From Candidatus Multivorans sp. (lineage in GTDB: Bacteria > Acidobacteriota > Thermoanaerobaculia > Multivoradales > Multivoraceae): a stretch of 64,000 nucleotides of DNA. Positions 1 to 64,000 of the stretch are shown in pieces (the stretch's first letter is position 1; each line of letters starts with the position of its first letter). Position numbers and translations under genes: made by a program. The notes under the pieces were generated by a model. It saw only the letters and a program-made list of their open reading frames with translations, was not told where the DNA came from and ran no database searches. The stretch spans positions 4,896,001 through 4,960,000 of the forward strand of contig OZ245033.1 in assembly GCA_965224025.1 (NCBI GenBank), given 5' to 3'.

Positions 1-233
1 AGGTCGCCCGCGACGGCGTCACGGTCAACTCGGCCCAGCCCGGCATCCATGCCACCGACCGGATCAAGTCACTCGGCAACACGGACGTCGTGGCCCAGCG
101 CGTGCCGACCGGCACGCTCGGCACCGCCGAGGACTTCGGCAAGGCGGTCGCGTTCCTGTGCTCCGAGCCGGCGAAGTTCATTACCGGCACGAGCATCCTG
201 CTCGACGGCGGCGCCTACCAGGGCCTGATCTGA
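1..233 (+). CDS. SDR family oxidoreductase, 3' end only (runs off window)
   Basis: Frame from nt 3 reads VARDGVTVNSAQPGIHATDR...FLCSEPAKFITGTSILLDGGAYQGLI*, a typical SDR C-terminus; TGA at 231-233. Confidence 0.85.
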   Translation, partial: VARDGVTVNSAQPGIHATDRIKSLGNTDVVAQRVPTGTLGTAEDFGKAVAFLCSEPAKFITGTSILLDGGAYQGLI

Positions 234-322
234 GTCGCTTTCGGGCCACTCGAAAATTCGAACCGCGTTCGTGATACTCTAGGGAGCAAGAGACTCGACA
301 ACAACAGCTCGGAGGATCGACC

Positions 323-3010
323 ATGAGTCGACACACGAACCGCTCTCTCCCCTGGCTTCTCGCTGTACTCCTCTGCTGCGCCCCGCCGATGCTGGCCGAC
401 GGTCCGCAGACCGGCACGATCGACGGTCGGGTCACGGACGCCGACGGGAGCGCGGTTCCCGGCGTTTCCGTCACCCTCACCGGGCCGCAGCGGACCAGGA
501 ACGCGATCACCGACGCCGACGGCGGCTACCGATTCGCCCTCCTCCAGGCCGGCGACTTCACGATCACGGCCGAACTCGAAGGGCTCGGCAGAGCCGAGTT
601 CGCCACGACACTGAATCCGGGCCAGCGGCGTGGAGTCAACCTCACCCTGATCCCGGCCGAGGCGGAGGAGATCACGGTCACCGCCGACGCGGTCCTGATC
701 AGCAAGTACGACACCGGTGTCGTCAGCAGCGCTCGCGCCGAGGTGGTGGAGAACGTCGCCTACGGCACCCGCAACTACTCCTCGACGCTGCGTCAACTGC
801 CGGGCGTGGTCAGTATCAATGAGGGCGACCACCTGCCGGCGGTGAACGGCGGACTCTCGACCGAGACCCAGGTCCTGATCGACGGCGTGGACACCAGCAA
901 CACGCGCCGCGGCGGCGAGGCGCGGCTCATCATGCCGGCCACGGCCCTCGCCGAGTCCAGGCTCGAAACCCAGGGCTTCGGCGCCGAGTACGGCCGGGTC
1001 ATGGGCGGCGTCATCAACTCGACGGTCAAGACCGGCACCAACGAACTTCACGGCAACTTGCTGTACGTCGGCCAGAACCCGAAGTGGAGGACCTTGAACC
1101 AACTGGAACTTGAGCGGCCGGACGACCACACGCCGAGCTTCGAGGCGTCGCTCGGCGGTCCGATCCGGCGCGAGAAGGCCTGGTTCTTCGTCGCCTGGTC
1201 CGACATGACGAACAACCTGCTCGACCGGCTGCGGGACGGCACGGTCATCGACAGCAGCCGCACGTCCGAGCCCCGCATCGCCAAGCTGAACTTCCAGCCC
1301 AGCGACCGGCATCAGGTCGCGGGCACATGGATCGATTCCCGCGGCAACGGCATCGCAAGTCCGGGCAACTCGGGCGACTTCCTGTCCCTGATGGACCGGC
1401 CGCTGTTCGCTCAGCTCGCGACGGTCACCTGGAGCTTCGCCGCCAGCAACTCGGTCTTCCTCGAGGTGAAGGCATCGAAGCGCAAGGACCTGTTCCCGCG
1501 GAATCTTCTCTTCCCCAAGGAGAGCCTCGATTCCAACGCCTCGCCCGACGACCCCCCGGGGAACAACTATCGCTACCGTGACCTGCTGACCAACCTGCGC
1601 CACAACGGGCCGGCCTCGGGTTCCGGCATCGGCTACAACGACTTCCCGCGGGACACGGCAAGCGCTTCGGCGAGCATCTTCCGCCGCAACCACGAGGTCA
1701 AGTTCGGTATCGACATCCAGGACATCGCGTTCACGAACCTGGGCAACGTCGGCAAGGAGTTCCGCGGGCGCGGCTACGACCCGAGCCTCCCAGGCGGCTA
1801 CGAGCGGCCGCAACGGGTGCGCATCTTCGACGACTCCGTGCCCTCCCAGAGCGAGGGAGTCGAGAGTGCGTTCTACGTCCAGGACCGGATCGACATCGGC
1901 AACCAGTGGAGCCTCCACCTCGGCCTCCGCCTCGACGATCAGACGATCAAGAACGATGTCGGGCGCACAGTCGACGACACGCAGGAGTGGGCACCGCGCG
2001 TGACCGCGGTCTACGACATCAAGGCCGACGGCACGCTCCTGTTCCGGGCGAGCGCCGGTCGCTACTACCAGAACATCCCGCTCGACTTCGCCTACCGCGA
2101 GTACAGCGAACTGCCGACCGGCCAGCAGTCCTACACCGAGTACAACTGGAACTCCAGCACACTGCGCTACGACCGGTTCCGGAGGCAGGTCAGGCCGGCG
2201 GGCGGCGGCGAGATCCAGCGCGTCGACCACTTCTACAAGGACCAGGTCGCGGTGGGCCTCGACTGGCAGTTCAGCCGGAACTGGGTGTTCCGCGCCAGCG
2301 CCGTCTCGCACGAGACGGACAACATCTACTTCGGCAACGAACAGTTCACCGCCGACGGCACGGGCGTTGAACGGGTGGTTCGCAACTGGCCGGGCGCGTT
2401 CCGCGAGTACCAGGGCGTTACCTTTGAGTTGAACCGTCGTTTCCGCAACAACTGGTCGCTCAACACCAACCTGACGAGCGGCGACGCAGAGGGCAACACG
2501 GAGAGCGTGAACACGAACTCGAACCTGTTCGAGGGGTTGGGCGGCATCGAGCTCGACACCGGCGCTACCGACGCGACGAGCCGCTACCAGGCAGGGCGCA
2601 TGGGCCACGACATCGACCGGCTGAACATCGTCGGGGTCCGGATCTTCGAGCTGGGCGAACACCGGCTGTCCCTGGGCGGCTTCTTCTCCGGCAGCAGCGG
2701 CCGCTACTTCGGCCCGACCCTGGCCACCACGGTCGCTCATCCGACCACCGGCGTCGAGATCGACACGGTGACCCGCCTGGCGCCGCGAGACAACCTGCAG
2801 CTCGACGACATCTACACGCTCAGCGCCTCGCTGGTCTGGTTCTTCCCGATCCGAGGTACGTTCGAGGGCCAGCTCGGCTTCGAGGCGGCCAACATGACCG
2901 ACGAGCAGGGCGTGCTCTTCGTCAACCCGCGCACGCTGGAACCGATCTCGACGGTGACCGCCTGGCAACTGCCGCGCGAGTTCCGGTTGAAGGCGGGTTT
3001 CCGCTTCTGA
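323..3010 (+). CDS. TonB-dependent receptor, Oar-like, with N-terminal carboxypeptidase-regulatory-like domain
   Basis: GGAGG RBS, signal peptide, GTIDGRVTDADGSAVPGVSVTL domain, plug motif AEYGRVMGGVINSTVKTGTNELHG, C-terminal beta-signal KAGFRF. Confidence 0.9.
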   Translation: MSRHTNRSLPWLLAVLLCCAPPMLADGPQTGTIDGRVTDADGSAVPGVSVTLTGPQRTRNAITDADGGYRFALLQAGDFTITAELEGLGRAEFATTLNPGQRRGVNLTLIPAEAEEITVTADAVLISKYDTGVVSSARAEVVENVAYGTRNYSSTLRQLPGVVSINEGDHLPAVNGGLSTETQVLIDGVDTSNTRRGGEARLIMPATALAESRLETQGFGAEYGRVMGGVINSTVKTGTNELHGNLLYVGQNPKWRTLNQLELERPDDHTPSFEASLGGPIRREKAWFFVAWSDMTNNLLDRLRDGTVIDSSRTSEPRIAKLNFQPSDRHQVAGTWIDSRGNGIASPGNSGDFLSLMDRPLFAQLATVTWSFAASNSVFLEVKASKRKDLFPRNLLFPKESLDSNASPDDPPGNNYRYRDLLTNLRHNGPASGSGIGYNDFPRDTASASASIFRRNHEVKFGIDIQDIAFTNLGNVGKEFRGRGYDPSLPGGYERPQRVRIFDDSVPSQSEGVESAFYVQDRIDIGNQWSLHLGLRLDDQTIKNDVGRTVDDTQEWAPRVTAVYDIKADGTLLFRASAGRYYQNIPLDFAYREYSELPTGQQSYTEYNWNSSTLRYDRFRRQVRPAGGGEIQRVDHFYKDQVAVGLDWQFSRNWVFRASAVSHETDNIYFGNEQFTADGTGVERVVRNWPGAFREYQGVTFELNRRFRNNWSLNTNLTSGDAEGNTESVNTNSNLFEGLGGIELDTGATDATSRYQAGRMGHDIDRLNIVGVRIFELGEHRLSLGGFFSGSSGRYFGPTLATTVAHPTTGVEIDTVTRLAPRDNLQLDDIYTLSASLVWFFPIRGTFEGQLGFEAANMTDEQGVLFVNPRTLEPISTVTAWQLPREFRLKAGFRF

Positions 3011-3081
3011 TCGAAAGCCCGGTCAGGGCGAGCGGGCCGCTGCCTAGATCGGGGCACGCCGACAGGGCAAAGGAGAAACGT

Positions 3082-4581
3082 ATGAGAACGTCCGTCGCCG
3101 CGGTCCTGCTGCTCGCCTCCCTCTCCTGCGCTCCCTCCGCCGATCCGCCCGTCCGGCACAACGTCCTGTTCATCGTCGCCGACGACCTGAACATCGCGCT
3201 CGGCAACTACGACGCCTACCCGACCGCGCGGACGCCGAACCTCGACCGTCTGGCGGCCGAGGGCGTCCGCTTCGACCGGGCCTACGCGCAGCATCCGGTA
3301 TGCAATCCCTCCCGGGCGTCCTTCTTGAGCGGGCTGCGGCCGGAAACGACGCAGGTCATCCACAACTTCCTGGAGCCGCGCCACGCCGTCGGCGATGTCG
3401 TCATGCTGCCCGAGTACTTCCGGCGGCACGGATTCTTCACGGCCCGGGTGGGCAAGGTCGCCCACGGCCGCTACGAGGACTCCGTCACCTGGGACATCTC
3501 GGAGAACGCCCGCCGGAGGGGCCCCGAGAACTACCTTCCCGGCGTCGACCACTCCGAGGTCCGCGACAACTCCTGGACCGAAGGCTCCGAGGGCGGCATG
3601 TCACGGGCGGACGTCTTCGCGCCCCATGGCCGAACCGGCGGACTGCCACTTACCTGGCGCGCAACGGACGAGCGCGAAGAGGACACACCCGACGGCCGCA
3701 CGACGCACCGAGTCATCGAGATCCTGCGGGAACACGAGGGTGACAAGCCGTTCTTCATCGCCGCGGGCTTCCACAAGCCGCACCAGCCCTGGGTAGCGCC
3801 CGCCAGCTTCTTCGAACAGCATCCGCTTTCCGAGACCGCGCTGCCAAGCGAGCCCGACGATGACCGCGACGACATTCCGGTTCCCGCCCTCGTCGGTTAC
3901 CCGGACGACGCCCTCCACACCGACGACCAGAAGCGGCAGGCGATCGCGGCCTACCACGCCACAGTCACGCTGATTGACCACCAGGTCGGCCTGCTGCTCG
4001 ACGCGCTCAGCGACCTCGGTCTGGAGGAGTCCACAATCGTCGTCTTCGTCAGCGATCACGGCTTCCACCTCGGTGAGCACGGCGGCATGTGGCGCAAGCA
4101 GTCGCAGTTCGAGGAGTCGACCCGCGTACCCCTGATCGTGCGCGCGCCTGGCGTCGCAGGCGGCAGATCGACGACGGGTCTGGTCGAACTCGTCGACCTC
4201 TATCCGACGCTCGCCGACCTCTCCGATCTACCGGTACCGGCGGATCTCGAGGGCACGAGTTTCCGGCCACTGCTCGAGAACCCCGACAGGGGCTGGAAGA
4301 GCGCGATCTTCTCGCGCTCGGATCGCTTCACGCGGCCCGATCGGCAGCATCTCACCGCCGGGCTCAGCGTTCGAACCGCCCGGTATCGCTACACGGAATG
4401 GACCCCCATCGGAGGAGGCGGCGAGGTTGAGATCGAACTCTACGACCTGGAGACGGATCCCAGGGAGTTCGACAACCTGGGAGAGGATCCCCACCACGCC
4501 GCTCTGCGGGACCGGCTCGCCCGCGAACTTGAAGCCGGTTGGGGAGCCGCCCTGCCGTCCGGAAGCCAGGCGCCGTCGTAG
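3082..4581 (+). CDS. Cys-type (formylglycine-dependent) sulfatase, iduronate/choline-sulfatase-like
   Basis: AAGGAG RBS; NVLFIVADDL, CNPSRASFLSG (CxPxR), GFHKPH, SDHGFHLGEHG motifs; export signal. Confidence 0.93.
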   Translation: MRTSVAAVLLLASLSCAPSADPPVRHNVLFIVADDLNIALGNYDAYPTARTPNLDRLAAEGVRFDRAYAQHPVCNPSRASFLSGLRPETTQVIHNFLEPRHAVGDVVMLPEYFRRHGFFTARVGKVAHGRYEDSVTWDISENARRRGPENYLPGVDHSEVRDNSWTEGSEGGMSRADVFAPHGRTGGLPLTWRATDEREEDTPDGRTTHRVIEILREHEGDKPFFIAAGFHKPHQPWVAPASFFEQHPLSETALPSEPDDDRDDIPVPALVGYPDDALHTDDQKRQAIAAYHATVTLIDHQVGLLLDALSDLGLEESTIVVFVSDHGFHLGEHGGMWRKQSQFEESTRVPLIVRAPGVAGGRSTTGLVELVDLYPTLADLSDLPVPADLEGTSFRPLLENPDRGWKSAIFSRSDRFTRPDRQHLTAGLSVRTARYRYTEWTPIGGGGEVEIELYDLETDPREFDNLGEDPHHAALRDRLARELEAGWGAALPSGSQAPS

Positions 4582-4608
4582 CCACGGCCGGACCCGGTTT
4601 CAGGTCGA

Positions 4609-5280
4609 TCAGACAGCCGCGCTCGTCAGGGCCGCATCGATAGCGGCCAGCCGACTCTGGCTCTCGAGCATCTCCTGCTCGAGTCCACGCCGCGACCCGT
4701 CCGTCGAGGCCGCCAGCAGGCAGAGGCTCACGAGATACCGGACCCGAGCCAACGTCTCCTCGGCACCGGTCACGCGCCGGGCCCACAGCGACAACCACAC
4801 GCCGACGTGACCGAGAACGACCATCGCAAACTGTTCAGGATCGACTGAGAGCAGCAGGTCGCCTCCAGCCGCCGCGCGGCGGAATTCCTTCTCCAGGTGC
4901 GCCTTCGCGACCTCTCCGATCGGTCCGGTAGCCGGACGGCGCCAGGGCACTGGCAGATTGATGGGCCGCGCCAACTCGGCAGGCGACTCCGAGACCCCCA
5001 GCGTCAGGTCGACGATCGCACGAATACGATCGAAGGGGTCCGTTTCCCCAAGTTGCGCTATCCGGCGTTCGAGTCTGCGAGCCCCGGATCTCCGCAGGGC
5101 CTCGAGGATCTCCTCCTTCGACCCGTAATAGTTGTACAGCGTCGTGACGTCGAGACGGGCCTTGCGGGCCAGCGCCCGCATCGTGCACGCTTCGATACCG
5201 CCATTCGAGATCAGCTTGGTCGCCGCCTCCAGAATCCGTCGCTTGCGACGGCGCGTGTTGAGTTCTCTTCGACCAGGCAA
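4609..5280 (-). CDS. TetR/AcrR family transcriptional regulator
   Basis: RRRILEAATKLISNGGIEACTMRALARKARLDVTTLYNYYGSKEEIL HTH signature. Confidence 0.9.
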   Translation of the reverse strand: MPGRRELNTRRRKRRILEAATKLISNGGIEACTMRALARKARLDVTTLYNYYGSKEEILEALRRSGARRLERRIAQLGETDPFDRIRAIVDLTLGVSESPAELARPINLPVPWRRPATGPIGEVAKAHLEKEFRRAAAGGDLLLSVDPEQFAMVVLGHVGVWLSLWARRVTGAEETLARVRYLVSLCLLAASTDGSRRGLEQEMLESQSRLAAIDAALTSAAV

Positions 5281-5334
5281 GTGTTCTCCTCGGTGAAGGT
5301 CCTGCGGCGAGGCGTCAGCGTGAGAGGAGCAGAG

Positions 5335-6282
5335 CTACTCCAGTGTGGCGGCGCAACGGAAGCCCATGTGTCCGGTCGCGCTGTCGGGCGTGTTGTGGGT
5401 ACGAGCCGAAACCCGGTAGCGGTTGCAGTAGGAAGCATGACACAGGTGGGATCCGCCCCGAATGACACGGGCGACACCGGTTTCGGGCCCTTTCGGATCG
5501 CGGGCGCCGGCGGCCGGCAGGCGGGGCCCAAACCAGTCCGTACACCACTCCCAGACGTTGCCGATCATGTTGTAGAGACCGAAACGATTCGGCGGAAAGG
5601 CGTCGACCGGGCAGGTGCCCCGGTAGCCGTCTTCCCCCTCGTCCCGGCGCGGAAAGTCGCCCTGCCACACGTTGCAACGGTGCTCACCCTCCGGTTCGAG
5701 CTCGTCGCCCCAGGGAAAGTCACTCCCCTCCACGCCGCCGCGAGCCGCGCACTCCCACTCGGCTTCCGTCGGCAAGCGGCAGCCAGCCCAGGAATTGTAG
5801 GCGACGGCGTCGTTGTGCGACACATGCAACACGGGGTGATCCAGTCGCCGCACGATCGACGAACCGGGTCCTTCCGGCCGCCGCCAGTCCGCGTAGTCGA
5901 TCCGGCACCACCACGGAGCCGCCGGCAACCGCTCCACGATGCCGTGACGTCGCAGCCTGCGCGAGAGCCAGCCCTCGAAGACGAAGGACCAACCCAGACG
6001 CTCACTGTCGGTGCGGTAGCCCGTCGTCTCGACGAAGTCGGCGAAGTCGCGATTCGAGACGGCGAACACGTCGATCGCGAACGCGCCGACTTCGACTTCG
6101 CGCGACGGTCGCTCGCCGTCGCCGGGCACTGCCTGACGCGAGTCCGTACCCATCCGAAAGCGGCCGCCGTCGAGTCGCACCATCTTCCGCCCTTGTACGG
6201 GAGCAAGACCCGCGGCCATTGGACCGCGGTTCTCTCGAGCTGGCAAGGTGCCGCCGCGAGGCGGCGAACAGCAAGAGTCCAT
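5335..6282 (-). CDS. Formylglycine-generating enzyme (sulfatase-modifying factor, SUMF1/FGE)
   Basis: RLPTEAEWE, NVWQGDFP, GNVWEWC, RGGSHLCHASYCNRYRVSAR (catalytic Cys pair), HMGFRC; start placed at ATG 6282 (MDSCC), not the ORF-track start 6429. Confidence 0.92.
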   Translation of the reverse strand: MDSCCSPPRGGTLPARENRGPMAAGLAPVQGRKMVRLDGGRFRMGTDSRQAVPGDGERPSREVEVGAFAIDVFAVSNRDFADFVETTGYRTDSERLGWSFVFEGWLSRRLRRHGIVERLPAAPWWCRIDYADWRRPEGPGSSIVRRLDHPVLHVSHNDAVAYNSWAGCRLPTEAEWECAARGGVEGSDFPWGDELEPEGEHRCNVWQGDFPRRDEGEDGYRGTCPVDAFPPNRFGLYNMIGNVWEWCTDWFGPRLPAAGARDPKGPETGVARVIRGGSHLCHASYCNRYRVSARTHNTPDSATGHMGFRCAATLE

Positions 6283-6399
6283 CGAGTGCCGCAGCCTATC
6301 CCGAACGGGCCAAACTTCCAACCCTGTTTGCGGACCCAAGAGCACCGACGGCGGATACCTCGGCCAAGCTACTGCACACGACGGACGTAGCCCTTGCCA

Positions 6400-6762
6400 G
6401 CTCCCCAGAGCGCGATGCAGCCCAACCACGACATCATCGCGCCAAGCGCATACGCACCCCGATAGCCACCCACCAGATCATGGGCCCAGCCCAGCAGGAG
6501 CGGACCAAGCGCCACCCCCACCGACGCGCACAAGGTACTCACCGAATAGATCCGCGCGTAGCTTCGAGACCGCCAGACCGGCGAACCCGCTGCTCGCGAA
6601 GAAGACGGTCGAGGCTAGCGACGCCGCCGAGACCGAGAATCCGCGCTCGCGCGTGAGAGCCTCGAGCAGCACCGACTGGTTGTAGAAGCCAAGCCCCGAC
6701 GAGAACATCATCATGACGAACAACGCACCGACGATCTGCCAGCGAGTGGAGATGCGCGCCAT
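6400..6762 (-). pseudogene. MFS transporter remnant, copy A (N-terminus joined out of frame to C-terminal helices)
   Basis: MARISTRWQIVGALFVMMMFSSGLGFYNQSV...GLAVSK, then in another frame SYARIYSVSTLCASVGVALGPLLLGWAHDLVGGY; central part absent; paralog at 16960-17588; left boundary approximate. Confidence 0.8.
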
Positions 6763-9329
6763 CAGGAGCCTTCCCGCAGCGAGTCGATCGGCGGCCTGCG
6801 CAGCGCGCCGGCACTAGCCAGGAGCCCCGTTCCGAGCGCGAGCAGGCTGCCCGCCGAGAGCGCCCCCAACACCGCCAGGGGGCGGAAGGACCACGCGAGT
6901 TCGAGTTCGCGAGTAACTAGCCACCACGACGCCGACAAGCCGAGCACAGCCGCCACAACCGCCGCGGACAGACCGATCAGTGCGTACTCGGCCGCGAAGG
7001 CGCGCAGCACGTCGAAGCGGGTCGAGCCGATCGTCTTGAGCAGCGCCGCCTCCCGGCCACGTAGCTGTGAGCCCGCCGCGACCGCGCCGGCCAGCGTCAG
7101 CAGGGCAGCCGCCACGGTGAAGCTGCCGAGCACCCGAACGCCGACCTGCAGGTCCCCGATCAGGTCGATCACCTTCTGCAGCACCTCCCGAATCCGGACC
7201 ACGGCGACGCCGGGATGGGCCCTGTAGACCGCGTCCTGGATCCCCTGTTCCATTTCGTCCGGCAACCAGGCGGCCGCCAGACGGGTCTGCGGCGCCCAGT
7301 CCACGGCCGCAGGTTCGACCACGAGGAAGAAGTTGATCCCGAAACCCTCCCAGTCCACCCGCCTGAGACTGGTCACCGTGATCGTGGCTTCCCGGTTCCC
7401 CACGTCCAGAGCGATCGTGGAGCCGACGCCCACCCCGATCGTCTCCGCGAAGTCCTGCTCGACGCTGACCTCAAGGGCCGCCGGATCAACCCAGGGCTCC
7501 GCCAACGTCGCCGGCCCGACGGATTCGACGATCGCGTTGTCTGACGGCAGTTCATCCAGGTAGGTCAAGCGCAACTGGCGCCTCAATGCCCAGCGATTCC
7601 CCTCGTGGGTCCGCTCAGCCACCGGAACGCCGTCTATCGTCGTAAACCGCGCCATGACCACCGGCGCTGACTGCACCCTTTCGGCGCCCTCGCGCTCGAG
7701 AAGCTCGGCGAGTTCCTCCCAGCCCGCTTGTGGCACGTTGAGCAGGAAGGCGCTCGGCGCGTTGTCCGGAAGTCCCGCGGCCAGTTCGTCGTGAAGGTGT
7801 CCCTGGACCACGAACATCGCGAGCAGCACCATCAGACCTATCCCCAGAGCCACCGAGGCGGCCAGCGTGCCTGATTCGGGCCGCGCCAGTGCCGCGACCC
7901 CGTACCGGAGCCAGGAGGAGCGACACCCCGGGGCCAGGAACCGGGCCAGCGAACGCAGCGCTAGCGCGGCAAGGACCAGGGCGGCAACCGCGCCCCCCAC
8001 CGCGCCCAGGAACCGGAGCGCGAGCCACAGCGACCCGGCCTGGAGCGCGGCCGAACCGGCGACGCCGGCGGCGACCGCGAACAGCGACAGCCCGCTCGCG
8101 AGCCATGAACCCGGCAGCGGCTCGGCGCCACGACGAAAGACCCGCACCGGCGGCGCCCGCAGCACGACCAGCAGCGCCGGCGCGGAGAACGCGGTCGATA
8201 CCCCGATGCCCAGCGCCACTCCACGAAGAAAGGCCCACGGCTGCCAGATCGAAACCGCTTCCACCGGCAGCGCGCCGCCAAGGATCGCCGGCACGAGGAG
8301 CATCGAGAGCAGGCCGACGGCGCCGCCGATCACCCCGGCCACCAGACCCAGCAACACCGCCTGAACGAGGTACGTGCGCAGGAGATCGCGAGGGCGGGCT
8401 CCGAGGCACTTGAGAACGGCGAGCGCATCGAGGCGCTGCGTGAGCCAAGCGCGAATTCCCTGCGCCACGCCGACACCGCCGACCAGCAGCGACAGCAGCG
8501 CGACCAACCCCAGATAGCGCGAAAGCCGCTCCAGGTCTTCGCGGATGCCGGGCTGCGCATCGGCGTACGTCTCGACCCGCACCGCCGCAGCGTTCTCGAT
8601 CTCGCCACGGAACGCCTCCGCCTGAAGCTCCAGTTCCTCCAGGGAACCCTCACCCGGCAAACGCACCAACACCCGGTAGCCGCCGAAGCCGGCAAACGGG
8701 AAGATCCCCGCGGCCTCCTGCGCCGCCACGCCTACGAGGACTCGCGGCCCGAACGCGAAGCCCGTCGGCAGCCGGTCGGGCTCCCCTTCCAGCACGCCGG
8801 CGATCCGGAGCGTCCGCCTTCCGAGGCGAAGCTCGTCGCCGATCTCGAGTCCCAGACGGGAAAGGGCTTCCGGCGAAACCAGCGCCGAGTCGTCGCCGAG
8901 CACGTCGGCCGGGCTCTTCCCCGCCGGGAGCGGCGGCCGGACTTGCAACTCGCCATAGAACGGATAGCCGCCCGAAATCGCCTTCAACTCGACCAACAGG
9001 CTCGACGGGCCTCCTTCGCCCGCCTCGAAGGCCTTCGTCCGGCCCACCATCGCAGCCAGTTCGCGAACCTCCGCGATGGCGGCCCCCGGCACGGAGCCGA
9101 CCGCCTCGAGAACCCGCTCCGGGATCGGAGCCCGCGACCGAAACGCCAGATCAGCGGCCAGGAGCTTCCTGGCTTCTCCGCGAATCGCCCCGTCGACGCT
9201 CGAAGCCAGCCCCGCGACCGAAACCACGGCGCCGACCCCGACCGAGAGGCACGGCACCCAGACCAGGACCCGGCCCAGTGAACCGCGGAACTCCCGCAGC
9301 GAGTACCGGAATGTCACGCCCGGGCCCAC
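6762..9329 (-). CDS. ABC transporter permease, FtsX/YbbP-like
   Basis: Two FtsX-type TM bundles (LAVLKCLGA, REAALLKTIGSTR), EARKLLAADL and LRRVDWEGFGINFFLV motifs; GTG 9329 or 9317 probable start. Confidence 0.9.
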   Translation of the reverse strand: MGPGVTFRYSLREFRGSLGRVLVWVPCLSVGVGAVVSVAGLASSVDGAIRGEARKLLAADLAFRSRAPIPERVLEAVGSVPGAAIAEVRELAAMVGRTKAFEAGEGGPSSLLVELKAISGGYPFYGELQVRPPLPAGKSPADVLGDDSALVSPEALSRLGLEIGDELRLGRRTLRIAGVLEGEPDRLPTGFAFGPRVLVGVAAQEAAGIFPFAGFGGYRVLVRLPGEGSLEELELQAEAFRGEIENAAAVRVETYADAQPGIREDLERLSRYLGLVALLSLLVGGVGVAQGIRAWLTQRLDALAVLKCLGARPRDLLRTYLVQAVLLGLVAGVIGGAVGLLSMLLVPAILGGALPVEAVSIWQPWAFLRGVALGIGVSTAFSAPALLVVLRAPPVRVFRRGAEPLPGSWLASGLSLFAVAAGVAGSAALQAGSLWLALRFLGAVGGAVAALVLAALALRSLARFLAPGCRSSWLRYGVAALARPESGTLAASVALGIGLMVLLAMFVVQGHLHDELAAGLPDNAPSAFLLNVPQAGWEELAELLEREGAERVQSAPVVMARFTTIDGVPVAERTHEGNRWALRRQLRLTYLDELPSDNAIVESVGPATLAEPWVDPAALEVSVEQDFAETIGVGVGSTIALDVGNREATITVTSLRRVDWEGFGINFFLVVEPAAVDWAPQTRLAAAWLPDEMEQGIQDAVYRAHPGVAVVRIREVLQKVIDLIGDLQVGVRVLGSFTVAAALLTLAGAVAAGSQLRGREAALLKTIGSTRFDVLRAFAAEYALIGLSAAVVAAVLGLSASWWLVTRELELAWSFRPLAVLGALSAGSLLALGTGLLASAGALRRPPIDSLREGS

Positions 9330-9330
9330 G

Positions 9331-10110
9331 TCAGCGTCCTTCCGTAAAGCGCCCGTCCACCATGACCAGCTCACGATCGGCGCGAGCGGCAACCGCCGGG
9401 TCGTGGGTGACGAGCACCAGGGTCGAGCCGAAGCGATCCCGGAGAGCCATCATAACGTCCAGAACCGCGGCCCCCGTGGCCGAGTCCAGGTTGCCGGTGG
9501 GCTCGTCCCCAAGCAGGATCAGCGGCTCGGCGGCGAAGGCCCTGGCCAGGGCGACCCGCTGCTGCTCTCCGCCCGAGAGCTGAGACGGATAGTGGTGACC
9601 GCGCTCCGCAAGCCCGACATCAGCCAGCAGAGCCTCGGCACGCTGCCGCGAGCGACGGCGCCCGAGCAGGTCGAGCGGAAACTGGACGTTCTCCCGCGCA
9701 GTCAGATTGCCGAGCAACTGGAAGGACTGGAAGACGAAGCCGATCTTCTCGCGCCGCAGCAGCGCCAGTTCGTCCTCACTCAGACCCTCGATCGGCCGGC
9801 CGTCGATCAGCACACTGCCCGCGGTCGGGCGGTCGAGGCCGGCGAGCAGAGCCAGCAACGTCGATTTACCCGCCCCTGACGGGCCCCGGATCGACACGCA
9901 CTCGCCCGCCGCCACCTGCAGGTCGATGTCGTTTACGACGACCAGAGTGCGCTCCCCGGAGCGCAACTCGCGCCGCAGTCCGCGGGCCTCGATCCGCGGA
10001 GGAGTTCCAGGCGGTGCGCCGACGGAAGGTGAAGCGCTTCCCCGGCTCAGAAGATCCCCATCATCGCGCGCCACTGTTCCAGGCTGTTCGGTCGGAGGTA
10101 GGCGTTCCAC
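9331..10110 (-). CDS. ABC transporter ATP-binding protein, YbbA/LolD-like (start uncertain)
   Basis: GPSGAGKST Walker A, LSGGEQQRVALARA signature, DEPTGNLD, VTHD. Confidence 0.93.
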   Translation of the reverse strand: MERLPPTEQPGTVARDDGDLLSRGSASPSVGAPPGTPPRIEARGLRRELRSGERTLVVVNDIDLQVAAGECVSIRGPSGAGKSTLLALLAGLDRPTAGSVLIDGRPIEGLSEDELALLRREKIGFVFQSFQLLGNLTARENVQFPLDLLGRRRSRQRAEALLADVGLAERGHHYPSQLSGGEQQRVALARAFAAEPLILLGDEPTGNLDSATGAAVLDVMMALRDRFGSTLVLVTHDPAVAARADRELVMVDGRFTEGR

Positions 10111-10775
10111 TGCAGTTCGCGGCCGATCGTCGAGAACGACTCCGGGCCGTAGTCATGCCCCGGGTAGATTCCCACCCCCGGAGGCACCGCCTTCAACCGC
10201 TCCAGCGAGTGGAACATCGCGTCGATGTCGCTATGCGGCAGATCGACCCGGCCGATGTCCTGCACAAACAGGGTGTCGGCCGTCAGCATGTGGTCGCCGG
10301 CACGGAAACAGCAGCTTCCCGGCGAATGCCCGGGAGTGTGCAGCACCTCGACCCGCAGATCGCCGAGTTCGAGGACGTCGCCGTCGCGGAACGCCTCGAC
10401 CCGGTTAAGCGCGCAACCCGCGATTTCGGCGCCCCGTTCGGCCTCGGCCTCGTGGATCAGCATCGGCAGATCGAACTCGGCGCGCAGCTCCCGCACGCCG
10501 GGAATGTGCTGGCCCATGATCTCCCCGCCGATGTGATCCTGGTGGAAATGCGTCGCCAGCACGCCCGTCACCTCGTAGCCATGCTCCTCGGCGATCCTGA
10601 CGACACCGAGCGGCTCCCAGGCCGGGTCCACGACCCAGGCCTTCCGGCTGGCGGAGTCCGCCAGCACGTAGACGAAGTTGGCCATCGGGCCGACCTGGAT
10701 CTGGACCAGGCGAGGTTCGACGACCGCCGCCGGTTCGGCGGCGCCGGCGGCGGCAAGCGGCGGAGAATCGGTCAT
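10047..10775 (-). CDS. MBL-fold metallo-hydrolase (glyoxalase II-like), intact copy A
   Basis: THFHQDH, HTPGHSPG, DTLF, PGHDY motifs. Confidence 0.92.
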   Translation of the reverse strand: MTDSPPLAAAGAAEPAAVVEPRLVQIQVGPMANFVYVLADSASRKAWVVDPAWEPLGVVRIAEEHGYEVTGVLATHFHQDHIGGEIMGQHIPGVRELRAEFDLPMLIHEAEAERGAEIAGCALNRVEAFRDGDVLELGDLRVEVLHTPGHSPGSCCFRAGDHMLTADTLFVQDIGRVDLPHSDIDAMFHSLERLKAVPPGVGIYPGHDYGPESFSTIGRELQWNAYLRPNSLEQWRAMMGIF

Positions 10776-10856
10776 CGTCAGCGGAATCTACCCCGGCCCG
10801 GACCGGGTCGCCGAATCCGAACGGACCACCCTCCTGGGACTGTTAGCCTTCCCACC

Positions 10857-11624
10857 ATGACCGTCGGCAATGCCCACCGCATCTTCGACCTCTCCGGCCG
10901 CACCGCGCTCGTCACCGGCGGCAGCCGCGGCCTGGGCCGCGAGATGTCGCTCGCGTTCGCCGCCGCCGGCGCCGATGTCGTCGTCACCAGTCGGAAGATC
11001 GAGTCCTGCCGCGAGGTGGTGACGGAGATCGAGGCGATGGGCCGACAAGGGCTCGCCCACGCTTGCCATGTCGGCCACTGGGACGAGGTCGACCGGTTGA
11101 TCGACGCGGCCTACGAACGGTTCGGCAAGGTCGACGTGCTGGTCAACAACGCCGGCATGTCGCCGCTCTATCCGAGCCTGTCCGAGGTCAGCGAGGCGCT
11201 GTTCGACAAGGTGATCGGAGTGAACCTGAAGGGACCGTTCCGGCTTGCGGCCGTGATCGGCCGGCGCATGGCCGACGGCGACGGCGGCAGCATCATCAAC
11301 GTGACCAGCACCGCCGCGATCCACCCCAGCGCCAACGCTGAACCCTACGGCGCGGCCAAGGCCGGCCTGAACTCGCTGACCGAATCGCTCGCTCACGCCT
11401 ACGGCCCCAAGGTGCGCGTCAACGCGATCATGCCCGGCCCCTTCCTGACCGACATCTCGAAGGCCTGGGACCTGGAGGCGTTCAACGAGCGGGCGCGGAC
11501 ATCGAGCGCGCTTCGCCGGGGCGGCGAACCGGACGAGATCGTCGGCGCCGCGCTCTACCTGGCCTCAGACGCCTCCAGCTACACCACCAGCGCCGTGCTG
11601 CGCATCGACGGCGGCAGCCGGTAA
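10857..11624 (+). CDS. SDR family oxidoreductase (SDR1), intact copy A
   Basis: ATG 10857; TGGSRGLG, NNAG, YGAAK; the ORF-track start 10014 is upstream read-through. Confidence 0.92.
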   Translation: MTVGNAHRIFDLSGRTALVTGGSRGLGREMSLAFAAAGADVVVTSRKIESCREVVTEIEAMGRQGLAHACHVGHWDEVDRLIDAAYERFGKVDVLVNNAGMSPLYPSLSEVSEALFDKVIGVNLKGPFRLAAVIGRRMADGDGGSIINVTSTAAIHPSANAEPYGAAKAGLNSLTESLAHAYGPKVRVNAIMPGPFLTDISKAWDLEAFNERARTSSALRRGGEPDEIVGAALYLASDASSYTTSAVLRIDGGSR

Positions 11625-12108
11625 GGAAAGCCGCGCTCTCCGTTCTCGCGGCTCCGGGCCTGGGCGCGCTCCCTGGAACTCGTGCTCAACGGCCAGCCGC
11701 TGACACAACTGCGGTACGGGGCTCAGTGAGCGGCAAGGCAGTTTCCTCGCGCCGGAAGGTCCGGTTCCACCTCCGGAGTCGCCGTCAGCAGTCCATGACC
11801 TTCGAGAATGGCGCGAGCCTGTCCATCCCGCTCCTCCGCCCAGTAGCCGAACACCGCATCAAGCACCTCCGGCGCAAGCTCATCGATTCGCTCTTCCAGC
11901 AAGCGCTGCTGATCGAGGACGGCGACTCCTTCCTCAAGCGTTTCGGATCTCTCCTGCTGAGCCGCACCCGGAGACAACCCGTAAAACGGAAGCGCCCACG
12001 ATCATAAGACCAACGCTACAAGAATACTTCAGCACCACCGCATCCACCTTTCTATTGGCATGACATCGAGTCTTCCGTCACCGAGCAACTGAACTCCCCG
12101 TGTGTGTC

Positions 12109-12421
12109 ATCATTGCCGAGCAAACATGCGAAAAAGCCCTCCGGCTCGTCCTGGAGAGAAGCTTGCCTTCGTCGATGACGGTCGGTTCGAACCCCACCTC
12201 CTGTTGTCCCGGGGACCCTCCGAACCCAGCTTGTAGCCCCCGCTCGCCGTCCATGTCGAGGTGCCCGTGTTCCGCATCGTCACGCTCACCCGCGCCGTCT
12301 ACCCGACCGTCATCGACGAAGGCACGCCCGTGTACGACACGAAAGAAGCGCCGTCGGCGGCAAAGGCGCCGCCAGCCAGAATCAGCGGCAGCGTGACCAG
12401 CAGGACGACTTGCGAACACAT
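12109..12421 (-). pseudogene. Secreted Ig-like (NBR1-like) domain protein remnant with in-frame TAG
   Basis: MCSQVVLLVTLPLILAGGAFAADGASFVSYTGVPSSMTVG*TARVSVTMRNTGTSTWTASGGYKLGSEGPRDNRRWG; TAG at 12299-12301. Confidence 0.65.
12164..12324. repeat. Perfect 22-bp inverted repeat (12164-12185 / 12303-12324)
   Basis: tgccttcgtcgatgacggtcgg is the exact reverse complement of ccgaccgtcatcgacgaaggca. Confidence 0.9.
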
Positions 12422-12586
12422 CCGACAGCGTCGGGGAAACGACTGGAAGTCACCAAGCACTGGGTAGGTCATGAGGATCCTCTCGCGCTTGTAGCGTTCT
12501 GTCTCCGACACGCTATCATGCTCTGCCGAAGGCGAAGTCCTCGCGGAGGCGACGCCGGATCCGATCGACCCCATCGCCGCCTCGAC

Positions 12587-14977
12587 GTGTCTGGAACTAC
12601 AGAATTGAGGAAGGACCGGCCGAACCTCCCGCCACCGGGCGGAGGGCTGCCCTGGCAAAGCGACGGTCCGCTCGCCGAGCTCGGCTGCGGCCTGCTCGCG
12701 ATCGGCGGTTTGAGCAGTCTCGCGATAGCTCAACCCGTGTACGACCTGTTGCGGCGAACACCCGAGTTCTTCGCCATCAGGCAGCTCTCGATGACCGATG
12801 TCCTGGCCCTGGTCGCGTTGTTCCTGATCGGCCCTGCGTTGGCGCTCTCCGTGCCGGCCTTGGCGGCGCGGTTTTGCCGCCCGGCCTGGATCCGACCGGC
12901 GGTGGCGGGTCCGGCCGGCTTGCTGGCCGGCGCCATCGTGCTGCAGGCCGCGAGCGGTCTGCCCGCGGCCGTAGCCGCCACCCTTTCCGCCGCTGCCTGC
13001 GTCGGAGTGGTCTGGGCATACCTCCGTCTTCCCGCGATCCGTCTCCTCGCTTCGGTGCTGGCGATCACCGCGATCGTGGCGCCGGCGATCCTGGTACTCG
13101 ACGGCGACGTGCGGCGAAGCCTCTCAAGGTCGAGCAGCAGGCTACCGACCCACGCCACCGGCGCGCAAGCCCCTGTCGTGCTGGTCGTCTTCGACGAGTG
13201 GTCGGTGATCTCGCTCCTCGACGGCGAAGGCGGCATCGACCGGCAGCGGCTCCCCAACCTCGCGCGACTGGCGGACCGCGCCACCTGGTATCCCAACGCC
13301 ACCGCCGCTTCCAACATGACGTCCCGCGCCGTACCGGCGATCCTGACCGGCTTGAGGCCCGAACACGAGCAGCTTCCGATTGCCGATGACCATCCGATCA
13401 ACCTCTTTACGCTGCTGGCCCCCAGCCACGACCTGTTCGCCATGGAGCCGGTCACCTCCCTGTGCCCGCTTCAACTGAACCGGTTCGAGCAGCAGCGCCA
13501 CTCCTTCGCCCGTCGATTCGGTCTGCTGGTCTCCGATCTCCGCTTCGTGTGGCTGAGCCTGACCTTGCCGGAGCCATGGGCGGGGCGGCTTCCGCCTCTC
13601 GACCGGACCTGGAGCGGGTTTGGCCTCAGCGGGCCGCGGACCGCACTACCAGCAAGCGAGCGGCAACTGGCACGAAGTCACCCCCATCGCCGGAACGATG
13701 AACGGGCCGCCGACTTCCGCCGGTTCCTCGACTCGATCGAACCGCCCGGAGCACGCCCGGGCTTGTACTTCGCGCACGTGCTGCTCCCCCACGGTCCCTG
13801 GGAGTATCTGCCGTCCGGCCGGAGGTACCGACGCAGCAGGTCCTACGGTCTCAAGGACGGAATCTGGACGACCGACCCCTGGACCGTCAGAAACGCCGAG
13901 AAGCGCTACCTGCTGCAAGTTCAGTTCGTGGACCGGCTGATCGGCGAACTCATGGCGACTCTCGAGTCGCTGGACCTGTTTGAACACAGCCTGATCGCGA
14001 TCACCGCGGACCACGGCGCTTCGTTCCAGCCGGGCAAATCGCTTCGGCTGCCAAGCCCGGACCCCTCCGGCGATCAGCTCCTGGACCTGGTCAGCGTGCC
14101 ACTGATCATCAAGGCGCCCCTTCAGGACCAGGCCAAGATCGACGACAGCGAGTTTTCCCTGGTGAACCTGATGCCGCGAATACTGGAGCTCGCCGGAGCC
14201 GAGCCCGACACCGTCACGCGCCGCCCCCCGACCAGAACCGAACCGCTGTTGTTCGGCGAGCATGCGGCCGGCCTCGAGACTCCAGCCGACCGCAGCCGCT
14301 GGCGCCGCGCGCGGGTCGCGGCGCAGACCGCGCTGCTCGGTGAAGCGAACGACCCGGCGGCGATCGGGACGCTGCCCGACCTGCACGGCCAACCCATCGC
14401 AGGGTTGCCACTGCGCAACGGCGAAGTCCGCGCTCGTTTCGATCAGCCTCGCGCCTGGGATGACGTCGATAAGGACGGGACGTTCGTGCCCGCTATCGTC
14501 GAGGCCACCCTCATCGCGCCGCAAGAACAAACCAAGCGATCGATCGTCGTGGCCATCAATGGAGTCGTTGCGGATTCGGTACGTCCCTATACCGATGCGA
14601 GCGGGCGAAGCCGAATCTCGGCCCTGCTGCCCGACGACCTGCTCGGCCCGGGCCGCAACCAGGTTGATCTCTTCATGGTTTCCGACCGAGACGGCGTTCT
14701 GGAACTCGAGCGCCTCACGCCGCCAGACGTCCTTGCCTATGAAGTCGACCCCAGCTACTCGTGGGAGCCCCAGCGCAATAGCGCAGGCCTGATCAGAGGT
14801 CTGCTCCGTCGCCCGCTCGACAGGCCCGGCCAACCTCCCGAGAGCTTCCGGGTCATAGCGAATTCCGCCAAGCTGTTCGGACACCTGGATGGGACCGTGC
14901 TCGAGCAGCAGTCCGCGGCAGGCGGACCCCGGACCTTCCGTCCGTGTTCGCCCGGCGCCACCGGGTCTTCGCGGTGA
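12587..14977 (+). CDS. Membrane-anchored sulfatase-like / alkaline-phosphatase-superfamily hydrolase-transferase, 3' end probably frameshifted
   Basis: About 5 N-terminal TM helices; VVFDE, SNMTSRAVPAILTG (Thr, no CxPxR), HVLLPHGPW, TADHG; a plausible natural C-terminus (RVFAVMDRGEAVELPIL...*15036) lies in another frame; start uncertain (GTG 12587 or 12410). Confidence 0.75.
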   Translation: MSGTTELRKDRPNLPPPGGGLPWQSDGPLAELGCGLLAIGGLSSLAIAQPVYDLLRRTPEFFAIRQLSMTDVLALVALFLIGPALALSVPALAARFCRPAWIRPAVAGPAGLLAGAIVLQAASGLPAAVAATLSAAACVGVVWAYLRLPAIRLLASVLAITAIVAPAILVLDGDVRRSLSRSSSRLPTHATGAQAPVVLVVFDEWSVISLLDGEGGIDRQRLPNLARLADRATWYPNATAASNMTSRAVPAILTGLRPEHEQLPIADDHPINLFTLLAPSHDLFAMEPVTSLCPLQLNRFEQQRHSFARRFGLLVSDLRFVWLSLTLPEPWAGRLPPLDRTWSGFGLSGPRTALPASERQLARSHPHRRNDERAADFRRFLDSIEPPGARPGLYFAHVLLPHGPWEYLPSGRRYRRSRSYGLKDGIWTTDPWTVRNAEKRYLLQVQFVDRLIGELMATLESLDLFEHSLIAITADHGASFQPGKSLRLPSPDPSGDQLLDLVSVPLIIKAPLQDQAKIDDSEFSLVNLMPRILELAGAEPDTVTRRPPTRTEPLLFGEHAAGLETPADRSRWRRARVAAQTALLGEANDPAAIGTLPDLHGQPIAGLPLRNGEVRARFDQPRAWDDVDKDGTFVPAIVEATLIAPQEQTKRSIVVAINGVVADSVRPYTDASGRSRISALLPDDLLGPGRNQVDLFMVSDRDGVLELERLTPPDVLAYEVDPSYSWEPQRNSAGLIRGLLRRPLDRPGQPPESFRVIANSAKLFGHLDGTVLEQQSAAGGPRTFRPCSPGATGSSR

Positions 14978-15076
14978 TGGATCGTGGCGAGGCCGTCGAA
15001 CTGCCCATCCTGTCGGTGCCTGACGACGATCGTTGAGCGCAATGGGCCGCTGCTCTCCGAGCCGACAACGAGGAAC

Positions 15077-15826
15077 TCAGTCCGGCCCGCACACGTCGAT
15101 GACCAGTTCCGTCGTCGGCGAGCCCAACTGAGCGAACCAGGCGACACACTCGGCGACCATGTCGAGTTCAACGATGTGGCGACCGGGGGAGGACGGCGCC
15201 GTGAGTTCGAGGGTGATCCGCTCGGTCATCCCAGTGCGGATCGGACCGGGGCAGATGCAGTTGACGGTGATGCCCTCCTTGCCGAGTTCCACCGCCAGGC
15301 CTCGGGTCAGCCCGATGACCCCCGTCTTCGCCGCCGAGTAGGCGCTGTTCAGTGGCGTCGCGCCCAGCCCTTCGGTCGAGGCGATGTTCACGATCCGCGG
15401 CGAACTCGACTTGCGCAGGTACCGCAGCGCCGCGCGAATCGTCCGCTGGTGGGCGGTCAACAGCACGTTCACCGTCTCCTGCCAGCGCTGCTCGTATTCG
15501 TCCGCGTCGATCGGCCCGCCGCGTGAGATGCCGGCGTTGTTCACCAGGATATCCAGGCCGCCGTAGCGCACCGCCACCTCGTCGACCACCCGCCGGATCG
15601 CCTCGGCGTCGCCGACGTCGAGCGTCCAGGCGGCGGCTTCCCGGCCGGCGGCCTCGATCTCGGCCACCGTTTCCCGGACGCCCTCACCGTTGATGTCCGT
15701 GGCGGCGACATTGGCGCCTTCGGCGGCGAACAGCTTCGCCGTCGCCCGGCCCATGCCCGAGGCGCAACCCGTGATCAGCGCGGTCTTGCCGGCCACCGAC
15801 CGGCTCAGCGTGCTCAGTTCCGTCAT
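15077..15826 (-). pseudogene. SDR2 copy A, 3'-truncated and fused in frame to an unrelated tail
   Basis: Near-identical to 44334-45113 up to MTERI (~15216), then TLELTAPSSPGRHIVELDMVAECVAWFAQLGSP replaces the SDR C-terminus. Confidence 0.8.
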
Positions 15827-16910
15827 CAGGATGCTCCCCCGCCCGCCTCGACCCAGGCCAGCGTCTCGTCCAGGCCGCGGCCGAAGCGCTCCAGGATTTG
15901 GTCGATGTCCGACTCGGTGACGATCAAGGGCGGGCAGAAAGCCACCGTGTCGCCCAGCGCCCGCAGGATCAAAGCCTGATCCAGGCAGCGCTCCATGCAG
16001 TACGTCCCCACTCCGCGCCGGACCGGGAAGGCCTCACGGGTCCGCTTGTCCGCCACCAGCTCGCAGGCGCCGAGCAGTCCTTTACCGCGCACTTCCCCTA
16101 CCAACGGATGGTCCGCGAAACGCCGCAGCCCGGTCTGGAAGTAGCGACCGACCCGGGCGGCGTGAGCAAAGAGGTTCCGCTCCTCCATCAGTTCCAGCGC
16201 CTTGAGCGCTACCGCGGCACAGACCGGATGCCCCGTGTAGGTGAAGCCGTGACCGAACACCCCCCAGCGCTCGCCCGCCTCGACGAACACATCGACCATC
16301 TCATCCGGCACCAGCACCGCGCTGATCGGCAGGTATGCGGACGACAGGGCCTTCGCGACCGAGGCGGTATCCGGCCTCATCCCCATCGCCTCGGCGCCGA
16401 ACGGCGTACCGAGCCGGCCGAACCCGCAGATTATCTCGTCGTCGATCAGCAGCACGTCGTGCTCGTCCAGGACCTTCTGGATCGCCGGGTAGTAACCCTC
16501 GGGCGGCACGACGACGCCGCCGGCGCCCAGAACCGGCTCGGCAATGAAGGCCGCGACGGTTTCGGGCCCCTCGGCTCGGATCAACTTGTCGAGTTCGGCC
16601 GCCAGCCGGGCAGTGAACTCCGCTTTCGTCTCGCCCGGCTTGCCGTCCCGGTAGTAGTGCGGGCAGGTCACGTGGCGAAACTGCGGCAGCGGCAGGTCGA
16701 AGCTCTTGTGGAACGGGGGCAGCCCGGTCATGCTGCCGGCAGCCAGAGAGACGCCGTGGTAGCCGCGGCGGCGGCTGATGATCTTCTTCTTCTCCGGCCG
16801 ACCGAGCGCGTTGTTGTAGTACCAGACGAGCTTGACCTGGGTGTCGTTCGCGTCCGAGCCGGAGGTGCCGAAGAAGGCCTTCGCGTTCTGAACCGGCCCG
16901 ATCTCGACCC
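15826..16910 (-). pseudogene. Class-III aminotransferase copy A, lacking its first ~105 aa
   Basis: Near-identical to 45113-46516 from EIGP onward; N-terminus replaced by MFS-derived sequence. Confidence 0.85.
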
Positions 16911-16959
16911 GCAGCGCCTTCCAGGCCTCGGTGAGGCCGGCCTGCGCGGCGTCATCGAA

Positions 16960-17588
16960 CGCGAGGACGCCTGGATCCTCCCCGCCGTCGAACTCGCCGG
17001 CAAGGTCCGTCTCCCCCCTCGGCCGGGGCAGCAACCGCCAGAGCGCCAGCGGCAGAATGCCCGGAACGTACGTCGCAGCCAGGATCTCCGTACCGCGGCC
17101 CAGGCCATGCTCGGCGACCGCCCAGGCGGCGAACGGCGCGACCACGATGCCGCCCGCGGAGAGGCCGGTGAACACGATCGAGAGCGCGAGGGCCCGCCGT
17201 CGCGCGAACCACCTCGGATCAGTGTGCTCGCAGTCAGCATGTTCGTGGCCGAGAAGCCGATTCCGAACACGACGAACGCCGCATAGACCTCGAGAATGGT
17301 CTCTGCGCGGCCGATCGCGACAAGGGACACCGCACAGATGGCGACACCGGCGGCGACGGACCAGCGGGCGTCGATCCGCTCGATCAGGCTGGCGACGGCG
17401 AGACCGACGAAGCCGCTGGTGGCGAAGAACACCGTCGACGCGAACGACGCCGAGAACACCGAGAAGCCGCGCTCCCGGGTCAGGGCCTCGAGCAGCACGG
17501 ACTGGTTATAGAAGCCCAGCCCCGACGAGAACATCATCATGGCGAAGAGCGCGCCGACGATCTGCCAGCGGGTGGAGATGCGCAGCAT
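16960..17588 (-). pseudogene. MFS transporter copy B, N-terminal half with a 1-nt frameshift
   Basis: MLRISTRWQIVGALFAMMM...ASTLI, shift near 17215 to RWFARRRALALSIVFTGLSAGGIVVAP; runs into the aminotransferase. Confidence 0.85.
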
Positions 17589-17975
17589 CACGACGCCTCG
17601 CGTAGCGAGTCGAGGCTGCTCCACTCTTCGGACGACACGCCCAAGAGAAACACACTCGGCGCTTCCGCAGGCAACTCGGACTCGAGCTGGTCACGAAGAT
17701 GCCCCTGAACCACAACCATCGCCAGGAGCACCATGAGACCGAGTCCCAGAGCCACCGTCGCCGGCAGGGTTCCCGACTCGGGCCGCGCGAGTGCCGAGAT
17801 GCCGTGTCGCAGCCAGTACGCCCGGCACAACGGCGCCAATCGCCAGGCGACGCCGCGCACGGCAAGACGGCCAGGGTGCGCTCGCCGGAGCGCAACTCGC
17901 GACGCAGTTTCCGGGTCTCGATCCGCGGAGGAGTTCGAGGCGGCGCGGCGGCGGCAGGCGAAGCGCTTCGGTCGC
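17588..17975 (-). pseudogene. Collapsed ABC ATPase + permease copy B (three short pieces)
   Basis: RIETRKLRRELRSGERTLAVL (ATPase N-term) joined to WLRHGISALARPESGTL...EAPSVFLL (permease middle) joined to DSLREAS* (permease C-term; copy A ends DSLREGS*). Confidence 0.85.
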
Positions 17976-17978
17976 CGC

Positions 17979-18548
17979 TCAGAAGATCCCCATCATCGCG
18001 CGCCACTGTTCCAGGCTGCTCGGTCGGAGGTAGGCGTCCGACTGCAATTCACGGCCGATCGTCGAGAACGACTCCGGACCGTAGTCGTGCCCCGGGTAGA
18101 TTCCCACCTCCGGCGGCAGCGCCTTCAACCGCTCCAGGGAGCGGAACATGGCGACATCGCCGTCGCGAAACGCTTACACCCCGTCGGGCGGGCAACCCGC
18201 GATCTCGGCGCCGCGCTCGGCCTCAGCCTCGTGAATCAGCATCGGCAGATCGAACTCGGCGCGCAACTCGCGCACGCCGGGGATGTGCTGGCCCATGATC
18301 TCCCCGCCGATGTGATCCTGGTGGAAGTGCGTCGCCAGTACGCCCGTCACCTCGTAGCCCTGCTCTCCGGCGATCCTGACGACGCCGAGCGGCTCCCAGG
18401 CCGGGTCCACGACCCAGGCCTTGCGAGTGACTGAGTCCGCCAGGACGTAGACGAAGTTGGCCATCGGGCCGGCCTGGATCTGGACGAGCCGGGGTTCGGC
18501 GGCCGTGGCGGCGGGGTGTCGCGCGGCAAGCTGAGAAGTGTCGGTCAT
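17979..18548 (-). pseudogene. MBL hydrolase copy B with nonsense codon and in-frame internal deletion
   Basis: GCPPDGV*AFRDGDV|AMFRSLERLK...MMGIF*; TAA at 18174-18176; HTPGH segment missing. Confidence 0.88.
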
Positions 18549-18726
18549 GGCCTGCGGAACCTACCGCGACCGTCGCCGGCCGGCCAACGAGCCGCACCTC
18601 CGCGGCGCACGCCGCGGCCGCCAGGACCATCCAGACCGTAGCCCAGTTCCGCCTACATGCGGCCGTCCATGTCTGCGCAGCCCTGGATCGCCGAGTTCGC
18701 CGCCTCGTGCGCGCGCAGCGACGGGA

Positions 18727-21700
18727 CTACTCCTCTCTCTTCGGATCCGAGCGCCTTACGTCGCAGTCCTTTCCGCGTGCGGCAACCTTCGCGCAGAGGG
18801 CCGCCGCCACATGCCGATCGAGGAACGCGTCGGCAAGCAGAACGCGAATGAGACCGTCACTCTGCGACGCGTCGAACGCGAACTTGAGTTGTTCTTCACG
18901 AACGAGGTCCGACAGATCCACGGCCAGCCGTACCCGAATTCTGACGGCGTCGGCAACTGTCGGGAACGCGCCGAACTGCACGATGTAGCGGCGTTCCCCG
19001 CCGGTTCGATGAGTGGAATTCGTTGTTGCGAGGATGCTCTCCTTCCTCTCACGGTCCGGGCTCGAATACTCGGGTTTCAGCGCATGCAGCGTCCGAGACG
19101 CTTCCCGCGGCGCCGCGGCAATGTAGACCAAGCCGAAACGAGCCCCGTGCTCCGGAGGTCCCGCCGTCCGTTCGAACCGTTCCGCGACGACCTCCAGCCT
19201 CAGACTCCTCTCAAGCTCGAAACGCAGCCCCACCTGGGACCTGATCGGCTTCGTCCCCTCCAGACCGACTACAGCGAACGGCGCGAGGACGCCGCTCCAG
19301 CTCTCGAGTCCGTAGTGCAGGCGCAGGTCGGAGCGTTCCGGCACCCACGCCGCCTGGCCGACGTCACGATCGCGACTGCCACCGTAGCCAGCGCCCGGGA
19401 GCGGCCCCAGCGTCTGGTCTGACTGCCACAGAGCACTCCCGGCGGCCGACACGACGCCCCAGGACGGCGTAAGAGCCACCCCTAGTCCGAGGCCGTTCTC
19501 CCCCGCGCCCAGACGAACGGTCAACCCCGCGCCCCAGGCAGCGAACCCCTGCTCCTCGTGGGACGCCAGATAGCGGCCGCGGCCCTCCACTTCGACGCCC
19601 GACGCACTGTTGCTGTACCTCACGCGAGCGCCCAACTCCACTCCCAGACCGGTGGCTGAAGCACCGCCATCCAAGCGGCCCCCAACCTCGATGAGCGGAG
19701 ACAGACGGCCGTGCTCCGACAAGGACCAGTCGGCGCTGCCCTCGACCAGCACGCGGGCTCGATAGGCATCTGCCGACACCGCGGCGAGGCCTTCTGCTCC
19801 CGCGGTCTTCAGGCGAGTACCGAACACGTCGCCCTTGAGCGCGAGACCGTAGACGGATCCCGCGCGCAGCTCCCGGCGCATTCCGCCGGCAACGAGTTCG
19901 CGGGTCAGGTCCGCGCGCAGATCCTCATCCTGCGCGTCCGACAAGTGCATTTCGCCGACACCCGCGCCAAGAAGCGCCCACGCACTCAGACCTCGGCGGA
20001 GCGACCAGTGCGCGTATGGCAGCAGCGTTACGAGATCCGCCTCGACGACTCCGGCGCCGGAGAGCTCGCCCCGGTACTCGACGTCTCCATGACTCCGCGA
20101 CAACGCCAGCCCGAACACCGTGCCGCCCCGCCGTCGGTCGACGCCGAGATACACGGAACTCGCCCGGCCGTCGGTCTCGTAGGTCCGGCCCCGGAAGCTG
20201 CCCTGATCGCCCCGGCCCCAGAACGTCCAGGGCCGTTGCACGGCGCCGGACTCGGACCCCTCTCTCCGGTCGCCTCCGAAGTACACGTCGAACGAACTCC
20301 GGGACACCAGATCCCAGAACGGCGACAGTCGCTCTCCGTACATCCGCGAGCCAAAGCCGCCCGACGGGGAACCGCCGAACCCGCTCGAAGACGTACCCGG
20401 CCCTGCAGCGAAGCCGCCGCCGGGCAACCCGGACATCATGCCGATCGACGTGCCGGAACCCGGACCCGCAGACCCGCCCGGTCCGTAGGCCGGCGAGCCG
20501 GCCCCGCTCCAGACTCCCGCCCCGAAGGGACCACCGAGGGCGCCGCTCCCTCCGAAGCCCAACGCCGACGCCGGGCCGAACGCCGAAAGCCCGCCGAGAC
20601 CCCCGAAACCGGGGAGGCGCCGGCCGGCGGCGCCCCGACCCGCCCGCGAACCGAGCGGCAGCCGGTACCCGTACACGGTCGCACGCGATTGACCGCCGAA
20701 CCCACCGGTCTCAAAGCGACTGCCGATCGCGTCCACGGCGTTGGACGCCAGCATCCGGCCAAGGCCCGCCAACGCGAACTCCACCGCCTCGGCCCTTTCC
20801 TCCGGAGGGATCGCCACCGGCTCGGTCGGAACGCTCCGAGCCTGCTTGCCTGGACCCTGTGCATCCACATAAGAGACCGTGGCGCGCAGGCGCCGGCCCA
20901 CGTCCGCCGCCACCGGCACATAGCCGGGAGACGCCGCTGCCCCGATGTTCTCCCAGTTCGCGCCGGCCGACCGCTGCCACTGCCAAAACTCCTGGGCGAC
21001 GCTGCCGTCCGGATCGCTCAGCGTGGCCGTCAGATCGCCACCCACCTCCGCCGACAGCGACGACAGTTCCACCGAACCTGCTTCGTCCTCGTTCAGCACG
21101 GTGACGACGACAACAGCCGTCACGGCCAACCCCGCGCCGTCGTCTGCGCGTATGGTGAACTCGTACCGCGGCGGGGCGGACTCGTAGTCTTCGCCAGCGC
21201 CCTCGTAGGACAACGCTCCACCGTCCTCGATCGCGAAGAGCTTGCCTTCCGACTCGAGAAGCGAGTAGACGACCCGGTCCTGCCGGTTCGGATCGACGGC
21301 CGAGACCACACCGAGCCGCAACGGGCCTGAGACGTTCTCCGGCAGGTCGAACGCGTACTCCTCCCGATCGAACCGCGGCGCCTCGTTCAAGTACGCGGCG
21401 ATCGTGAACGGCGGCGAGCGGAGACTCGCGTTGCCCGCCGCATCGAACGCCGCGCCGCCCAAGACCTGCACCGACACCTTCCCGCGAAGATCCCGCAGCG
21501 GCGTGATCACCGCCGTGTAGTCGGCGTCCAGGCCGGACAAGCCGGACGGCTCGCCGTTCCGCACCTCGATGCCGCTCAGATCGAAGCCGGACACCGGCTC
21601 GCTGAACGTGATCGAGACCTCGAACGCCCCGTTCACCGGGAGCAAGGCGGCGGTGGCCACTGCGACCGCGGGCGCCGCCATGTCCACCATCGCCGTGACG

Positions 21701-24700
21701 GGAGGCGACTCGACGTTGCCGTTCCCCGCCAAGTCGGTCGCCATTTCGGCAATGACCTGCACCGACACGGCCCCCTCGTGGCCCGGGAACGGCGTGATCG
21801 TGACCGTGTACTCCGCACCGCTGCCCGCCAGGTCCGACGCCTCGGCATTCGTCACCTGGAGGCTTGCGAGGCCAAAGCCCACCACCGGCTCGCTGAAGGT
21901 GATCGAAACCGAGAAGGAGTCGTTCATGGGTTGCCCGGCATCAACCGACAACTCCACAGTCGGCACCACCAGATCGGCCGCAATCACGAAGCGATTCGAT
22001 GCCACGTTCCAGCCGTCCGAAGCATCCCGCGCGGCCGCGGCCAGCACCTGCACGGAAACTTCGCCCGCGACTCCTGACAACGGGATGATCCGCGCCGTGT
22101 AGTCGGTTCCGCCGCCGGCCAGGTCGGAGGCGGCGCCGCCCGAAACCTCCACGCCGTCGATGCCGAAGCCGGACACCGGCTCGCTGAACGCGATTGCCAC
22201 CTCAAAGGCGCCGGTCACAGGCGGCTCGGCGCCGCTGGCCACGACCACGTTCGGCCCGTCGTCGTTGTCATCGACCGTGATCTCCTCCCTGCCGAACTCG
22301 AAGCCACGCACCGTTGCCGTAACGACAATCGTCTCGATGCCTTCAACTCGTTCGTCGTCCACAGCCGAGATGATCACCTCCGTGGCCCCCGACAATGCGC
22401 CTGCCGGGATGACGATCGCGTCACCACTGAACGCGTAGTCCACGCCTCGTCTGGCGGAGCCTTCGAACACGAGCGTGACGGTCTCCTCGGTCACGAACAC
22501 GCCCTCCGTCGCCATCTCAACCCACACCCGTGCGGAAGTCGAGCCGGTCTCCGAGATTCGCGTCGGCGAGACGGTCAGAATGGGTTCGGGTTCGGGCTCG
22601 GGTTCGGGCTCGGGCTCGGGCTCGGGTTCGGGTTCGGGCTCGGGTTCAGGCTCGGGTTCGGGTTCGGGCTCGGGTTCAGGCTCGGGTTCGGGTTCGGGCT
22701 CGGGCTCAGGGTCTCCCCCCGTGCCGCCGTCGGTGATCGTCGTCGTCGCCGCCGCGGCGTCGCGCTCGGCCGTACCCGCGGCCGTGCTCGCCCCGGTCAG
22801 CGTCACGATCAGGGTCTCTCCCGGGTCCAGCACGCCGTCCGAGGTCGTCTGGATCGCGATCGTCCCGCTCGATTGGCCCGCCGCGATCGTCAGAGAGCCG
22901 ACCGGCGCGGTGTAGTCCGCGCCCGGGGTCGCCGTGCCGCCGACGGCGTAGCCGACCACCACGTCCGCCGTGCTCTCGCCGCCCGTCAACTCCACCGTGA
23001 AGCCCGCCGCGGAACCCTCGGAGACGGTCGCCGAGTCCGCCGTCACGGACGCCGTCAGCGTCTCGTCGTCAACAATCGTCGCCGTCGCCGTCGCGACGCC
23101 CACGGTCACCCCGTCCGGCAGGGTCGCGCCCGTGATCGTCACCGTGAAGGTCTCCTCCGCCTCCGCCAGATCGTCCTCCACCGTCGACACCGTCAGCGTC
23201 CCCGTCGTCTCGCCCGCCGAGATGGTGAGCGTCCCGGCCGTCACCGCCGTGAAGTCCGTACCCGAGGTCGCCGTGCCCGCCGCGGTGCTCCAGCCCAGCA
23301 CCGTGTCCGCCGCCGCGGCGCCCGACAGCTCGACCGCGAACTGGACGTCCTCGCCTTCCCCGGCGGTCGAGCCGGCGATCGACACCGTCTCCATGCCGCC
23401 GTCGGTGATCGTCGTCGTGGCCGCCGCGGCGTCGCGCTCGGCCGTACCCGCGGCCGTGCTCGCCCCGGTCAGCGTCACGATCAGGGTCTCTCCCGGGTCC
23501 AGCACGCCGTCCGAGGTCGTCTGGATCTCGATCGTCCCGCTCGATTGGCCCGCCGCGATCGTCAGAGAGCCGACCGGCGCGGTGTAGTCCGCGCCCGGGG
23601 TCGCCGTGCCGCCGACGGCGTAGCCGACCACCACGTCCGCCGTGCTCTCGCCGCCCGTCAACTCCACCGTGAAGCCCGCCGCGGAACCCTCGGAGACGGT
23701 CGCCGAGTCCGCCGTCACGGACGCCGTCAGCGTCTCGTCGTCAACAATCGTCGCCGTCGCCGTCGCGACGCCCACGGTCACCCCGTCCGGCAGGGTCGCG
23801 CCCGTGATCGTCACCGTGAAGGTCTCCTCCGCCTCCGCCAGATCGTCCTCCACCGTCGACACCGTCAGCGTCCCCGTCGTCTCGCCCGCCGAGATGGTGA
23901 GCGTCCCGGCCGTCACCGCCGTGAAGTCCGTACCCGAGGTCGCCGTGCCGGCCGCGGTGCTCCAGCCCAGCACCGTGTCCGCCGCCGCGGCGCCCGACAG
24001 CTCGACCGCGAACTGGACGTCCTCGCCTTCCCCGGCGGTCGAGCCGGCGATCGACACCGTCTCCATGCCGCCGTCGGTGATCGTCGTCGTGGCCGCCGCG
24101 GCGTCGCGCTCGGCCGTACCCGCGGCCGTGCTCGCCCCGGTCAGCGTCACGATCAGGGTCTCCCCCGGGTCCAGCACGCCGTCCGAGGTCGTCTGGATCT
24201 CGATCGTCCCGCTCGATTGGCCCGCCGCGATCGTCAGAGAGCCGACCGGCGCGGTGTAGTCCGCGCCCGGGGTCGCCGTGCCGCCGACGGCGTAGCCGAC
24301 CACCACGTCCGCCGTGCTCTCGCCGCCCGTCAACTCCACCGTGAAGCCCGCCGCGGAACCCTCGGAGACGGTCGCCGAGTCCGCCGTCACGGACGCCGTC
24401 AGCGTCTCGTCGTCAACAATCGTCGCCGTCGCCGTCGCGACGCCCACGGTCACCCCGTCCGGCAGGGTCGCGCCCGTGATCGTCACCGTGAAGGTCTCCT
24501 CCGCCTCCGCCAGATCGTCCTCCACCGTCGACACCGTCAGCGTCCCGGTGGGCTGGCCCGCCGAGATGGTGAGCGTCCCGGCCGTCACCGCCGTGAAGTC
24601 CGTACCCGAGGTCGCCGTGCCCGCCGCGGTGCTCCAGCCCAGCACCGTGTCCGCCGCCGCGGCGCCCGACAGCTCGACCGCGAACGACAGCTCCCCGCCT

Positions 24701-27700
24701 TCCTCCGCGCTCGCCGCCGCGACCGACACCGTCTCCGTCCCCGAGTCCGTGATCGTCGTCGTCGCCGCCGCGGCGTCGCGCTCGGCCGTACCCGCGGCCG
24801 TGCTCGCCCCGGTCAGCGTCACGATCAGGGTCTCCCCCGGGTCCAGCACGCCGTCCGAGGTCGTCTGGATCGCGATCGTCCCGCTCGATTGGCCCGCCGC
24901 GATCGTCAGAGAGCCGACCGGCGCGGTGTAGTCCGCGCCCGGGGTCGCCGTGCCGCCGACGGCGTAGCCGACCACCACGTCCGCCGTGCTCTCGCCGCCC
25001 GTCAACTCCACCGTGAAGCCCGCCGCGGAACCCTCGGAGACGGTCGCCGAGTCCGCCGTCACGGACGCCGTCAGCGTCTCGTCGTCAACAATCGTCGCCG
25101 TCGCCGTCGCGACGCCCACGGTCACCCCGTCCGGCAGGGTCGCGCCCGTGATCGTCACCGTGAAGGTCTCCTCCGCCTCCGCCAGATCGTCCTCCACCGT
25201 CGACACCGTCAGCGTCCCCGTCGTCTCGCCCGCCGAGATGGTGAGCGTCCCGGCCGTCACCGCCGTGAAGTCCGTACCCGAGGTCGCCGTGCCCGCCGCC
25301 GTCGTCCAGCCCAGCACCGTGTCCGACCCCGCCGCCCCCGTCAGCTCGACCGCGAACGACAGCTCCCCGCCTTCCTCCGCGCTCGCCGCCGCGACCGACA
25401 CCGTCTCCGTCCCCGAGTCCGTGATCGTCGTCGTCGCCGCCGCGGCGTCGCGCTCGGCCGTACCCGCGGCCGTGCTCGCCCCGGTCAGCGTCACGATCAG
25501 GGTCTCTCCCGGGTCCAGCACGCCGTCCGAGGTCGTCTGGATCTCGATCGTCCCGCTCGATTGGCCCGCCGCGATCGTCAGAGAGCCGACCGGCGCGGTG
25601 TAGTCCGCGCCCGGGGTCGCCGTGCCGCCGACGGCGTAGCCGACCACCACGTCCGCCGTGCTCTCGCCGCCCGTCAACTCCACCGTGAAGCCCGCCGCGG
25701 AACCCTCGGAGACGGTCGCCGAGTCCGCCGTCACGGACGCCGTCAGCGTCTCGTCGTCAACAATCGTCGCCGTCGCCGTCGCGACGCCCACGGTCACCCC
25801 GTCCGGCAGGGTCGCGCCCGTGATCGTCACCGTGAAGGTCTCCTCCGCCTCCGCCAGATCGTCCTCCACCGTCGACACCGTCAGCGTCCCCGTCGTCTCG
25901 CCCGCCGAGATGGTGAGCGTCCCGGCCGTCACCGCCGTGAAGTCCGTACCCGAGGTCGCCGTGCCGGCCGCGGTGCTCCAGCCCAGCACCGTGTCCGCCG
26001 CCGCGGCGCCCGACAGCTCGACCGCGAACTGGACGTCCTCGCCTTCCCCGGCGGTCGAGCCGGCGATCGACACCGTCTCCATGCCGCCGTCGGTGATCGT
26101 CGTCGTGGCCGCCGCGGCGTCGCGCTCGGCCGTACCCGCGGCCGTGCTCGCCCCGGTCAGCGTCACGATCAGGGTCTCCCCCGGGTCCAGCACGCCGTCC
26201 GAGGTCGTCTGGATCTCGATCGTCCCGCTCGATTGGCCCGCCGCGATCGTCAGAGAGCCGACCGGCGCGGTGTAGTCCGCGCCCGGGGTCGCCGTGCCGC
26301 CGACGGCGTAGCCGACCACCACGTCCGCCGTGCTCTCGCCGCCCGTCAACTCCACCGTGAAGCCCGCCGCGGAACCCTCGGAGACGGTCGCCGAGTCCGC
26401 CGTCACGGACGCCGTCAGCGTCTCGTCGTCAACAATCGTCGCCGTCGCCGTCGCGACGCCCACGGTCACCCCGTCCGGCAGGGTCGCGCCCGTGATCGTC
26501 ACCGTGAAGGTCTCCTCCGCCTCCGCCAGATCGTCCTCCACCGTCGACACCGTCAGCGTCCCCGTCGTCTCGCCCGCCGAGATGGTGAGCGTCCCGGCCG
26601 TCACCGCCGTGAAGTCCGTACCCGAGGTCGCCGTGCCCGCCGCGGTGCTCCAGCCCAGCACCGTGTCCGCCGCCGCGGCGCCCGACAGCTCGACCGCGAA
26701 CTGGACGTCCTCGCCTTCCCCGGCGGTCGAGCCGGCGATCGACACCGTCTCCATGCCGCCGTCGGTGATCGTCGTCGTGGCCGCCGCGGCGTCGCGCTCG
26801 GCCGTACCCGCGGCCGTGCTCGCCCCGGTCAGCGTCACGATCAGGGTCTCTCCCGGGTCCAGCACGCCGTCCGAGGTCGTCTGGATCGCGATCGTCCCGC
26901 TCGATTGGCCCGCCGCGATCGTCAGAGAGCCGACCGGCGCGGTGTAGTCCGCGCCCGGGGTCGCCGTGCCGCCGACGGCGTAGCCGACCACCACGTCCGC
27001 CGTGCTCTCGCCGCCCGTCAACTCCACCGTGAAGCCCGCCGCGGAACCCTCGGAGACGGTCGCCGAGTCCGCCGTCACGGACGCCGTCAGCGTCTCGTCG
27101 TCAACAATCGTCGCCGTCGCCGTCGCGACGCCCACGGTCACCCCGTCCGGCAGGGTCGCGCCCGTGATCGTCACCGTGAAGGTCTCCTCCGCCTCCGCCA
27201 GATCGTCCTCCACCGTCGACACCGTCAGCGTCCCCGTCGTCTCGCCCGCCGAGATGGTGAGCGTCCCGGCCGTCACCGCCGTGAAGTCCGTACCCGAGGT
27301 CGCCGTGCCCGCCGCGGTGCTCCAGCCCAGCACCGTGTCCGCCGCCGCGGCGCCCGACAGCTCGACCGCGAACTGGACGTCCTCGCCTTCCCCGGCGGTC
27401 GAGCCGGCGATCGACACCGTCTCCATGCCGCCGTCGGTGATCGTCGTCGTGGCCGCCGCGGCGTCGCGCTCGGCCGTACCCGCGGCCGTGCTCGCCCCGG
27501 TCAGCGTCACGATCAGGGTCTCTCCCGGGTCCAGCACGCCGTCCGAGGTCGTCTGGATCGCGATCGTCCCGCTCGATTGGCCCGCCGCGATCGTCAGAGA
27601 GCCGACCGGCGCGGTGTAGTCCGCGCCCGGGGTCGCCGTGCCGCCGACGGCGTAGCCGACCACCACGTCCGCCGTGCTCTCGCCGCCCGTCAACTCCACC

Positions 27701-30700
27701 GTGAAGCCCGCCGCGGAACCCTCGGAGACGGTCGCCGAGTCCGCCGTCACGGACGCCGTCAGCGTCTCGTCGTCAACAATCGTCGCCGTCGCCGTCGCGA
27801 CGCCCACGGTCACCCCGTCCGGCAGGGTCGCGCCCGTGATCGTCACCGTGAAGGTCTCCTCCGCCTCCGCCAGATCGTCCTCCACCGTCGACACCGTCAG
27901 CGTCCCCGTCGTCTCGCCCGCCGAGATGGTGAGCGTCCCGGCCGTCACCGCCGTGAAGTCCGTACCCGAGGTCGCCGTGCCCGCCGCGGTGCTCCAGCCC
28001 AGCACCGTGTCCGCCGCCGCGGCGCCCGACAGCTCGACCGCGAACTGGACGTCCTCGCCTTCCCCGGCGGTCGAGCCGGCGATCGACACCGTCTCCATGC
28101 CGCCGTCGGTGATCGTCGTCGTGGCCGCCGCGGCGTCGCGCTCGGCCGTACCCGCGGCCGTGCTCGCCCCGGTCAGCGTCACGATCAGGGTCTCTCCCGG
28201 GTCCAGCACGCCGTCCGAGGTCGTCTGGATCTCGATCGTCCCGCTCGATTGGCCCGCCGCGATCGTCAGAGAGCCGACCGGCGCGGTGTAGTCCGCGCCC
28301 GGGGTCGCCGTGCCGCCGACGGCGTAGCCGACCACCACGTCCGCCGTGCTCTCGCCGCCCGTCAACTCCACCGTGAAGCCCGCCGCGGAACCCTCGGAGA
28401 CGGTCGCCGAGTCCGCCGTCACGGACGCCGTCAGCGTCTCGTCGTCAACAATCGTCGCCGTCGCCGTCGCGACGCCCACGGTCACCCCGTCCGGCAGGGT
28501 CGCGCCCGTGATCGTCACCGTGAAGGTCTCCTCCGCCTCCGCCAGATCGTCCTCCACCGTCGACACCGTCAGCGTCCCCGTCGTCTCGCCCGCCGAGATG
28601 GTGAGCGTCCCGGCCGTCACCGCCGTGAAGTCCGTACCCGAGGTCGCCGTGCCCGCCGCGGTGCTCCAGCCCAGCACCGTGTCCGCCGCCGCGGCGCCCG
28701 ACAGCTCGACCGCGAACTGGACGTCCTCGCCTTCCCCGGCGGTCGAGCCGGCGATCGACACCGTCTCCATGCCGCCGTCGGTGATCGTCGTCGTGGCCGC
28801 CGCGGCGTCGCGCTCGGCCGTACCCGCGGCCGTGCTCGCCCCGGTCAGCGTCACGATCAGGGTCTCCCCCGGGTCCAGCACGCCGTCCGAGGTCGTCTGG
28901 ATCTCGATCGTCCCGCTCGATTGGCCCGCCGCGATCGTCAGAGAGCCGACCGGCGCGGTGTAGTCCGCGCCCGGGGTCGCCGTGCCGCCGACGGCGTAGC
29001 CGACCACCACGTCCGCCGTGCTCTCGCCGCCCGTCAACTCCACCGTGAAGCCCGCCGCGGAACCCTCGGAGACGGTCGCCGAGTCCGCCGTCACGGACGC
29101 CGTCAGCGTCTCGTCGTCAACAATCGTCGCCGTCGCCGTCGCGACGCCCACGGTCACCCCGTCCGGCAGGGTCGCGCCCGTGATCGTCACCGTGAAGGTC
29201 TCCTCCGCCTCCGCCAGATCGTCCTCCACCGTCGACACCGTCAGCGTCCCCGTCGTCTCGCCCGCCGAGATGGTGAGCGTCCCGGCCGTCACCGCCGTGA
29301 AGTCCGTACCCGAGGTCGCCGTGCCCGCCGCGGTGCTCCAGCCCAGCACCGTGTCCGCCGCCGCGGCGCCCGACAGCTCGACCGCGAACGACAGCTCCCC
29401 GCCTTCCTCCGCGCTCGCCGCCGCGACCGACACCGTCTCCGTCCCCGAGTCCGTGATCGTCGTCGTCGCCGCCGCGGCGTCGCGCTCGGCCGTACCCGCG
29501 GCCGTGCTCGCCCCGGTCAGCGTCACGATCAGGGTCTCCCCCGGGTCCAGCACGCCGTCCGAGGTCGTCTGGATCTCGATCGTCCCGCTCGATTGGCCCG
29601 CCGCGATCGTCAGAGAGCCGACCGGCGCGGTGTAGTCCGCGCCCGGGGTCGCCGTGCCGCCGACGGCGTAGCCGACCACCACGTCCGCCGTGCTCTCGCC
29701 GCCCGTCAACTCCACCGTGAAGCCCGCCGCGGAACCCTCGGAGACGGTCGCCGAGTCCGCCGTCACGGACGCCGTCAGCGTCTCGTCGTCAACAATCGTC
29801 GCCGTCGCCGTCGCGACGCCCACGGTCACCCCGTCCGGCAGGGTCGCGCCCGTGATCGTCACCGTGAAGGTCTCCTCCGCCTCCGCCAGATCGTCCTCCA
29901 CCGTCGACACCGTCAGCGTCCCGGTGGGCTGGCCCGCCGAGATGGTGAGCGTCCCGGCCGTCACCGCCGTGAAGTCCGTACCCGAGGTCGCCGTGCCCGC
30001 CGCGGTGCTCCAGCCCAGCACCGTGTCCGACCCCGCCGCCCCCGTCAGCTCGACCGCGAACGACAGCTCCCCGCCTTCCTCCGCGCTCGCCGCCGCGACC
30101 GACACCGTCTCCGTCCCCGAGTCCGTGATCGTCGTCGTCGCCGCCGCGGCGTCGCGCTCGGCCGTACCCGCGGCCGTGCTCGCCCCGGTCAGCGTCACGA
30201 TCAGGGTCTCTCCCGGGTCCAGCACGCCGTCCGAGGTCGTCTGGATCTCGATCGTCCCGCTCGATTGGCCCGCCGCGATCGTCAGAGAGCCGACCGGCGC
30301 GGTGTAGTCCGCGCCCGGGGTCGCCGTGCCGCCGACGGCGTAGCCGACCACCACGTCCGCCGTGCTCTCGCCGCCCGTCAACTCCACCGTGAAGCCCGCC
30401 GCGGAACCCTCGGAGACGGTCGCCGAGTCCGCCGTCACGGACGCCGTCAGCGTCTCGTCGTCAACAATCGTCGCCGTCGCCGTCGCGACGCCCACGGTCA
30501 CCCCGTCCGGCAGGGTCGCGCCCGTGATCGTCACCGTGAAGGTCTCCTCCGCCTCCGCCAGATCGTCCTCCACCGTCGACACCGTCAGCGTCCCCGTCGT
30601 CTCGCCCGCCGAGATGGTGAGCGTCCCGGCCGTCACCGCCGTGAAGTCCGTACCCGAGGTCGCCGTGCCCGCCGCCGTCGTCCAGCCCAGCACCGTGTCC

Positions 30701-33700
30701 GACCCCGCCGCCCCCGTCAGCTCGACCGCGAACTGGACGTCCTCGCCTTCCCCGGCGGTCGAGCCGGCGATCGACACCGTCTCCATGCCGCCGTCGGTGA
30801 TCGTCGTCGTGGCCGCCGCGGCGTCGCGCTCGGCCGTACCCGCGGCCGTGCTCGCCCCGGTCAGCGTCACGATCAGGGTCTCTCCCGGGTCCAGCACGCC
30901 GTCCGAGGTCGTCTGGATCGCGATCGTCCCGCTCGATTGGCCCGCCGCGATCGTCAGAGAGCCGACCGGCGCGGTGTAGTCCGCGCCCGGGGTCGCCGTG
31001 CCGCCGACGGCGTAGCCGACCACCACGTCCGCCGTGCTCTCGCCGCCCGTCAACTCCACCGTGAAGCCCGCCGCGGAACCCTCGGAGACGGTCGCCGAGT
31101 CCGCCGTCACGGACGCCGTCAGCGTCTCGTCGTCAACAATCGTCGCCGTCGCCGTCGCGACGCCCACGGTCACCCCGTCCGGCAGGGTCGCGCCCGTGAT
31201 CGTCACCGTGAAGGTCTCCTCCGCCTCCGCCAGATCGTCCTCCACCGTCGACACCGTCAGCGTCCCGGTGGGCTGGCCCGCCGAGATGGTGAGCGTCCCG
31301 GCCGTCACCGCCGTGAAGTCCGTACCCGAGGTCGCCGTGCCCGCCGCGGTGCTCCAGCCCAGCACCGTGTCCGCCGCCGCGGCGCCCGACAGCTCGACCG
31401 CGAACTGGACGTCCTCGCCTTCCCCGGCGGTCGAGCCGGCGATCGACACCGTCTCCATGCCGCCGTCGGTGATCGTCGTCGTCGCCGCCGCGGCGTCGCG
31501 CTCGGCCGTACCCGCGGCCGTGCTCGCCCCGGTCAGGGTCACGATCAGGGTCTCCCCCGGGTCCAGCACGCCGTCCGAGGTCGTCTGGATCGCGATCGTC
31601 CCGCTCGATTGGCCCGCCGCGATCGTCAGAGAGCCGACCGGCGCGGTGTAGTCCGCGCCCGGGGTCGCCGTGCCGCCGACGGCGTAGCCGACCACCACGT
31701 CCGCCGTGCTCTCGCCGCCCGTCAACTCCACCGTGAAGCCCGCCGCGGAACCCTCGGAGACGGTCGCCGAGTCCGCCGTCACGGACGCCGTCAGCGTCTC
31801 GTCGTCAACAATCGTCGCCGTCGCCGTCGCGACGCCCACGGTCACCCCGTCCGGCAGGGTCGCGCCCGTGATCGTCACCGTGAAGGTCTCCTCCGCCTCC
31901 GCCAGATCGTCCTCCACCGTCGACACCGTCAGCGTCCCCGTCGTCTCGCCCGCCGAGATGGTGAGCGTCCCGGCCGTCACCGCCGTGAAGTCCGTACCCG
32001 AGGTCGCCGTGCCCGCCGCGGTGCTCCAGCCCAGCACCGTGTCCGCCGCCGCGGCGCCCGACAGCTCGACCGCGAACGACAGCTCCCCGCCTTCCTCCGC
32101 GCTCGCCGCCGCGACCGACACCGTCTCCGTCCCCGAGTCCGTGATCGTCGTCGTCGCCGCCGCGGCGTCGCGCTCGGCCGTACCCGCGGCCGTGCTCGCC
32201 CCGGTCAGCGTCACGATCAGGGTCTCCCCCGGGTCCAGCACGCCGTCCGAGGTCGTCTGGATCTCGATCGTCCCGCTCGATTGGCCCGCCGCGATCGTCA
32301 GAGAGCCGACCGGCGCGGTGTAGTCCGCGCCCGGGGTCGCCGTGCCGCCGACGGCGTAGCCGACCACCACGTCCGCCGTGCTCTCGCCGCCCGTCAACTC
32401 CACCGTGAAGCCCGCCGCGGAACCCTCGGAGACGGTCGCCGAGTCCGCCGTCACGGACGCCGTCAGCGTCTCGTCGTCAACAATCGTCGCCGTCGCCGTC
32501 GCGACGCCCACGGTCACCCCGTCCGGCAGGGTCGCGCCCGTGATCGTCACCGTGAAGGTCTCCTCCGCCTCCGCCAGATCGTCCTCCACCGTCGACACCG
32601 TCAGCGTCCCCGTCGTCTCGCCCGCCGAGATGGTGAGCGTCCCGGCCGTCACCGCCGTGAAGTCCGTACCCGAGGTCGCCGTGCCCGCCGCGGTGCTCCA
32701 GCCCAGCACCGTGTCCGCCGCCGCGGCGCCCGACAGCTCGACCGCGAACTGGACGTCCTCGCCTTCCCCGGCGGTCGAGCCGGCGATCGACACCGTCTCC
32801 ATGCCGCCGTCGGTGATCGTCGTCGTGGCCGCCGCGGCGTCGCGCTCGGCCGTACCCGCGGCCGTGCTCGCCCCGGTCAGCGTCACGATCAGGGTCTCTC
32901 CCGGGTCCAGCACGCCGTCCGAGGTCGTCTGGATCTCGATCGTCCCGCTCGATTGGCCCGCCGCGATCGTCAGAGAGCCGACCGGCGCGGTGTAGTCCGC
33001 GCCCGGGGTCGCCGTGCCGCCGACGGCGTAGCCGACCACCACGTCCGCCGTGCTCTCGCCGCCCGTCAACTCCACCGTGAAGCCCGCCGCGGAACCCTCG
33101 GAGACGGTCGCCGAGTCCGCCGTCACGGACGCCGTCAGCGTCTCGTCGTCAACAATCGTCGCCGTCGCCGTCGCGACGCCCACGGTCACCCCGTCCGGCA
33201 GGGTCGCGCCCGTGATCGTCACCGTGAAGGTCTCCTCCGCCTCCGCCAGATCGTCCTCCACCGTCGACACCGTCAGCGTCCCGGTGGGCTGGCCCGCCGA
33301 GATGGTGAGCGTCCCGGCCGTCACCGCCGTGAAGTCCGTACCCGAGGTCGCCGTGCCGGCCGCGGTGCTCCAGCCCAGCACCGTGTCCGCCGCCGCGGCG
33401 CCCGACAGCTCGACCGCGAACTGGACGTCCTCGCCTTCCCCGGCGGTCGAGCCGGCGATCGACACCGTCTCCATGCCGCCGTCGGTGATCGTCGTCGTGG
33501 CCGCCGCGGCGTCGCGCTCGGCCGTACCCGCGGCCGTGCTCGCCCCGGTCAGCGTCACGATCAGGGTCTCCCCCGGGTCCAGCACGCCGTCCGAGGTCGT
33601 CTGGATCGCGATCGTCCCGCTCGATTGGCCCGCCGCGATCGTCAGAGAGCCGACCGGCGCGGTGTAGTCCGCGCCCGGGGTCGCCGTGCCGCCGACGGCG

Positions 33701-36700
33701 TAGCCGACCACCACGTCCGCCGTGCTCTCGCCGCCCGTCAACTCCACCGTGAAGCCCGCCGCGGAACCCTCGGAGACGGTCGCCGAGTCCGCCGTCACGG
33801 ACGCCGTCAGCGTCTCGTCGTCAACAATCGTCGCCGTCGCCGTCGCGACGCCCACGGTCACCCCGTCCGGCAGGGTCGCGCCCGTGATCGTCACCGTGAA
33901 GGTCTCCTCCGCCTCCGCCAGATCGTCCTCCACCGTCGACACCGTCAGCGTCCCCGTCGTCTCGCCCGCCGAGATGGTGAGCGTCCCGGCCGTCACCGCC
34001 GTGAAGTCCGTACCCGAGGTCGCCGTGCCCGCCGCGGTGCTCCAGCCCAGCACCGTGTCCGCCGCCGCGGCGCCCGACAGCTCGACCGCGAACGACAGCT
34101 CCCCGCCTTCCTCCGCGCTCGCCGCCGCGACCGACACCGTCTCCGTCCCCGAGTCCGTGATCGTCGTCGTCGCCGCCGCGGCGTCGCGCTCGGCCGTACC
34201 CGCGGCCGTGCTCGCCCCGGTCAGCGTCACGATCAGGGTCTCCCCCGGGTCCAGCACGCCGTCCGAGGTCGTCTGGATCTCGATCGTCCCGCTCGATTGG
34301 CCCGCCGCGATCGTCAGAGAGCCGACCGGCGCGGTGTAGTCCGCGCCCGGGGTCGCCGTGCCGCCGACGGCGTAGCCGACCACCACGTCCGCCGTGCTCT
34401 CGCCGCCCGTCAACTCCACCGTGAAGCCCGCCGCGGAACCCTCGGAGACGGTCGCCGAGTCCGCCGTCACGGACGCCGTCAGCGTCTCGTCGTCAACAAT
34501 CGTCGCCGTCGCCGTCGCGACGCCCACGGTCACCCCGTCCGGCAGGGTCGCGCCCGTGATCGTCACCGTGAAGGTCTCCTCCGCCTCCGCCAGATCGTCC
34601 TCCACCGTCGACACCGTCAGCGTCCCCGTCGTCTCGCCCGCCGAGATGGTGAGCGTCCCGGCCGTCACCGCCGTGAAGTCCGTACCCGAGGTCGCCGTGC
34701 CCGCCGCCGTCGTCCAGCCCAGCACCGTGTCCGACCCCGCCGCCCCCGTCAGCTCGACCGCGAACGACAGCTCCCCGCCTTCCTCCGCGCTCGCCGCCGC
34801 GACCGACACCGTCTCCGTCCCCGAGTCCGTGATCGTCGTCGTCGCCGCCGCGGCGTCGCGCTCGGCCGTACCCGCGGCCGTGCTCGCCCCGGTCAGCGTC
34901 ACGATCAGGGTCTCTCCCGGGTCCAGCACGCCGTCCGAGGTCGTCTGGATCTCGATCGTCCCGCTCGATTGGCCCGCCGCGATCGTCAGAGAGCCGACCG
35001 GCGCGGTGTAGTCCGCGCCCGGGGTCGCCGTGCCGCCGACGGCGTAGCCGACCACCACGTCCGCCGTGCTCTCGCCGCCCGTCAACTCCACCGTGAAGCC
35101 CGCCGCGGAACCCTCGGAGACGGTCGCCGAGTCCGCCGTCACGGACGCCGTCAGCGTCTCGTCGTCAACAATCGTCGCCGTCGCCGTCGCGACGCCCACG
35201 GTCACCCCGTCCGGCAGGGTCGCGCCCGTGATCGTCACCGTGAAGGTCTCCTCCGCCTCCGCCAGATCGTCCTCCACCGTCGACACCGTCAGCGTCCCCG
35301 TCGTCTCGCCCGCCGAGATGGTGAGCGTCCCGGCCGTCACCGCCGTGAAGTCCGTACCCGAGGTCGCCGTGCCCGCCGCCGTCGTCCAGCCCAGCACCGT
35401 GTCCGACCCCGCCGCCCCCGTCAGCTCGACCGCGAACTGGACGTCCTCGCCTTCCCCGGCGGTCGAGCCGGCGATCGACACCGTCTCCATGCCGCCGTCG
35501 GTGATCGTCGTCGTGGCCGCCGCGGCGTCGCGCTCGGCCGTACCCGCGGCCGTGCTCGCCCCGGTCAGCGTCACGATCAGGGTCTCTCCCGGGTCCAGCA
35601 CGCCGTCCGAGGTCGTCTGGATCGCGATCGTCCCGCTCGATTGGCCCGCCGCGATCGTCAGAGAGCCGACCGGCGCGGTGTAGTCCGCGCCCGGGGTCGC
35701 CGTGCCGCCGACGGCGTAGCCGACCACCACGTCCGCCGTGCTCTCGCCGCCCGTCAACTCCACCGTGAAGCCCGCCGCGGAACCCTCGGAGACGGTCGCC
35801 GAGTCCGCCGTCACGGACGCCGTCAGCGTCTCGTCGTCAACAATCGTCGCCGTCGCCGTCGCGACGCCCACGGTCACCCCGTCCGGCAGGGTCGCGCCCG
35901 TGATCGTCACCGTGAAGGTCTCCTCCGCCTCCGCCAGATCGTCCTCCACCGTCGACACCGTCAGCGTCCCGGTGGGCTGGCCCGCCGGAATCGTCAACGC
36001 CCCGCTCGCCGCCGTGTAGTCCTCGCCGGCTATGGCCGTATTGTCCACCGTCTCGTAATCCACCGTCACCGGAACCGCCACCGCCCCCGACAGCGTCGCC
36101 ACAAAGCTCAACGCCCCGCCTTCCGTACCCTTGGCCGGCGCCACCGACACCGTCACCTTGCTGGAGTCCTTGATCGTCGTCGTCGCGGATTCCTCCGTCA
36201 CGTCCACCTGCCGGTTCGCGGTGGTCGCCACGCCAAGCGTCACCGTTACCGTCTCGTCCGGCTCCACCACCGTGTCGGGCTGCGTCTGGATCACGATCAA
36301 CCCCGCCGCCTGCCCAGCCGGAATCGTCAGCGTCCCGCTCGCCGCCGTATAGTCGCTCCCCGCCTCCGCCGTCCCGCTCAGCGCATACGGAACCACCACG
36401 TCCGCGGTGCTCGCGCCCGCAACGGTCACGGTGAAGGTCGCCGCGGCGCCCTCGCTGGTTTCCGCCTCCGTCGTGACGGCCACCGCCAGTCTGTCGTCAT
36501 CTCTGATGGTCCCCGTCGCAGCCGCAGTCCTCAGTGTCGCGTGCTGCTCCTTGAGCAGCGCCACCGTGAAAGCCTCCGGCCCTTCGTTCAACTCGTCGTC
36601 CCGGATCGATACGGCTATCTCGGTCGATTCCTCGCCCGGCTCGAATGTCAGCGTGGCACTCGCGGGCTCGTAGTCCTCGCCAGCCGTCGCCGAGCCGTCG

Positions 36701-39700
36701 GAGGTCGCGTAGTCCACCGTCACTCTGCGCCCGCTCGCCGGAGAAAGGGACACGGCAAACGACAGCGACCCCTCGTCTTCGCCGGCTTCTCCGCCTTGTC
36801 GAGCCGCAGCCGTGATCGCCAGTTCCGGCAGGTCGTCGTTGTCTTCGATCAATCCGATGGCAGCGGGGTCGGCGAGCGTCGCGTTGACCGCCGAGGACAA
36901 GGTGACCGAAAACCGCTCCTCGTTCTCATCCAGCGCGTCGTCGCCTATCAGCACCCGGATGTACCGTTCCGTTTCCTCAGTTCCGAAGGTCAATGTGCCG
37001 GTCGCTTCCGTGTAGTCCCCGCCAGCCTTCGCCGTCCCGTCCTCCGTGGCGTATTCCACCGAGACCTCCCCTTGCTTCGCGCCTTCCAGCGTCACGCTGA
37101 ACACGATCTCGCCGCTGCCCTCATAGGCCGTCTCGTCGCCGATGGAAAGCGTGGGAAGGGCGCTGAAGACGACTGACACCGCCACGTCGCTCGATTCCAC
37201 CGCGCCGTCGGTCGCGTCGGCGGTGCTGACGAGTTCGCCGGCGGTCACGTCCGCCGCGGTGACCGCGTAGCTGGCCTGGCACCGGATCGCTTCCGCTCCC
37301 GGGTCGAGGGCCTCCGAGCCGCACACGAAGTCGCCGGCCCTGTCGTCACGCACAGTGATGGGCGCCGCACTCCGAACGGTTCCGGTATTGGACACCCAAT
37401 AGACGAACTCGAGTACCTGCCCGGCTCGACCGAAGCTCTCCGGTGAAGACCTGCGGAGCTCGAACTCCACTCGCCGGTCGTCATCGGTGACGGTCACCAC
37501 CGCGGTGGCGGGGTCGCCGGCCAAATAGAGGGGGCGGCCGCCGGCATCCTGGGACTCGAACCCCGTCAACCTGAACTCGTAGGTTCTCGTGGGCTCCAAC
37601 GCCTCGTCATCGGGCGTCGGCACCTCCAGATCGACCGTGTCGGAGTCCGCGGAGAAGGTCCCCAGCACGAGATCGACGAAGGTCCCATCGAGATAGCGGC
37701 CCAAGGTCGCAAGCAGTTCCTCCGTCTTGTCGCCGGTGCGGGTCAACTCGAGGGCGATGGCCTCTCCTTCTTCCACCGAATCCTCCCGCGCCGCAACGGT
37801 CACGACGGTGTCCGGCGCGTCGTCGTCCCGGATGGCGACGGTGGCGGTGTTGGGGTACTCCGGAACACCTTCGTATGCGTTGTAGGCGTCCTCGACCGCT
37901 GCGATTGACAGATCGTCTCCACCCAGGACTTGCACCGTGACCGCGCCGTCCTCCTCGTAGACGTCGTCGCCGGTGGTCGGAATCGTCACGGTGATCTCGG
38001 CCTGGCCGGGCTGGAACCGTGCCGCCGTTTCGGGCAAGCCGGACACGAAGTCTCCCCGATCGGTCACGCGGAGCCGCACGTCCGTGGCTTCGACTCCGAG
38101 ATTCTCCGCGTTCCACAACCGCGTCAGCGTGAACCGGGCGGGCGCACCCTCGGTGACTTCGGCTGCCGCGGCCGCGACAGTGATCGTGGGAAACCGGTTC
38201 AGCACCCGGACCGTGGCCGAGGCGGGGCTGCCAAGGACATAGCTCGGCCGCCAGCAGGGATCCCCGCATTCGGCGGGAGGAATATCAATATACGCCGTGC
38301 CTCCAGGCGGACCAACGTAGTTGTACTTCGCCGACAGGAAGACGCCAGGCGTCGTGCGACTTTTCTCACCTTTCCAAATCCCGAAAAGAACAGTGAGATA
38401 GAAGTTGTTACTTGTCTCGTCGTATTCTCTATTGTAATGTGAATGGTAGGGATGATTGAAAACCGTTCGATACTTCATTCGAACTTTCAGGTCGTGGACC
38501 ACATCGCCTGCGCGGTAATAGGTCCAACCGATAGCATTGCCCTCAACTATCTCATCCGCGACCGCTTCGACCGTCACCTCCGCAATGTCGTCATCCTTCA
38601 CCAGCACGGTGGCGCTGGCGTTGCTGCCGATTCGATACCCGCCGTTCGGATTCCGTTCGAGCGCCGCCACGAACTCGGCGTCGCCCTCATTGACTTCGTC
38701 CGCTTCCGTCGTCAACGTCAGCGTGGCCGCCGAGGCGCCGGCCTCGAACAGAACCGGCACGTGGTCCCACCGCATCCAGCGACGAGTCTGGTCCGTCGCG
38801 AACTTGCTGTACCCTTCGTGCGTCGCGTGGATGTCCACGTGGGCACGCACCGCTGCCCGATTGTCACCCTCGCGGGTCAAGGTGAAGACCACGTCGTCAC
38901 CTTCAGTCACCCGGGCAACGTCGCGGACGATGGACATCACAGGCCCCGTACCATCGTTGTCCACGACGATAACGAAAGCGATCGCGGAGGTCGGATCGCT
39001 GTCGAGCGCGTATCCAGGGCCCTCGACTATCGCCGCCGCCACGGGGGCATCGGGCTGCTGGAGATCATTGTCGTTCGTCGGCACGCTCAAGGTCGTCGTG
39101 GAGGCGCCTGCTTCGAAGGTCGCCGTCGTCGGCGGGGAACCCGCGATGAAGGGACCCCCTTCGGTCACACCAACGTTCACGGTCAGCGCGCCCCGGGACG
39201 ACTGACTCACAAAGCCGCCTGCCCGCGTCTCTCGACGCAGGGTGAAGACAACGTCCCGCCCTTCCGTCACGTATGCCCGATCCCTCGAGATCGTCACGAA
39301 TTGCAGGTTGTCGTTGTCGGTGACCGCTACCGTGGCGGAGGCGGCGGCGCCGATCACGTAGCCGGCGCCCGCGGAGATTCTCGCGGCCACCGAGCCATCG
39401 GGTTCGTCGAGGTCATCGTCGTCGGTTCGCACGTTCAGGGATGCAGTGAGAGCGCCCGGCGCGAACATCGCCGTGGCGGGCGCCGCGTCCGAGAAGAAGC
39501 TGCCGTCGCGAGTCACGCTCACGTCGACGTGCAACTCGGCCGAAACGTCTCCCACCCGCGTCAGAGTGAACGCCGCGGCCTGGCCCTCGACGCGGGTGGC
39601 ATGATCAGCGGCGATGGTCACCGTGGGGAGGTCGTCGTCCCTGATCGTGACCGTGCCCGTGCCGCCCGCGAGGAGCCCCGCGTTCCGAGAGCCGCTCAGC

Positions 39701-41913
39701 CTCACCGTGAAGGTCTCGTCGAGTTCGCCGCTCTGGTCGTTCGCTGGCCTCACGTCGAATGTCCGGCTGGTGTCGCCGGGGCTGAAGGTCAGCGTGCCAC
39801 TCGCCGCCGCGTAGTCGGAGGGCGCCACCGCCGTGGCGTCCTCGGTGGTGTAGACCACCGTCACCGGCCGCGCGGTGCTGTGAAGAGCACTGGCGAATTC
39901 CAGGGCCACCTCGACCTCGATCCCCTGGTCGTTCTCGCGTCCCAACACGTCTCGAACGCGAAGATTCGGGAAGGGATCGTTGTCGGTGATTCGCACCGTG
40001 GCGCTGCCGGGTTCGCCGATCTCATGGCCCGCGACATCGATCGGATCGAGCGTCACCACAACCGAACCGCCGTCTTCGTCGACACGGTCATCGTCGGTGT
40101 TCAACGTCAGCGTCGCTGTACTGTTCGCTGTGGCGAAGGTCACCGTCGCGGGCGGATCCGCGCTCAAGAACGCACCCTGCCGGGTCACGGTCACGCCCAG
40201 GGTGAGTTCTTGCAGAAAGACCTGGCGGCCGGTCCGCTTCAACACGAATACGATGCGCTGTCCTTCCGATCGAACGGCATGCGACGTCTCGATGGTGATC
40301 GCCGAAAGGTCATTGTCGATGATCGGCACCTCGACGAGGCGATCCGGGGAGCCGCCCAGATAAGACGGGTGGGGACGTAGCAGCACAAGAATGGAGTCGT
40401 CCTGAGTGAAGACGTCGTCATCGTTCGTGGCGATCAACTCGGTGATCTCGGTCACACCCGGCTCGAAGGTCAGCACCCGGTCTTCCTGGTCGTACAGGCC
40501 CTGTATGCTCCACGCCCAATACACGACTAGCCGGATCGAGCCGCCGCCGGTCCGGCTAAAGGTGATGGCCGCGCTCTCACCCTCGTCGACCGAGGTCGGC
40601 GGAGTGACGGTCACGAGCGACAGATCGTTGTCGTGGACTGCGAGCTGGGCAGTTCTGGCGGCGGCATCGACCGTGTAGTCGGAACCGACCGCCAAGTTGG
40701 AGCCGTCCGTGATCGTCACCATGACGCTGCCGTCGGCTTTGACCAAGTCATCGTCGACCGTCGGGACAATCAGGTCGGTGGTGTACGCGTCTCTCGGGAA
40801 GTTCGCCATCACCGGCGCCGGACTGGCCAGGAACCCACCGGTCCCGGCCACGTTCAACATCACGGTCAGCGGCGGCGGTCCCACCGACGCGTCGCAGAAG
40901 TCCCTGTAGCACCGCGTCAAGGTGAAGACGGCATCGTTTCCTTCCAACACATACGGCAGGCCGCCAGCCGTGGCCGGCCGTGCGCGGTCCGACGCCGCAA
41001 CGGATATCCGGGCGGTGCCGAAGAGTTCGAGTTCCTGGTCGCGGATTTCCGTCCTGGCCGTTGCCGGGTCGCCGGCTTCATAGCGCTCGTGATCGATCCC
41101 CTCGATACTCGCCGTGATCGACCCGTGGGGCGTGATGAAGCGGTTGCGCGCCGTGGCGACACGGACCTCCGCCTTCGCCGCGCCCTCGCGGAACGTCGCC
41201 GTCTCCGGGGGTTGAATGGGAGCGGAGAAATCCCCCACGAGGGTCACGTCCAGATCGACGGTGAATGCGCTCAGGGTCGATGTCCTGCCAGTGCGCGTCA
41301 GATCGAAGTAGGCGCTCGTGCCCTCCGATATCGATGAACTCCGGGCTTCGATGGTGATCGTCGAGACGTCGTCGTCGATGATCGGCACATCGAGCTGGGG
41401 GCCGCCGATGATTCTGAACACGACCGAGTTGCCTTCGTCGTACTCGTTGTCTTCCTCGGTTGGCACGGGCACCTCGAGGGTGCTGGCGTCCGCGGCGAAG
41501 TCCCTCGGGAAAGACACACCGTCCGAGCCCCGGTGACGCTCGTAGTGCTCAATCCACACTCTGCGGGAACCACTGACGTCGCCGCTGCGCGTCAGTGTGA
41601 AGGTCACGGTGTCCCCTTCCTCCACCGGCGAAGGAGTTGCCGTGATCGTGATGGCCTGCGCCCCGGCGACCGCCGGCGCCAAGAGCGCGACCCCGGCGAT
41701 CAGCAGCGCCGCCGGGAGCGCAACCCGGCCTCCTTCGGCCGGCGGCGGAAGAAGGGGAACGGCTGACGGTCTGTGCGATGTCAGGGTCCACGATTCAGGC
41801 CCATCGAAAGGATGGGAAATCTTCACTGACGTGATACGAAGAACACCCTTGTGGTGTATCCTCCGACAGCGCTCCGAATCGCACCCGGCAGCGCGGGTAC
41901 AATCGCTCTTCAT
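18727..41913 (-). CDS. Giant (7,728 aa) Calx-beta-repeat adhesin with Ig/cadherin domains, autotransporter-like beta-barrel and C-terminal SPOR domain
   Basis: Signal peptide [17 protein letters not shown]|QA; many Calx-beta motifs (YxTxDGTAxAGxDY...DDxxxExxEtF); DUF11-like domain ~37150-37460; three [10 protein letters not shown] Ig domains; cadherin [18 protein letters not shown]...DYE; barrel from WTFWGRG (~20230); YIVQFGAF...[14 protein letters not shown] at the end; exact start uncertain. Confidence 0.92.
22582..22710 (-). repeat. Coding hexanucleotide microsatellite encoding a (PE)21-P linker
   Basis: gg(t/c)tc(g/a) hexamer repeats, 129 nt, including about three 30-bp higher-order units (22621-22710). 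Confidence 0.95.
22722..35986 (-). repeat. Intragenic tandem array, 672-bp (224-aa, two Calx-beta domains) unit, about 19.7 copies
   Basis: Shadow ORFs recur exactly every 672 bp from 22970 to 35738; units near-identical at DNA level. Confidence 0.97.
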
Positions 41914-41958
41914 CTATGTTGATGTTGCCACTAATCTCTTGGGACGCACTGCTCCTTA

Positions 41959-42044
41959 TTACGCGAATGACGGGGAATTACGTGGACAACACATCTTCTT
42001 CGCCGACGGAAGGAAATCGACGCAATTCGCGTATCGCGTATCGC
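41959..42044. promoter_or_regulatory. Conserved ~85-bp upstream element, copy 1 (5' of giant adhesin)
   Basis: Imperfect direct repeat of 43226-43310; non-coding; regulatory role inferred. Confidence 0.7.
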
Positions 42045-42097
42045 CAGCGGCCCCGTCGCGTATGATCGGCGTAGTGCTCAGCGATCCGGACAAGGAG

Positions 42098-43075
42098 TCA
42101 CGACGGGGCGGACTCGCGCACGACGCCATGATAGCGGCGGCTTACGGGCACCACGTGACCGCCGAACAGGCGCAGACGCATCCTGCCGCCTTGCCTTGAC
42201 ATCCCCTCGATGTGGCGGTGGGCGACCCAGTAGGAGCGGTGTACCTGCATCCCGTAGTCACCCAGCTCGGCCACCGCGTCCGCGAAGCGCATCAGAATGA
42301 TGGCGTGACCGGCGACGGTGTACACGTCGATGTAGTGATCATCCACCTTCAGGAAAACCAGGTCGCGGCCCAGATCGGATGGCAGGCGGTCGAGAAACGG
42401 CGCCTGCGCGGTTTCGGTCGCGTCTGGCGCCGCTTGCGTAGAGGGGCGCTCGAGCACGGAGAGGCCCAGGCAAGCGGCGTCACCTGTCTCAGCGGCAGTC
42501 CCGTCCGCAACGAGGCCACCGTTCCCAACGTCCGTGCCGTCCGCAACGCCGGCGTCGGCAGCCGGCGTCGGCGGCCCGGGCTCCGCAGCATTCCCAACCT
42601 GCTGAAAGACGATGTAGTGGCTGAACCAGCTACACAAGATCGCCATGATCGTCACGGTCAGGAATATCTGCAGCAACGATGCGGAGGCCGCGTTGTCGGG
42701 ACGAAACAGCGAGTCGACGGTGTACACGACTGCCGTGCCGAGAAAGCCCATGAGCAGCACCGACGCCACTATCGCCGGTACCGTCTCGATGAGCGATCTG
42801 AAGCGCATCATGTAGAGCACAACGGCCGACATGGAGTGACAGAACGGCCAAGCGCCGGCAGCACAAAGGGCCCCATACGCCAGCCGGCGCAGCGGTCCGA
42901 GGGCCTCGAACGCACCCAGCGGATCGAAGACAGCCATCGCCACCACAAGCAGCGATACGTTGATGATCCCCACCGCGATGGTCCGGGCTCTCAGCCATTC
43001 ACGATATGCGAATCGCATACCGCGAGCGCGAACCGCACTACCCCCTTGCCTTGACGACAAAGGCGTTTCGCCCAC
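42098..43075 (-). CDS. Membrane-anchored LytTR-family DNA-binding protein (4 TM + LytTR domain)
   Basis: GGAGGAG RBS before GTG; four hydrophobic helices; FLDRLPSDLGRDLVFLKVDDHYIDVYT...MQVHRSYWV...VPVSRRY. Confidence 0.9.
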   Translation of the reverse strand: MGETPLSSRQGGSAVRARGMRFAYREWLRARTIAVGIINVSLLVVAMAVFDPLGAFEALGPLRRLAYGALCAAGAWPFCHSMSAVVLYMMRFRSLIETVPAIVASVLLMGFLGTAVVYTVDSLFRPDNAASASLLQIFLTVTIMAILCSWFSHYIVFQQVGNAAEPGPPTPAADAGVADGTDVGNGGLVADGTAAETGDAACLGLSVLERPSTQAAPDATETAQAPFLDRLPSDLGRDLVFLKVDDHYIDVYTVAGHAIILMRFADAVAELGDYGMQVHRSYWVAHRHIEGMSRQGGRMRLRLFGGHVVPVSRRYHGVVRESAPS

Positions 43076-43225
43076 GTCTCTCCTCCCCTGTCACCTTGCG
43101 TCAGCCAGTCGTCATCCGACCAAAGCTGGACATCGGGTCGAAGGTCGCTTCCGACTGGACCGGGGCGTGCGTATGCAACCCCTCGACTCTGATGCTGCCA
43201 CCATCGCCCGGGGTTTGCTGCACCT

Positions 43226-43310
43226 TTACGTGAATGACGGAGAAGTACGTGGACAGCACATTTTCTTCGCCGACGGAAGACGTAGTCGCAATTCGCGTAT
43301 CGTGTATCGC
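43226..43310. promoter_or_regulatory. Conserved ~85-bp upstream element, copy 2 (5' of LytTR gene)
   Basis: Imperfect direct repeat of 41959-42044, 150 bp upstream of the LytTR start. Confidence 0.7.
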
Positions 43311-43500
43311 AAGAAGCCCAGTTGCGCATGATCGGCGACGCACTTCCCAAGATCGTCCTCCCCCACCCATCAGTGTAAGCACGAGCCGGAATCTAGCCCG
43401 ATCTTCTCCAGGGGTCCCACTCCGACAAGGTTTCTTGACCAGCCATGTGTCGTGGTGCAGCGCATCTGTGGCCACCCGAGGCGAGTGCTAGCCTCGCCCC

Positions 43501-44264
43501 ATGACCTCCCACGACGTCCGCCGCATTTCGATCTCTCCGGACGCACTGCTCTGATCACCGGCGGCAGCCGCGGACTGGGCCGTGAAATGTCGCTTGCCTT
43601 CGCCGCCGGCGCCGACGTCGTCGTCGCCAGCCGGAAAATCGACTCCTGCCGCGAGGTGGTGGCGGAGATCGAGACGATGGGCCGCCAGGGGCTCGCCCAC
43701 GCCTGCCATGCCGGTCACTGGGATGAGGTCGATAGGCTCATCAACGCCGTCTACGAACGGTTCGGCAAGGTCGACGTGCTGGTCAACAACGCCGGCATGT
43801 CGCCGCTCTACCCCAGCCTGTCCGAGGTCGGCGAGGCGTTGTTCGACAAGGTGATCGGAGTGAACCTGAAGGGACCGTTCCGGCTCGCGGCGGTGATCGG
43901 GGAGCGCATGGCCGACGGGGACGGCGGCAGCATCATCAACGTGACGAGCACGGCCGCGATCCACCCCAGCGCCAACGCCGAACCCTACGGCGCGGCCAAG
44001 GCCGGACTGAACTCGCTGACCGAATCGCTGGCCCACGCCTACGGTCCGAAGGTCCGCGTCAACGCGATCATGCCCGGGCCCTTCCTGACCGACATCTCGA
44101 AGGCCTGGGACATGGAGGCGTTCAACAGGCGGGCGAAGACCTCGATCGCCCTGGGTCGCGGCGGCGAACCGGACGAGATCGTCGGCGCCGCGCTCTACCT
44201 GGCTTCCGACGCCTCCAGCTACACGACCGGCGCCGTACTGCGAATCGACGGCGGCAGCCGCCGA
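43501..44264 (+). pseudogene. SDR1 copy B, frameshifted after codon 9 and stop codon lost
   Basis: ATG 43501 (MTSHDVRRI) is out of frame with FDLSGRTALITGGSRGLG; one Ala codon missing (FAAGAD vs FAAAGAD); ends DGGSR-CGA where copy A has a stop. Confidence 0.8.
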
Positions 44265-44333
44265 GGGCGCGCCCTCGGCTACCTGGACCGAGGGCGACCG
44301 AGCCGCGCCCCGACCGACGCCTCAAGCCTCCAG

Positions 44334-45113
44334 TCAGGCGCGGCGAACGGTCAACCCGCCGTCCACCGGCAACGCCACGCCGGTGATGAAGGACGAAGCG
44401 GGCAGGCAGAGATGCAGCGTGCCGTGGGCCACCTCCTCGGGATCGCCGTAGCGCCGCAGGGCGGTGCGCCGGCGGGCGTAGATCTGCTTGTGCTCCTCGG
44501 GGATCCGCTCCGTCATCGCCGTGCGGATCGGCCCGGGGCAGATGCAGTTGACGGTGATCCCCTCCTTGCCGAGTTCCACCGCCAGGCCTCGGGTCAGCCC
44601 GATGACCCCCGTCTTCGCCGCCGAGTAGGCGCTGTTCAGTGGCGTCGCGCCCAGTCCTTCGGTCGAGGCGATGTTCACGATCCGCGGCGAACTCGACTTG
44701 CGGAGATGGGGCAGCGCCGCGCGGATCGTCCGCTGATGGGCGGTCAGGAGCACGTTGACCGTCTCGTGCCAGCGCTCCTCGTACTCGTCGGCGTCGATCG
44801 GCCCGCCGCGCGAGATGCCCGCGTTGTTTACCAGGATGTCCAGGCCGCCGTAGCGATCGGCGACTTCGCCGACCACCCGCTGGATCGCATCCGCGTCGCC
44901 CACGTCGAGGGTCCACGCCGTCGCCTCGCGCCCCGCGGCGCGGATCTCCGCCACCACGGCCTCAACCCCCGGGCCGTTGATGTCCGTGGCCGCGACATTG
45001 GCGCCCTCGGCCGCGAACAGCCTTGCCGTCGCCCGGCCCATGCCAGAGGCGCAACCCGTGATCAGCGCCGTCTTCCCCGCCACCGATCGGTTCAGCGTGC
45101 TCAGTTCCGTCAT
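44334..45113 (-). CDS. SDR family oxidoreductase (SDR2), intact copy B
   Basis: TGCASGMG, NNAG, YSAAK, FITGVALPVDGG; ATG overlaps the aminotransferase stop. Confidence 0.92.
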   Translation of the reverse strand: MTELSTLNRSVAGKTALITGCASGMGRATARLFAAEGANVAATDINGPGVEAVVAEIRAAGREATAWTLDVGDADAIQRVVGEVADRYGGLDILVNNAGISRGGPIDADEYEERWHETVNVLLTAHQRTIRAALPHLRKSSSPRIVNIASTEGLGATPLNSAYSAAKTGVIGLTRGLAVELGKEGITVNCICPGPIRTAMTERIPEEHKQIYARRRTALRRYGDPEEVAHGTLHLCLPASSFITGVALPVDGGLTVRRA

Positions 45114-46516
45114 CAGGATGCTCCGCCGCCCGTCTCCACCCAAGCCAGGGTCTCGTCCAGGCCGCGACTGAAGCGTTCCAGGATCTCGTCGACGTCCGAC
45201 TCGGTGACGATCAGCGGCGGGCAGAAGGCCACCGTGTCGCCGAGCGCCCGCAGAATGACGCCGTGGTCCAGGCAACGATCCTGGCAGTACGTCCCGATGC
45301 CGCGCGTCACCGGGAAGGCCTCACGCGTCTCCTTGTCGGCAACGAGTTCGCAGGCGCCGAGCAGCCCGACGCCGCGCGTCTCCCCCACCAGCGGGTGATC
45401 CGCGAACCGCCGCAGCCCGGCCTGGAAGTACCGACCGACCCGGTCGGCACGGGCGTAGAGATCGCCCTTTTCCATCAGCTCCAGAGCTTTGAGCGCTACC
45501 GCGGCACAGACCGGATGCCCCGTGTAGGTGAAGCCGTGGCCGAACAGGCCCCAGCGCTCGCCCGCTTCGACGAAGACATCGACCATCTCGTCCGGCACCA
45601 GCACCGCGCTGATCGGCATGTAGGCGGATGACAGGGCTTTCGCGACCGAGACGGTATCCGGCCTCATGCCCATCGCCTCGGCGCCGAACGGCGTACCGAG
45701 CCGGCCGAACCCGCAGATTACCTCGTCGTCGATCAGCAGCACGTCGTGCTCGTCGAGGACCTTCTGGATCGCCGGGTAGTAACCCTCGGGCGGCACGACG
45801 ACGCCGCCGGCGCCCAGAACCGGCTCGGCAATGAAGGCCGCGACGGTTTCGGGCCCCTCGGCTCGGATCAACTTGTCGAGTTCGGCCGCCAGCCGGGCAG
45901 TGAACTCCGCTTCCGTCTCGCCCGGCTTGCCGTCCCGGTAGTAGTGCGGACAGGTCACGTGGCGGAACTGCGGCAGCGGCAGGTCGAAGCTCTTGTGGAA
46001 CGGGGGCAGCCCGGTCATGCTGCCGGCTGCCAGCGAGACGCCGTGGTAGCCGCGGCGGCGGCTGATGATCTTCTTCTTCTCCGGCCGACCGAGCGCGTTG
46101 TTGTAGTACCAGACGAGCTTGACCTGGGTGTCGTTCGCGTCCGATCCGGAGGTGCCGAAGAAGGCCTTCGCGTTCGCAATCGGCCCGATCTCGCGCAGCT
46201 TCTCGGCCAGCGCGACCGCCGGTTCGTGGCTGCGACCGGCGAAGAGATGGGAGAAGGAGAGCTTCCGAATCTGCTCGGCGGCGGCTTCCGCGAGTTCCTC
46301 CACTCCGTAGCCCAGGGCGGTGCACCACAGGCCGGCCAACCCCTCGATGTACTCCTTGCCGTGCTCGTCCCAGACCCGGATACCCCGACCCCGTTCGATG
46401 ACCAGCGGCCCGTCGCGGCGAAGGGCTGGAAGGTCCGTCGTCGGATGGAGGACGGACAGGTGGTCGCGATCTGACGTCGAAGGGGCGAACGTAGTCGCCG
46501 CGGCGGGTAGGCTCAT
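45113..46516 (-). CDS. Class-III PLP aminotransferase (omega-amino acid / BioA-like), intact copy B
   Basis: GLAGLWC, SGSDAND, GYHG, AFIAEPV, DDEVICGFGRLG, AKALSS, HGFTYTGHP. Confidence 0.93.
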   Translation of the reverse strand: MSLPAAATTFAPSTSDRDHLSVLHPTTDLPALRRDGPLVIERGRGIRVWDEHGKEYIEGLAGLWCTALGYGVEELAEAAAEQIRKLSFSHLFAGRSHEPAVALAEKLREIGPIANAKAFFGTSGSDANDTQVKLVWYYNNALGRPEKKKIISRRRGYHGVSLAAGSMTGLPPFHKSFDLPLPQFRHVTCPHYYRDGKPGETEAEFTARLAAELDKLIRAEGPETVAAFIAEPVLGAGGVVVPPEGYYPAIQKVLDEHDVLLIDDEVICGFGRLGTPFGAEAMGMRPDTVSVAKALSSAYMPISAVLVPDEMVDVFVEAGERWGLFGHGFTYTGHPVCAAVALKALELMEKGDLYARADRVGRYFQAGLRRFADHPLVGETRGVGLLGACELVADKETREAFPVTRGIGTYCQDRCLDHGVILRALGDTVAFCPPLIVTESDVDEILERFSRGLDETLAWVETGGGAS

Positions 46517-46661
46517 GTCAACTCCCGGGTTCCATCCGTGCGCTCGACGACGAGCGCACGAACGGGTTCACGGATGGCGCGGACCGCGCCGCCCGGGTTC
46601 GGTTCATCGTCAAAGCAGGAGCAGTCTACGTCGCATCGATTTGCGACCGCACCGGCGGTGT

Positions 46662-49600
46662 TCAGAGATCGGTGTCGCCCCGGAGAAGCTGGCGAGCGAT
46701 CATCCGGTTCATGATCTCGTTCGAACCGTCGGCCACGTTCGTGCCCCGGCCAACCTTCACGTCCACCACGTCGAATCCGCGCCGTCGCGTCACCTCGCCG
46801 GTAGCGGCGAAGAACCAACGTCCAGGCGCCAGACTCACCACTGGCTCTTCTCCACCCGACTTGTAGCGGATTGCCCCCTCGGGATCGAGTGGTGTCCGCG
46901 ACCAGACCACTTGTGCCTCTTCATCGGGCGCCAGGCCAGCGACTCGAACTCGCAGCCGCCCAAGAGCCTCCAGCCGAAGCAACGCTCCGTTGACCGAATT
47001 CGGTCGCAGATCGACCGCTTCCTCCAAGTCGCCGCTCGTCGATCGCACCGCAACTTCGTAGGCGCCGGGAACGGCCGACAACGTGAAGCCACCGTCCGCA
47101 GTCGACAGGGTTCGATATATGTCGACAGATTCGGGGGAACGAAGCGCGACCGACGCTCCGACGACTGCAGCGCCCGCAGCATCGAGCACTCTCCCCGAGA
47201 AGACTCGATCGCTGAGATCCAGCCCGACCTCGTTCTCGCCCGCGACCAACTTGACGATGCGACTGACGATGCGACCGGTTGCAGGATGCTCCGCGAAAAT
47301 GGTCTGTAGTCCGGTACGAGCACGAAGCAGGAAGCGCCCATCATCCGAAGACTCGGTGGCCTTCCTGCCGATCCAGACCCGCACCGCCCTCAAGGGGCCC
47401 GATTCCGACCACACCTCGCCATGGACCATGGCGCCCAGCGGTGCCAGACGCGCAACGAAGGCGTTCTCCCCTTCGAACTCCGACACATGAACGGACCGTT
47501 GCCAAAGTTCCGTCTCGGGCGAGGAGACTCGCAGGTCGTAGTCGCCTGGCGCAAGACCGACGATCCGTTGTTCTGGCCCCGGTTGGCACGCCTCGCGCCT
47601 CCCGGAAGATCCGGTCGACGAGGTACCCAGCCGCACCATCAGCAGAGCGGAACAGTCTGTTGGCGCCCCCGCTTCGTCCTCGACCCGAACCGACACGGCA
47701 ACCCCTGGTTCACGCACTATCTCCACTGGCTGGTCCCTGAGAGCAAGACCGACGACACGTTCCGGGAGATAACCGTCAGCCGTGACCTGAAGGTTGAGCA
47801 TGTCGCCGGGCAGCAGGCCTCCGATGGAGAAATCTCCGCCCGCCATCTCGGCCTCGGCGGGATTCAGGAGAAGGGCGGGACTTCCGACAGGTAGGGAGGG
47901 AGGAGCTTCCGCACCCGCCCTGGAGTACAACACCTGAACATCCACCACCAGACGGCCATCGGCACCAAGGACTCTGCCAACCAGCTTCTCACCGGGCCGG
48001 AGAACAACGGCGCCAAGATCGATCACCGTTTGACCTGTCGCCCGCCCTGGGAGCATCCGGGTCTCCGTAACCCAACCAGACGCCGCCGCGACCAGCGCAC
48101 GACCCTCGGATCGGCCCCGAGGCAACTTCAGCCGAAACCGGCCGCCGGCATCGGAGACCGCCCAGGTTATCCCTTCCACGATCCTCCAGCGGCTCGGCGG
48201 CCCGTGGACCAAGTACGCCAAGTCGCGGTTCACTGTCGTCACTTCCGCGCCCGCTATGGGCTCACCATCCGGCCCGCAGAGTCGCCCAGCCAACCAGAGT
48301 TCGGGCACGAGGACGAAATCCGCTCGTTCGGCAGCCACCGTCGGCGGCAAGAGCACTCCAACCGAAACCGGGCCGAACCCCTCCTTATGCGCTTCGACAC
48401 GCAAATCCTCGTGCGTGGGGAGATCGACCAGACGGTACTGGCCTTCTTGGTCGGTCGTCGTCGCGGCGGTCACGAGGGCCCCGGCGACCCGATAGGGAGG
48501 CGGGTCAACCACCCGCACCGTAGCTCCGACCAGGGGAAGACCCAGCTCATCGGTCACCCTTCCTTCGATAGTCCCTGCAAGCGGCAGTGCCAGATCGATA
48601 CCTGCTCTCCCGCCCAGCGGGCGACGCGCGGGAAGACGCCCGGGAGCCCACGCCGCCAGCACCCACGCATCTCTCGAAGCGACCTGCCCATGCGGAACCC
48701 TGTGAGCAAAATGGCCTCGTTCGTTCGTGGGACTCACTTCCGGCGCGAGAGGCGACAGGGGAGAACGCCGAGCCCACCTCAATGGCCCCAACGCCGAGGA
48801 CCTTCCCCAGTCAAAGGCAGGATCCAGCCTCTGTTCGACCCAAACGAGAGCACCTTCGCCGCTTGATTCAACAGGTGACCGTACGCTACCGCGCACATTG
48901 AAACCTCGAGCGGTCGCGCCGCCTCCGCCGGACTTGAACTCACCCGGGCCCTGCGCCTCGGCGACTTGCGTGTCACTTTCCGCGCTGCGACTCGCGACAG
49001 GGTCAGTCCCTGCGGCGCTACCGCTTCCTTGCGTGCCCAAGTCGCCCCCGGGAGCCAGATTGAGCGACGAGCGGAGACGCTCCATGGACTCGAAGCGAAC
49101 GTCGCAACCCGCGTGAAGAAGCGGCCCATCCACCTCCGGGCGATTGCGACTCGCCACAGCTGGCCTCAGCGAGCCCGAGACCGTCACAAGGTCCACGGTC
49201 CCGGTCCCGGAGCCCAACGTCGTCGCCAGCATCGCCGGCCGCCATCCCGGACCGCCAGTGAACTCCTCGACTGGCCAAAGCAACGCGGGGCTCGGTTCGG
49301 CCGCATCCACCAAGCTCACCCGGCAGGTCCGACCAGCCTGAAGACGCACCGGCGGCGCCTCGACACGCCCGCCCCGAGCCATGACGAGGACCTCCTGGGC
49401 CACGGCGGTTGGCGCCGAAACCACCAGCCGGTAGCGCCCGGGAGCGACCTCGACGGCAAAACGACCACTTCTCTCGACCGGGGCCACAGCCAGAGGCGAG
49501 ACCGCGCGCTCGTGCCCATCAGCGACGTCCTCCACCCACGAGAAGTCAGGCGCCGGCCACACCGCGACAACAGCCTCGGCGTCCGCACGCCCCTCAAACT

Positions 49601-49745
49601 CCACACGCCCCCCAACCAGGACTGGAGCCAACGTCCTGTCAGGGATCTCGGGCCTCTCCACGTGCGCTGTCGTCTGCCCAACCGCCGGGCAAGCCAAGAA
49701 CGCAAGCGCGGCAACACAACGGAGACCTGTGCCGTGTTGGGGCAA
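46662..49745 (-). CDS. Secreted multi-domain protein with repeated carboxypeptidase-regulatory-like (transthyretin-fold) domains
   Basis: Signal peptide; repeated GRVTDELGLPLVGATV / GRLCGPDGEPIAGAEV / GRVLDAAGAAVVGASV followed by TDxxGxY/F motifs. Confidence 0.75.
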   Translation of the reverse strand: MPQHGTGLRCVAALAFLACPAVGQTTAHVERPEIPDRTLAPVLVGGRVEFEGRADAEAVVAVWPAPDFSWVEDVADGHERAVSPLAVAPVERSGRFAVEVAPGRYRLVVSAPTAVAQEVLVMARGGRVEAPPVRLQAGRTCRVSLVDAAEPSPALLWPVEEFTGGPGWRPAMLATTLGSGTGTVDLVTVSGSLRPAVASRNRPEVDGPLLHAGCDVRFESMERLRSSLNLAPGGDLGTQGSGSAAGTDPVASRSAESDTQVAEAQGPGEFKSGGGGATARGFNVRGSVRSPVESSGEGALVWVEQRLDPAFDWGRSSALGPLRWARRSPLSPLAPEVSPTNERGHFAHRVPHGQVASRDAWVLAAWAPGRLPARRPLGGRAGIDLALPLAGTIEGRVTDELGLPLVGATVRVVDPPPYRVAGALVTAATTTDQEGQYRLVDLPTHEDLRVEAHKEGFGPVSVGVLLPPTVAAERADFVLVPELWLAGRLCGPDGEPIAGAEVTTVNRDLAYLVHGPPSRWRIVEGITWAVSDAGGRFRLKLPRGRSEGRALVAAASGWVTETRMLPGRATGQTVIDLGAVVLRPGEKLVGRVLGADGRLVVDVQVLYSRAGAEAPPSLPVGSPALLLNPAEAEMAGGDFSIGGLLPGDMLNLQVTADGYLPERVVGLALRDQPVEIVREPGVAVSVRVEDEAGAPTDCSALLMVRLGTSSTGSSGRREACQPGPEQRIVGLAPGDYDLRVSSPETELWQRSVHVSEFEGENAFVARLAPLGAMVHGEVWSESGPLRAVRVWIGRKATESSDDGRFLLRARTGLQTIFAEHPATGRIVSRIVKLVAGENEVGLDLSDRVFSGRVLDAAGAAVVGASVALRSPESVDIYRTLSTADGGFTLSAVPGAYEVAVRSTSGDLEEAVDLRPNSVNGALLRLEALGRLRVRVAGLAPDEEAQVVWSRTPLDPEGAIRYKSGGEEPVVSLAPGRWFFAATGEVTRRRGFDVVDVKVGRGTNVADGSNEIMNRMIARQLLRGDTDL

Positions 49746-49790
49746 CCCGACGGTACCTTTCAGGATAGCCTCGCCCGATCTCTTTGCCGA

Positions 49791-50144
49791 TCAGTCAGGG
49801 TCGCAACTGATCGGTACCTGCCCGCCAGGCGTTTGACAAATGATCCCGTGCTGATTCGAGGTGCCGCTGGTGGTCCCGGGAGGACAATCGATACTGCCAG
49901 GATGCCCAGGCGACGTACCTCCGCCGCCACAATCGTTCCACGCGTTGACTCTGTCAACAATGCCGTCATTGTCGTAGTCGCGAGCTCAAGCCCCCCAGCG
50001 TCGCCCGTCCGCGTTCTTCGGACCACACTCAGAGGGTTGAACATTCGACGCCGAGCAGGGGCTCGAGTCGTTGCCACAGCCCGTCGCCAGCGCGGCTATG
50101 GCCACCAGCACAAGTACACCCCTTCTTTCTGCTTGCTTCTCCAT
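49791..50144 (-). pseudogene. Small Cys-rich lipoprotein with in-frame TGA (nonsense allele or recoded codon)
   Basis: MEKQAERRGVLVLVAIAALATGC...RRWGA*ARDYDNDGIVDRVNAWNDC...ISCDPD*; TGA at 49986-49988; reading frame stays open for 64 more codons. Confidence 0.6.
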
Positions 50145-50236
50145 CGCTACTATTGCCTCCCTTCGTTGCATTGGCGTGCCCGCTCGTGACGCAGAGTGCA
50201 TCAGCGAGGCTGAGACACTCATTCGGCGAATGGAGC

Positions 50237-51883
50237 TTATCTCCTGTGAAGCGCTTGGTCCAAGGCGTCCAGCTTCTCCTTCCACAGGCCTGCCTGGACA
50301 CCAACCTCGTCGCCGACGACGAGCGCCAGGGCGCTGTCCGCCTCGTACCTCGGCCACACCGGCAAGCCCTCGCCGTTCGGATCCCCGGTCTTGGCGAAGT
50401 TCGTCCAGTAGCTCGACAACAGGTCGGCGACCTCGTGGTCCCAGTCCTCCCAGTTGATCCCGACCAGGTCGGTGTTGCCGAACACGTAGGCGAGATCGCC
50501 GGAGTGGTAAGCGCCGAACCGGCGGGGACCGCCCTCTCCACCCAGGTCCGGTCGATCCGGAAGGTAAAGCCGAAACACCGGCGGCGCGTGACTGATGAAG
50601 TAGAGATACGCGTCACCGCCGGAGGCCGACGCGTGGCGGACCCACGTACGACTCCCCCAGCCGAAGATCGTGTCGGACGTGATCAGGGTCGGCACGGCCC
50701 CGGGCGCCTGCTCCGCCTCGGCGGCATAGGCCGCGAGCAGCCCTTCTGCCGCATCGCCGTAGTTCTCCTCCAACTGCTGTTCGAGTTCCGCCCGTTCGAG
50801 CGGCGGTCCGGGCGCGAACAGGGCGCTCGACTCGTCGCCCATGAAGCCGACCATCATCGGTACGCGATTGTGCTCGCCGCGGGCGTATATCGCCGCCGGC
50901 TGGTCGGGCAGGTACCAACCGTCGACGATCGTCTTCGAGCCGGGGGACCAACCGGAACTGCCGGCGGCCGCCAGCACGTCCTCGGCGGAAGCGGCACGGA
51001 GCTCCGCGACCGCGTCCTTCCCGGGATCTTTCCCAACGCCCAGTTCGCCGGCCAGCAGCTCGCCCCGCGTTTCCGCCTGCTCCAGGGTCTCGAGCGGCGT
51101 GAAGCAACCCGCTGACTGACCGACCGCTCGGTGAAACAGACCGGCCGCAAGCGGCGAGGCAACCAGACTGCAGACGCTCATCGAACCGGCCGACTGGCCG
51201 AAGATCAGGACCCGCTCCGGATCGCCGCCGAAGGCTTCGGCGTTCGCCCGCACCCATTCGAGCGCCGCGATCTTGTCCAGCAGGCCGTAGTTTCCCGAAG
51301 AGCCGTGCTCCGACTCGGCGCTCAGACCAGCATGCGCCAGGAAGCCGAAGGACCCGAGCCGATAGTTGATCGAGACCAGAACGACGCCCTTGCGCGCCAG
51401 CGCCGCGCCGTCGAACATGAGCGACGAACCGTGGCCCACCTCGTGGCTGCCGCCGTGGAACCAGACCATGACCGGGCGCGGGCCCTCGGTAGCGGCATCC
51501 GCGGCCGTCCAGAGGTCGAGGTACAGGCAGTCTTCGCTGCGCTCGATCTCGCCGCGGCTGTAGATCGACGTGTCGGGCGTGATTCCCTGCCAGCAGGGGG
51601 CGCCCGATTCGAGTGCGCCGCGAACCCCCTCCCACGACGCGGGGGGCCGCGGCGGACGCCAGCGCAGGTCGCCCACCGGCGGTGCCGCGTACGGGATGCC
51701 GCGGAACACGAGCACGTCGCCCGCGGGACCGCGCCCGTCATCGACCGCGGCGCCCTGGACGCGGCCGGACGCCGTCTCGACGACGAGGCCCGGGCCGTCG
51801 GCGCCGGGCTCTCCCGACCCGCCACAGGCGGCAGCAGCGACGGCGATCACGAAGACAAGTAGATACGGCGGCCTGCGTTGCAT
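50237..51883 (-). CDS. Carboxylesterase type B (PnbA-like), lipoprotein
   Basis: FRGIPYAAPPVGDLRWRPP, SEDCLYL, GQSAG nucleophile, GAYHSGDL; AAAAC lipobox-like signal. Confidence 0.93.
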   Translation of the reverse strand: MQRRPPYLLVFVIAVAAAACGGSGEPGADGPGLVVETASGRVQGAAVDDGRGPAGDVLVFRGIPYAAPPVGDLRWRPPRPPASWEGVRGALESGAPCWQGITPDTSIYSRGEIERSEDCLYLDLWTAADAATEGPRPVMVWFHGGSHEVGHGSSLMFDGAALARKGVVLVSINYRLGSFGFLAHAGLSAESEHGSSGNYGLLDKIAALEWVRANAEAFGGDPERVLIFGQSAGSMSVCSLVASPLAAGLFHRAVGQSAGCFTPLETLEQAETRGELLAGELGVGKDPGKDAVAELRAASAEDVLAAAGSSGWSPGSKTIVDGWYLPDQPAAIYARGEHNRVPMMVGFMGDESSALFAPGPPLERAELEQQLEENYGDAAEGLLAAYAAEAEQAPGAVPTLITSDTIFGWGSRTWVRHASASGGDAYLYFISHAPPVFRLYLPDRPDLGGEGGPRRFGAYHSGDLAYVFGNTDLVGINWEDWDHEVADLLSSYWTNFAKTGDPNGEGLPVWPRYEADSALALVVGDEVGVQAGLWKEKLDALDQALHRR

Positions 51884-51907
51884 GGGAACTCCCCTCCGTT
51901 CACGGAA

Positions 51908-52309
51908 TCAGTCCTGCAACAGTAGCCGCTGCACCTGCTCGGAAAGCGGCACGGGCCGTCCGGCCCTGGTGTCCAGCAACACCCAACGATGCGTGAAGCG
52001 GGCGATCTCGCGGCCGTCCGCCGCGGAGAGGACCTCGAAGTCCTGGTCGAAGCCGTGATCGTTCGCCTCCGTCGTGCGCACCCGGATCCGCGCCCCCTCC
52101 TGCCACCGCAGCGGCGAGAAGTAGGTCGCCGCGGTCGAACGCTGCACGGCATAGACGTGTTCCGGCTTGTGCCCCGCGTCGATGCCGCAGTGCGACTCGA
52201 ACCGCGCGTACGCCATTTCGGTCAGCGCCAGCAACACACCGGCGTGGACGTAGCCGGTCGCCGCGAAGCAGTCCGAGTGTCGTGTCTCGAACTCGGTCTC
52301 GAACGTCAC
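51908..52309 (-). CDS. Hotdog-fold acyl-CoA thioesterase (YbgC/4HBT-like)
   Basis: ETRHSDCFAATGYVHAGVLLALTEMA, YFSPLRW, WVLLDTRAGRPVPL. Confidence 0.75.
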   Translation of the reverse strand: MTFETEFETRHSDCFAATGYVHAGVLLALTEMAYARFESHCGIDAGHKPEHVYAVQRSTAATYFSPLRWQEGARIRVRTTEANDHGFDQDFEVLSAADGREIARFTHRWVLLDTRAGRPVPLSEQVQRLLLQD

Positions 52310-52319
52310 GCGAGCGGCC

Positions 52320-54014
52320 TCAGGCCGACGCTGCCAGGTACTCCCGGGCCTCCGCAAGCTCCGCGGGCTCATCGGCGCCATCCCACGCCTCGAGCAGCTT
52401 GCCGTAGGCATCCGCGGCAGCCGCCGCGTCGCCGGCGGCGGCCTGGGCGCGAGCCAGCCCCAGCAGGGTACGGGGACGGTTCGGGGTGTAGAGCAACTGG
52501 TCCTCGAACTGCGCGATGGCGTCCGCGGGACGCTCCAACTTCAACAGCACCTCTCCGTACAACTCCCGAATCGGCTTGATCGGCGAGGCCGCGCCACGCG
52601 GCGGACCCATCGTCGACGCGATGGCAAGGCCGTCGCCGAACATCTTGACCGCGCCGTCGGCGTCGCCCTCGGCGAGCCGGACAAGGCCGGCGACCTCGTG
52701 GTGCATGAGCTGGGCGGGCTTGGTCCCCCGCTGGAGAGTCGAGCTGTCGCCTGTCTGGCGCTCGCCCGCCTTCCTGAGCCCCGCGGCGGCCTTCCGGGCC
52801 AGGTCGAGATCGCCACCGTGGACGGCGGAGATCCCGGTCGCGAGCAATTCCGCGGTCCCCGTGTCATCGGTGACCTCGCGCGTCTCCCACTGCTCCGTCT
52901 CGACGATGTACCGGGCGCGCACCAGGGGCACCGTGCTCTTCCCGCGGCCGGTGTCGCCGGTGCGTTCGACCAGGTCGTCGAGTTCATCGATCCACGCACG
53001 CGCCTTCGCGTAGTCGCCGCGCTGCAGGTCGCCGTACTGCCCCCAGTCGAGCGCGTGGACCATGTCGCCCACCCTCTCGCCGGGATCCCACAACGCCACC
53101 GCCGCCTCGTACGCCGAGTTGTTCGACTTCGACACCCGGTCCCACATGCCGCGCTGAATGAAGATGTGGGACGGCATGTGCCGCGCGTGGGAGACGGCTG
53201 CCGCGATCTCGGCGAACCGACGCGCCGCCGGCAAAGCAAGCGGCGCGTGAACCGGATCGTCGAAGGAATGGATGATGTAGTGGGCGGCGCCCGGGTGATT
53301 CGGGTTGCGCTCGAACACGCCGAGGGCGATCGACCCGGCGAGCACGTTCAGCCGGAACGTGTCGTCGGCCAGGGGCCCGACCGCCTGTAGCAGCGACAGG
53401 GCGTAGAAGGCCGCCACCTCGTCATCCTCGGGGTGGCTCTCATAGAGGCTTCGCATCGCCTCCATGTAGGCGATGCGCCGCTCCGCGAGTTTGCCCTCTC
53501 CGAACAGTTCCTCGACCGCGGAGAGGAAGCCGCGTTCGCGTTCGGTCGCGGCCTTGGCCGCCCGACCCTCCCGGGTCTCACCCAGCCGAGCCAGCGCCGC
53601 GCGCGGCGATTCCAGGTCCCGTTCCGGCAGCAGCGGGTGGTTGTAGGTCAGCGTCTCGCCCCAGTAAGCGAGCGCGAAGTCCGGCTCCAGCTCCTGGGCG
53701 GCGTGAAACTGCTCGCGCGCCTGCTCGTAGCCGAAGCTGTGGAGGATCGCGACGCCGCGGATGAAGTGCTTCTGCGCTTCGCTTCCGGCCGAAGTCGGAA
53801 AGTCGATCGAGCCGACGTCGACCGAGGCCTGGAAGTCGGAACCCGCCGCAGGTTCGGCGGCCGCCTCCGAATCCCCGGAGACGACGCACCCGGCCGAAGC
53901 CAGGCAGAGAATCGTGGCCGCGAGCAACAGGGCGACGCTGCTCGCCGAGCGCGGCGAACCGGACGTCCCGCCGGAGAAACCGGTACGGCTGAAGTTGAAC
54001 GGTGGACGAGACAT
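52320..54014 (-). CDS. Exported TPR-repeat protein
   Basis: GGAGGGAG RBS before ATG 54014; GSIDFPTS..AQKHFIRGVAILHSFGY, PDFALAYWGE, PNHPGAAHYIIHSFD, HARHMPSHIF. Confidence 0.85.
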   Translation of the reverse strand: MSRPPFNFSRTGFSGGTSGSPRSASSVALLLAATILCLASAGCVVSGDSEAAAEPAAGSDFQASVDVGSIDFPTSAGSEAQKHFIRGVAILHSFGYEQAREQFHAAQELEPDFALAYWGETLTYNHPLLPERDLESPRAALARLGETREGRAAKAATERERGFLSAVEELFGEGKLAERRIAYMEAMRSLYESHPEDDEVAAFYALSLLQAVGPLADDTFRLNVLAGSIALGVFERNPNHPGAAHYIIHSFDDPVHAPLALPAARRFAEIAAAVSHARHMPSHIFIQRGMWDRVSKSNNSAYEAAVALWDPGERVGDMVHALDWGQYGDLQRGDYAKARAWIDELDDLVERTGDTGRGKSTVPLVRARYIVETEQWETREVTDDTGTAELLATGISAVHGGDLDLARKAAAGLRKAGERQTGDSSTLQRGTKPAQLMHHEVAGLVRLAEGDADGAVKMFGDGLAIASTMGPPRGAASPIKPIRELYGEVLLKLERPADAIAQFEDQLLYTPNRPRTLLGLARAQAAAGDAAAAADAYGKLLEAWDGADEPAELAEAREYLAASA

Positions 54015-54198
54015 CTTGTACTCCCTCCTGCCGCGGCAAGCCGCGCCGGCCATGGGGCTGCTAGTGAGACGACGCTTCGTGTCGAACAAGGATAGCGACC
54101 AGCGAGCCGCCCTGCCTCTCGGCAGGCAGTCTGTGTCAGAGTGGAGGGCCCGCCACCCGACACCCTGAACTCGCCAACCGTCCTGCTCGAACTCGACG

Positions 54199-55733
54199 AT
54201 GAAGCACCTCATCCTCGCAGCGGCGATCTCGACGCTCCTCGGGGTCGGCCCCGCACCGGGCCCGGCGCAGCCCCCTCCGGACGTCGGCGACGGCTGGTTC
54301 CGCTCCGCGCCGGCGGACCAGGGCCTGGACAACCAGGCAATCCTGCAGATCTTCGACCGGGTGCGCTCACAGTCCGACTATCGGACGGTACGGGGGAAGG
54401 TCGCCGTCTCGTGTCGCGGGATTGGATCGCCGAGTCCACCCGCGGTCAGACCGGCGGCATCGCCGACGCCCCGAACTACGGCTACCAGTGGTGGATCCGG
54501 CCCAGGGGGCGCTACCTAGCCCATGGCTACAACGGGCAGTACATCGGTGTCGATCCGGAGGCCGACATCGTGATGACGATGATCACCCTCTCAGAGCAGT
54601 CGCCGCGCCCGCAGGAGACGTACCGCTACTACTTCGAGCAGCTCCAGAATCTCGCCCGCGAAGCGATGAGGCCGGAGCGGCGGGGGCGGCTGTTGGCCAC
54701 GGCGGTGGCGCCGGAGGCCGGCTCCGATCCAGGTGAAATCACGATCGAGGTGAGGCGCGTGAACGGCAGCGACGGCGCGGTGACCCTGGCCTACGGAACG
54801 CGAAACGGCAGCGCCCGCGCCGGCCGGGAGTTCCGCCGTCTGGTCCACGTCCCGCTAATGGCGGACGACGAGATCGAACGCAGCGAACTGTTCGACCTCG
54901 TCCTGAGCGACGTCTCCGGCGGCGCCGAACTTCCGGAACCTCGCGCCGTGGGCGTGATCCAGGACATGACTGCCGGCCCGGGCTGCACGGACAGCGACGG
55001 CGCGCTCTGCCTGTCCGGCGGCCGCTTCCGGGTCGAAGTCGAGTGGCAGTCGCACAACGGCGAACGCGGCATCGGCGCCCTGGAACGCCTGAGCGACGAA
55101 ACCGGTATCGCCACGTTCTTCTCGCCCGAGAACGTGGAGCTCGTGTTCAAGCTCCTCGACGGCCGGGGCATCAACGACCACCACTGGGTCTACTACGGGG
55201 CCCTCTCCGACGTCGAGTACTGGCTCACGGTCACCGACACGCTGCACGACCGCGTGGTCGTCTACCGCAATCCCCCGGGCGAGATCTGCGGCCGCGGCGA
55301 CTCCAAGGCGTTCGCCGAGCTTGCGGCCGTAGCGGCGGTATTGACGGCACCCGGCCCTCCGGACATCTCGCCCGCTCCCGTCGTCGAGACGGAAGGCGAT
55401 TGCCGCGAGGGGGCGCTCTGCCTGCTCGACGGCCGCTTCGAAGTGACGGCGGAATGGACCAAGGCCGACGGCGAGAGCGGCGTCGCCACCCCGTTGCCGG
55501 GCGCAGGCGCCACCGGAACCATGTGGTTCTTCTCGCCCGGGAACATCGAGCTCGCGGTCAAAGCCCTTGACGGCAGGGCGAACAACAACGCATTCTGGGT
55601 CTTCGCCGCCGGCCTCACCGACGTCGACTACCAGTTGACCGTCACCGACACGGTGGCCGGCGTATCGAAGACGTACTCCAACCCGAGCCGCCCGTTCTGC
55701 GGCCTGGGCGACACCTCGGCGTTTCCGCAGTAG
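54199..55733 (+). pseudogene. Serine hydrolase (beta-lactamase/NylB-like) + Calx-beta + two Acidobacterial C-terminal domains; internally deleted and frameshifted
   Basis: Signal peptide + WFRSAPADQGLD in one frame; GRRLVSRDWIAEST...YGYQWW...AHGYNGQYI in another; SxxK core absent; two LCLxxGRFxVxxxW...FFSPxNxEL repeats. Confidence 0.75.
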
Positions 55734-55743
55734 TTTCGCGCGG

Positions 55744-56595
55744 ATGGAAGGGTTCCGAGGTCACGGCGCAGCCGTGCGCGCTCTGGCGGCGTTGGCCCTG
55801 GTGGCGGCGCTCGCGGCTCCCGCGGCCGCCCAGGTCAACACCGAGAAGATGCGGGTCGGCGCCAACGAACCCGGATGGGGCGGCACGTTCGATGTCAACG
55901 CCTCGCTGCAGCGAGGCAACACCGAGCGCGAGATCCTCGGCGCCGGTGCCCGCCTCCAGTACGCCTGGCCTCAGGTCGAAGCCGACGGCGCCGGTGAAAC
56001 TGAGTCGGACGACGAAACGACCGGCCCGGCCAACGTCGTCTTCCTGGTCTCGAACTACTCCTTCACCCGCCTGAACGACAACCGCTACGTCAACAACGCC
56101 CAGGGGCATCTGCGGTTCATCCGGCAGCACAGCCCGAGGATCTCCTTCGAGGTCTTCGGCCAGTACCAGTTCAACGAGTTCATCCGTCTCGAAGACCGCT
56201 TTCTCGCCGGCGGCGGCGGCCGATTCGCCCTGATCCAGGCCGAACGGACCGAGGTCTTCGCAGGTGTCGGCTACATGCTCGAGCAGGAAACCCTCGACCT
56301 GCCGGCCGCCCTGCCCGATGGGACGAGCAGCGAGCACCACCGGTCGACCAACTACCTGACGGTCCGCTACAACAGCAAGGACGAACGCCTGCGCCTGATC
56401 CAGACACTCTACGCCCAGCCCCGCCTCGACGATCCTGAGGACTTCCGGCTTCTCTCCGAGACGTCCTTCGAGATCCAGCTCTTCCGTCAACTGGCTCTCG
56501 CGGTCAGCCTCAACGTCGCCCACGACAGCGAGCCGCCCACCGGGGTGAAGGAGACGGATGTCGTGCTGTCGAACTCGCTCAGGTACTCGTTCTAG
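55744..56595 (+). CDS. DUF481-like outer-membrane beta-barrel protein
   Basis: Signal peptide AAA|QVNTE, LQRGNTE, alternating amphipathic strands, terminal LRYSF. Confidence 0.75.
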   Translation: MEGFRGHGAAVRALAALALVAALAAPAAAQVNTEKMRVGANEPGWGGTFDVNASLQRGNTEREILGAGARLQYAWPQVEADGAGETESDDETTGPANVVFLVSNYSFTRLNDNRYVNNAQGHLRFIRQHSPRISFEVFGQYQFNEFIRLEDRFLAGGGGRFALIQAERTEVFAGVGYMLEQETLDLPAALPDGTSSEHHRSTNYLTVRYNSKDERLRLIQTLYAQPRLDDPEDFRLLSETSFEIQLFRQLALAVSLNVAHDSEPPTGVKETDVVLSNSLRYSF

Positions 56596-56639
56596 GAGTC
56601 GCCCTGCCCGGCCGAGCGTCTCGGCGACAAAGGCCAGAC

Positions 56640-56797
56640 AATCGTGACCGAGTAGTCGAGCACGAAGGGCATCGGCGACCTTCGTCGCGAAGGTCCTTCC
56701 AGTGCAGACCACCCAACGTCAGGCGCGCTCTCCGTCTGCGGAGTTCAGCGATGGCGCTTTCCGTTTCGCTCCGCTCCACCTGTCCCGCGGGAACAGG
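56640..56797 (-). pseudogene. Degenerate Phd-VapC junction fragment (paralog of ~60220-60375)
   Basis: PVPAGQVERSETESAIAELRRRRARLTLGGLHWKDLRDEGRR matches the antitoxin C-terminus and is followed by the first toxin codons. Confidence 0.85.
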
Positions 56798-56826
56798 CAG
56801 CAAACCCACCGCGAGCAACCCAAGAC

Positions 56827-57330
56827 TCACTGACCATCCCCCCCACGGACCGACAGCCACGACATCATCTGGTAGAGAAAGACACATCCAGACAGCAGCA
56901 TCATGCCTACCCGCCGCTCAAGAACATGAAGCGAGCCGCCTTCGCGCAGAGACCAGAAGGCGGCGTAGAGGTACAGTGCCGCTCCAACGGTTCCCAAGCC
57001 AAAGGCCACTGGACGAAACCACGCGGGATACAGGCCAAGCCTCCGCGAATTGACGCTTGAGGTCTTCCAGCTTTCGCGCTTACCCCACTTGGCCTGGACG
57101 GCGCCGGCGACGACCAGCGCCACGACGCAGCCCCCAATGATCAACAGCGGGCGTCTCGCCTCTCCCCAAGGGCCAGCGTCGGGACCTTCCGGGAAGCCGT
57201 CGAAGAACAGCAGCTCCGCGGGAACAACGAAAACGAAGAGCGCGAAGCTCCACCACTTGTACCAGTGGTCCTCCCTGGTGTGCAGCCGACGGGTCCACTT
57301 CGAAGTCGGTTCCGGATCGCTGGCGGCCAC
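56827..57330 (-). CDS. Hypothetical membrane protein (about 4 TM)
   Basis: Four hydrophobic segments; no family recognised; start uncertain. Confidence 0.55.
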   Translation of the reverse strand: MAASDPEPTSKWTRRLHTREDHWYKWWSFALFVFVVPAELLFFDGFPEGPDAGPWGEARRPLLIIGGCVVALVVAGAVQAKWGKRESWKTSSVNSRRLGLYPAWFRPVAFGLGTVGAALYLYAAFWSLREGGSLHVLERRVGMMLLSGCVFLYQMMSWLSVRGGDGQ

Positions 57331-57378
57331 CGACCGAGTCTAGCCAAGGAACGGCCGCCGATTCCGAACCTGACATCC

Positions 57379-57804
57379 TCAATGCCAAGAGCCGTCGTCC
57401 ACACGCCGCCGCAGGGCGGCCATGGATCTCCGAAGACTCTCCGACGCCCCCACGGCTCGTTCAGGGTCCCAGGTGAAGCGTGCGAACGCCACGATGCGAG
57501 TCACGTACTCGGGCCCGACCAGCCTGCCGCCACCCTCTCTCGGGGTCATCCCCCCACGGACATCAGCGCGTCGCGACCTCCTGCAGATGTCGATCAACCG
57601 CCGCTTCGGGTCCTCCAGCGAGTCAGGATCCCTGGGCAACTGCCTCAGCGCTACGCTGAACTCTCGCGCGAACCACTCCCGGTCAGCCAGGAGCCAACTC
57701 TCGACCGCGCGGACCGGAACTCGAAGGGCAACACGCCGAGCCATCGGTTGCCGGCCAAGGAGGTTCGGAACCAGTTCGGCAGGACAAGGAGCGTCGTGGT
57801 CAAG
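57379..57804 (-). pseudogene. DUF4276-like protein, N-terminus missing
   Basis: LDHDAPCPAEL...RVPVRAVESWLLADRE...PDSLEDPK...VGPEY...SESLRR. Confidence 0.65.
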
Positions 57805-58095
57805 GCAGTTGGCCTGAGAGATCGTCGACGTGCTGAGGCCTCGTGCGTGGCCCCAGTATCTCGGCCAAACTCAGGCCGCTCTCAAGCAGCCGGGCAGCAC
57901 CGTCGACCGAAGTTCCCGGCACTGCCTCGGTTCCCTCGGTTCCGGGTTCCAGGACGACGACTTCGTCCAACCCCAGGCCCTGTCCTTCATGATCTCCTCT
58001 GAATGAAGTCGTGAGAAGGACCTGCGGGCCTCCGGTGCCGCGGAATCGACTCAAGATGGATGGCAACTGCCGCACTACGGAAGAATGCAAATGAA
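57800..58095 (-). pseudogene. AAA/ABC-type ATPase C-terminal remnant
   Basis: HLHSSVVRQLP...QVLLTTS...LGLDEVVVLEPGTEGT...LLESGLSLAE; Walker A/B absent. Confidence 0.65.
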
Positions 58096-58173
58096 CCACG
58101 CGACACGGCAGGACCAATACTACCTTTTTCCTGATACCATATAGTCTGTTTTCGTCTTACGAAGAGTACAACC

Positions 58174-58485
58174 ATGCCAACACCACACCACCCGCCGGCC
58201 GCCGTCAGGCGAACCCTCCGCAAGCTCGGCGCCGACCTGCGCGACGCGCGACGGCGAAGACGGCTGCCCATGCAGGTGGTAGCCGATCGGGCCTTCACTT
58301 CGCGCTCCACGCTCCAGCGCATCGAAGCCGGCGACCACCGGGTGGGGATGGGCATCTACGCTGCAGTGATGCATGCACTCGGCCTGCTGGAAGGGTTGGG
58401 CGAGGTGGCGGATTGGCGCCGCGACGCCTTCGGTCAGGCCCTGGCTACCGCTGAACTGCCCAAGCGAGTGCGCTCCAGGCGGTAG
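58174..58485 (+). CDS. XRE-family HTH protein, HipB-like antitoxin
   Basis: LGADLRDARRRRRLPMQVVADRAFTSRSTLQRIEAGD; directly upstream of hipA-like gene. Confidence 0.85.
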   Translation: MPTPHHPPAAVRRTLRKLGADLRDARRRRRLPMQVVADRAFTSRSTLQRIEAGDHRVGMGIYAAVMHALGLLEGLGEVADWRRDAFGQALATAELPKRVRSRR

Positions 58486-58503
58486 CTGTCAGGGACCGGG
58501 ACC

Positions 58504-59772
58504 ATGACCGACTCTTCCGCTGAACGAGAGGTCGAAGTTCACGTAGACCTCGAAGGTCGCCCGCATCGTGCAGGACTCCTGCGCCGCCATGCCACCAGGC
58601 GGCGCGTAGACACCCTGACCTTCGAGTACGACAGGGCCTGGCTCGACGACGAGCGGCGCTTCCCGCTCGACCCCGCTCTGCCCTTGACACCTGGCCTCTT
58701 TGAAGCGAACCGAACAGGGCGCCTCGCCGGAGCGATCGGCGACGCCGCTCCCGACACCTGGGGACGCCAGTTGATGCAACGAGCTGTCCGGCGCCGAGCT
58801 GACCTGGAAGGCGAACACGTACGCAGCCCGCAGGAGCTGGACTGTCTGCTCGGCGTCATGGATGAGGTGAGGATGGGCGCCCTACGGTTTCGAGTCAGCG
58901 GCCGAGCCCGGTTCGAGGCCCGGTCAGGCGCTGGAGTGCCGCCGCTCGTCGCCCTCCGCCGACTGTCGAGCATCGTCGACCGCGTCCTGCGCGACGAAGA
59001 GTCCGACGAGGACCTCAGGCAACTGCTGGCGCCCGCCTCCTCACTTGGAGGCGCGCGACCCAAGGCCGCGGTGCTCGACCAGCGCGGCCGACTCGCCATC
59101 GCCAAGTTCCCCCGGGAGACCGACGAGTACAGCATCGAGACTTGGGAAGAAGTGGCGCTCCAACTCGCGGAGCGGGCCGGCATCGCTACGCCGCGCCACG
59201 AACTCGTCAGGTTCGGGAATCGGGCAATCCTCCTTTCACGCCGTTTCGACCGAATCGGTGCCGTCCGAATCCCCTTCCTCTCGGCCATGTCTCTCACGGA
59301 CTCGTTCGACGGCGAACCCGGAAGCTACCCCGAGATCGTCGACGAGATCGCCCGCCACGGCGCTCACGCCAAGTCCGATGCCGCCGCTCTGTACCGGCGA
59401 ATGGCCTTCAACGTACTGATCTCGAACGTCGACGACCATCTTCGCAACCACGGCTTCCTGCGCCTGGAACGCAGTGGCTGGTCGCTTTCGCCCGTATACG
59501 ACCTGAACCCGACGCCAGCCGATATCAAGGCGCGTGTGTTGACCACGCGGATCGACCTCGACGACGGGACCTGCTCGCTGGAGCTCGTCCTCAGTGCCGC
59601 CTCCTACTTCGGACTTCCCCTGCGCGCCGCCCATGACATCGTGCGAGAGGCGGCAAACGCCGTTGAGGCCTGGCGTGGCGTGGCGCGCTCGGTCGGCGCC
59701 CCGCCCGCCGAGATCGAGCGAATGGCGAGCGCCTTCGAGCACGACGATCTCAAGCGAGCATCGGTCATCTGA
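58504..59772 (+). CDS. hipA: HipA-family Ser/Thr kinase toxin
   Basis: APDTWGR, SSLGGARPKA, AIAKFP, RRFDR, NVDDHLRNHGFL, LSPVYDLNP. Confidence 0.93.
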   Translation: MTDSSAEREVEVHVDLEGRPHRAGLLRRHATRRRVDTLTFEYDRAWLDDERRFPLDPALPLTPGLFEANRTGRLAGAIGDAAPDTWGRQLMQRAVRRRADLEGEHVRSPQELDCLLGVMDEVRMGALRFRVSGRARFEARSGAGVPPLVALRRLSSIVDRVLRDEESDEDLRQLLAPASSLGGARPKAAVLDQRGRLAIAKFPRETDEYSIETWEEVALQLAERAGIATPRHELVRFGNRAILLSRRFDRIGAVRIPFLSAMSLTDSFDGEPGSYPEIVDEIARHGAHAKSDAAALYRRMAFNVLISNVDDHLRNHGFLRLERSGWSLSPVYDLNPTPADIKARVLTTRIDLDDGTCSLELVLSAASYFGLPLRAAHDIVREAANAVEAWRGVARSVGAPPAEIERMASAFEHDDLKRASVI

Positions 59773-59785
59773 CCTCCTGCATCTC

Positions 59786-59825
59786 TCGCGACCTCCTGCA
59801 GATGTCGATCAATCGCCGTTTCGGG
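59786..59825. repeat. 40-bp direct repeat of 57571-57610 (38/40 identical)
   Basis: tcgcgacctcctgcagatgtcgatcaaYcgccgYttcggg at both sites. Confidence 0.9.
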
Positions 59826-59834
59826 CCGCTCAGC

Positions 59835-60248
59835 CTACGACGGCAGCGTCTCCACGCCCAGTCGCCGGGCCGCCCGGGCCAAACGTCGGTCCAGCGTCGC
59901 CAGGGCGACTCCCCGCCGAGCTGCCAGTTCCAGGTACGCCGCGTCGTAAGTCGTCAGATCCTCCGTTCGAGCTAGCGACAGGATCTCGCGGAACGCACGG
60001 CTGTCCGTCTCGGTGTCGGTCGCCACCGGGAGGCGATCGAGAAGCTCGAGGTGCGCCGACGTCTGGGCAAGCGCGATGCGCTTCCGCCGCTCCGCCCGCG
60101 CCAGCACGTTGCCAACCTCCAGTCGCCAGAGCCCCGGAACCAGCGCATCGCCATCCTTCAGCCGGTCCTGGAGCGCATCCACAGCCGGTGTAGCCTCGTC
60201 CTCGAACAGCCAGGCAACCGTCACCGAGCAGTCGAGCACGAAGGTCAT
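59835..60248 (-). CDS. vapC: VapC-family PIN-domain toxin
   Basis: FVLDCSVTVAW, LEVGNVL, LTTYDAAYLELA, LATLDRRL; ATGA overlap with antitoxin. Confidence 0.92.
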   Translation of the reverse strand: MTFVLDCSVTVAWLFEDEATPAVDALQDRLKDGDALVPGLWRLEVGNVLARAERRKRIALAQTSAHLELLDRLPVATDTETDSRAFREILSLARTEDLTTYDAAYLELAARRGVALATLDRRLARAARRLGVETLPS

Positions 60249-60514
60249 CGGCGACCTTCGTCGCGAAGGTCCTTCCACCGCAGACCGCCCAACCTCAGGC
60301 CCGCGCGGCGCCTCCTGAGTTCAGCGATGACACTCTCCGTTTCGCTCCTCTCCATCTGTCCGGCGGGAACAAGCCGCGCGACAGGCTTGCCCCTTCGGGT
60401 GATGACCACTTCACGACCTTGTGAGACCTTGTCCAGCAACGCCGAAAGGTGGGTCTTCGCAGCAAACGCGCCAACACTCAGAGTAGTCTCTCGGGACTCA
60501 TCCAACCAGTTCAT
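60245..60514 (-). CDS. Phd/YefM-family antitoxin
   Basis: VGAFAAKTHLSALLDKVSQGREVVITRRGKPVARLVP. Confidence 0.92.
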   Translation of the reverse strand: MNWLDESRETTLSVGAFAAKTHLSALLDKVSQGREVVITRRGKPVARLVPAGQMERSETESVIAELRRRRAGLRLGGLRWKDLRDEGRR

Positions 60515-60524
60515 TCAACTAGTT
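60504..60524. promoter_or_regulatory. Candidate Phd-type operator: two 8-bp palindromes 13 bp apart
   Basis: AACCAGTT (60504-60511) and AACTAGTT (60517-60524) at the antitoxin 5' end. Confidence 0.55.
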
Positions 60525-60650
60525 TACACAGAACCCTGTCCGCGCGTCCCACGGCTCGCCGCCATGCGGTCTGACGTGCGGATTCCGTCGAGCCAGGATC
60601 GCGGCACATGCGAACAGCACGCCCACCGCCGCCCGATAGGCTGCCCCTCC

Positions 60651-61022
60651 ATGTTGGCCATCACCTCACTGCTCTCGCTTCTGTTCCTTTTCACGGCCGG
60701 ATCCGCCGCAAGGGCCCAGGACTACGGCAGCCGCAGCAACCTGGGCGAAACCGCGACGACCACAGAGCGGGCCGAGATCGAGGCGCTCTACCAGCGCTTC
60801 ATCCCCTACATCGACCAGGCGCGGACCGAGCTGACGATGGTCCGCGCCGTCGCCCTGGTCCAGGACGAGTTCGGGATCGAACCCGACGACTGGGTGACCC
60901 GAATCGCGCCATCCGCGTTTCCCGGTCGGCCCCACACCCGCCTAGACGAAAACGGCCGGCCCCCGAAGGGACCGGCCGCCAAACTGCAAGGTCCGCCGAA
61001 CGTCTGCGGCGGACCGATCTGA
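60651..61022 (+). pseudogene. Short secreted ORF, possibly a collapsed M18 aminopeptidase remnant
   Basis: Signal peptide; YQRFIPYIDQARTELTMV and VQDEFGIEPDDWV resemble two distant M18 segments; judged by eye only. Confidence 0.4.
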
Positions 61023-61031
61023 CGTAGGCGC

Positions 61032-62771
61032 CTACTCGCCGCCGCCCGCCGAGATCATCAGCACCGAGCCCTGACGGTGCTCGGCGTGACGCGAGGGAGC
61101 GTTGGAGTTCGTGGTCCAGGCGTTGCCCGCCTCGTCGAACTCGATCTCGCGGGTGTAGGTGACCTGCATCGGCATCCGGTACTCGACGAACTTCTCCGTC
61201 TTCGGGTCGAAGCGGAGCATCGAGTCGGAGCCGGTGCCGGTGATCCAGATCTCGCCGTTGGTCGGGTTGATGTTCAGCGCGTACGGCAACGAGTTCGGGC
61301 CGTGCGGCAGGTCGTAGACCTTCCACTCTTCCGTTTCCTCGTTGAACGACGCGATGTCGCCGGAAGCCCAGCCCGGCACCCAGACGATGCCGTCGGGGGC
61401 CACGTGCAGGCGGCGTGGACCGTGCACCGGCGGCTTCCACTCGACGATCTGCTCGGGATCGCCGGCATCAAGTTCCGGACGGATGCGACCGACCCGCTGG
61501 CCATTCAACTTGGTGTAGAAGACGTGGCCGTTCGGCGCCACGTCGATGCCGTACGGGGTCACGCCGCGCGACTCGCCGCGGGCGCCGCCGCCGCGGACCT
61601 GGTCGGCCGACGGCAGCTTGTACTCGGTGACTTCCCAGCGCTTGCCGTCCCAGGTCTCGGGATCGAGCGAGAGAACACCGACGCCGCTCGGGCTGCCGGC
61701 GTCGGTCCACCAGAGAATGCCGTTGGGCGCGAAACGGAGGGTGTGCGGATAGCCGCCGCGCGGGCGCGGTGCGGCGCGGCCGGGGCCGACCCGCCATTCC
61801 TTCGTCTCGACATCGAACTCGGCCATCCGGCCCGAGTAGGCCAGGGTGGCCCACATGTTGCCGTCCTCGGCCTTCTCGATCGAGTGGATGCCGGTCGTGA
61901 TGCTGGACGGCGACAGGTAGTCCTTGCCGCCGGGCACCGTGTAGAAGGCGCGCTCCCCGGTTGCCGGATCGAGGGTCTCGATCACGTCCTGGGCCATGTC
62001 GACCGTGTAGACGAGGCCGTCGTCGCCCAGTTCGAGGTCGTGGATCACGGCGCCGGACTGGTCGCCCATCAGCCACTCGCGAACTTCGCCCTTGAGGGCC
62101 TCGCCCTTGGGCGCTTCCGGCGGCACGAAGTCCGGCCAGTCTTCCTCGGCCTCACGGCCGTAGACGCTGACGATCTTGTCGACCAGGCCGTCCTGGGTGT
62201 GCTTGTACAGGCCCTGGAAGCCGTCCATCCGGGTGAGCATGACCTCCCAGTCCACCGGCTCCTCGGGCGAACGGAAACCGACGGTCCCGACCTGGTGGCA
62301 GTAGGCGCACATCATCCTGAAATTCAGAGCGTCCTTGTCGTCTTCCCACTCCAGCATGTTCATCAGGTCGTGGCCGGGGCGCTGCGACTGCAGGGCCCAA
62401 CCTTCGGCCTTGCGCAGGCGAACCTGGATAGGAGTCGGCTCGGTGGTCTCCTTGAGATCCTTCCACTCGTCGAGCCAACCCATCAGGCGGACACGGAGCT
62501 TGTACTTGCCGGCGGGAACGGCCGGTAGCTTGTAAGCGCCGTCCGGCTGGCTGTAGACCGAGATGCTCCGCTGTTCGTCGGTCGAGAACAGCGACACGGT
62601 GGCGCCGCGGACCGGCTGGCCGTCGTTGCCGACGATGGCGCCGGTGTAGACGGTGAGCGGCGCGTCGAGCGCGTTGTTCGGTGCAGCCGCGGCAGTCGCC
62701 GAAGCGGCGAGCGCGAGGACTGCGAAGCTGGCGAGCGTGACCAGCGCCTTTGACGGACTGGGTCGAGACAT
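61032..62771 (-). CDS. Periplasmic protein: carboxypeptidase-regulatory-like domain + c-type heme motif + Vgb-like beta-propeller
   Basis: Signal peptide; CAYCH (CxxCH); repeated blades PYGIDVAPNGHVFYT, GPRRLHVAPDGIVWV, LRFDPKTEKFVEY. Confidence 0.82.
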   Translation of the reverse strand: MSRPSPSKALVTLASFAVLALAASATAAAAPNNALDAPLTVYTGAIVGNDGQPVRGATVSLFSTDEQRSISVYSQPDGAYKLPAVPAGKYKLRVRLMGWLDEWKDLKETTEPTPIQVRLRKAEGWALQSQRPGHDLMNMLEWEDDKDALNFRMMCAYCHQVGTVGFRSPEEPVDWEVMLTRMDGFQGLYKHTQDGLVDKIVSVYGREAEEDWPDFVPPEAPKGEALKGEVREWLMGDQSGAVIHDLELGDDGLVYTVDMAQDVIETLDPATGERAFYTVPGGKDYLSPSSITTGIHSIEKAEDGNMWATLAYSGRMAEFDVETKEWRVGPGRAAPRPRGGYPHTLRFAPNGILWWTDAGSPSGVGVLSLDPETWDGKRWEVTEYKLPSADQVRGGGARGESRGVTPYGIDVAPNGHVFYTKLNGQRVGRIRPELDAGDPEQIVEWKPPVHGPRRLHVAPDGIVWVPGWASGDIASFNEETEEWKVYDLPHGPNSLPYALNINPTNGEIWITGTGSDSMLRFDPKTEKFVEYRMPMQVTYTREIEFDEAGNAWTTNSNAPSRHAEHRQGSVLMISAGGGE

Positions 62772-62889
62772 GGGATCTCCTGGGCCTGCTAGGGGGTATC
62801 TTGGGGTATATCTGGATTGGGACTATACAGCAACACTTCAGCCCGTCAGCAATCTCCGCCGGCTCGCCCCCACGCGGTAACCTCCGCCG

Positions 62890-64000
62890 ATGCAGGAGCG
62901 ACCCGGGGCCGATCGCCTGGACCGTTTCGTCGCGAATCCGCGACGGGCGCTCTGGCTGCTGGCGATGCCGATCCTGATCGGCATGTCCATCCAGACGCTC
63001 TACATGATCGTCGACATGTTCTTCGTCGGCCGGGTGAGCCCGGAAGCGTTGACGGCCCTCGCCTTCAACATGCCGCTCGTGTTCCTGGCGATGGGCGTGA
63101 CCTTCGGCCTTGGCACCGGGATCACCGCGGTCATCGCGCAGGCGATCGGCGCGCGTGACCGCGTACGCGCCGACCGCGCGGCCGAACACGCCGTGCTGAT
63201 CGGCGCTTTGGTCGCCGCGCTGACGACCGGTTCCGCGCTCGGATTCGGCGTTCCCCTGCTCCACGCGCTCGGTGTCCCCGAGGATCTCGTGCCCCAGGCC
63301 TGGAGCTACTTCCGTGTGCTCGCCTGCGGCTACCCCTTCATGGTGCTGGCGGTCTTCTTCCGCTCGATTCTCTCCGGCGAGGGCAACGTGAAGACGCCGG
63401 TCATGATCCAGGGCGCGGCGACGCTGCTCAACATCGCGCTCGACCCCCTGTTCATCTTCACCTTCGGTATGGGCGTCGCCGGGGCGGCCCTGGCCACGAT
63501 CGTCAGTCAGGCAATCGCGGCTCTGGCCTTCATCTACCTCCTGTTCATCGCCAAGCTCTCGTACGTCCGATTCAACCTCCGGAACTTCCGCTACGACGCC
63601 GCAATCGCCCGCAGCATCTGCGTCATCGGCCTGCCGGCGTCGCTGTCCTTCCTGGTCATGTCGATGGGCGGCGGCGTGCTCAACCGCATCCTGGTCGAGC
63701 ACACGCCCGACGCCGTGGCCGCGCTCCAGATCGGCAGCCGCCTCGACCACGTCGTGATCCTTCCCCAGGTCGCCGTGGCCTCGGGTCTGGTCACCCTGGT
63801 CGGCATGTTCTACGGCGCCCGGCGGGGCGACCTGCTGCGCGGAATCGTCCGCTACGCGATGGCGCGGACGATCCTGCTCAGCCTCGCGATCGCCGCCGCC
63901 TTCTACGTGCTGGCTCCCGGGCTCGTCGCCTTTTTCACGGACAGCCCGGGCATCCGCGGCCTGGGCGTCGATTACCTGCGGGTGGTCGTGTTCGCCTACC
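62890..64000 (+). CDS. MATE family efflux transporter (runs off window)
   Basis: ATG 62890; LAMPILIGMSIQTLYMIVDMFFVGRV, GEGNVKTP, LNIALDPLFIFTFGMGVAGAALAT. Confidence 0.92.
   Translation, partial: MQERPGADRLDRFVANPRRALWLLAMPILIGMSIQTLYMIVDMFFVGRVSPEALTALAFNMPLVFLAMGVTFGLGTGITAVIAQAIGARDRVRADRAAEHAVLIGALVAALTTGSALGFGVPLLHALGVPEDLVPQAWSYFRVLACGYPFMVLAVFFRSILSGEGNVKTPVMIQGAATLLNIALDPLFIFTFGMGVAGAALATIVSQAIAALAFIYLLFIAKLSYVRFNLRNFRYDAAIARSICVIGLPASLSFLVMSMGGGVLNRILVEHTPDAVAALQIGSRLDHVVILPQVAVASGLVTLVGMFYGARRGDLLRGIVRYAMARTILLSLAIAAAFYVLAPGLVAFFTDSPGIRGLGVDYLRVVVFAY

Follow-up and report, generated by a model that had tools for sequence, protein, structure and literature searches.

Gene content and setting of the locus

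The window, a stretch of 64,000 nucleotides of contig OZ245033.1, contains the gene for a giant surface protein and the gene for a predicted membrane-bound LytTR regulator (P0002), each preceded by a copy of a repeated element (Table 1). Besides the domains given in Table 1, the 7728-aa ORF matches DUF7507, and its SPOR domain is C-terminal. Its autotransporter-like barrel has no Pfam match and is predicted from language-model features, with 28 of 30 Atlas matches falling in PF03797 clusters (best 0.96). The Calx-beta, Ig and cadherin domains suggest an adhesive role, and we refer to the protein as the adhesin.

Table 1. Features of the adhesin and regulator locus (positions in the window)
Feature	Position	Strand	Basis
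Insert (approximate), between a metallo-beta-lactamase-like gene and an SDR gene	18586..43479	.	synteny with congeners
7728-aa surface protein, predicted start: Calx-beta repeats (20 units of 224 aa), Big_12, cadherin, predicted autotransporter barrel, SPOR	18727..41913	-	Pfam, repeat spacing, language model
Element copy 1: probable control region and relic 5′ end of a TM-LytTR paralogue	41920..42085	.	repeat alignment, gene homology
Predicted -10 CAACAT facing the adhesin, core of the 12-mer	41922..41927	-	conservation, promoter model
Three predicted LytTR boxes: starts 41958, 41977, 41997 (19 and 20 bp apart; scores 11.8, 7.5, 7.9)	41958..42008	+	motif matrix
Probable relic N-terminus 1: GTG at 41982, VDNTSSSPTE, then QFAYR and RMIGVVL in another frame	41982..42085	+	homology
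TM-LytTR regulator P0002, intact: four predicted helices, disordered linker, LytTR domain	42098..43075	-	Pfam, AlphaFold model
Element copy 2	43190..43337	.	repeat alignment
Predicted -10 CAGCAT facing the LytTR gene	43192..43197	-	conservation, promoter model
Three predicted LytTR boxes: starts 43225, 43244, 43264 (scores 10.7, 6.1, 7.9)	43225..43275	+	motif matrix
Probable relic N-terminus 2: GTG at 43249, VDSTFSSPTE, frame broken	43249..43337	+	homology

P0002 has a C-terminal LytTR domain (PF04397, E = 9e-13, 48.8 bits against a cut-off of 22.6) and N-terminal transmembrane helices, and a Pfam search for a receiver domain found none, which is the architecture of a TM-LytTR one-component regulator. 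The initial annotation had described it as a membrane LytTR protein with four transmembrane segments, which agrees with the four N-terminal helices of the AlphaFold model; three segments exceed the hydropathy cut-off. The transmembrane domain has no Pfam or NCBIfam match, its matches in an Atlas search are unnamed clusters only, and a fold search returned nothing at E ≤ 0.001. A sequence comparison with the PDB gave two matches, a LytTR domain (E = 0.004) and a helical design. The family motifs HY and PxSR are present in P0002 and in 99 of 108 ORFs of its family, and P0002 retains the family's HY, HRS and SR motifs. The genome holds exactly two LytTR-domain genes, P0002 and a receiver-LytTR response regulator at C1:4976186 that is BtsR/LytR-like at scores under the curated cut-offs.

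The adhesin and LytTR genes together form a 25-kb insert that is missing at the same site in all seven congeners compared. Both insert junctions are bridged at host depth in one sample's public contigs, evidence that is not independent because that sample may be the source sample. Had the two direct copies recombined and so excised the LytTR gene, a new joint would be expected; none is present among the joints listed for the contigs of one sample, where rare variants are lost. The arrangement is lineage-specific: the regulator was found in none of 41 congeners and, in a stricter first look, in none of 400 further genomes from the phylum, and the adhesin has domain-level matches alone in 7 of the 41 congeners. 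With a Calx-beta partner at 5 of 81 family loci besides, the idea of a conserved LytTR and adhesin module had to be abandoned.

Four copies of the element precede the regulator and surface-protein loci

The initial annotation had described a duplication of ~85 bp upstream of the two genes. The duplication itself stands, and we recovered its mismatch counts (5 in the first 54 nt, 1 in the last 24 nt), its divergent spacer (GAAATCGA versus ACGTAGT) and the 12-mer at 41920 and 43190, which lies 39 and 36 bp closer to the respective gene; its length had been underestimated, the true extent being ~150 bp at 82% identity (121 of 148 bases between 41920-42071 and 43190-43337; blastn E = 1e-29). Across the 5.14-Mb genome the exact 12-mer occurs at these two positions only. 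Two further copies of the element, both without the exact 12-mer, lie outside the window at C1:2561178-2561314 and C1:3223491-3223628, giving four genomic copies, one before P0002 and three before surface-protein loci, all of which point the same way relative to the gene they face. The outside copies precede FN3/cadherin surface-protein loci that are both damaged, one by IS insertions and the other by an in-frame TAG. A 21-nt match at 43531 lies inside the SDR coding region and was taken as chance.

Part of the element is the probable relic 5′ end of a regulator gene

Homology indicates that roughly half of the 85 bp derives from the 5′ end of a second TM-LytTR gene, now a relic and read on the opposite strand. 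The earlier reading had missed this, and the length of the repeat thus reflects duplication and not binding sites alone. Very probably, each copy carries on that strand the frame-broken 5′ end, together with the control region, of a lost TM-LytTR paralogue; reading frames are broken in all four copies. Of 155 loci searched with a profile of the four copies, 7 match at E < 0.05, in each case at a TM-LytTR 5′ end and on the opposite strand. The family locus L042 is 84% identical to the element across 51 nt (E = 7.6e-9), with an alignment to the relic that runs codon for codon (VDKTTSSPAQE...MQFTYRE). In the reciprocal direction, a profile of 13 family 5′ ends, partly picked from the matches of the four-copy profile, ranked the four copies and the 5′ end of P0002 itself as the five best matches in the genome, and the four copies still led the search when L042 was removed. 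A profile from all 85 regions found three copies at E = 0.12-0.57 and missed copy 2. An origin of the stub by plain inversion of P0002 was rejected, since P0002 has a different 5′ end of its own. In a quick tree P0002 clusters with L011 and L021, while the boxes came with a paralogue nearer L042.

Predicted boxes and promoter layout

In the control region, three wTTCGCGAAw-type boxes are predicted at steps of 19-20 bp, and the 12-mer provides a -10-like hexamer oriented towards the downstream gene. Four boxes had been proposed at 41959, 41978, 41999 and 42026; the first three hold their place in the 19-20 bp register, whereas the fourth corresponds to Phe-Ala-Tyr codons of the gene relic. Judged by their sequence, the boxes fit a direct-repeat motif upstream of the TM-LytTR family in other genomes. 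There, 73 of 81 family loci are divergent, head-to-head with another gene, and carry the same box type, and 64 regions yielded 17 box pairs spaced by 21 bp against 0.2 in shuffles. The spacing is 19 bp here versus 21 bp in the best-defined clade, and 19-bp steps are present in L042's array.

The boxes of the P0002 gene itself keep the 19-20 bp start-to-start spacing without a clear -35, and a canonical sigma-70 site was sought for the adhesin-facing promoter and not found. The plus-strand TTGCCA overlapping the 12-mer could alternatively be the -35 of the lost gene. All of the 20 DUF2141 promoters examined in the family carry RTGAC at a fixed offset, and 18 of them have a CAnnnY-type hexamer. 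A model of these promoters, applied to 10.3 million positions, placed the two window copies first and second and the outside copies at rank 43, provided that 19-bp spacing and -10 offsets of 26-31 were admitted, ranges widened with knowledge of the window's values; under strict spacing the copies dropped to ranks 2906, 3680 and 18247. RTGAC is kept in none of the element copies, and a -35 term in the model worsens the ranks of three. In the outside copies TAGCCT aligns gap-free to the -10 of a TTGACC-18-TATTCT site at C1:2149320. A looser general box matrix, whose seed was picked after the sequences were seen, places the window triples among 32 genome-wide, with the outside copies absent from the 32, and its genome-wide scan was rejected as a source of further regulon members since the matrix is unspecific.

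A proposed copied control region and its alternatives

We consider it somewhat likelier than even (probability roughly 0.55) that the element is the copied control region of a head-to-head TM-LytTR gene pair, with the broken stub of the lost regulator gene still attached, and works as a LytTR-responsive promoter through which P0002 controls its own gene, the giant adhesin and the two other surface-protein loci, up to three such loci in all. P0002 would bind the predicted boxes although they came with another paralogue, and CA(A/G)CAT would be the -10 of the downstream gene. By analogy with other LytTR systems, where the repeats lie just upstream of the -35, P0002 may act as an activator and so generate positive feedback. 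Its signal might be a lipophilic compound sensed within the membrane by the four helices with their short loops, a suggestion made because RPE65-type and cupin dioxygenase-like genes are the family's commonest neighbours.

The main competitor is that control region and stub were carried along as surface-protein cassettes were successively duplicated and inserted and are now unbound, the -10 being at most a weak, unregulated promoter. We regard this as possible but rather unlikely. The frame breaks in all copies, the 19-bp instead of 21-bp spacing, the loss of RTGAC, the poor ranks in the strict model and the disappearance of the original partner gene are what it would predict, as is the context of the outside copies, which open with pieces of an IS4-type transposase gene and of a repeat and precede damaged genes. 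Yet conservation is uneven and centred on the boxes, where 45 of 54 columns are invariant, compared with 17 of 39 towards the gene (permutation p = 0.005, over about three independent lineages), the 12-mer is kept at 11 of 12 positions against 14 of 24 in the adjoining spacer, all four copies share one orientation towards their gene, and an intact regulator of the family sits within the same insert.

It is improbable that live boxes are read instead by the response regulator at C1:4976186, the genome's second LytTR-domain protein, or by an unrelated factor, as the boxes trace back to control regions of the TM-LytTR family, whose motifs P0002 has retained. Still less probable is a non-autonomous mobile repeat of the MITE/REP kind with an outward promoter, for which the four dispersed copies and the outside pair would speak, the latter sharing 476 bp at 98% identity, with one breaking a sulfatase ORF. 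A genome scan for scattering, however, gave just the four copies, at three surface-protein loci and one regulator, 0 of 60 relatives contain the element, no ends are common to all four, and gene homology accounts for the sequence; the 30-bp left end of the outside copies, considered as an IS terminus, sits internally in the IS4-type transposase gene. A structured RNA leader or leader peptide is the most remote reading, despite one inverted repeat (41960-41979 with 42014-42033) and a purine-rich stretch before the GTG: folding z-scores are -1.25 to +0.71 in all 10 sequences, Rfam gives nothing below E = 2.7 in the window stretch and nothing at the outside copies, and the open frames from the GTG run for 27, 80, 67 and 12 codons with differing tails.

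Comparison with known systems

Nikolskaya and Galperin (2002) are reportedly the source for membrane-anchored LytTR proteins. P0002, from an acidobacterial host, resembles in its single polypeptide with transmembrane helices, LytTR domain and no receiver the membrane-anchored LytTR proteins of Alphaproteobacteria, which are transmembrane transcription regulators; the accessible part of that account gives no binding site, divergent target or regulon (PMC10269533). HdrRM/BrsRM systems use direct repeats ~21 bp apart, 4-11 bp upstream of the -35, with an extended -10, and at the HdrRM-type own promoter 9-bp repeats with an 11-13 bp spacer lie just upstream; positive autoregulation and further targets with the same repeats are described (PMC6193735). 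In these LytTR Regulatory Systems the regulator is soluble and its inhibitory membrane protein is encoded separately in the operon, whereas P0002 fuses sensor and DNA-binding domain in one gene flanked by the adhesin and SDR genes, its predicted box spacing is 19-20 bp, and the boxes of its own gene appear to be imported (PMC6193735).

The term putative mobile promoter covers sequences that recur before unrelated genes within a genome and share at least 80% identity across 50 nt or more (PMC3575422). The element resembles them, with 84% identity over 123-146 nt in two of three pairings with copy 1 and 82% in the third, before non-paralogous genes, its promoter activity being predicted. In this genome, unlike in those cases, the reused DNA can be followed back to the 5′ end of a regulator gene itself, with a candidate regulator lying next to it. 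A surface adhesin under a membrane-bound regulator, as proposed for P0002, would recall the ToxR/PsaE type of transmembrane adhesin regulators (PMC10269533). P0002 differs in having a LytTR domain and short loops only. ToxR/PsaE-type regulators have other DNA-binding domains and a periplasmic partner.

A possible regulon in the making

If the copied control region is live, it represents a rare case of promoter reuse where a readable stub of the donor gene remains, so that the way the new regulon arose can be followed; dead copies would be an ordinary duplication scar in one genome. More tentatively, a horizontally acquired membrane LytTR sensor, unique in the phylum sample, may have captured its own gene and three unrelated surface-protein loci through copies of a single tagged promoter cassette. 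The display of adhesin and protease would then depend on a lipophilic cue from the host, and the wTTCGCGAAw box with its fixed promoter geometry would be the binding code used throughout a large TM-LytTR family that is so far undescribed; we think this broader scenario doubtful.

For the widespread, uncharacterised TM-LytTR family the boxes provide a testable binding site and promoter layout. Its commonest neighbour is DUF2141 together with an RPE65-family dioxygenase, DUF2141 occurring at 38, cupin genes at 12 and Calx-beta proteins at 5 of 81 loci. Searches over 11 genome slots gave no extra copies of control regions; among the family genomes searched, multiple copies were found for L042 only, whose spirochaete genome carries a second, independent box array with a stub ending after YRELLRPP.

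The duplicated element and the insert that carries it

The initial annotation described the stretches upstream of the adhesin and of the LytTR gene as mutual copies, which sequence comparison bears out exactly. The repeat is longer than the ~85 bp noted there, about 150 bp at 82% identity between the window copies, and the genome scan it proposed finds four copies in the 5.14-Mb genome (blastn and nhmmer). The two outside copies are 98% identical to each other over 476 bp, and each is directed towards a small secreted ORF, beyond which lie FN3 or FN3/cadherin/subtilase surface proteins; both loci are damaged, one by IS elements and the other by an in-frame TAG. Of 11 congeners compared, 9 lack the cargo at C1:3223385 between guaB and secA, and the remaining two carry different inserts.

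Within the window, the block holding both genes is absent between the same flanking genes in 7/7 congeners fetched, and both of its ends are bridged by contigs of one sample, possibly the source sample and not independent. In the regulator, P0002, a disordered linker joins four predicted helices to a LytTR domain. The 7728-aa ORF encodes Calx-beta repeats and, further on, a predicted autotransporter barrel followed by a C-terminal SPOR domain, an arrangement unusual for an autotransporter. Because a public contig has 12 extra bases in the Pro-Glu repeat of this ORF, the repeat is either variable in length or mis-assembled.

Coordinates of the element copies and associated features (window positions unless a contig, C1, or fetched locus, L, is named)
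Feature	Coordinates	Strand	Observation
P0002	42098..43075	-	
Adhesin ORF	18727..41913	-	
Adhesin C-terminus	18727-19000		SPOR domain after predicted barrel
Pro-Glu repeat	22585		
Element copy 1	41920..42085		
Element copy 2	43190..43337		
Outside copies	C1:2561178-2561314; C1:3223491-3223628		
Insert block	18586-43479		
Host SDR/aminotransferase region	9350-17175; 17872-18585 + 43480-46200		two copies, ~89-90% identity; left copy retains empty version of insertion site
HipA-type gene	58504-59772		stretch without alignment to congeners fetched
guaB-secA insert	L002:5685-15139 (C1:3223684-3233138)		low GC; small secreted ORF, then FN3/cadherin/subtilase gene interrupted by a single in-frame TAG
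55-62 bp leader	L254:5321-6655 (C1:2149320 onward)		also present at outside copies; here behind TTGACC-18-TATTCT; next gene a diphthamide-synthase-like + AraC fusion
luxR-type duplicates	L042:3295-4870; 8481-10852		99.7% over 900 nt

Origin of the element

Searched with a profile of the four copies, 7 of the 155 family loci fetched give matches at E<0.05, each at the 5′ end of a TM-LytTR gene and each on the strand opposite to the window genes. Read on that strand, copy 1 gives GTG, VDNTSSSPTE, a frame break, QFAYR and RMIGVVL, and its counterpart in family locus L042 reads VDKTTSSPAQE...MQFTYRELLRPRLIG. The frame is broken in all four copies, and the stretches left open differ from copy to copy. 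In the reciprocal direction, the top five genome matches of a profile of 13 family 5′ ends, partly chosen from the first profile's matches, are all four element copies plus the 5′ end of P0002 itself; a profile from all 85 regions matches the copies much more weakly. Given the opposite-strand matches, the broken reading and the reciprocal profile, the element is, judged by sequence, what remains of a lost TM-LytTR paralogue, namely its control region and the start of its gene, which pointed away from the present downstream genes.

Layout of the regulator family

Layout was analysed in 90 loci (L010-L099), the 65 excluded metagenome loci being mostly LytTR-domain-only matches; five lacked a regulator call and four an upstream gene, leaving 81. 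The regulator has a divergent neighbour in 73 of these, most commonly DUF2141 (38 loci, Pfam run on 2), then cupin (12, Pfam run on 1). An RPE65-family gene lies behind DUF2141 in 6/6 tested, and L036, L038, L045, L079 and 34 more loci carry a conserved divergent TM-LytTR/DUF2141/RPE65-family dioxygenase cassette. Its promoter, directly upstream of the LytTR gene, is rigid, with hexamers readable as overlapping promoters both ways; our literature search found no paper on the LytTR-DUF2141 pairing. Some spirochaetes and gammaproteobacteria carry TM-LytTR paralogues in tandem, three or four to an array (L015, L024, L031, L032, L034, L035, L044, L047, L057). Many of the family's host taxa are presumably sponge symbionts.

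In 64 dereplicated upstream regions, wTTCGCGAAw-type box pairs at 21 bp number 17 vs 0.2 in shuffles, and are not independent since most come from one alphaproteobacterial clade. There, the distance from the proximal box to the RTGAC behind it is constant in 20/20 promoters, and a CAnnnY-type hexamer lies 16-17 bp further on in 18/20. This layout agrees with LytTR-activated promoters as described in the accessible part of PMC6193735, where repeats lie 4-11 bp upstream of the -35.

The initial interpretation is supported in part, in that the box type recurs before family regulators. A conserved module of sensor and adhesin is not supported: the regulator was found in 0/41 congeners and 0/400 other Acidobacteriota genomes searched, and Calx-beta neighbours in just 5/81 loci, all spirochaetal (Pfam run on 2). 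Among 93 other rows, P0002 is closest to proteins of spirochaetes, at 46% (quick tree, support 97), and the regulator was probably gained horizontally.

Are the copies live?

We consider it most likely, at roughly 55%, that P0002 binds the predicted tandem boxes as a membrane-anchored, putatively dimeric protein and activates a weak promoter (activation being the presumed sign), which would give positive feedback on P0002 and co-expression of the adhesin. The main alternative, that the copies are a dead hitch-hiker, is rather unlikely. A model built from those 20 clade promoters alone places the two window copies first and second among 10.3 million positions, but these ranks depend on a 19-bp spacing and fall to 2906 and worse under strict spacing. 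Conserved columns are concentrated in the box region (45/54 vs 17/39 and 19/34 in the flanks, p 0.005), whereas RTGAC is lost and the loose box matrix is unspecific genome-wide. The core of the gene-ward 12-mer, CA(A/G)CAT, sits at the relatives' hexamer position; in the outside copies this place is taken by TAGCCT, which lines up with a -10 of canonical appearance at C1:2149320. Against live copies, the 12-mer could instead have served the dead gene as its -35, and the targets of the outside copies are damaged. P0002's own 5′ region holds no box scoring 6 or more, and therefore the imported copy provides its only strong predicted boxes. The HY, HRS and SR motifs are kept in P0002 and 99/108 family ORFs; we equate them, by position and not by alignment, with AgrA H169, N201 and R233, comparison points in the accessible part of PMC12482169. 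The signal may be lipophilic, as suggested by just two features, the shortness of P0002's loops and the dioxygenase-like genes next to family members.

Known systems and a parallel case

Membrane-anchored LytTR proteins (PMC10269533, accessible part), LytTR repeats with autoregulation (PMC6193735, likewise) and promoter reuse (PMC3575422) are already known. It is not HdrRM-type because sensor and regulator are fused in P0002. The open-access literature searched holds no apparent description of the box, the DUF2141 link or the stub-tagged promoter.

Against live copies, other family genomes tested hold single control regions, with no extra copies. In favour of them, the L042 genome contains another array of boxes ahead of a duplicate luxR-type gene, accompanied by a stub that ends at nearly the same point. 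The control regions of the luxR-type duplicates are only 76-78% alike, one with an intact TM-LytTR gene and six boxes and the other with the stub.
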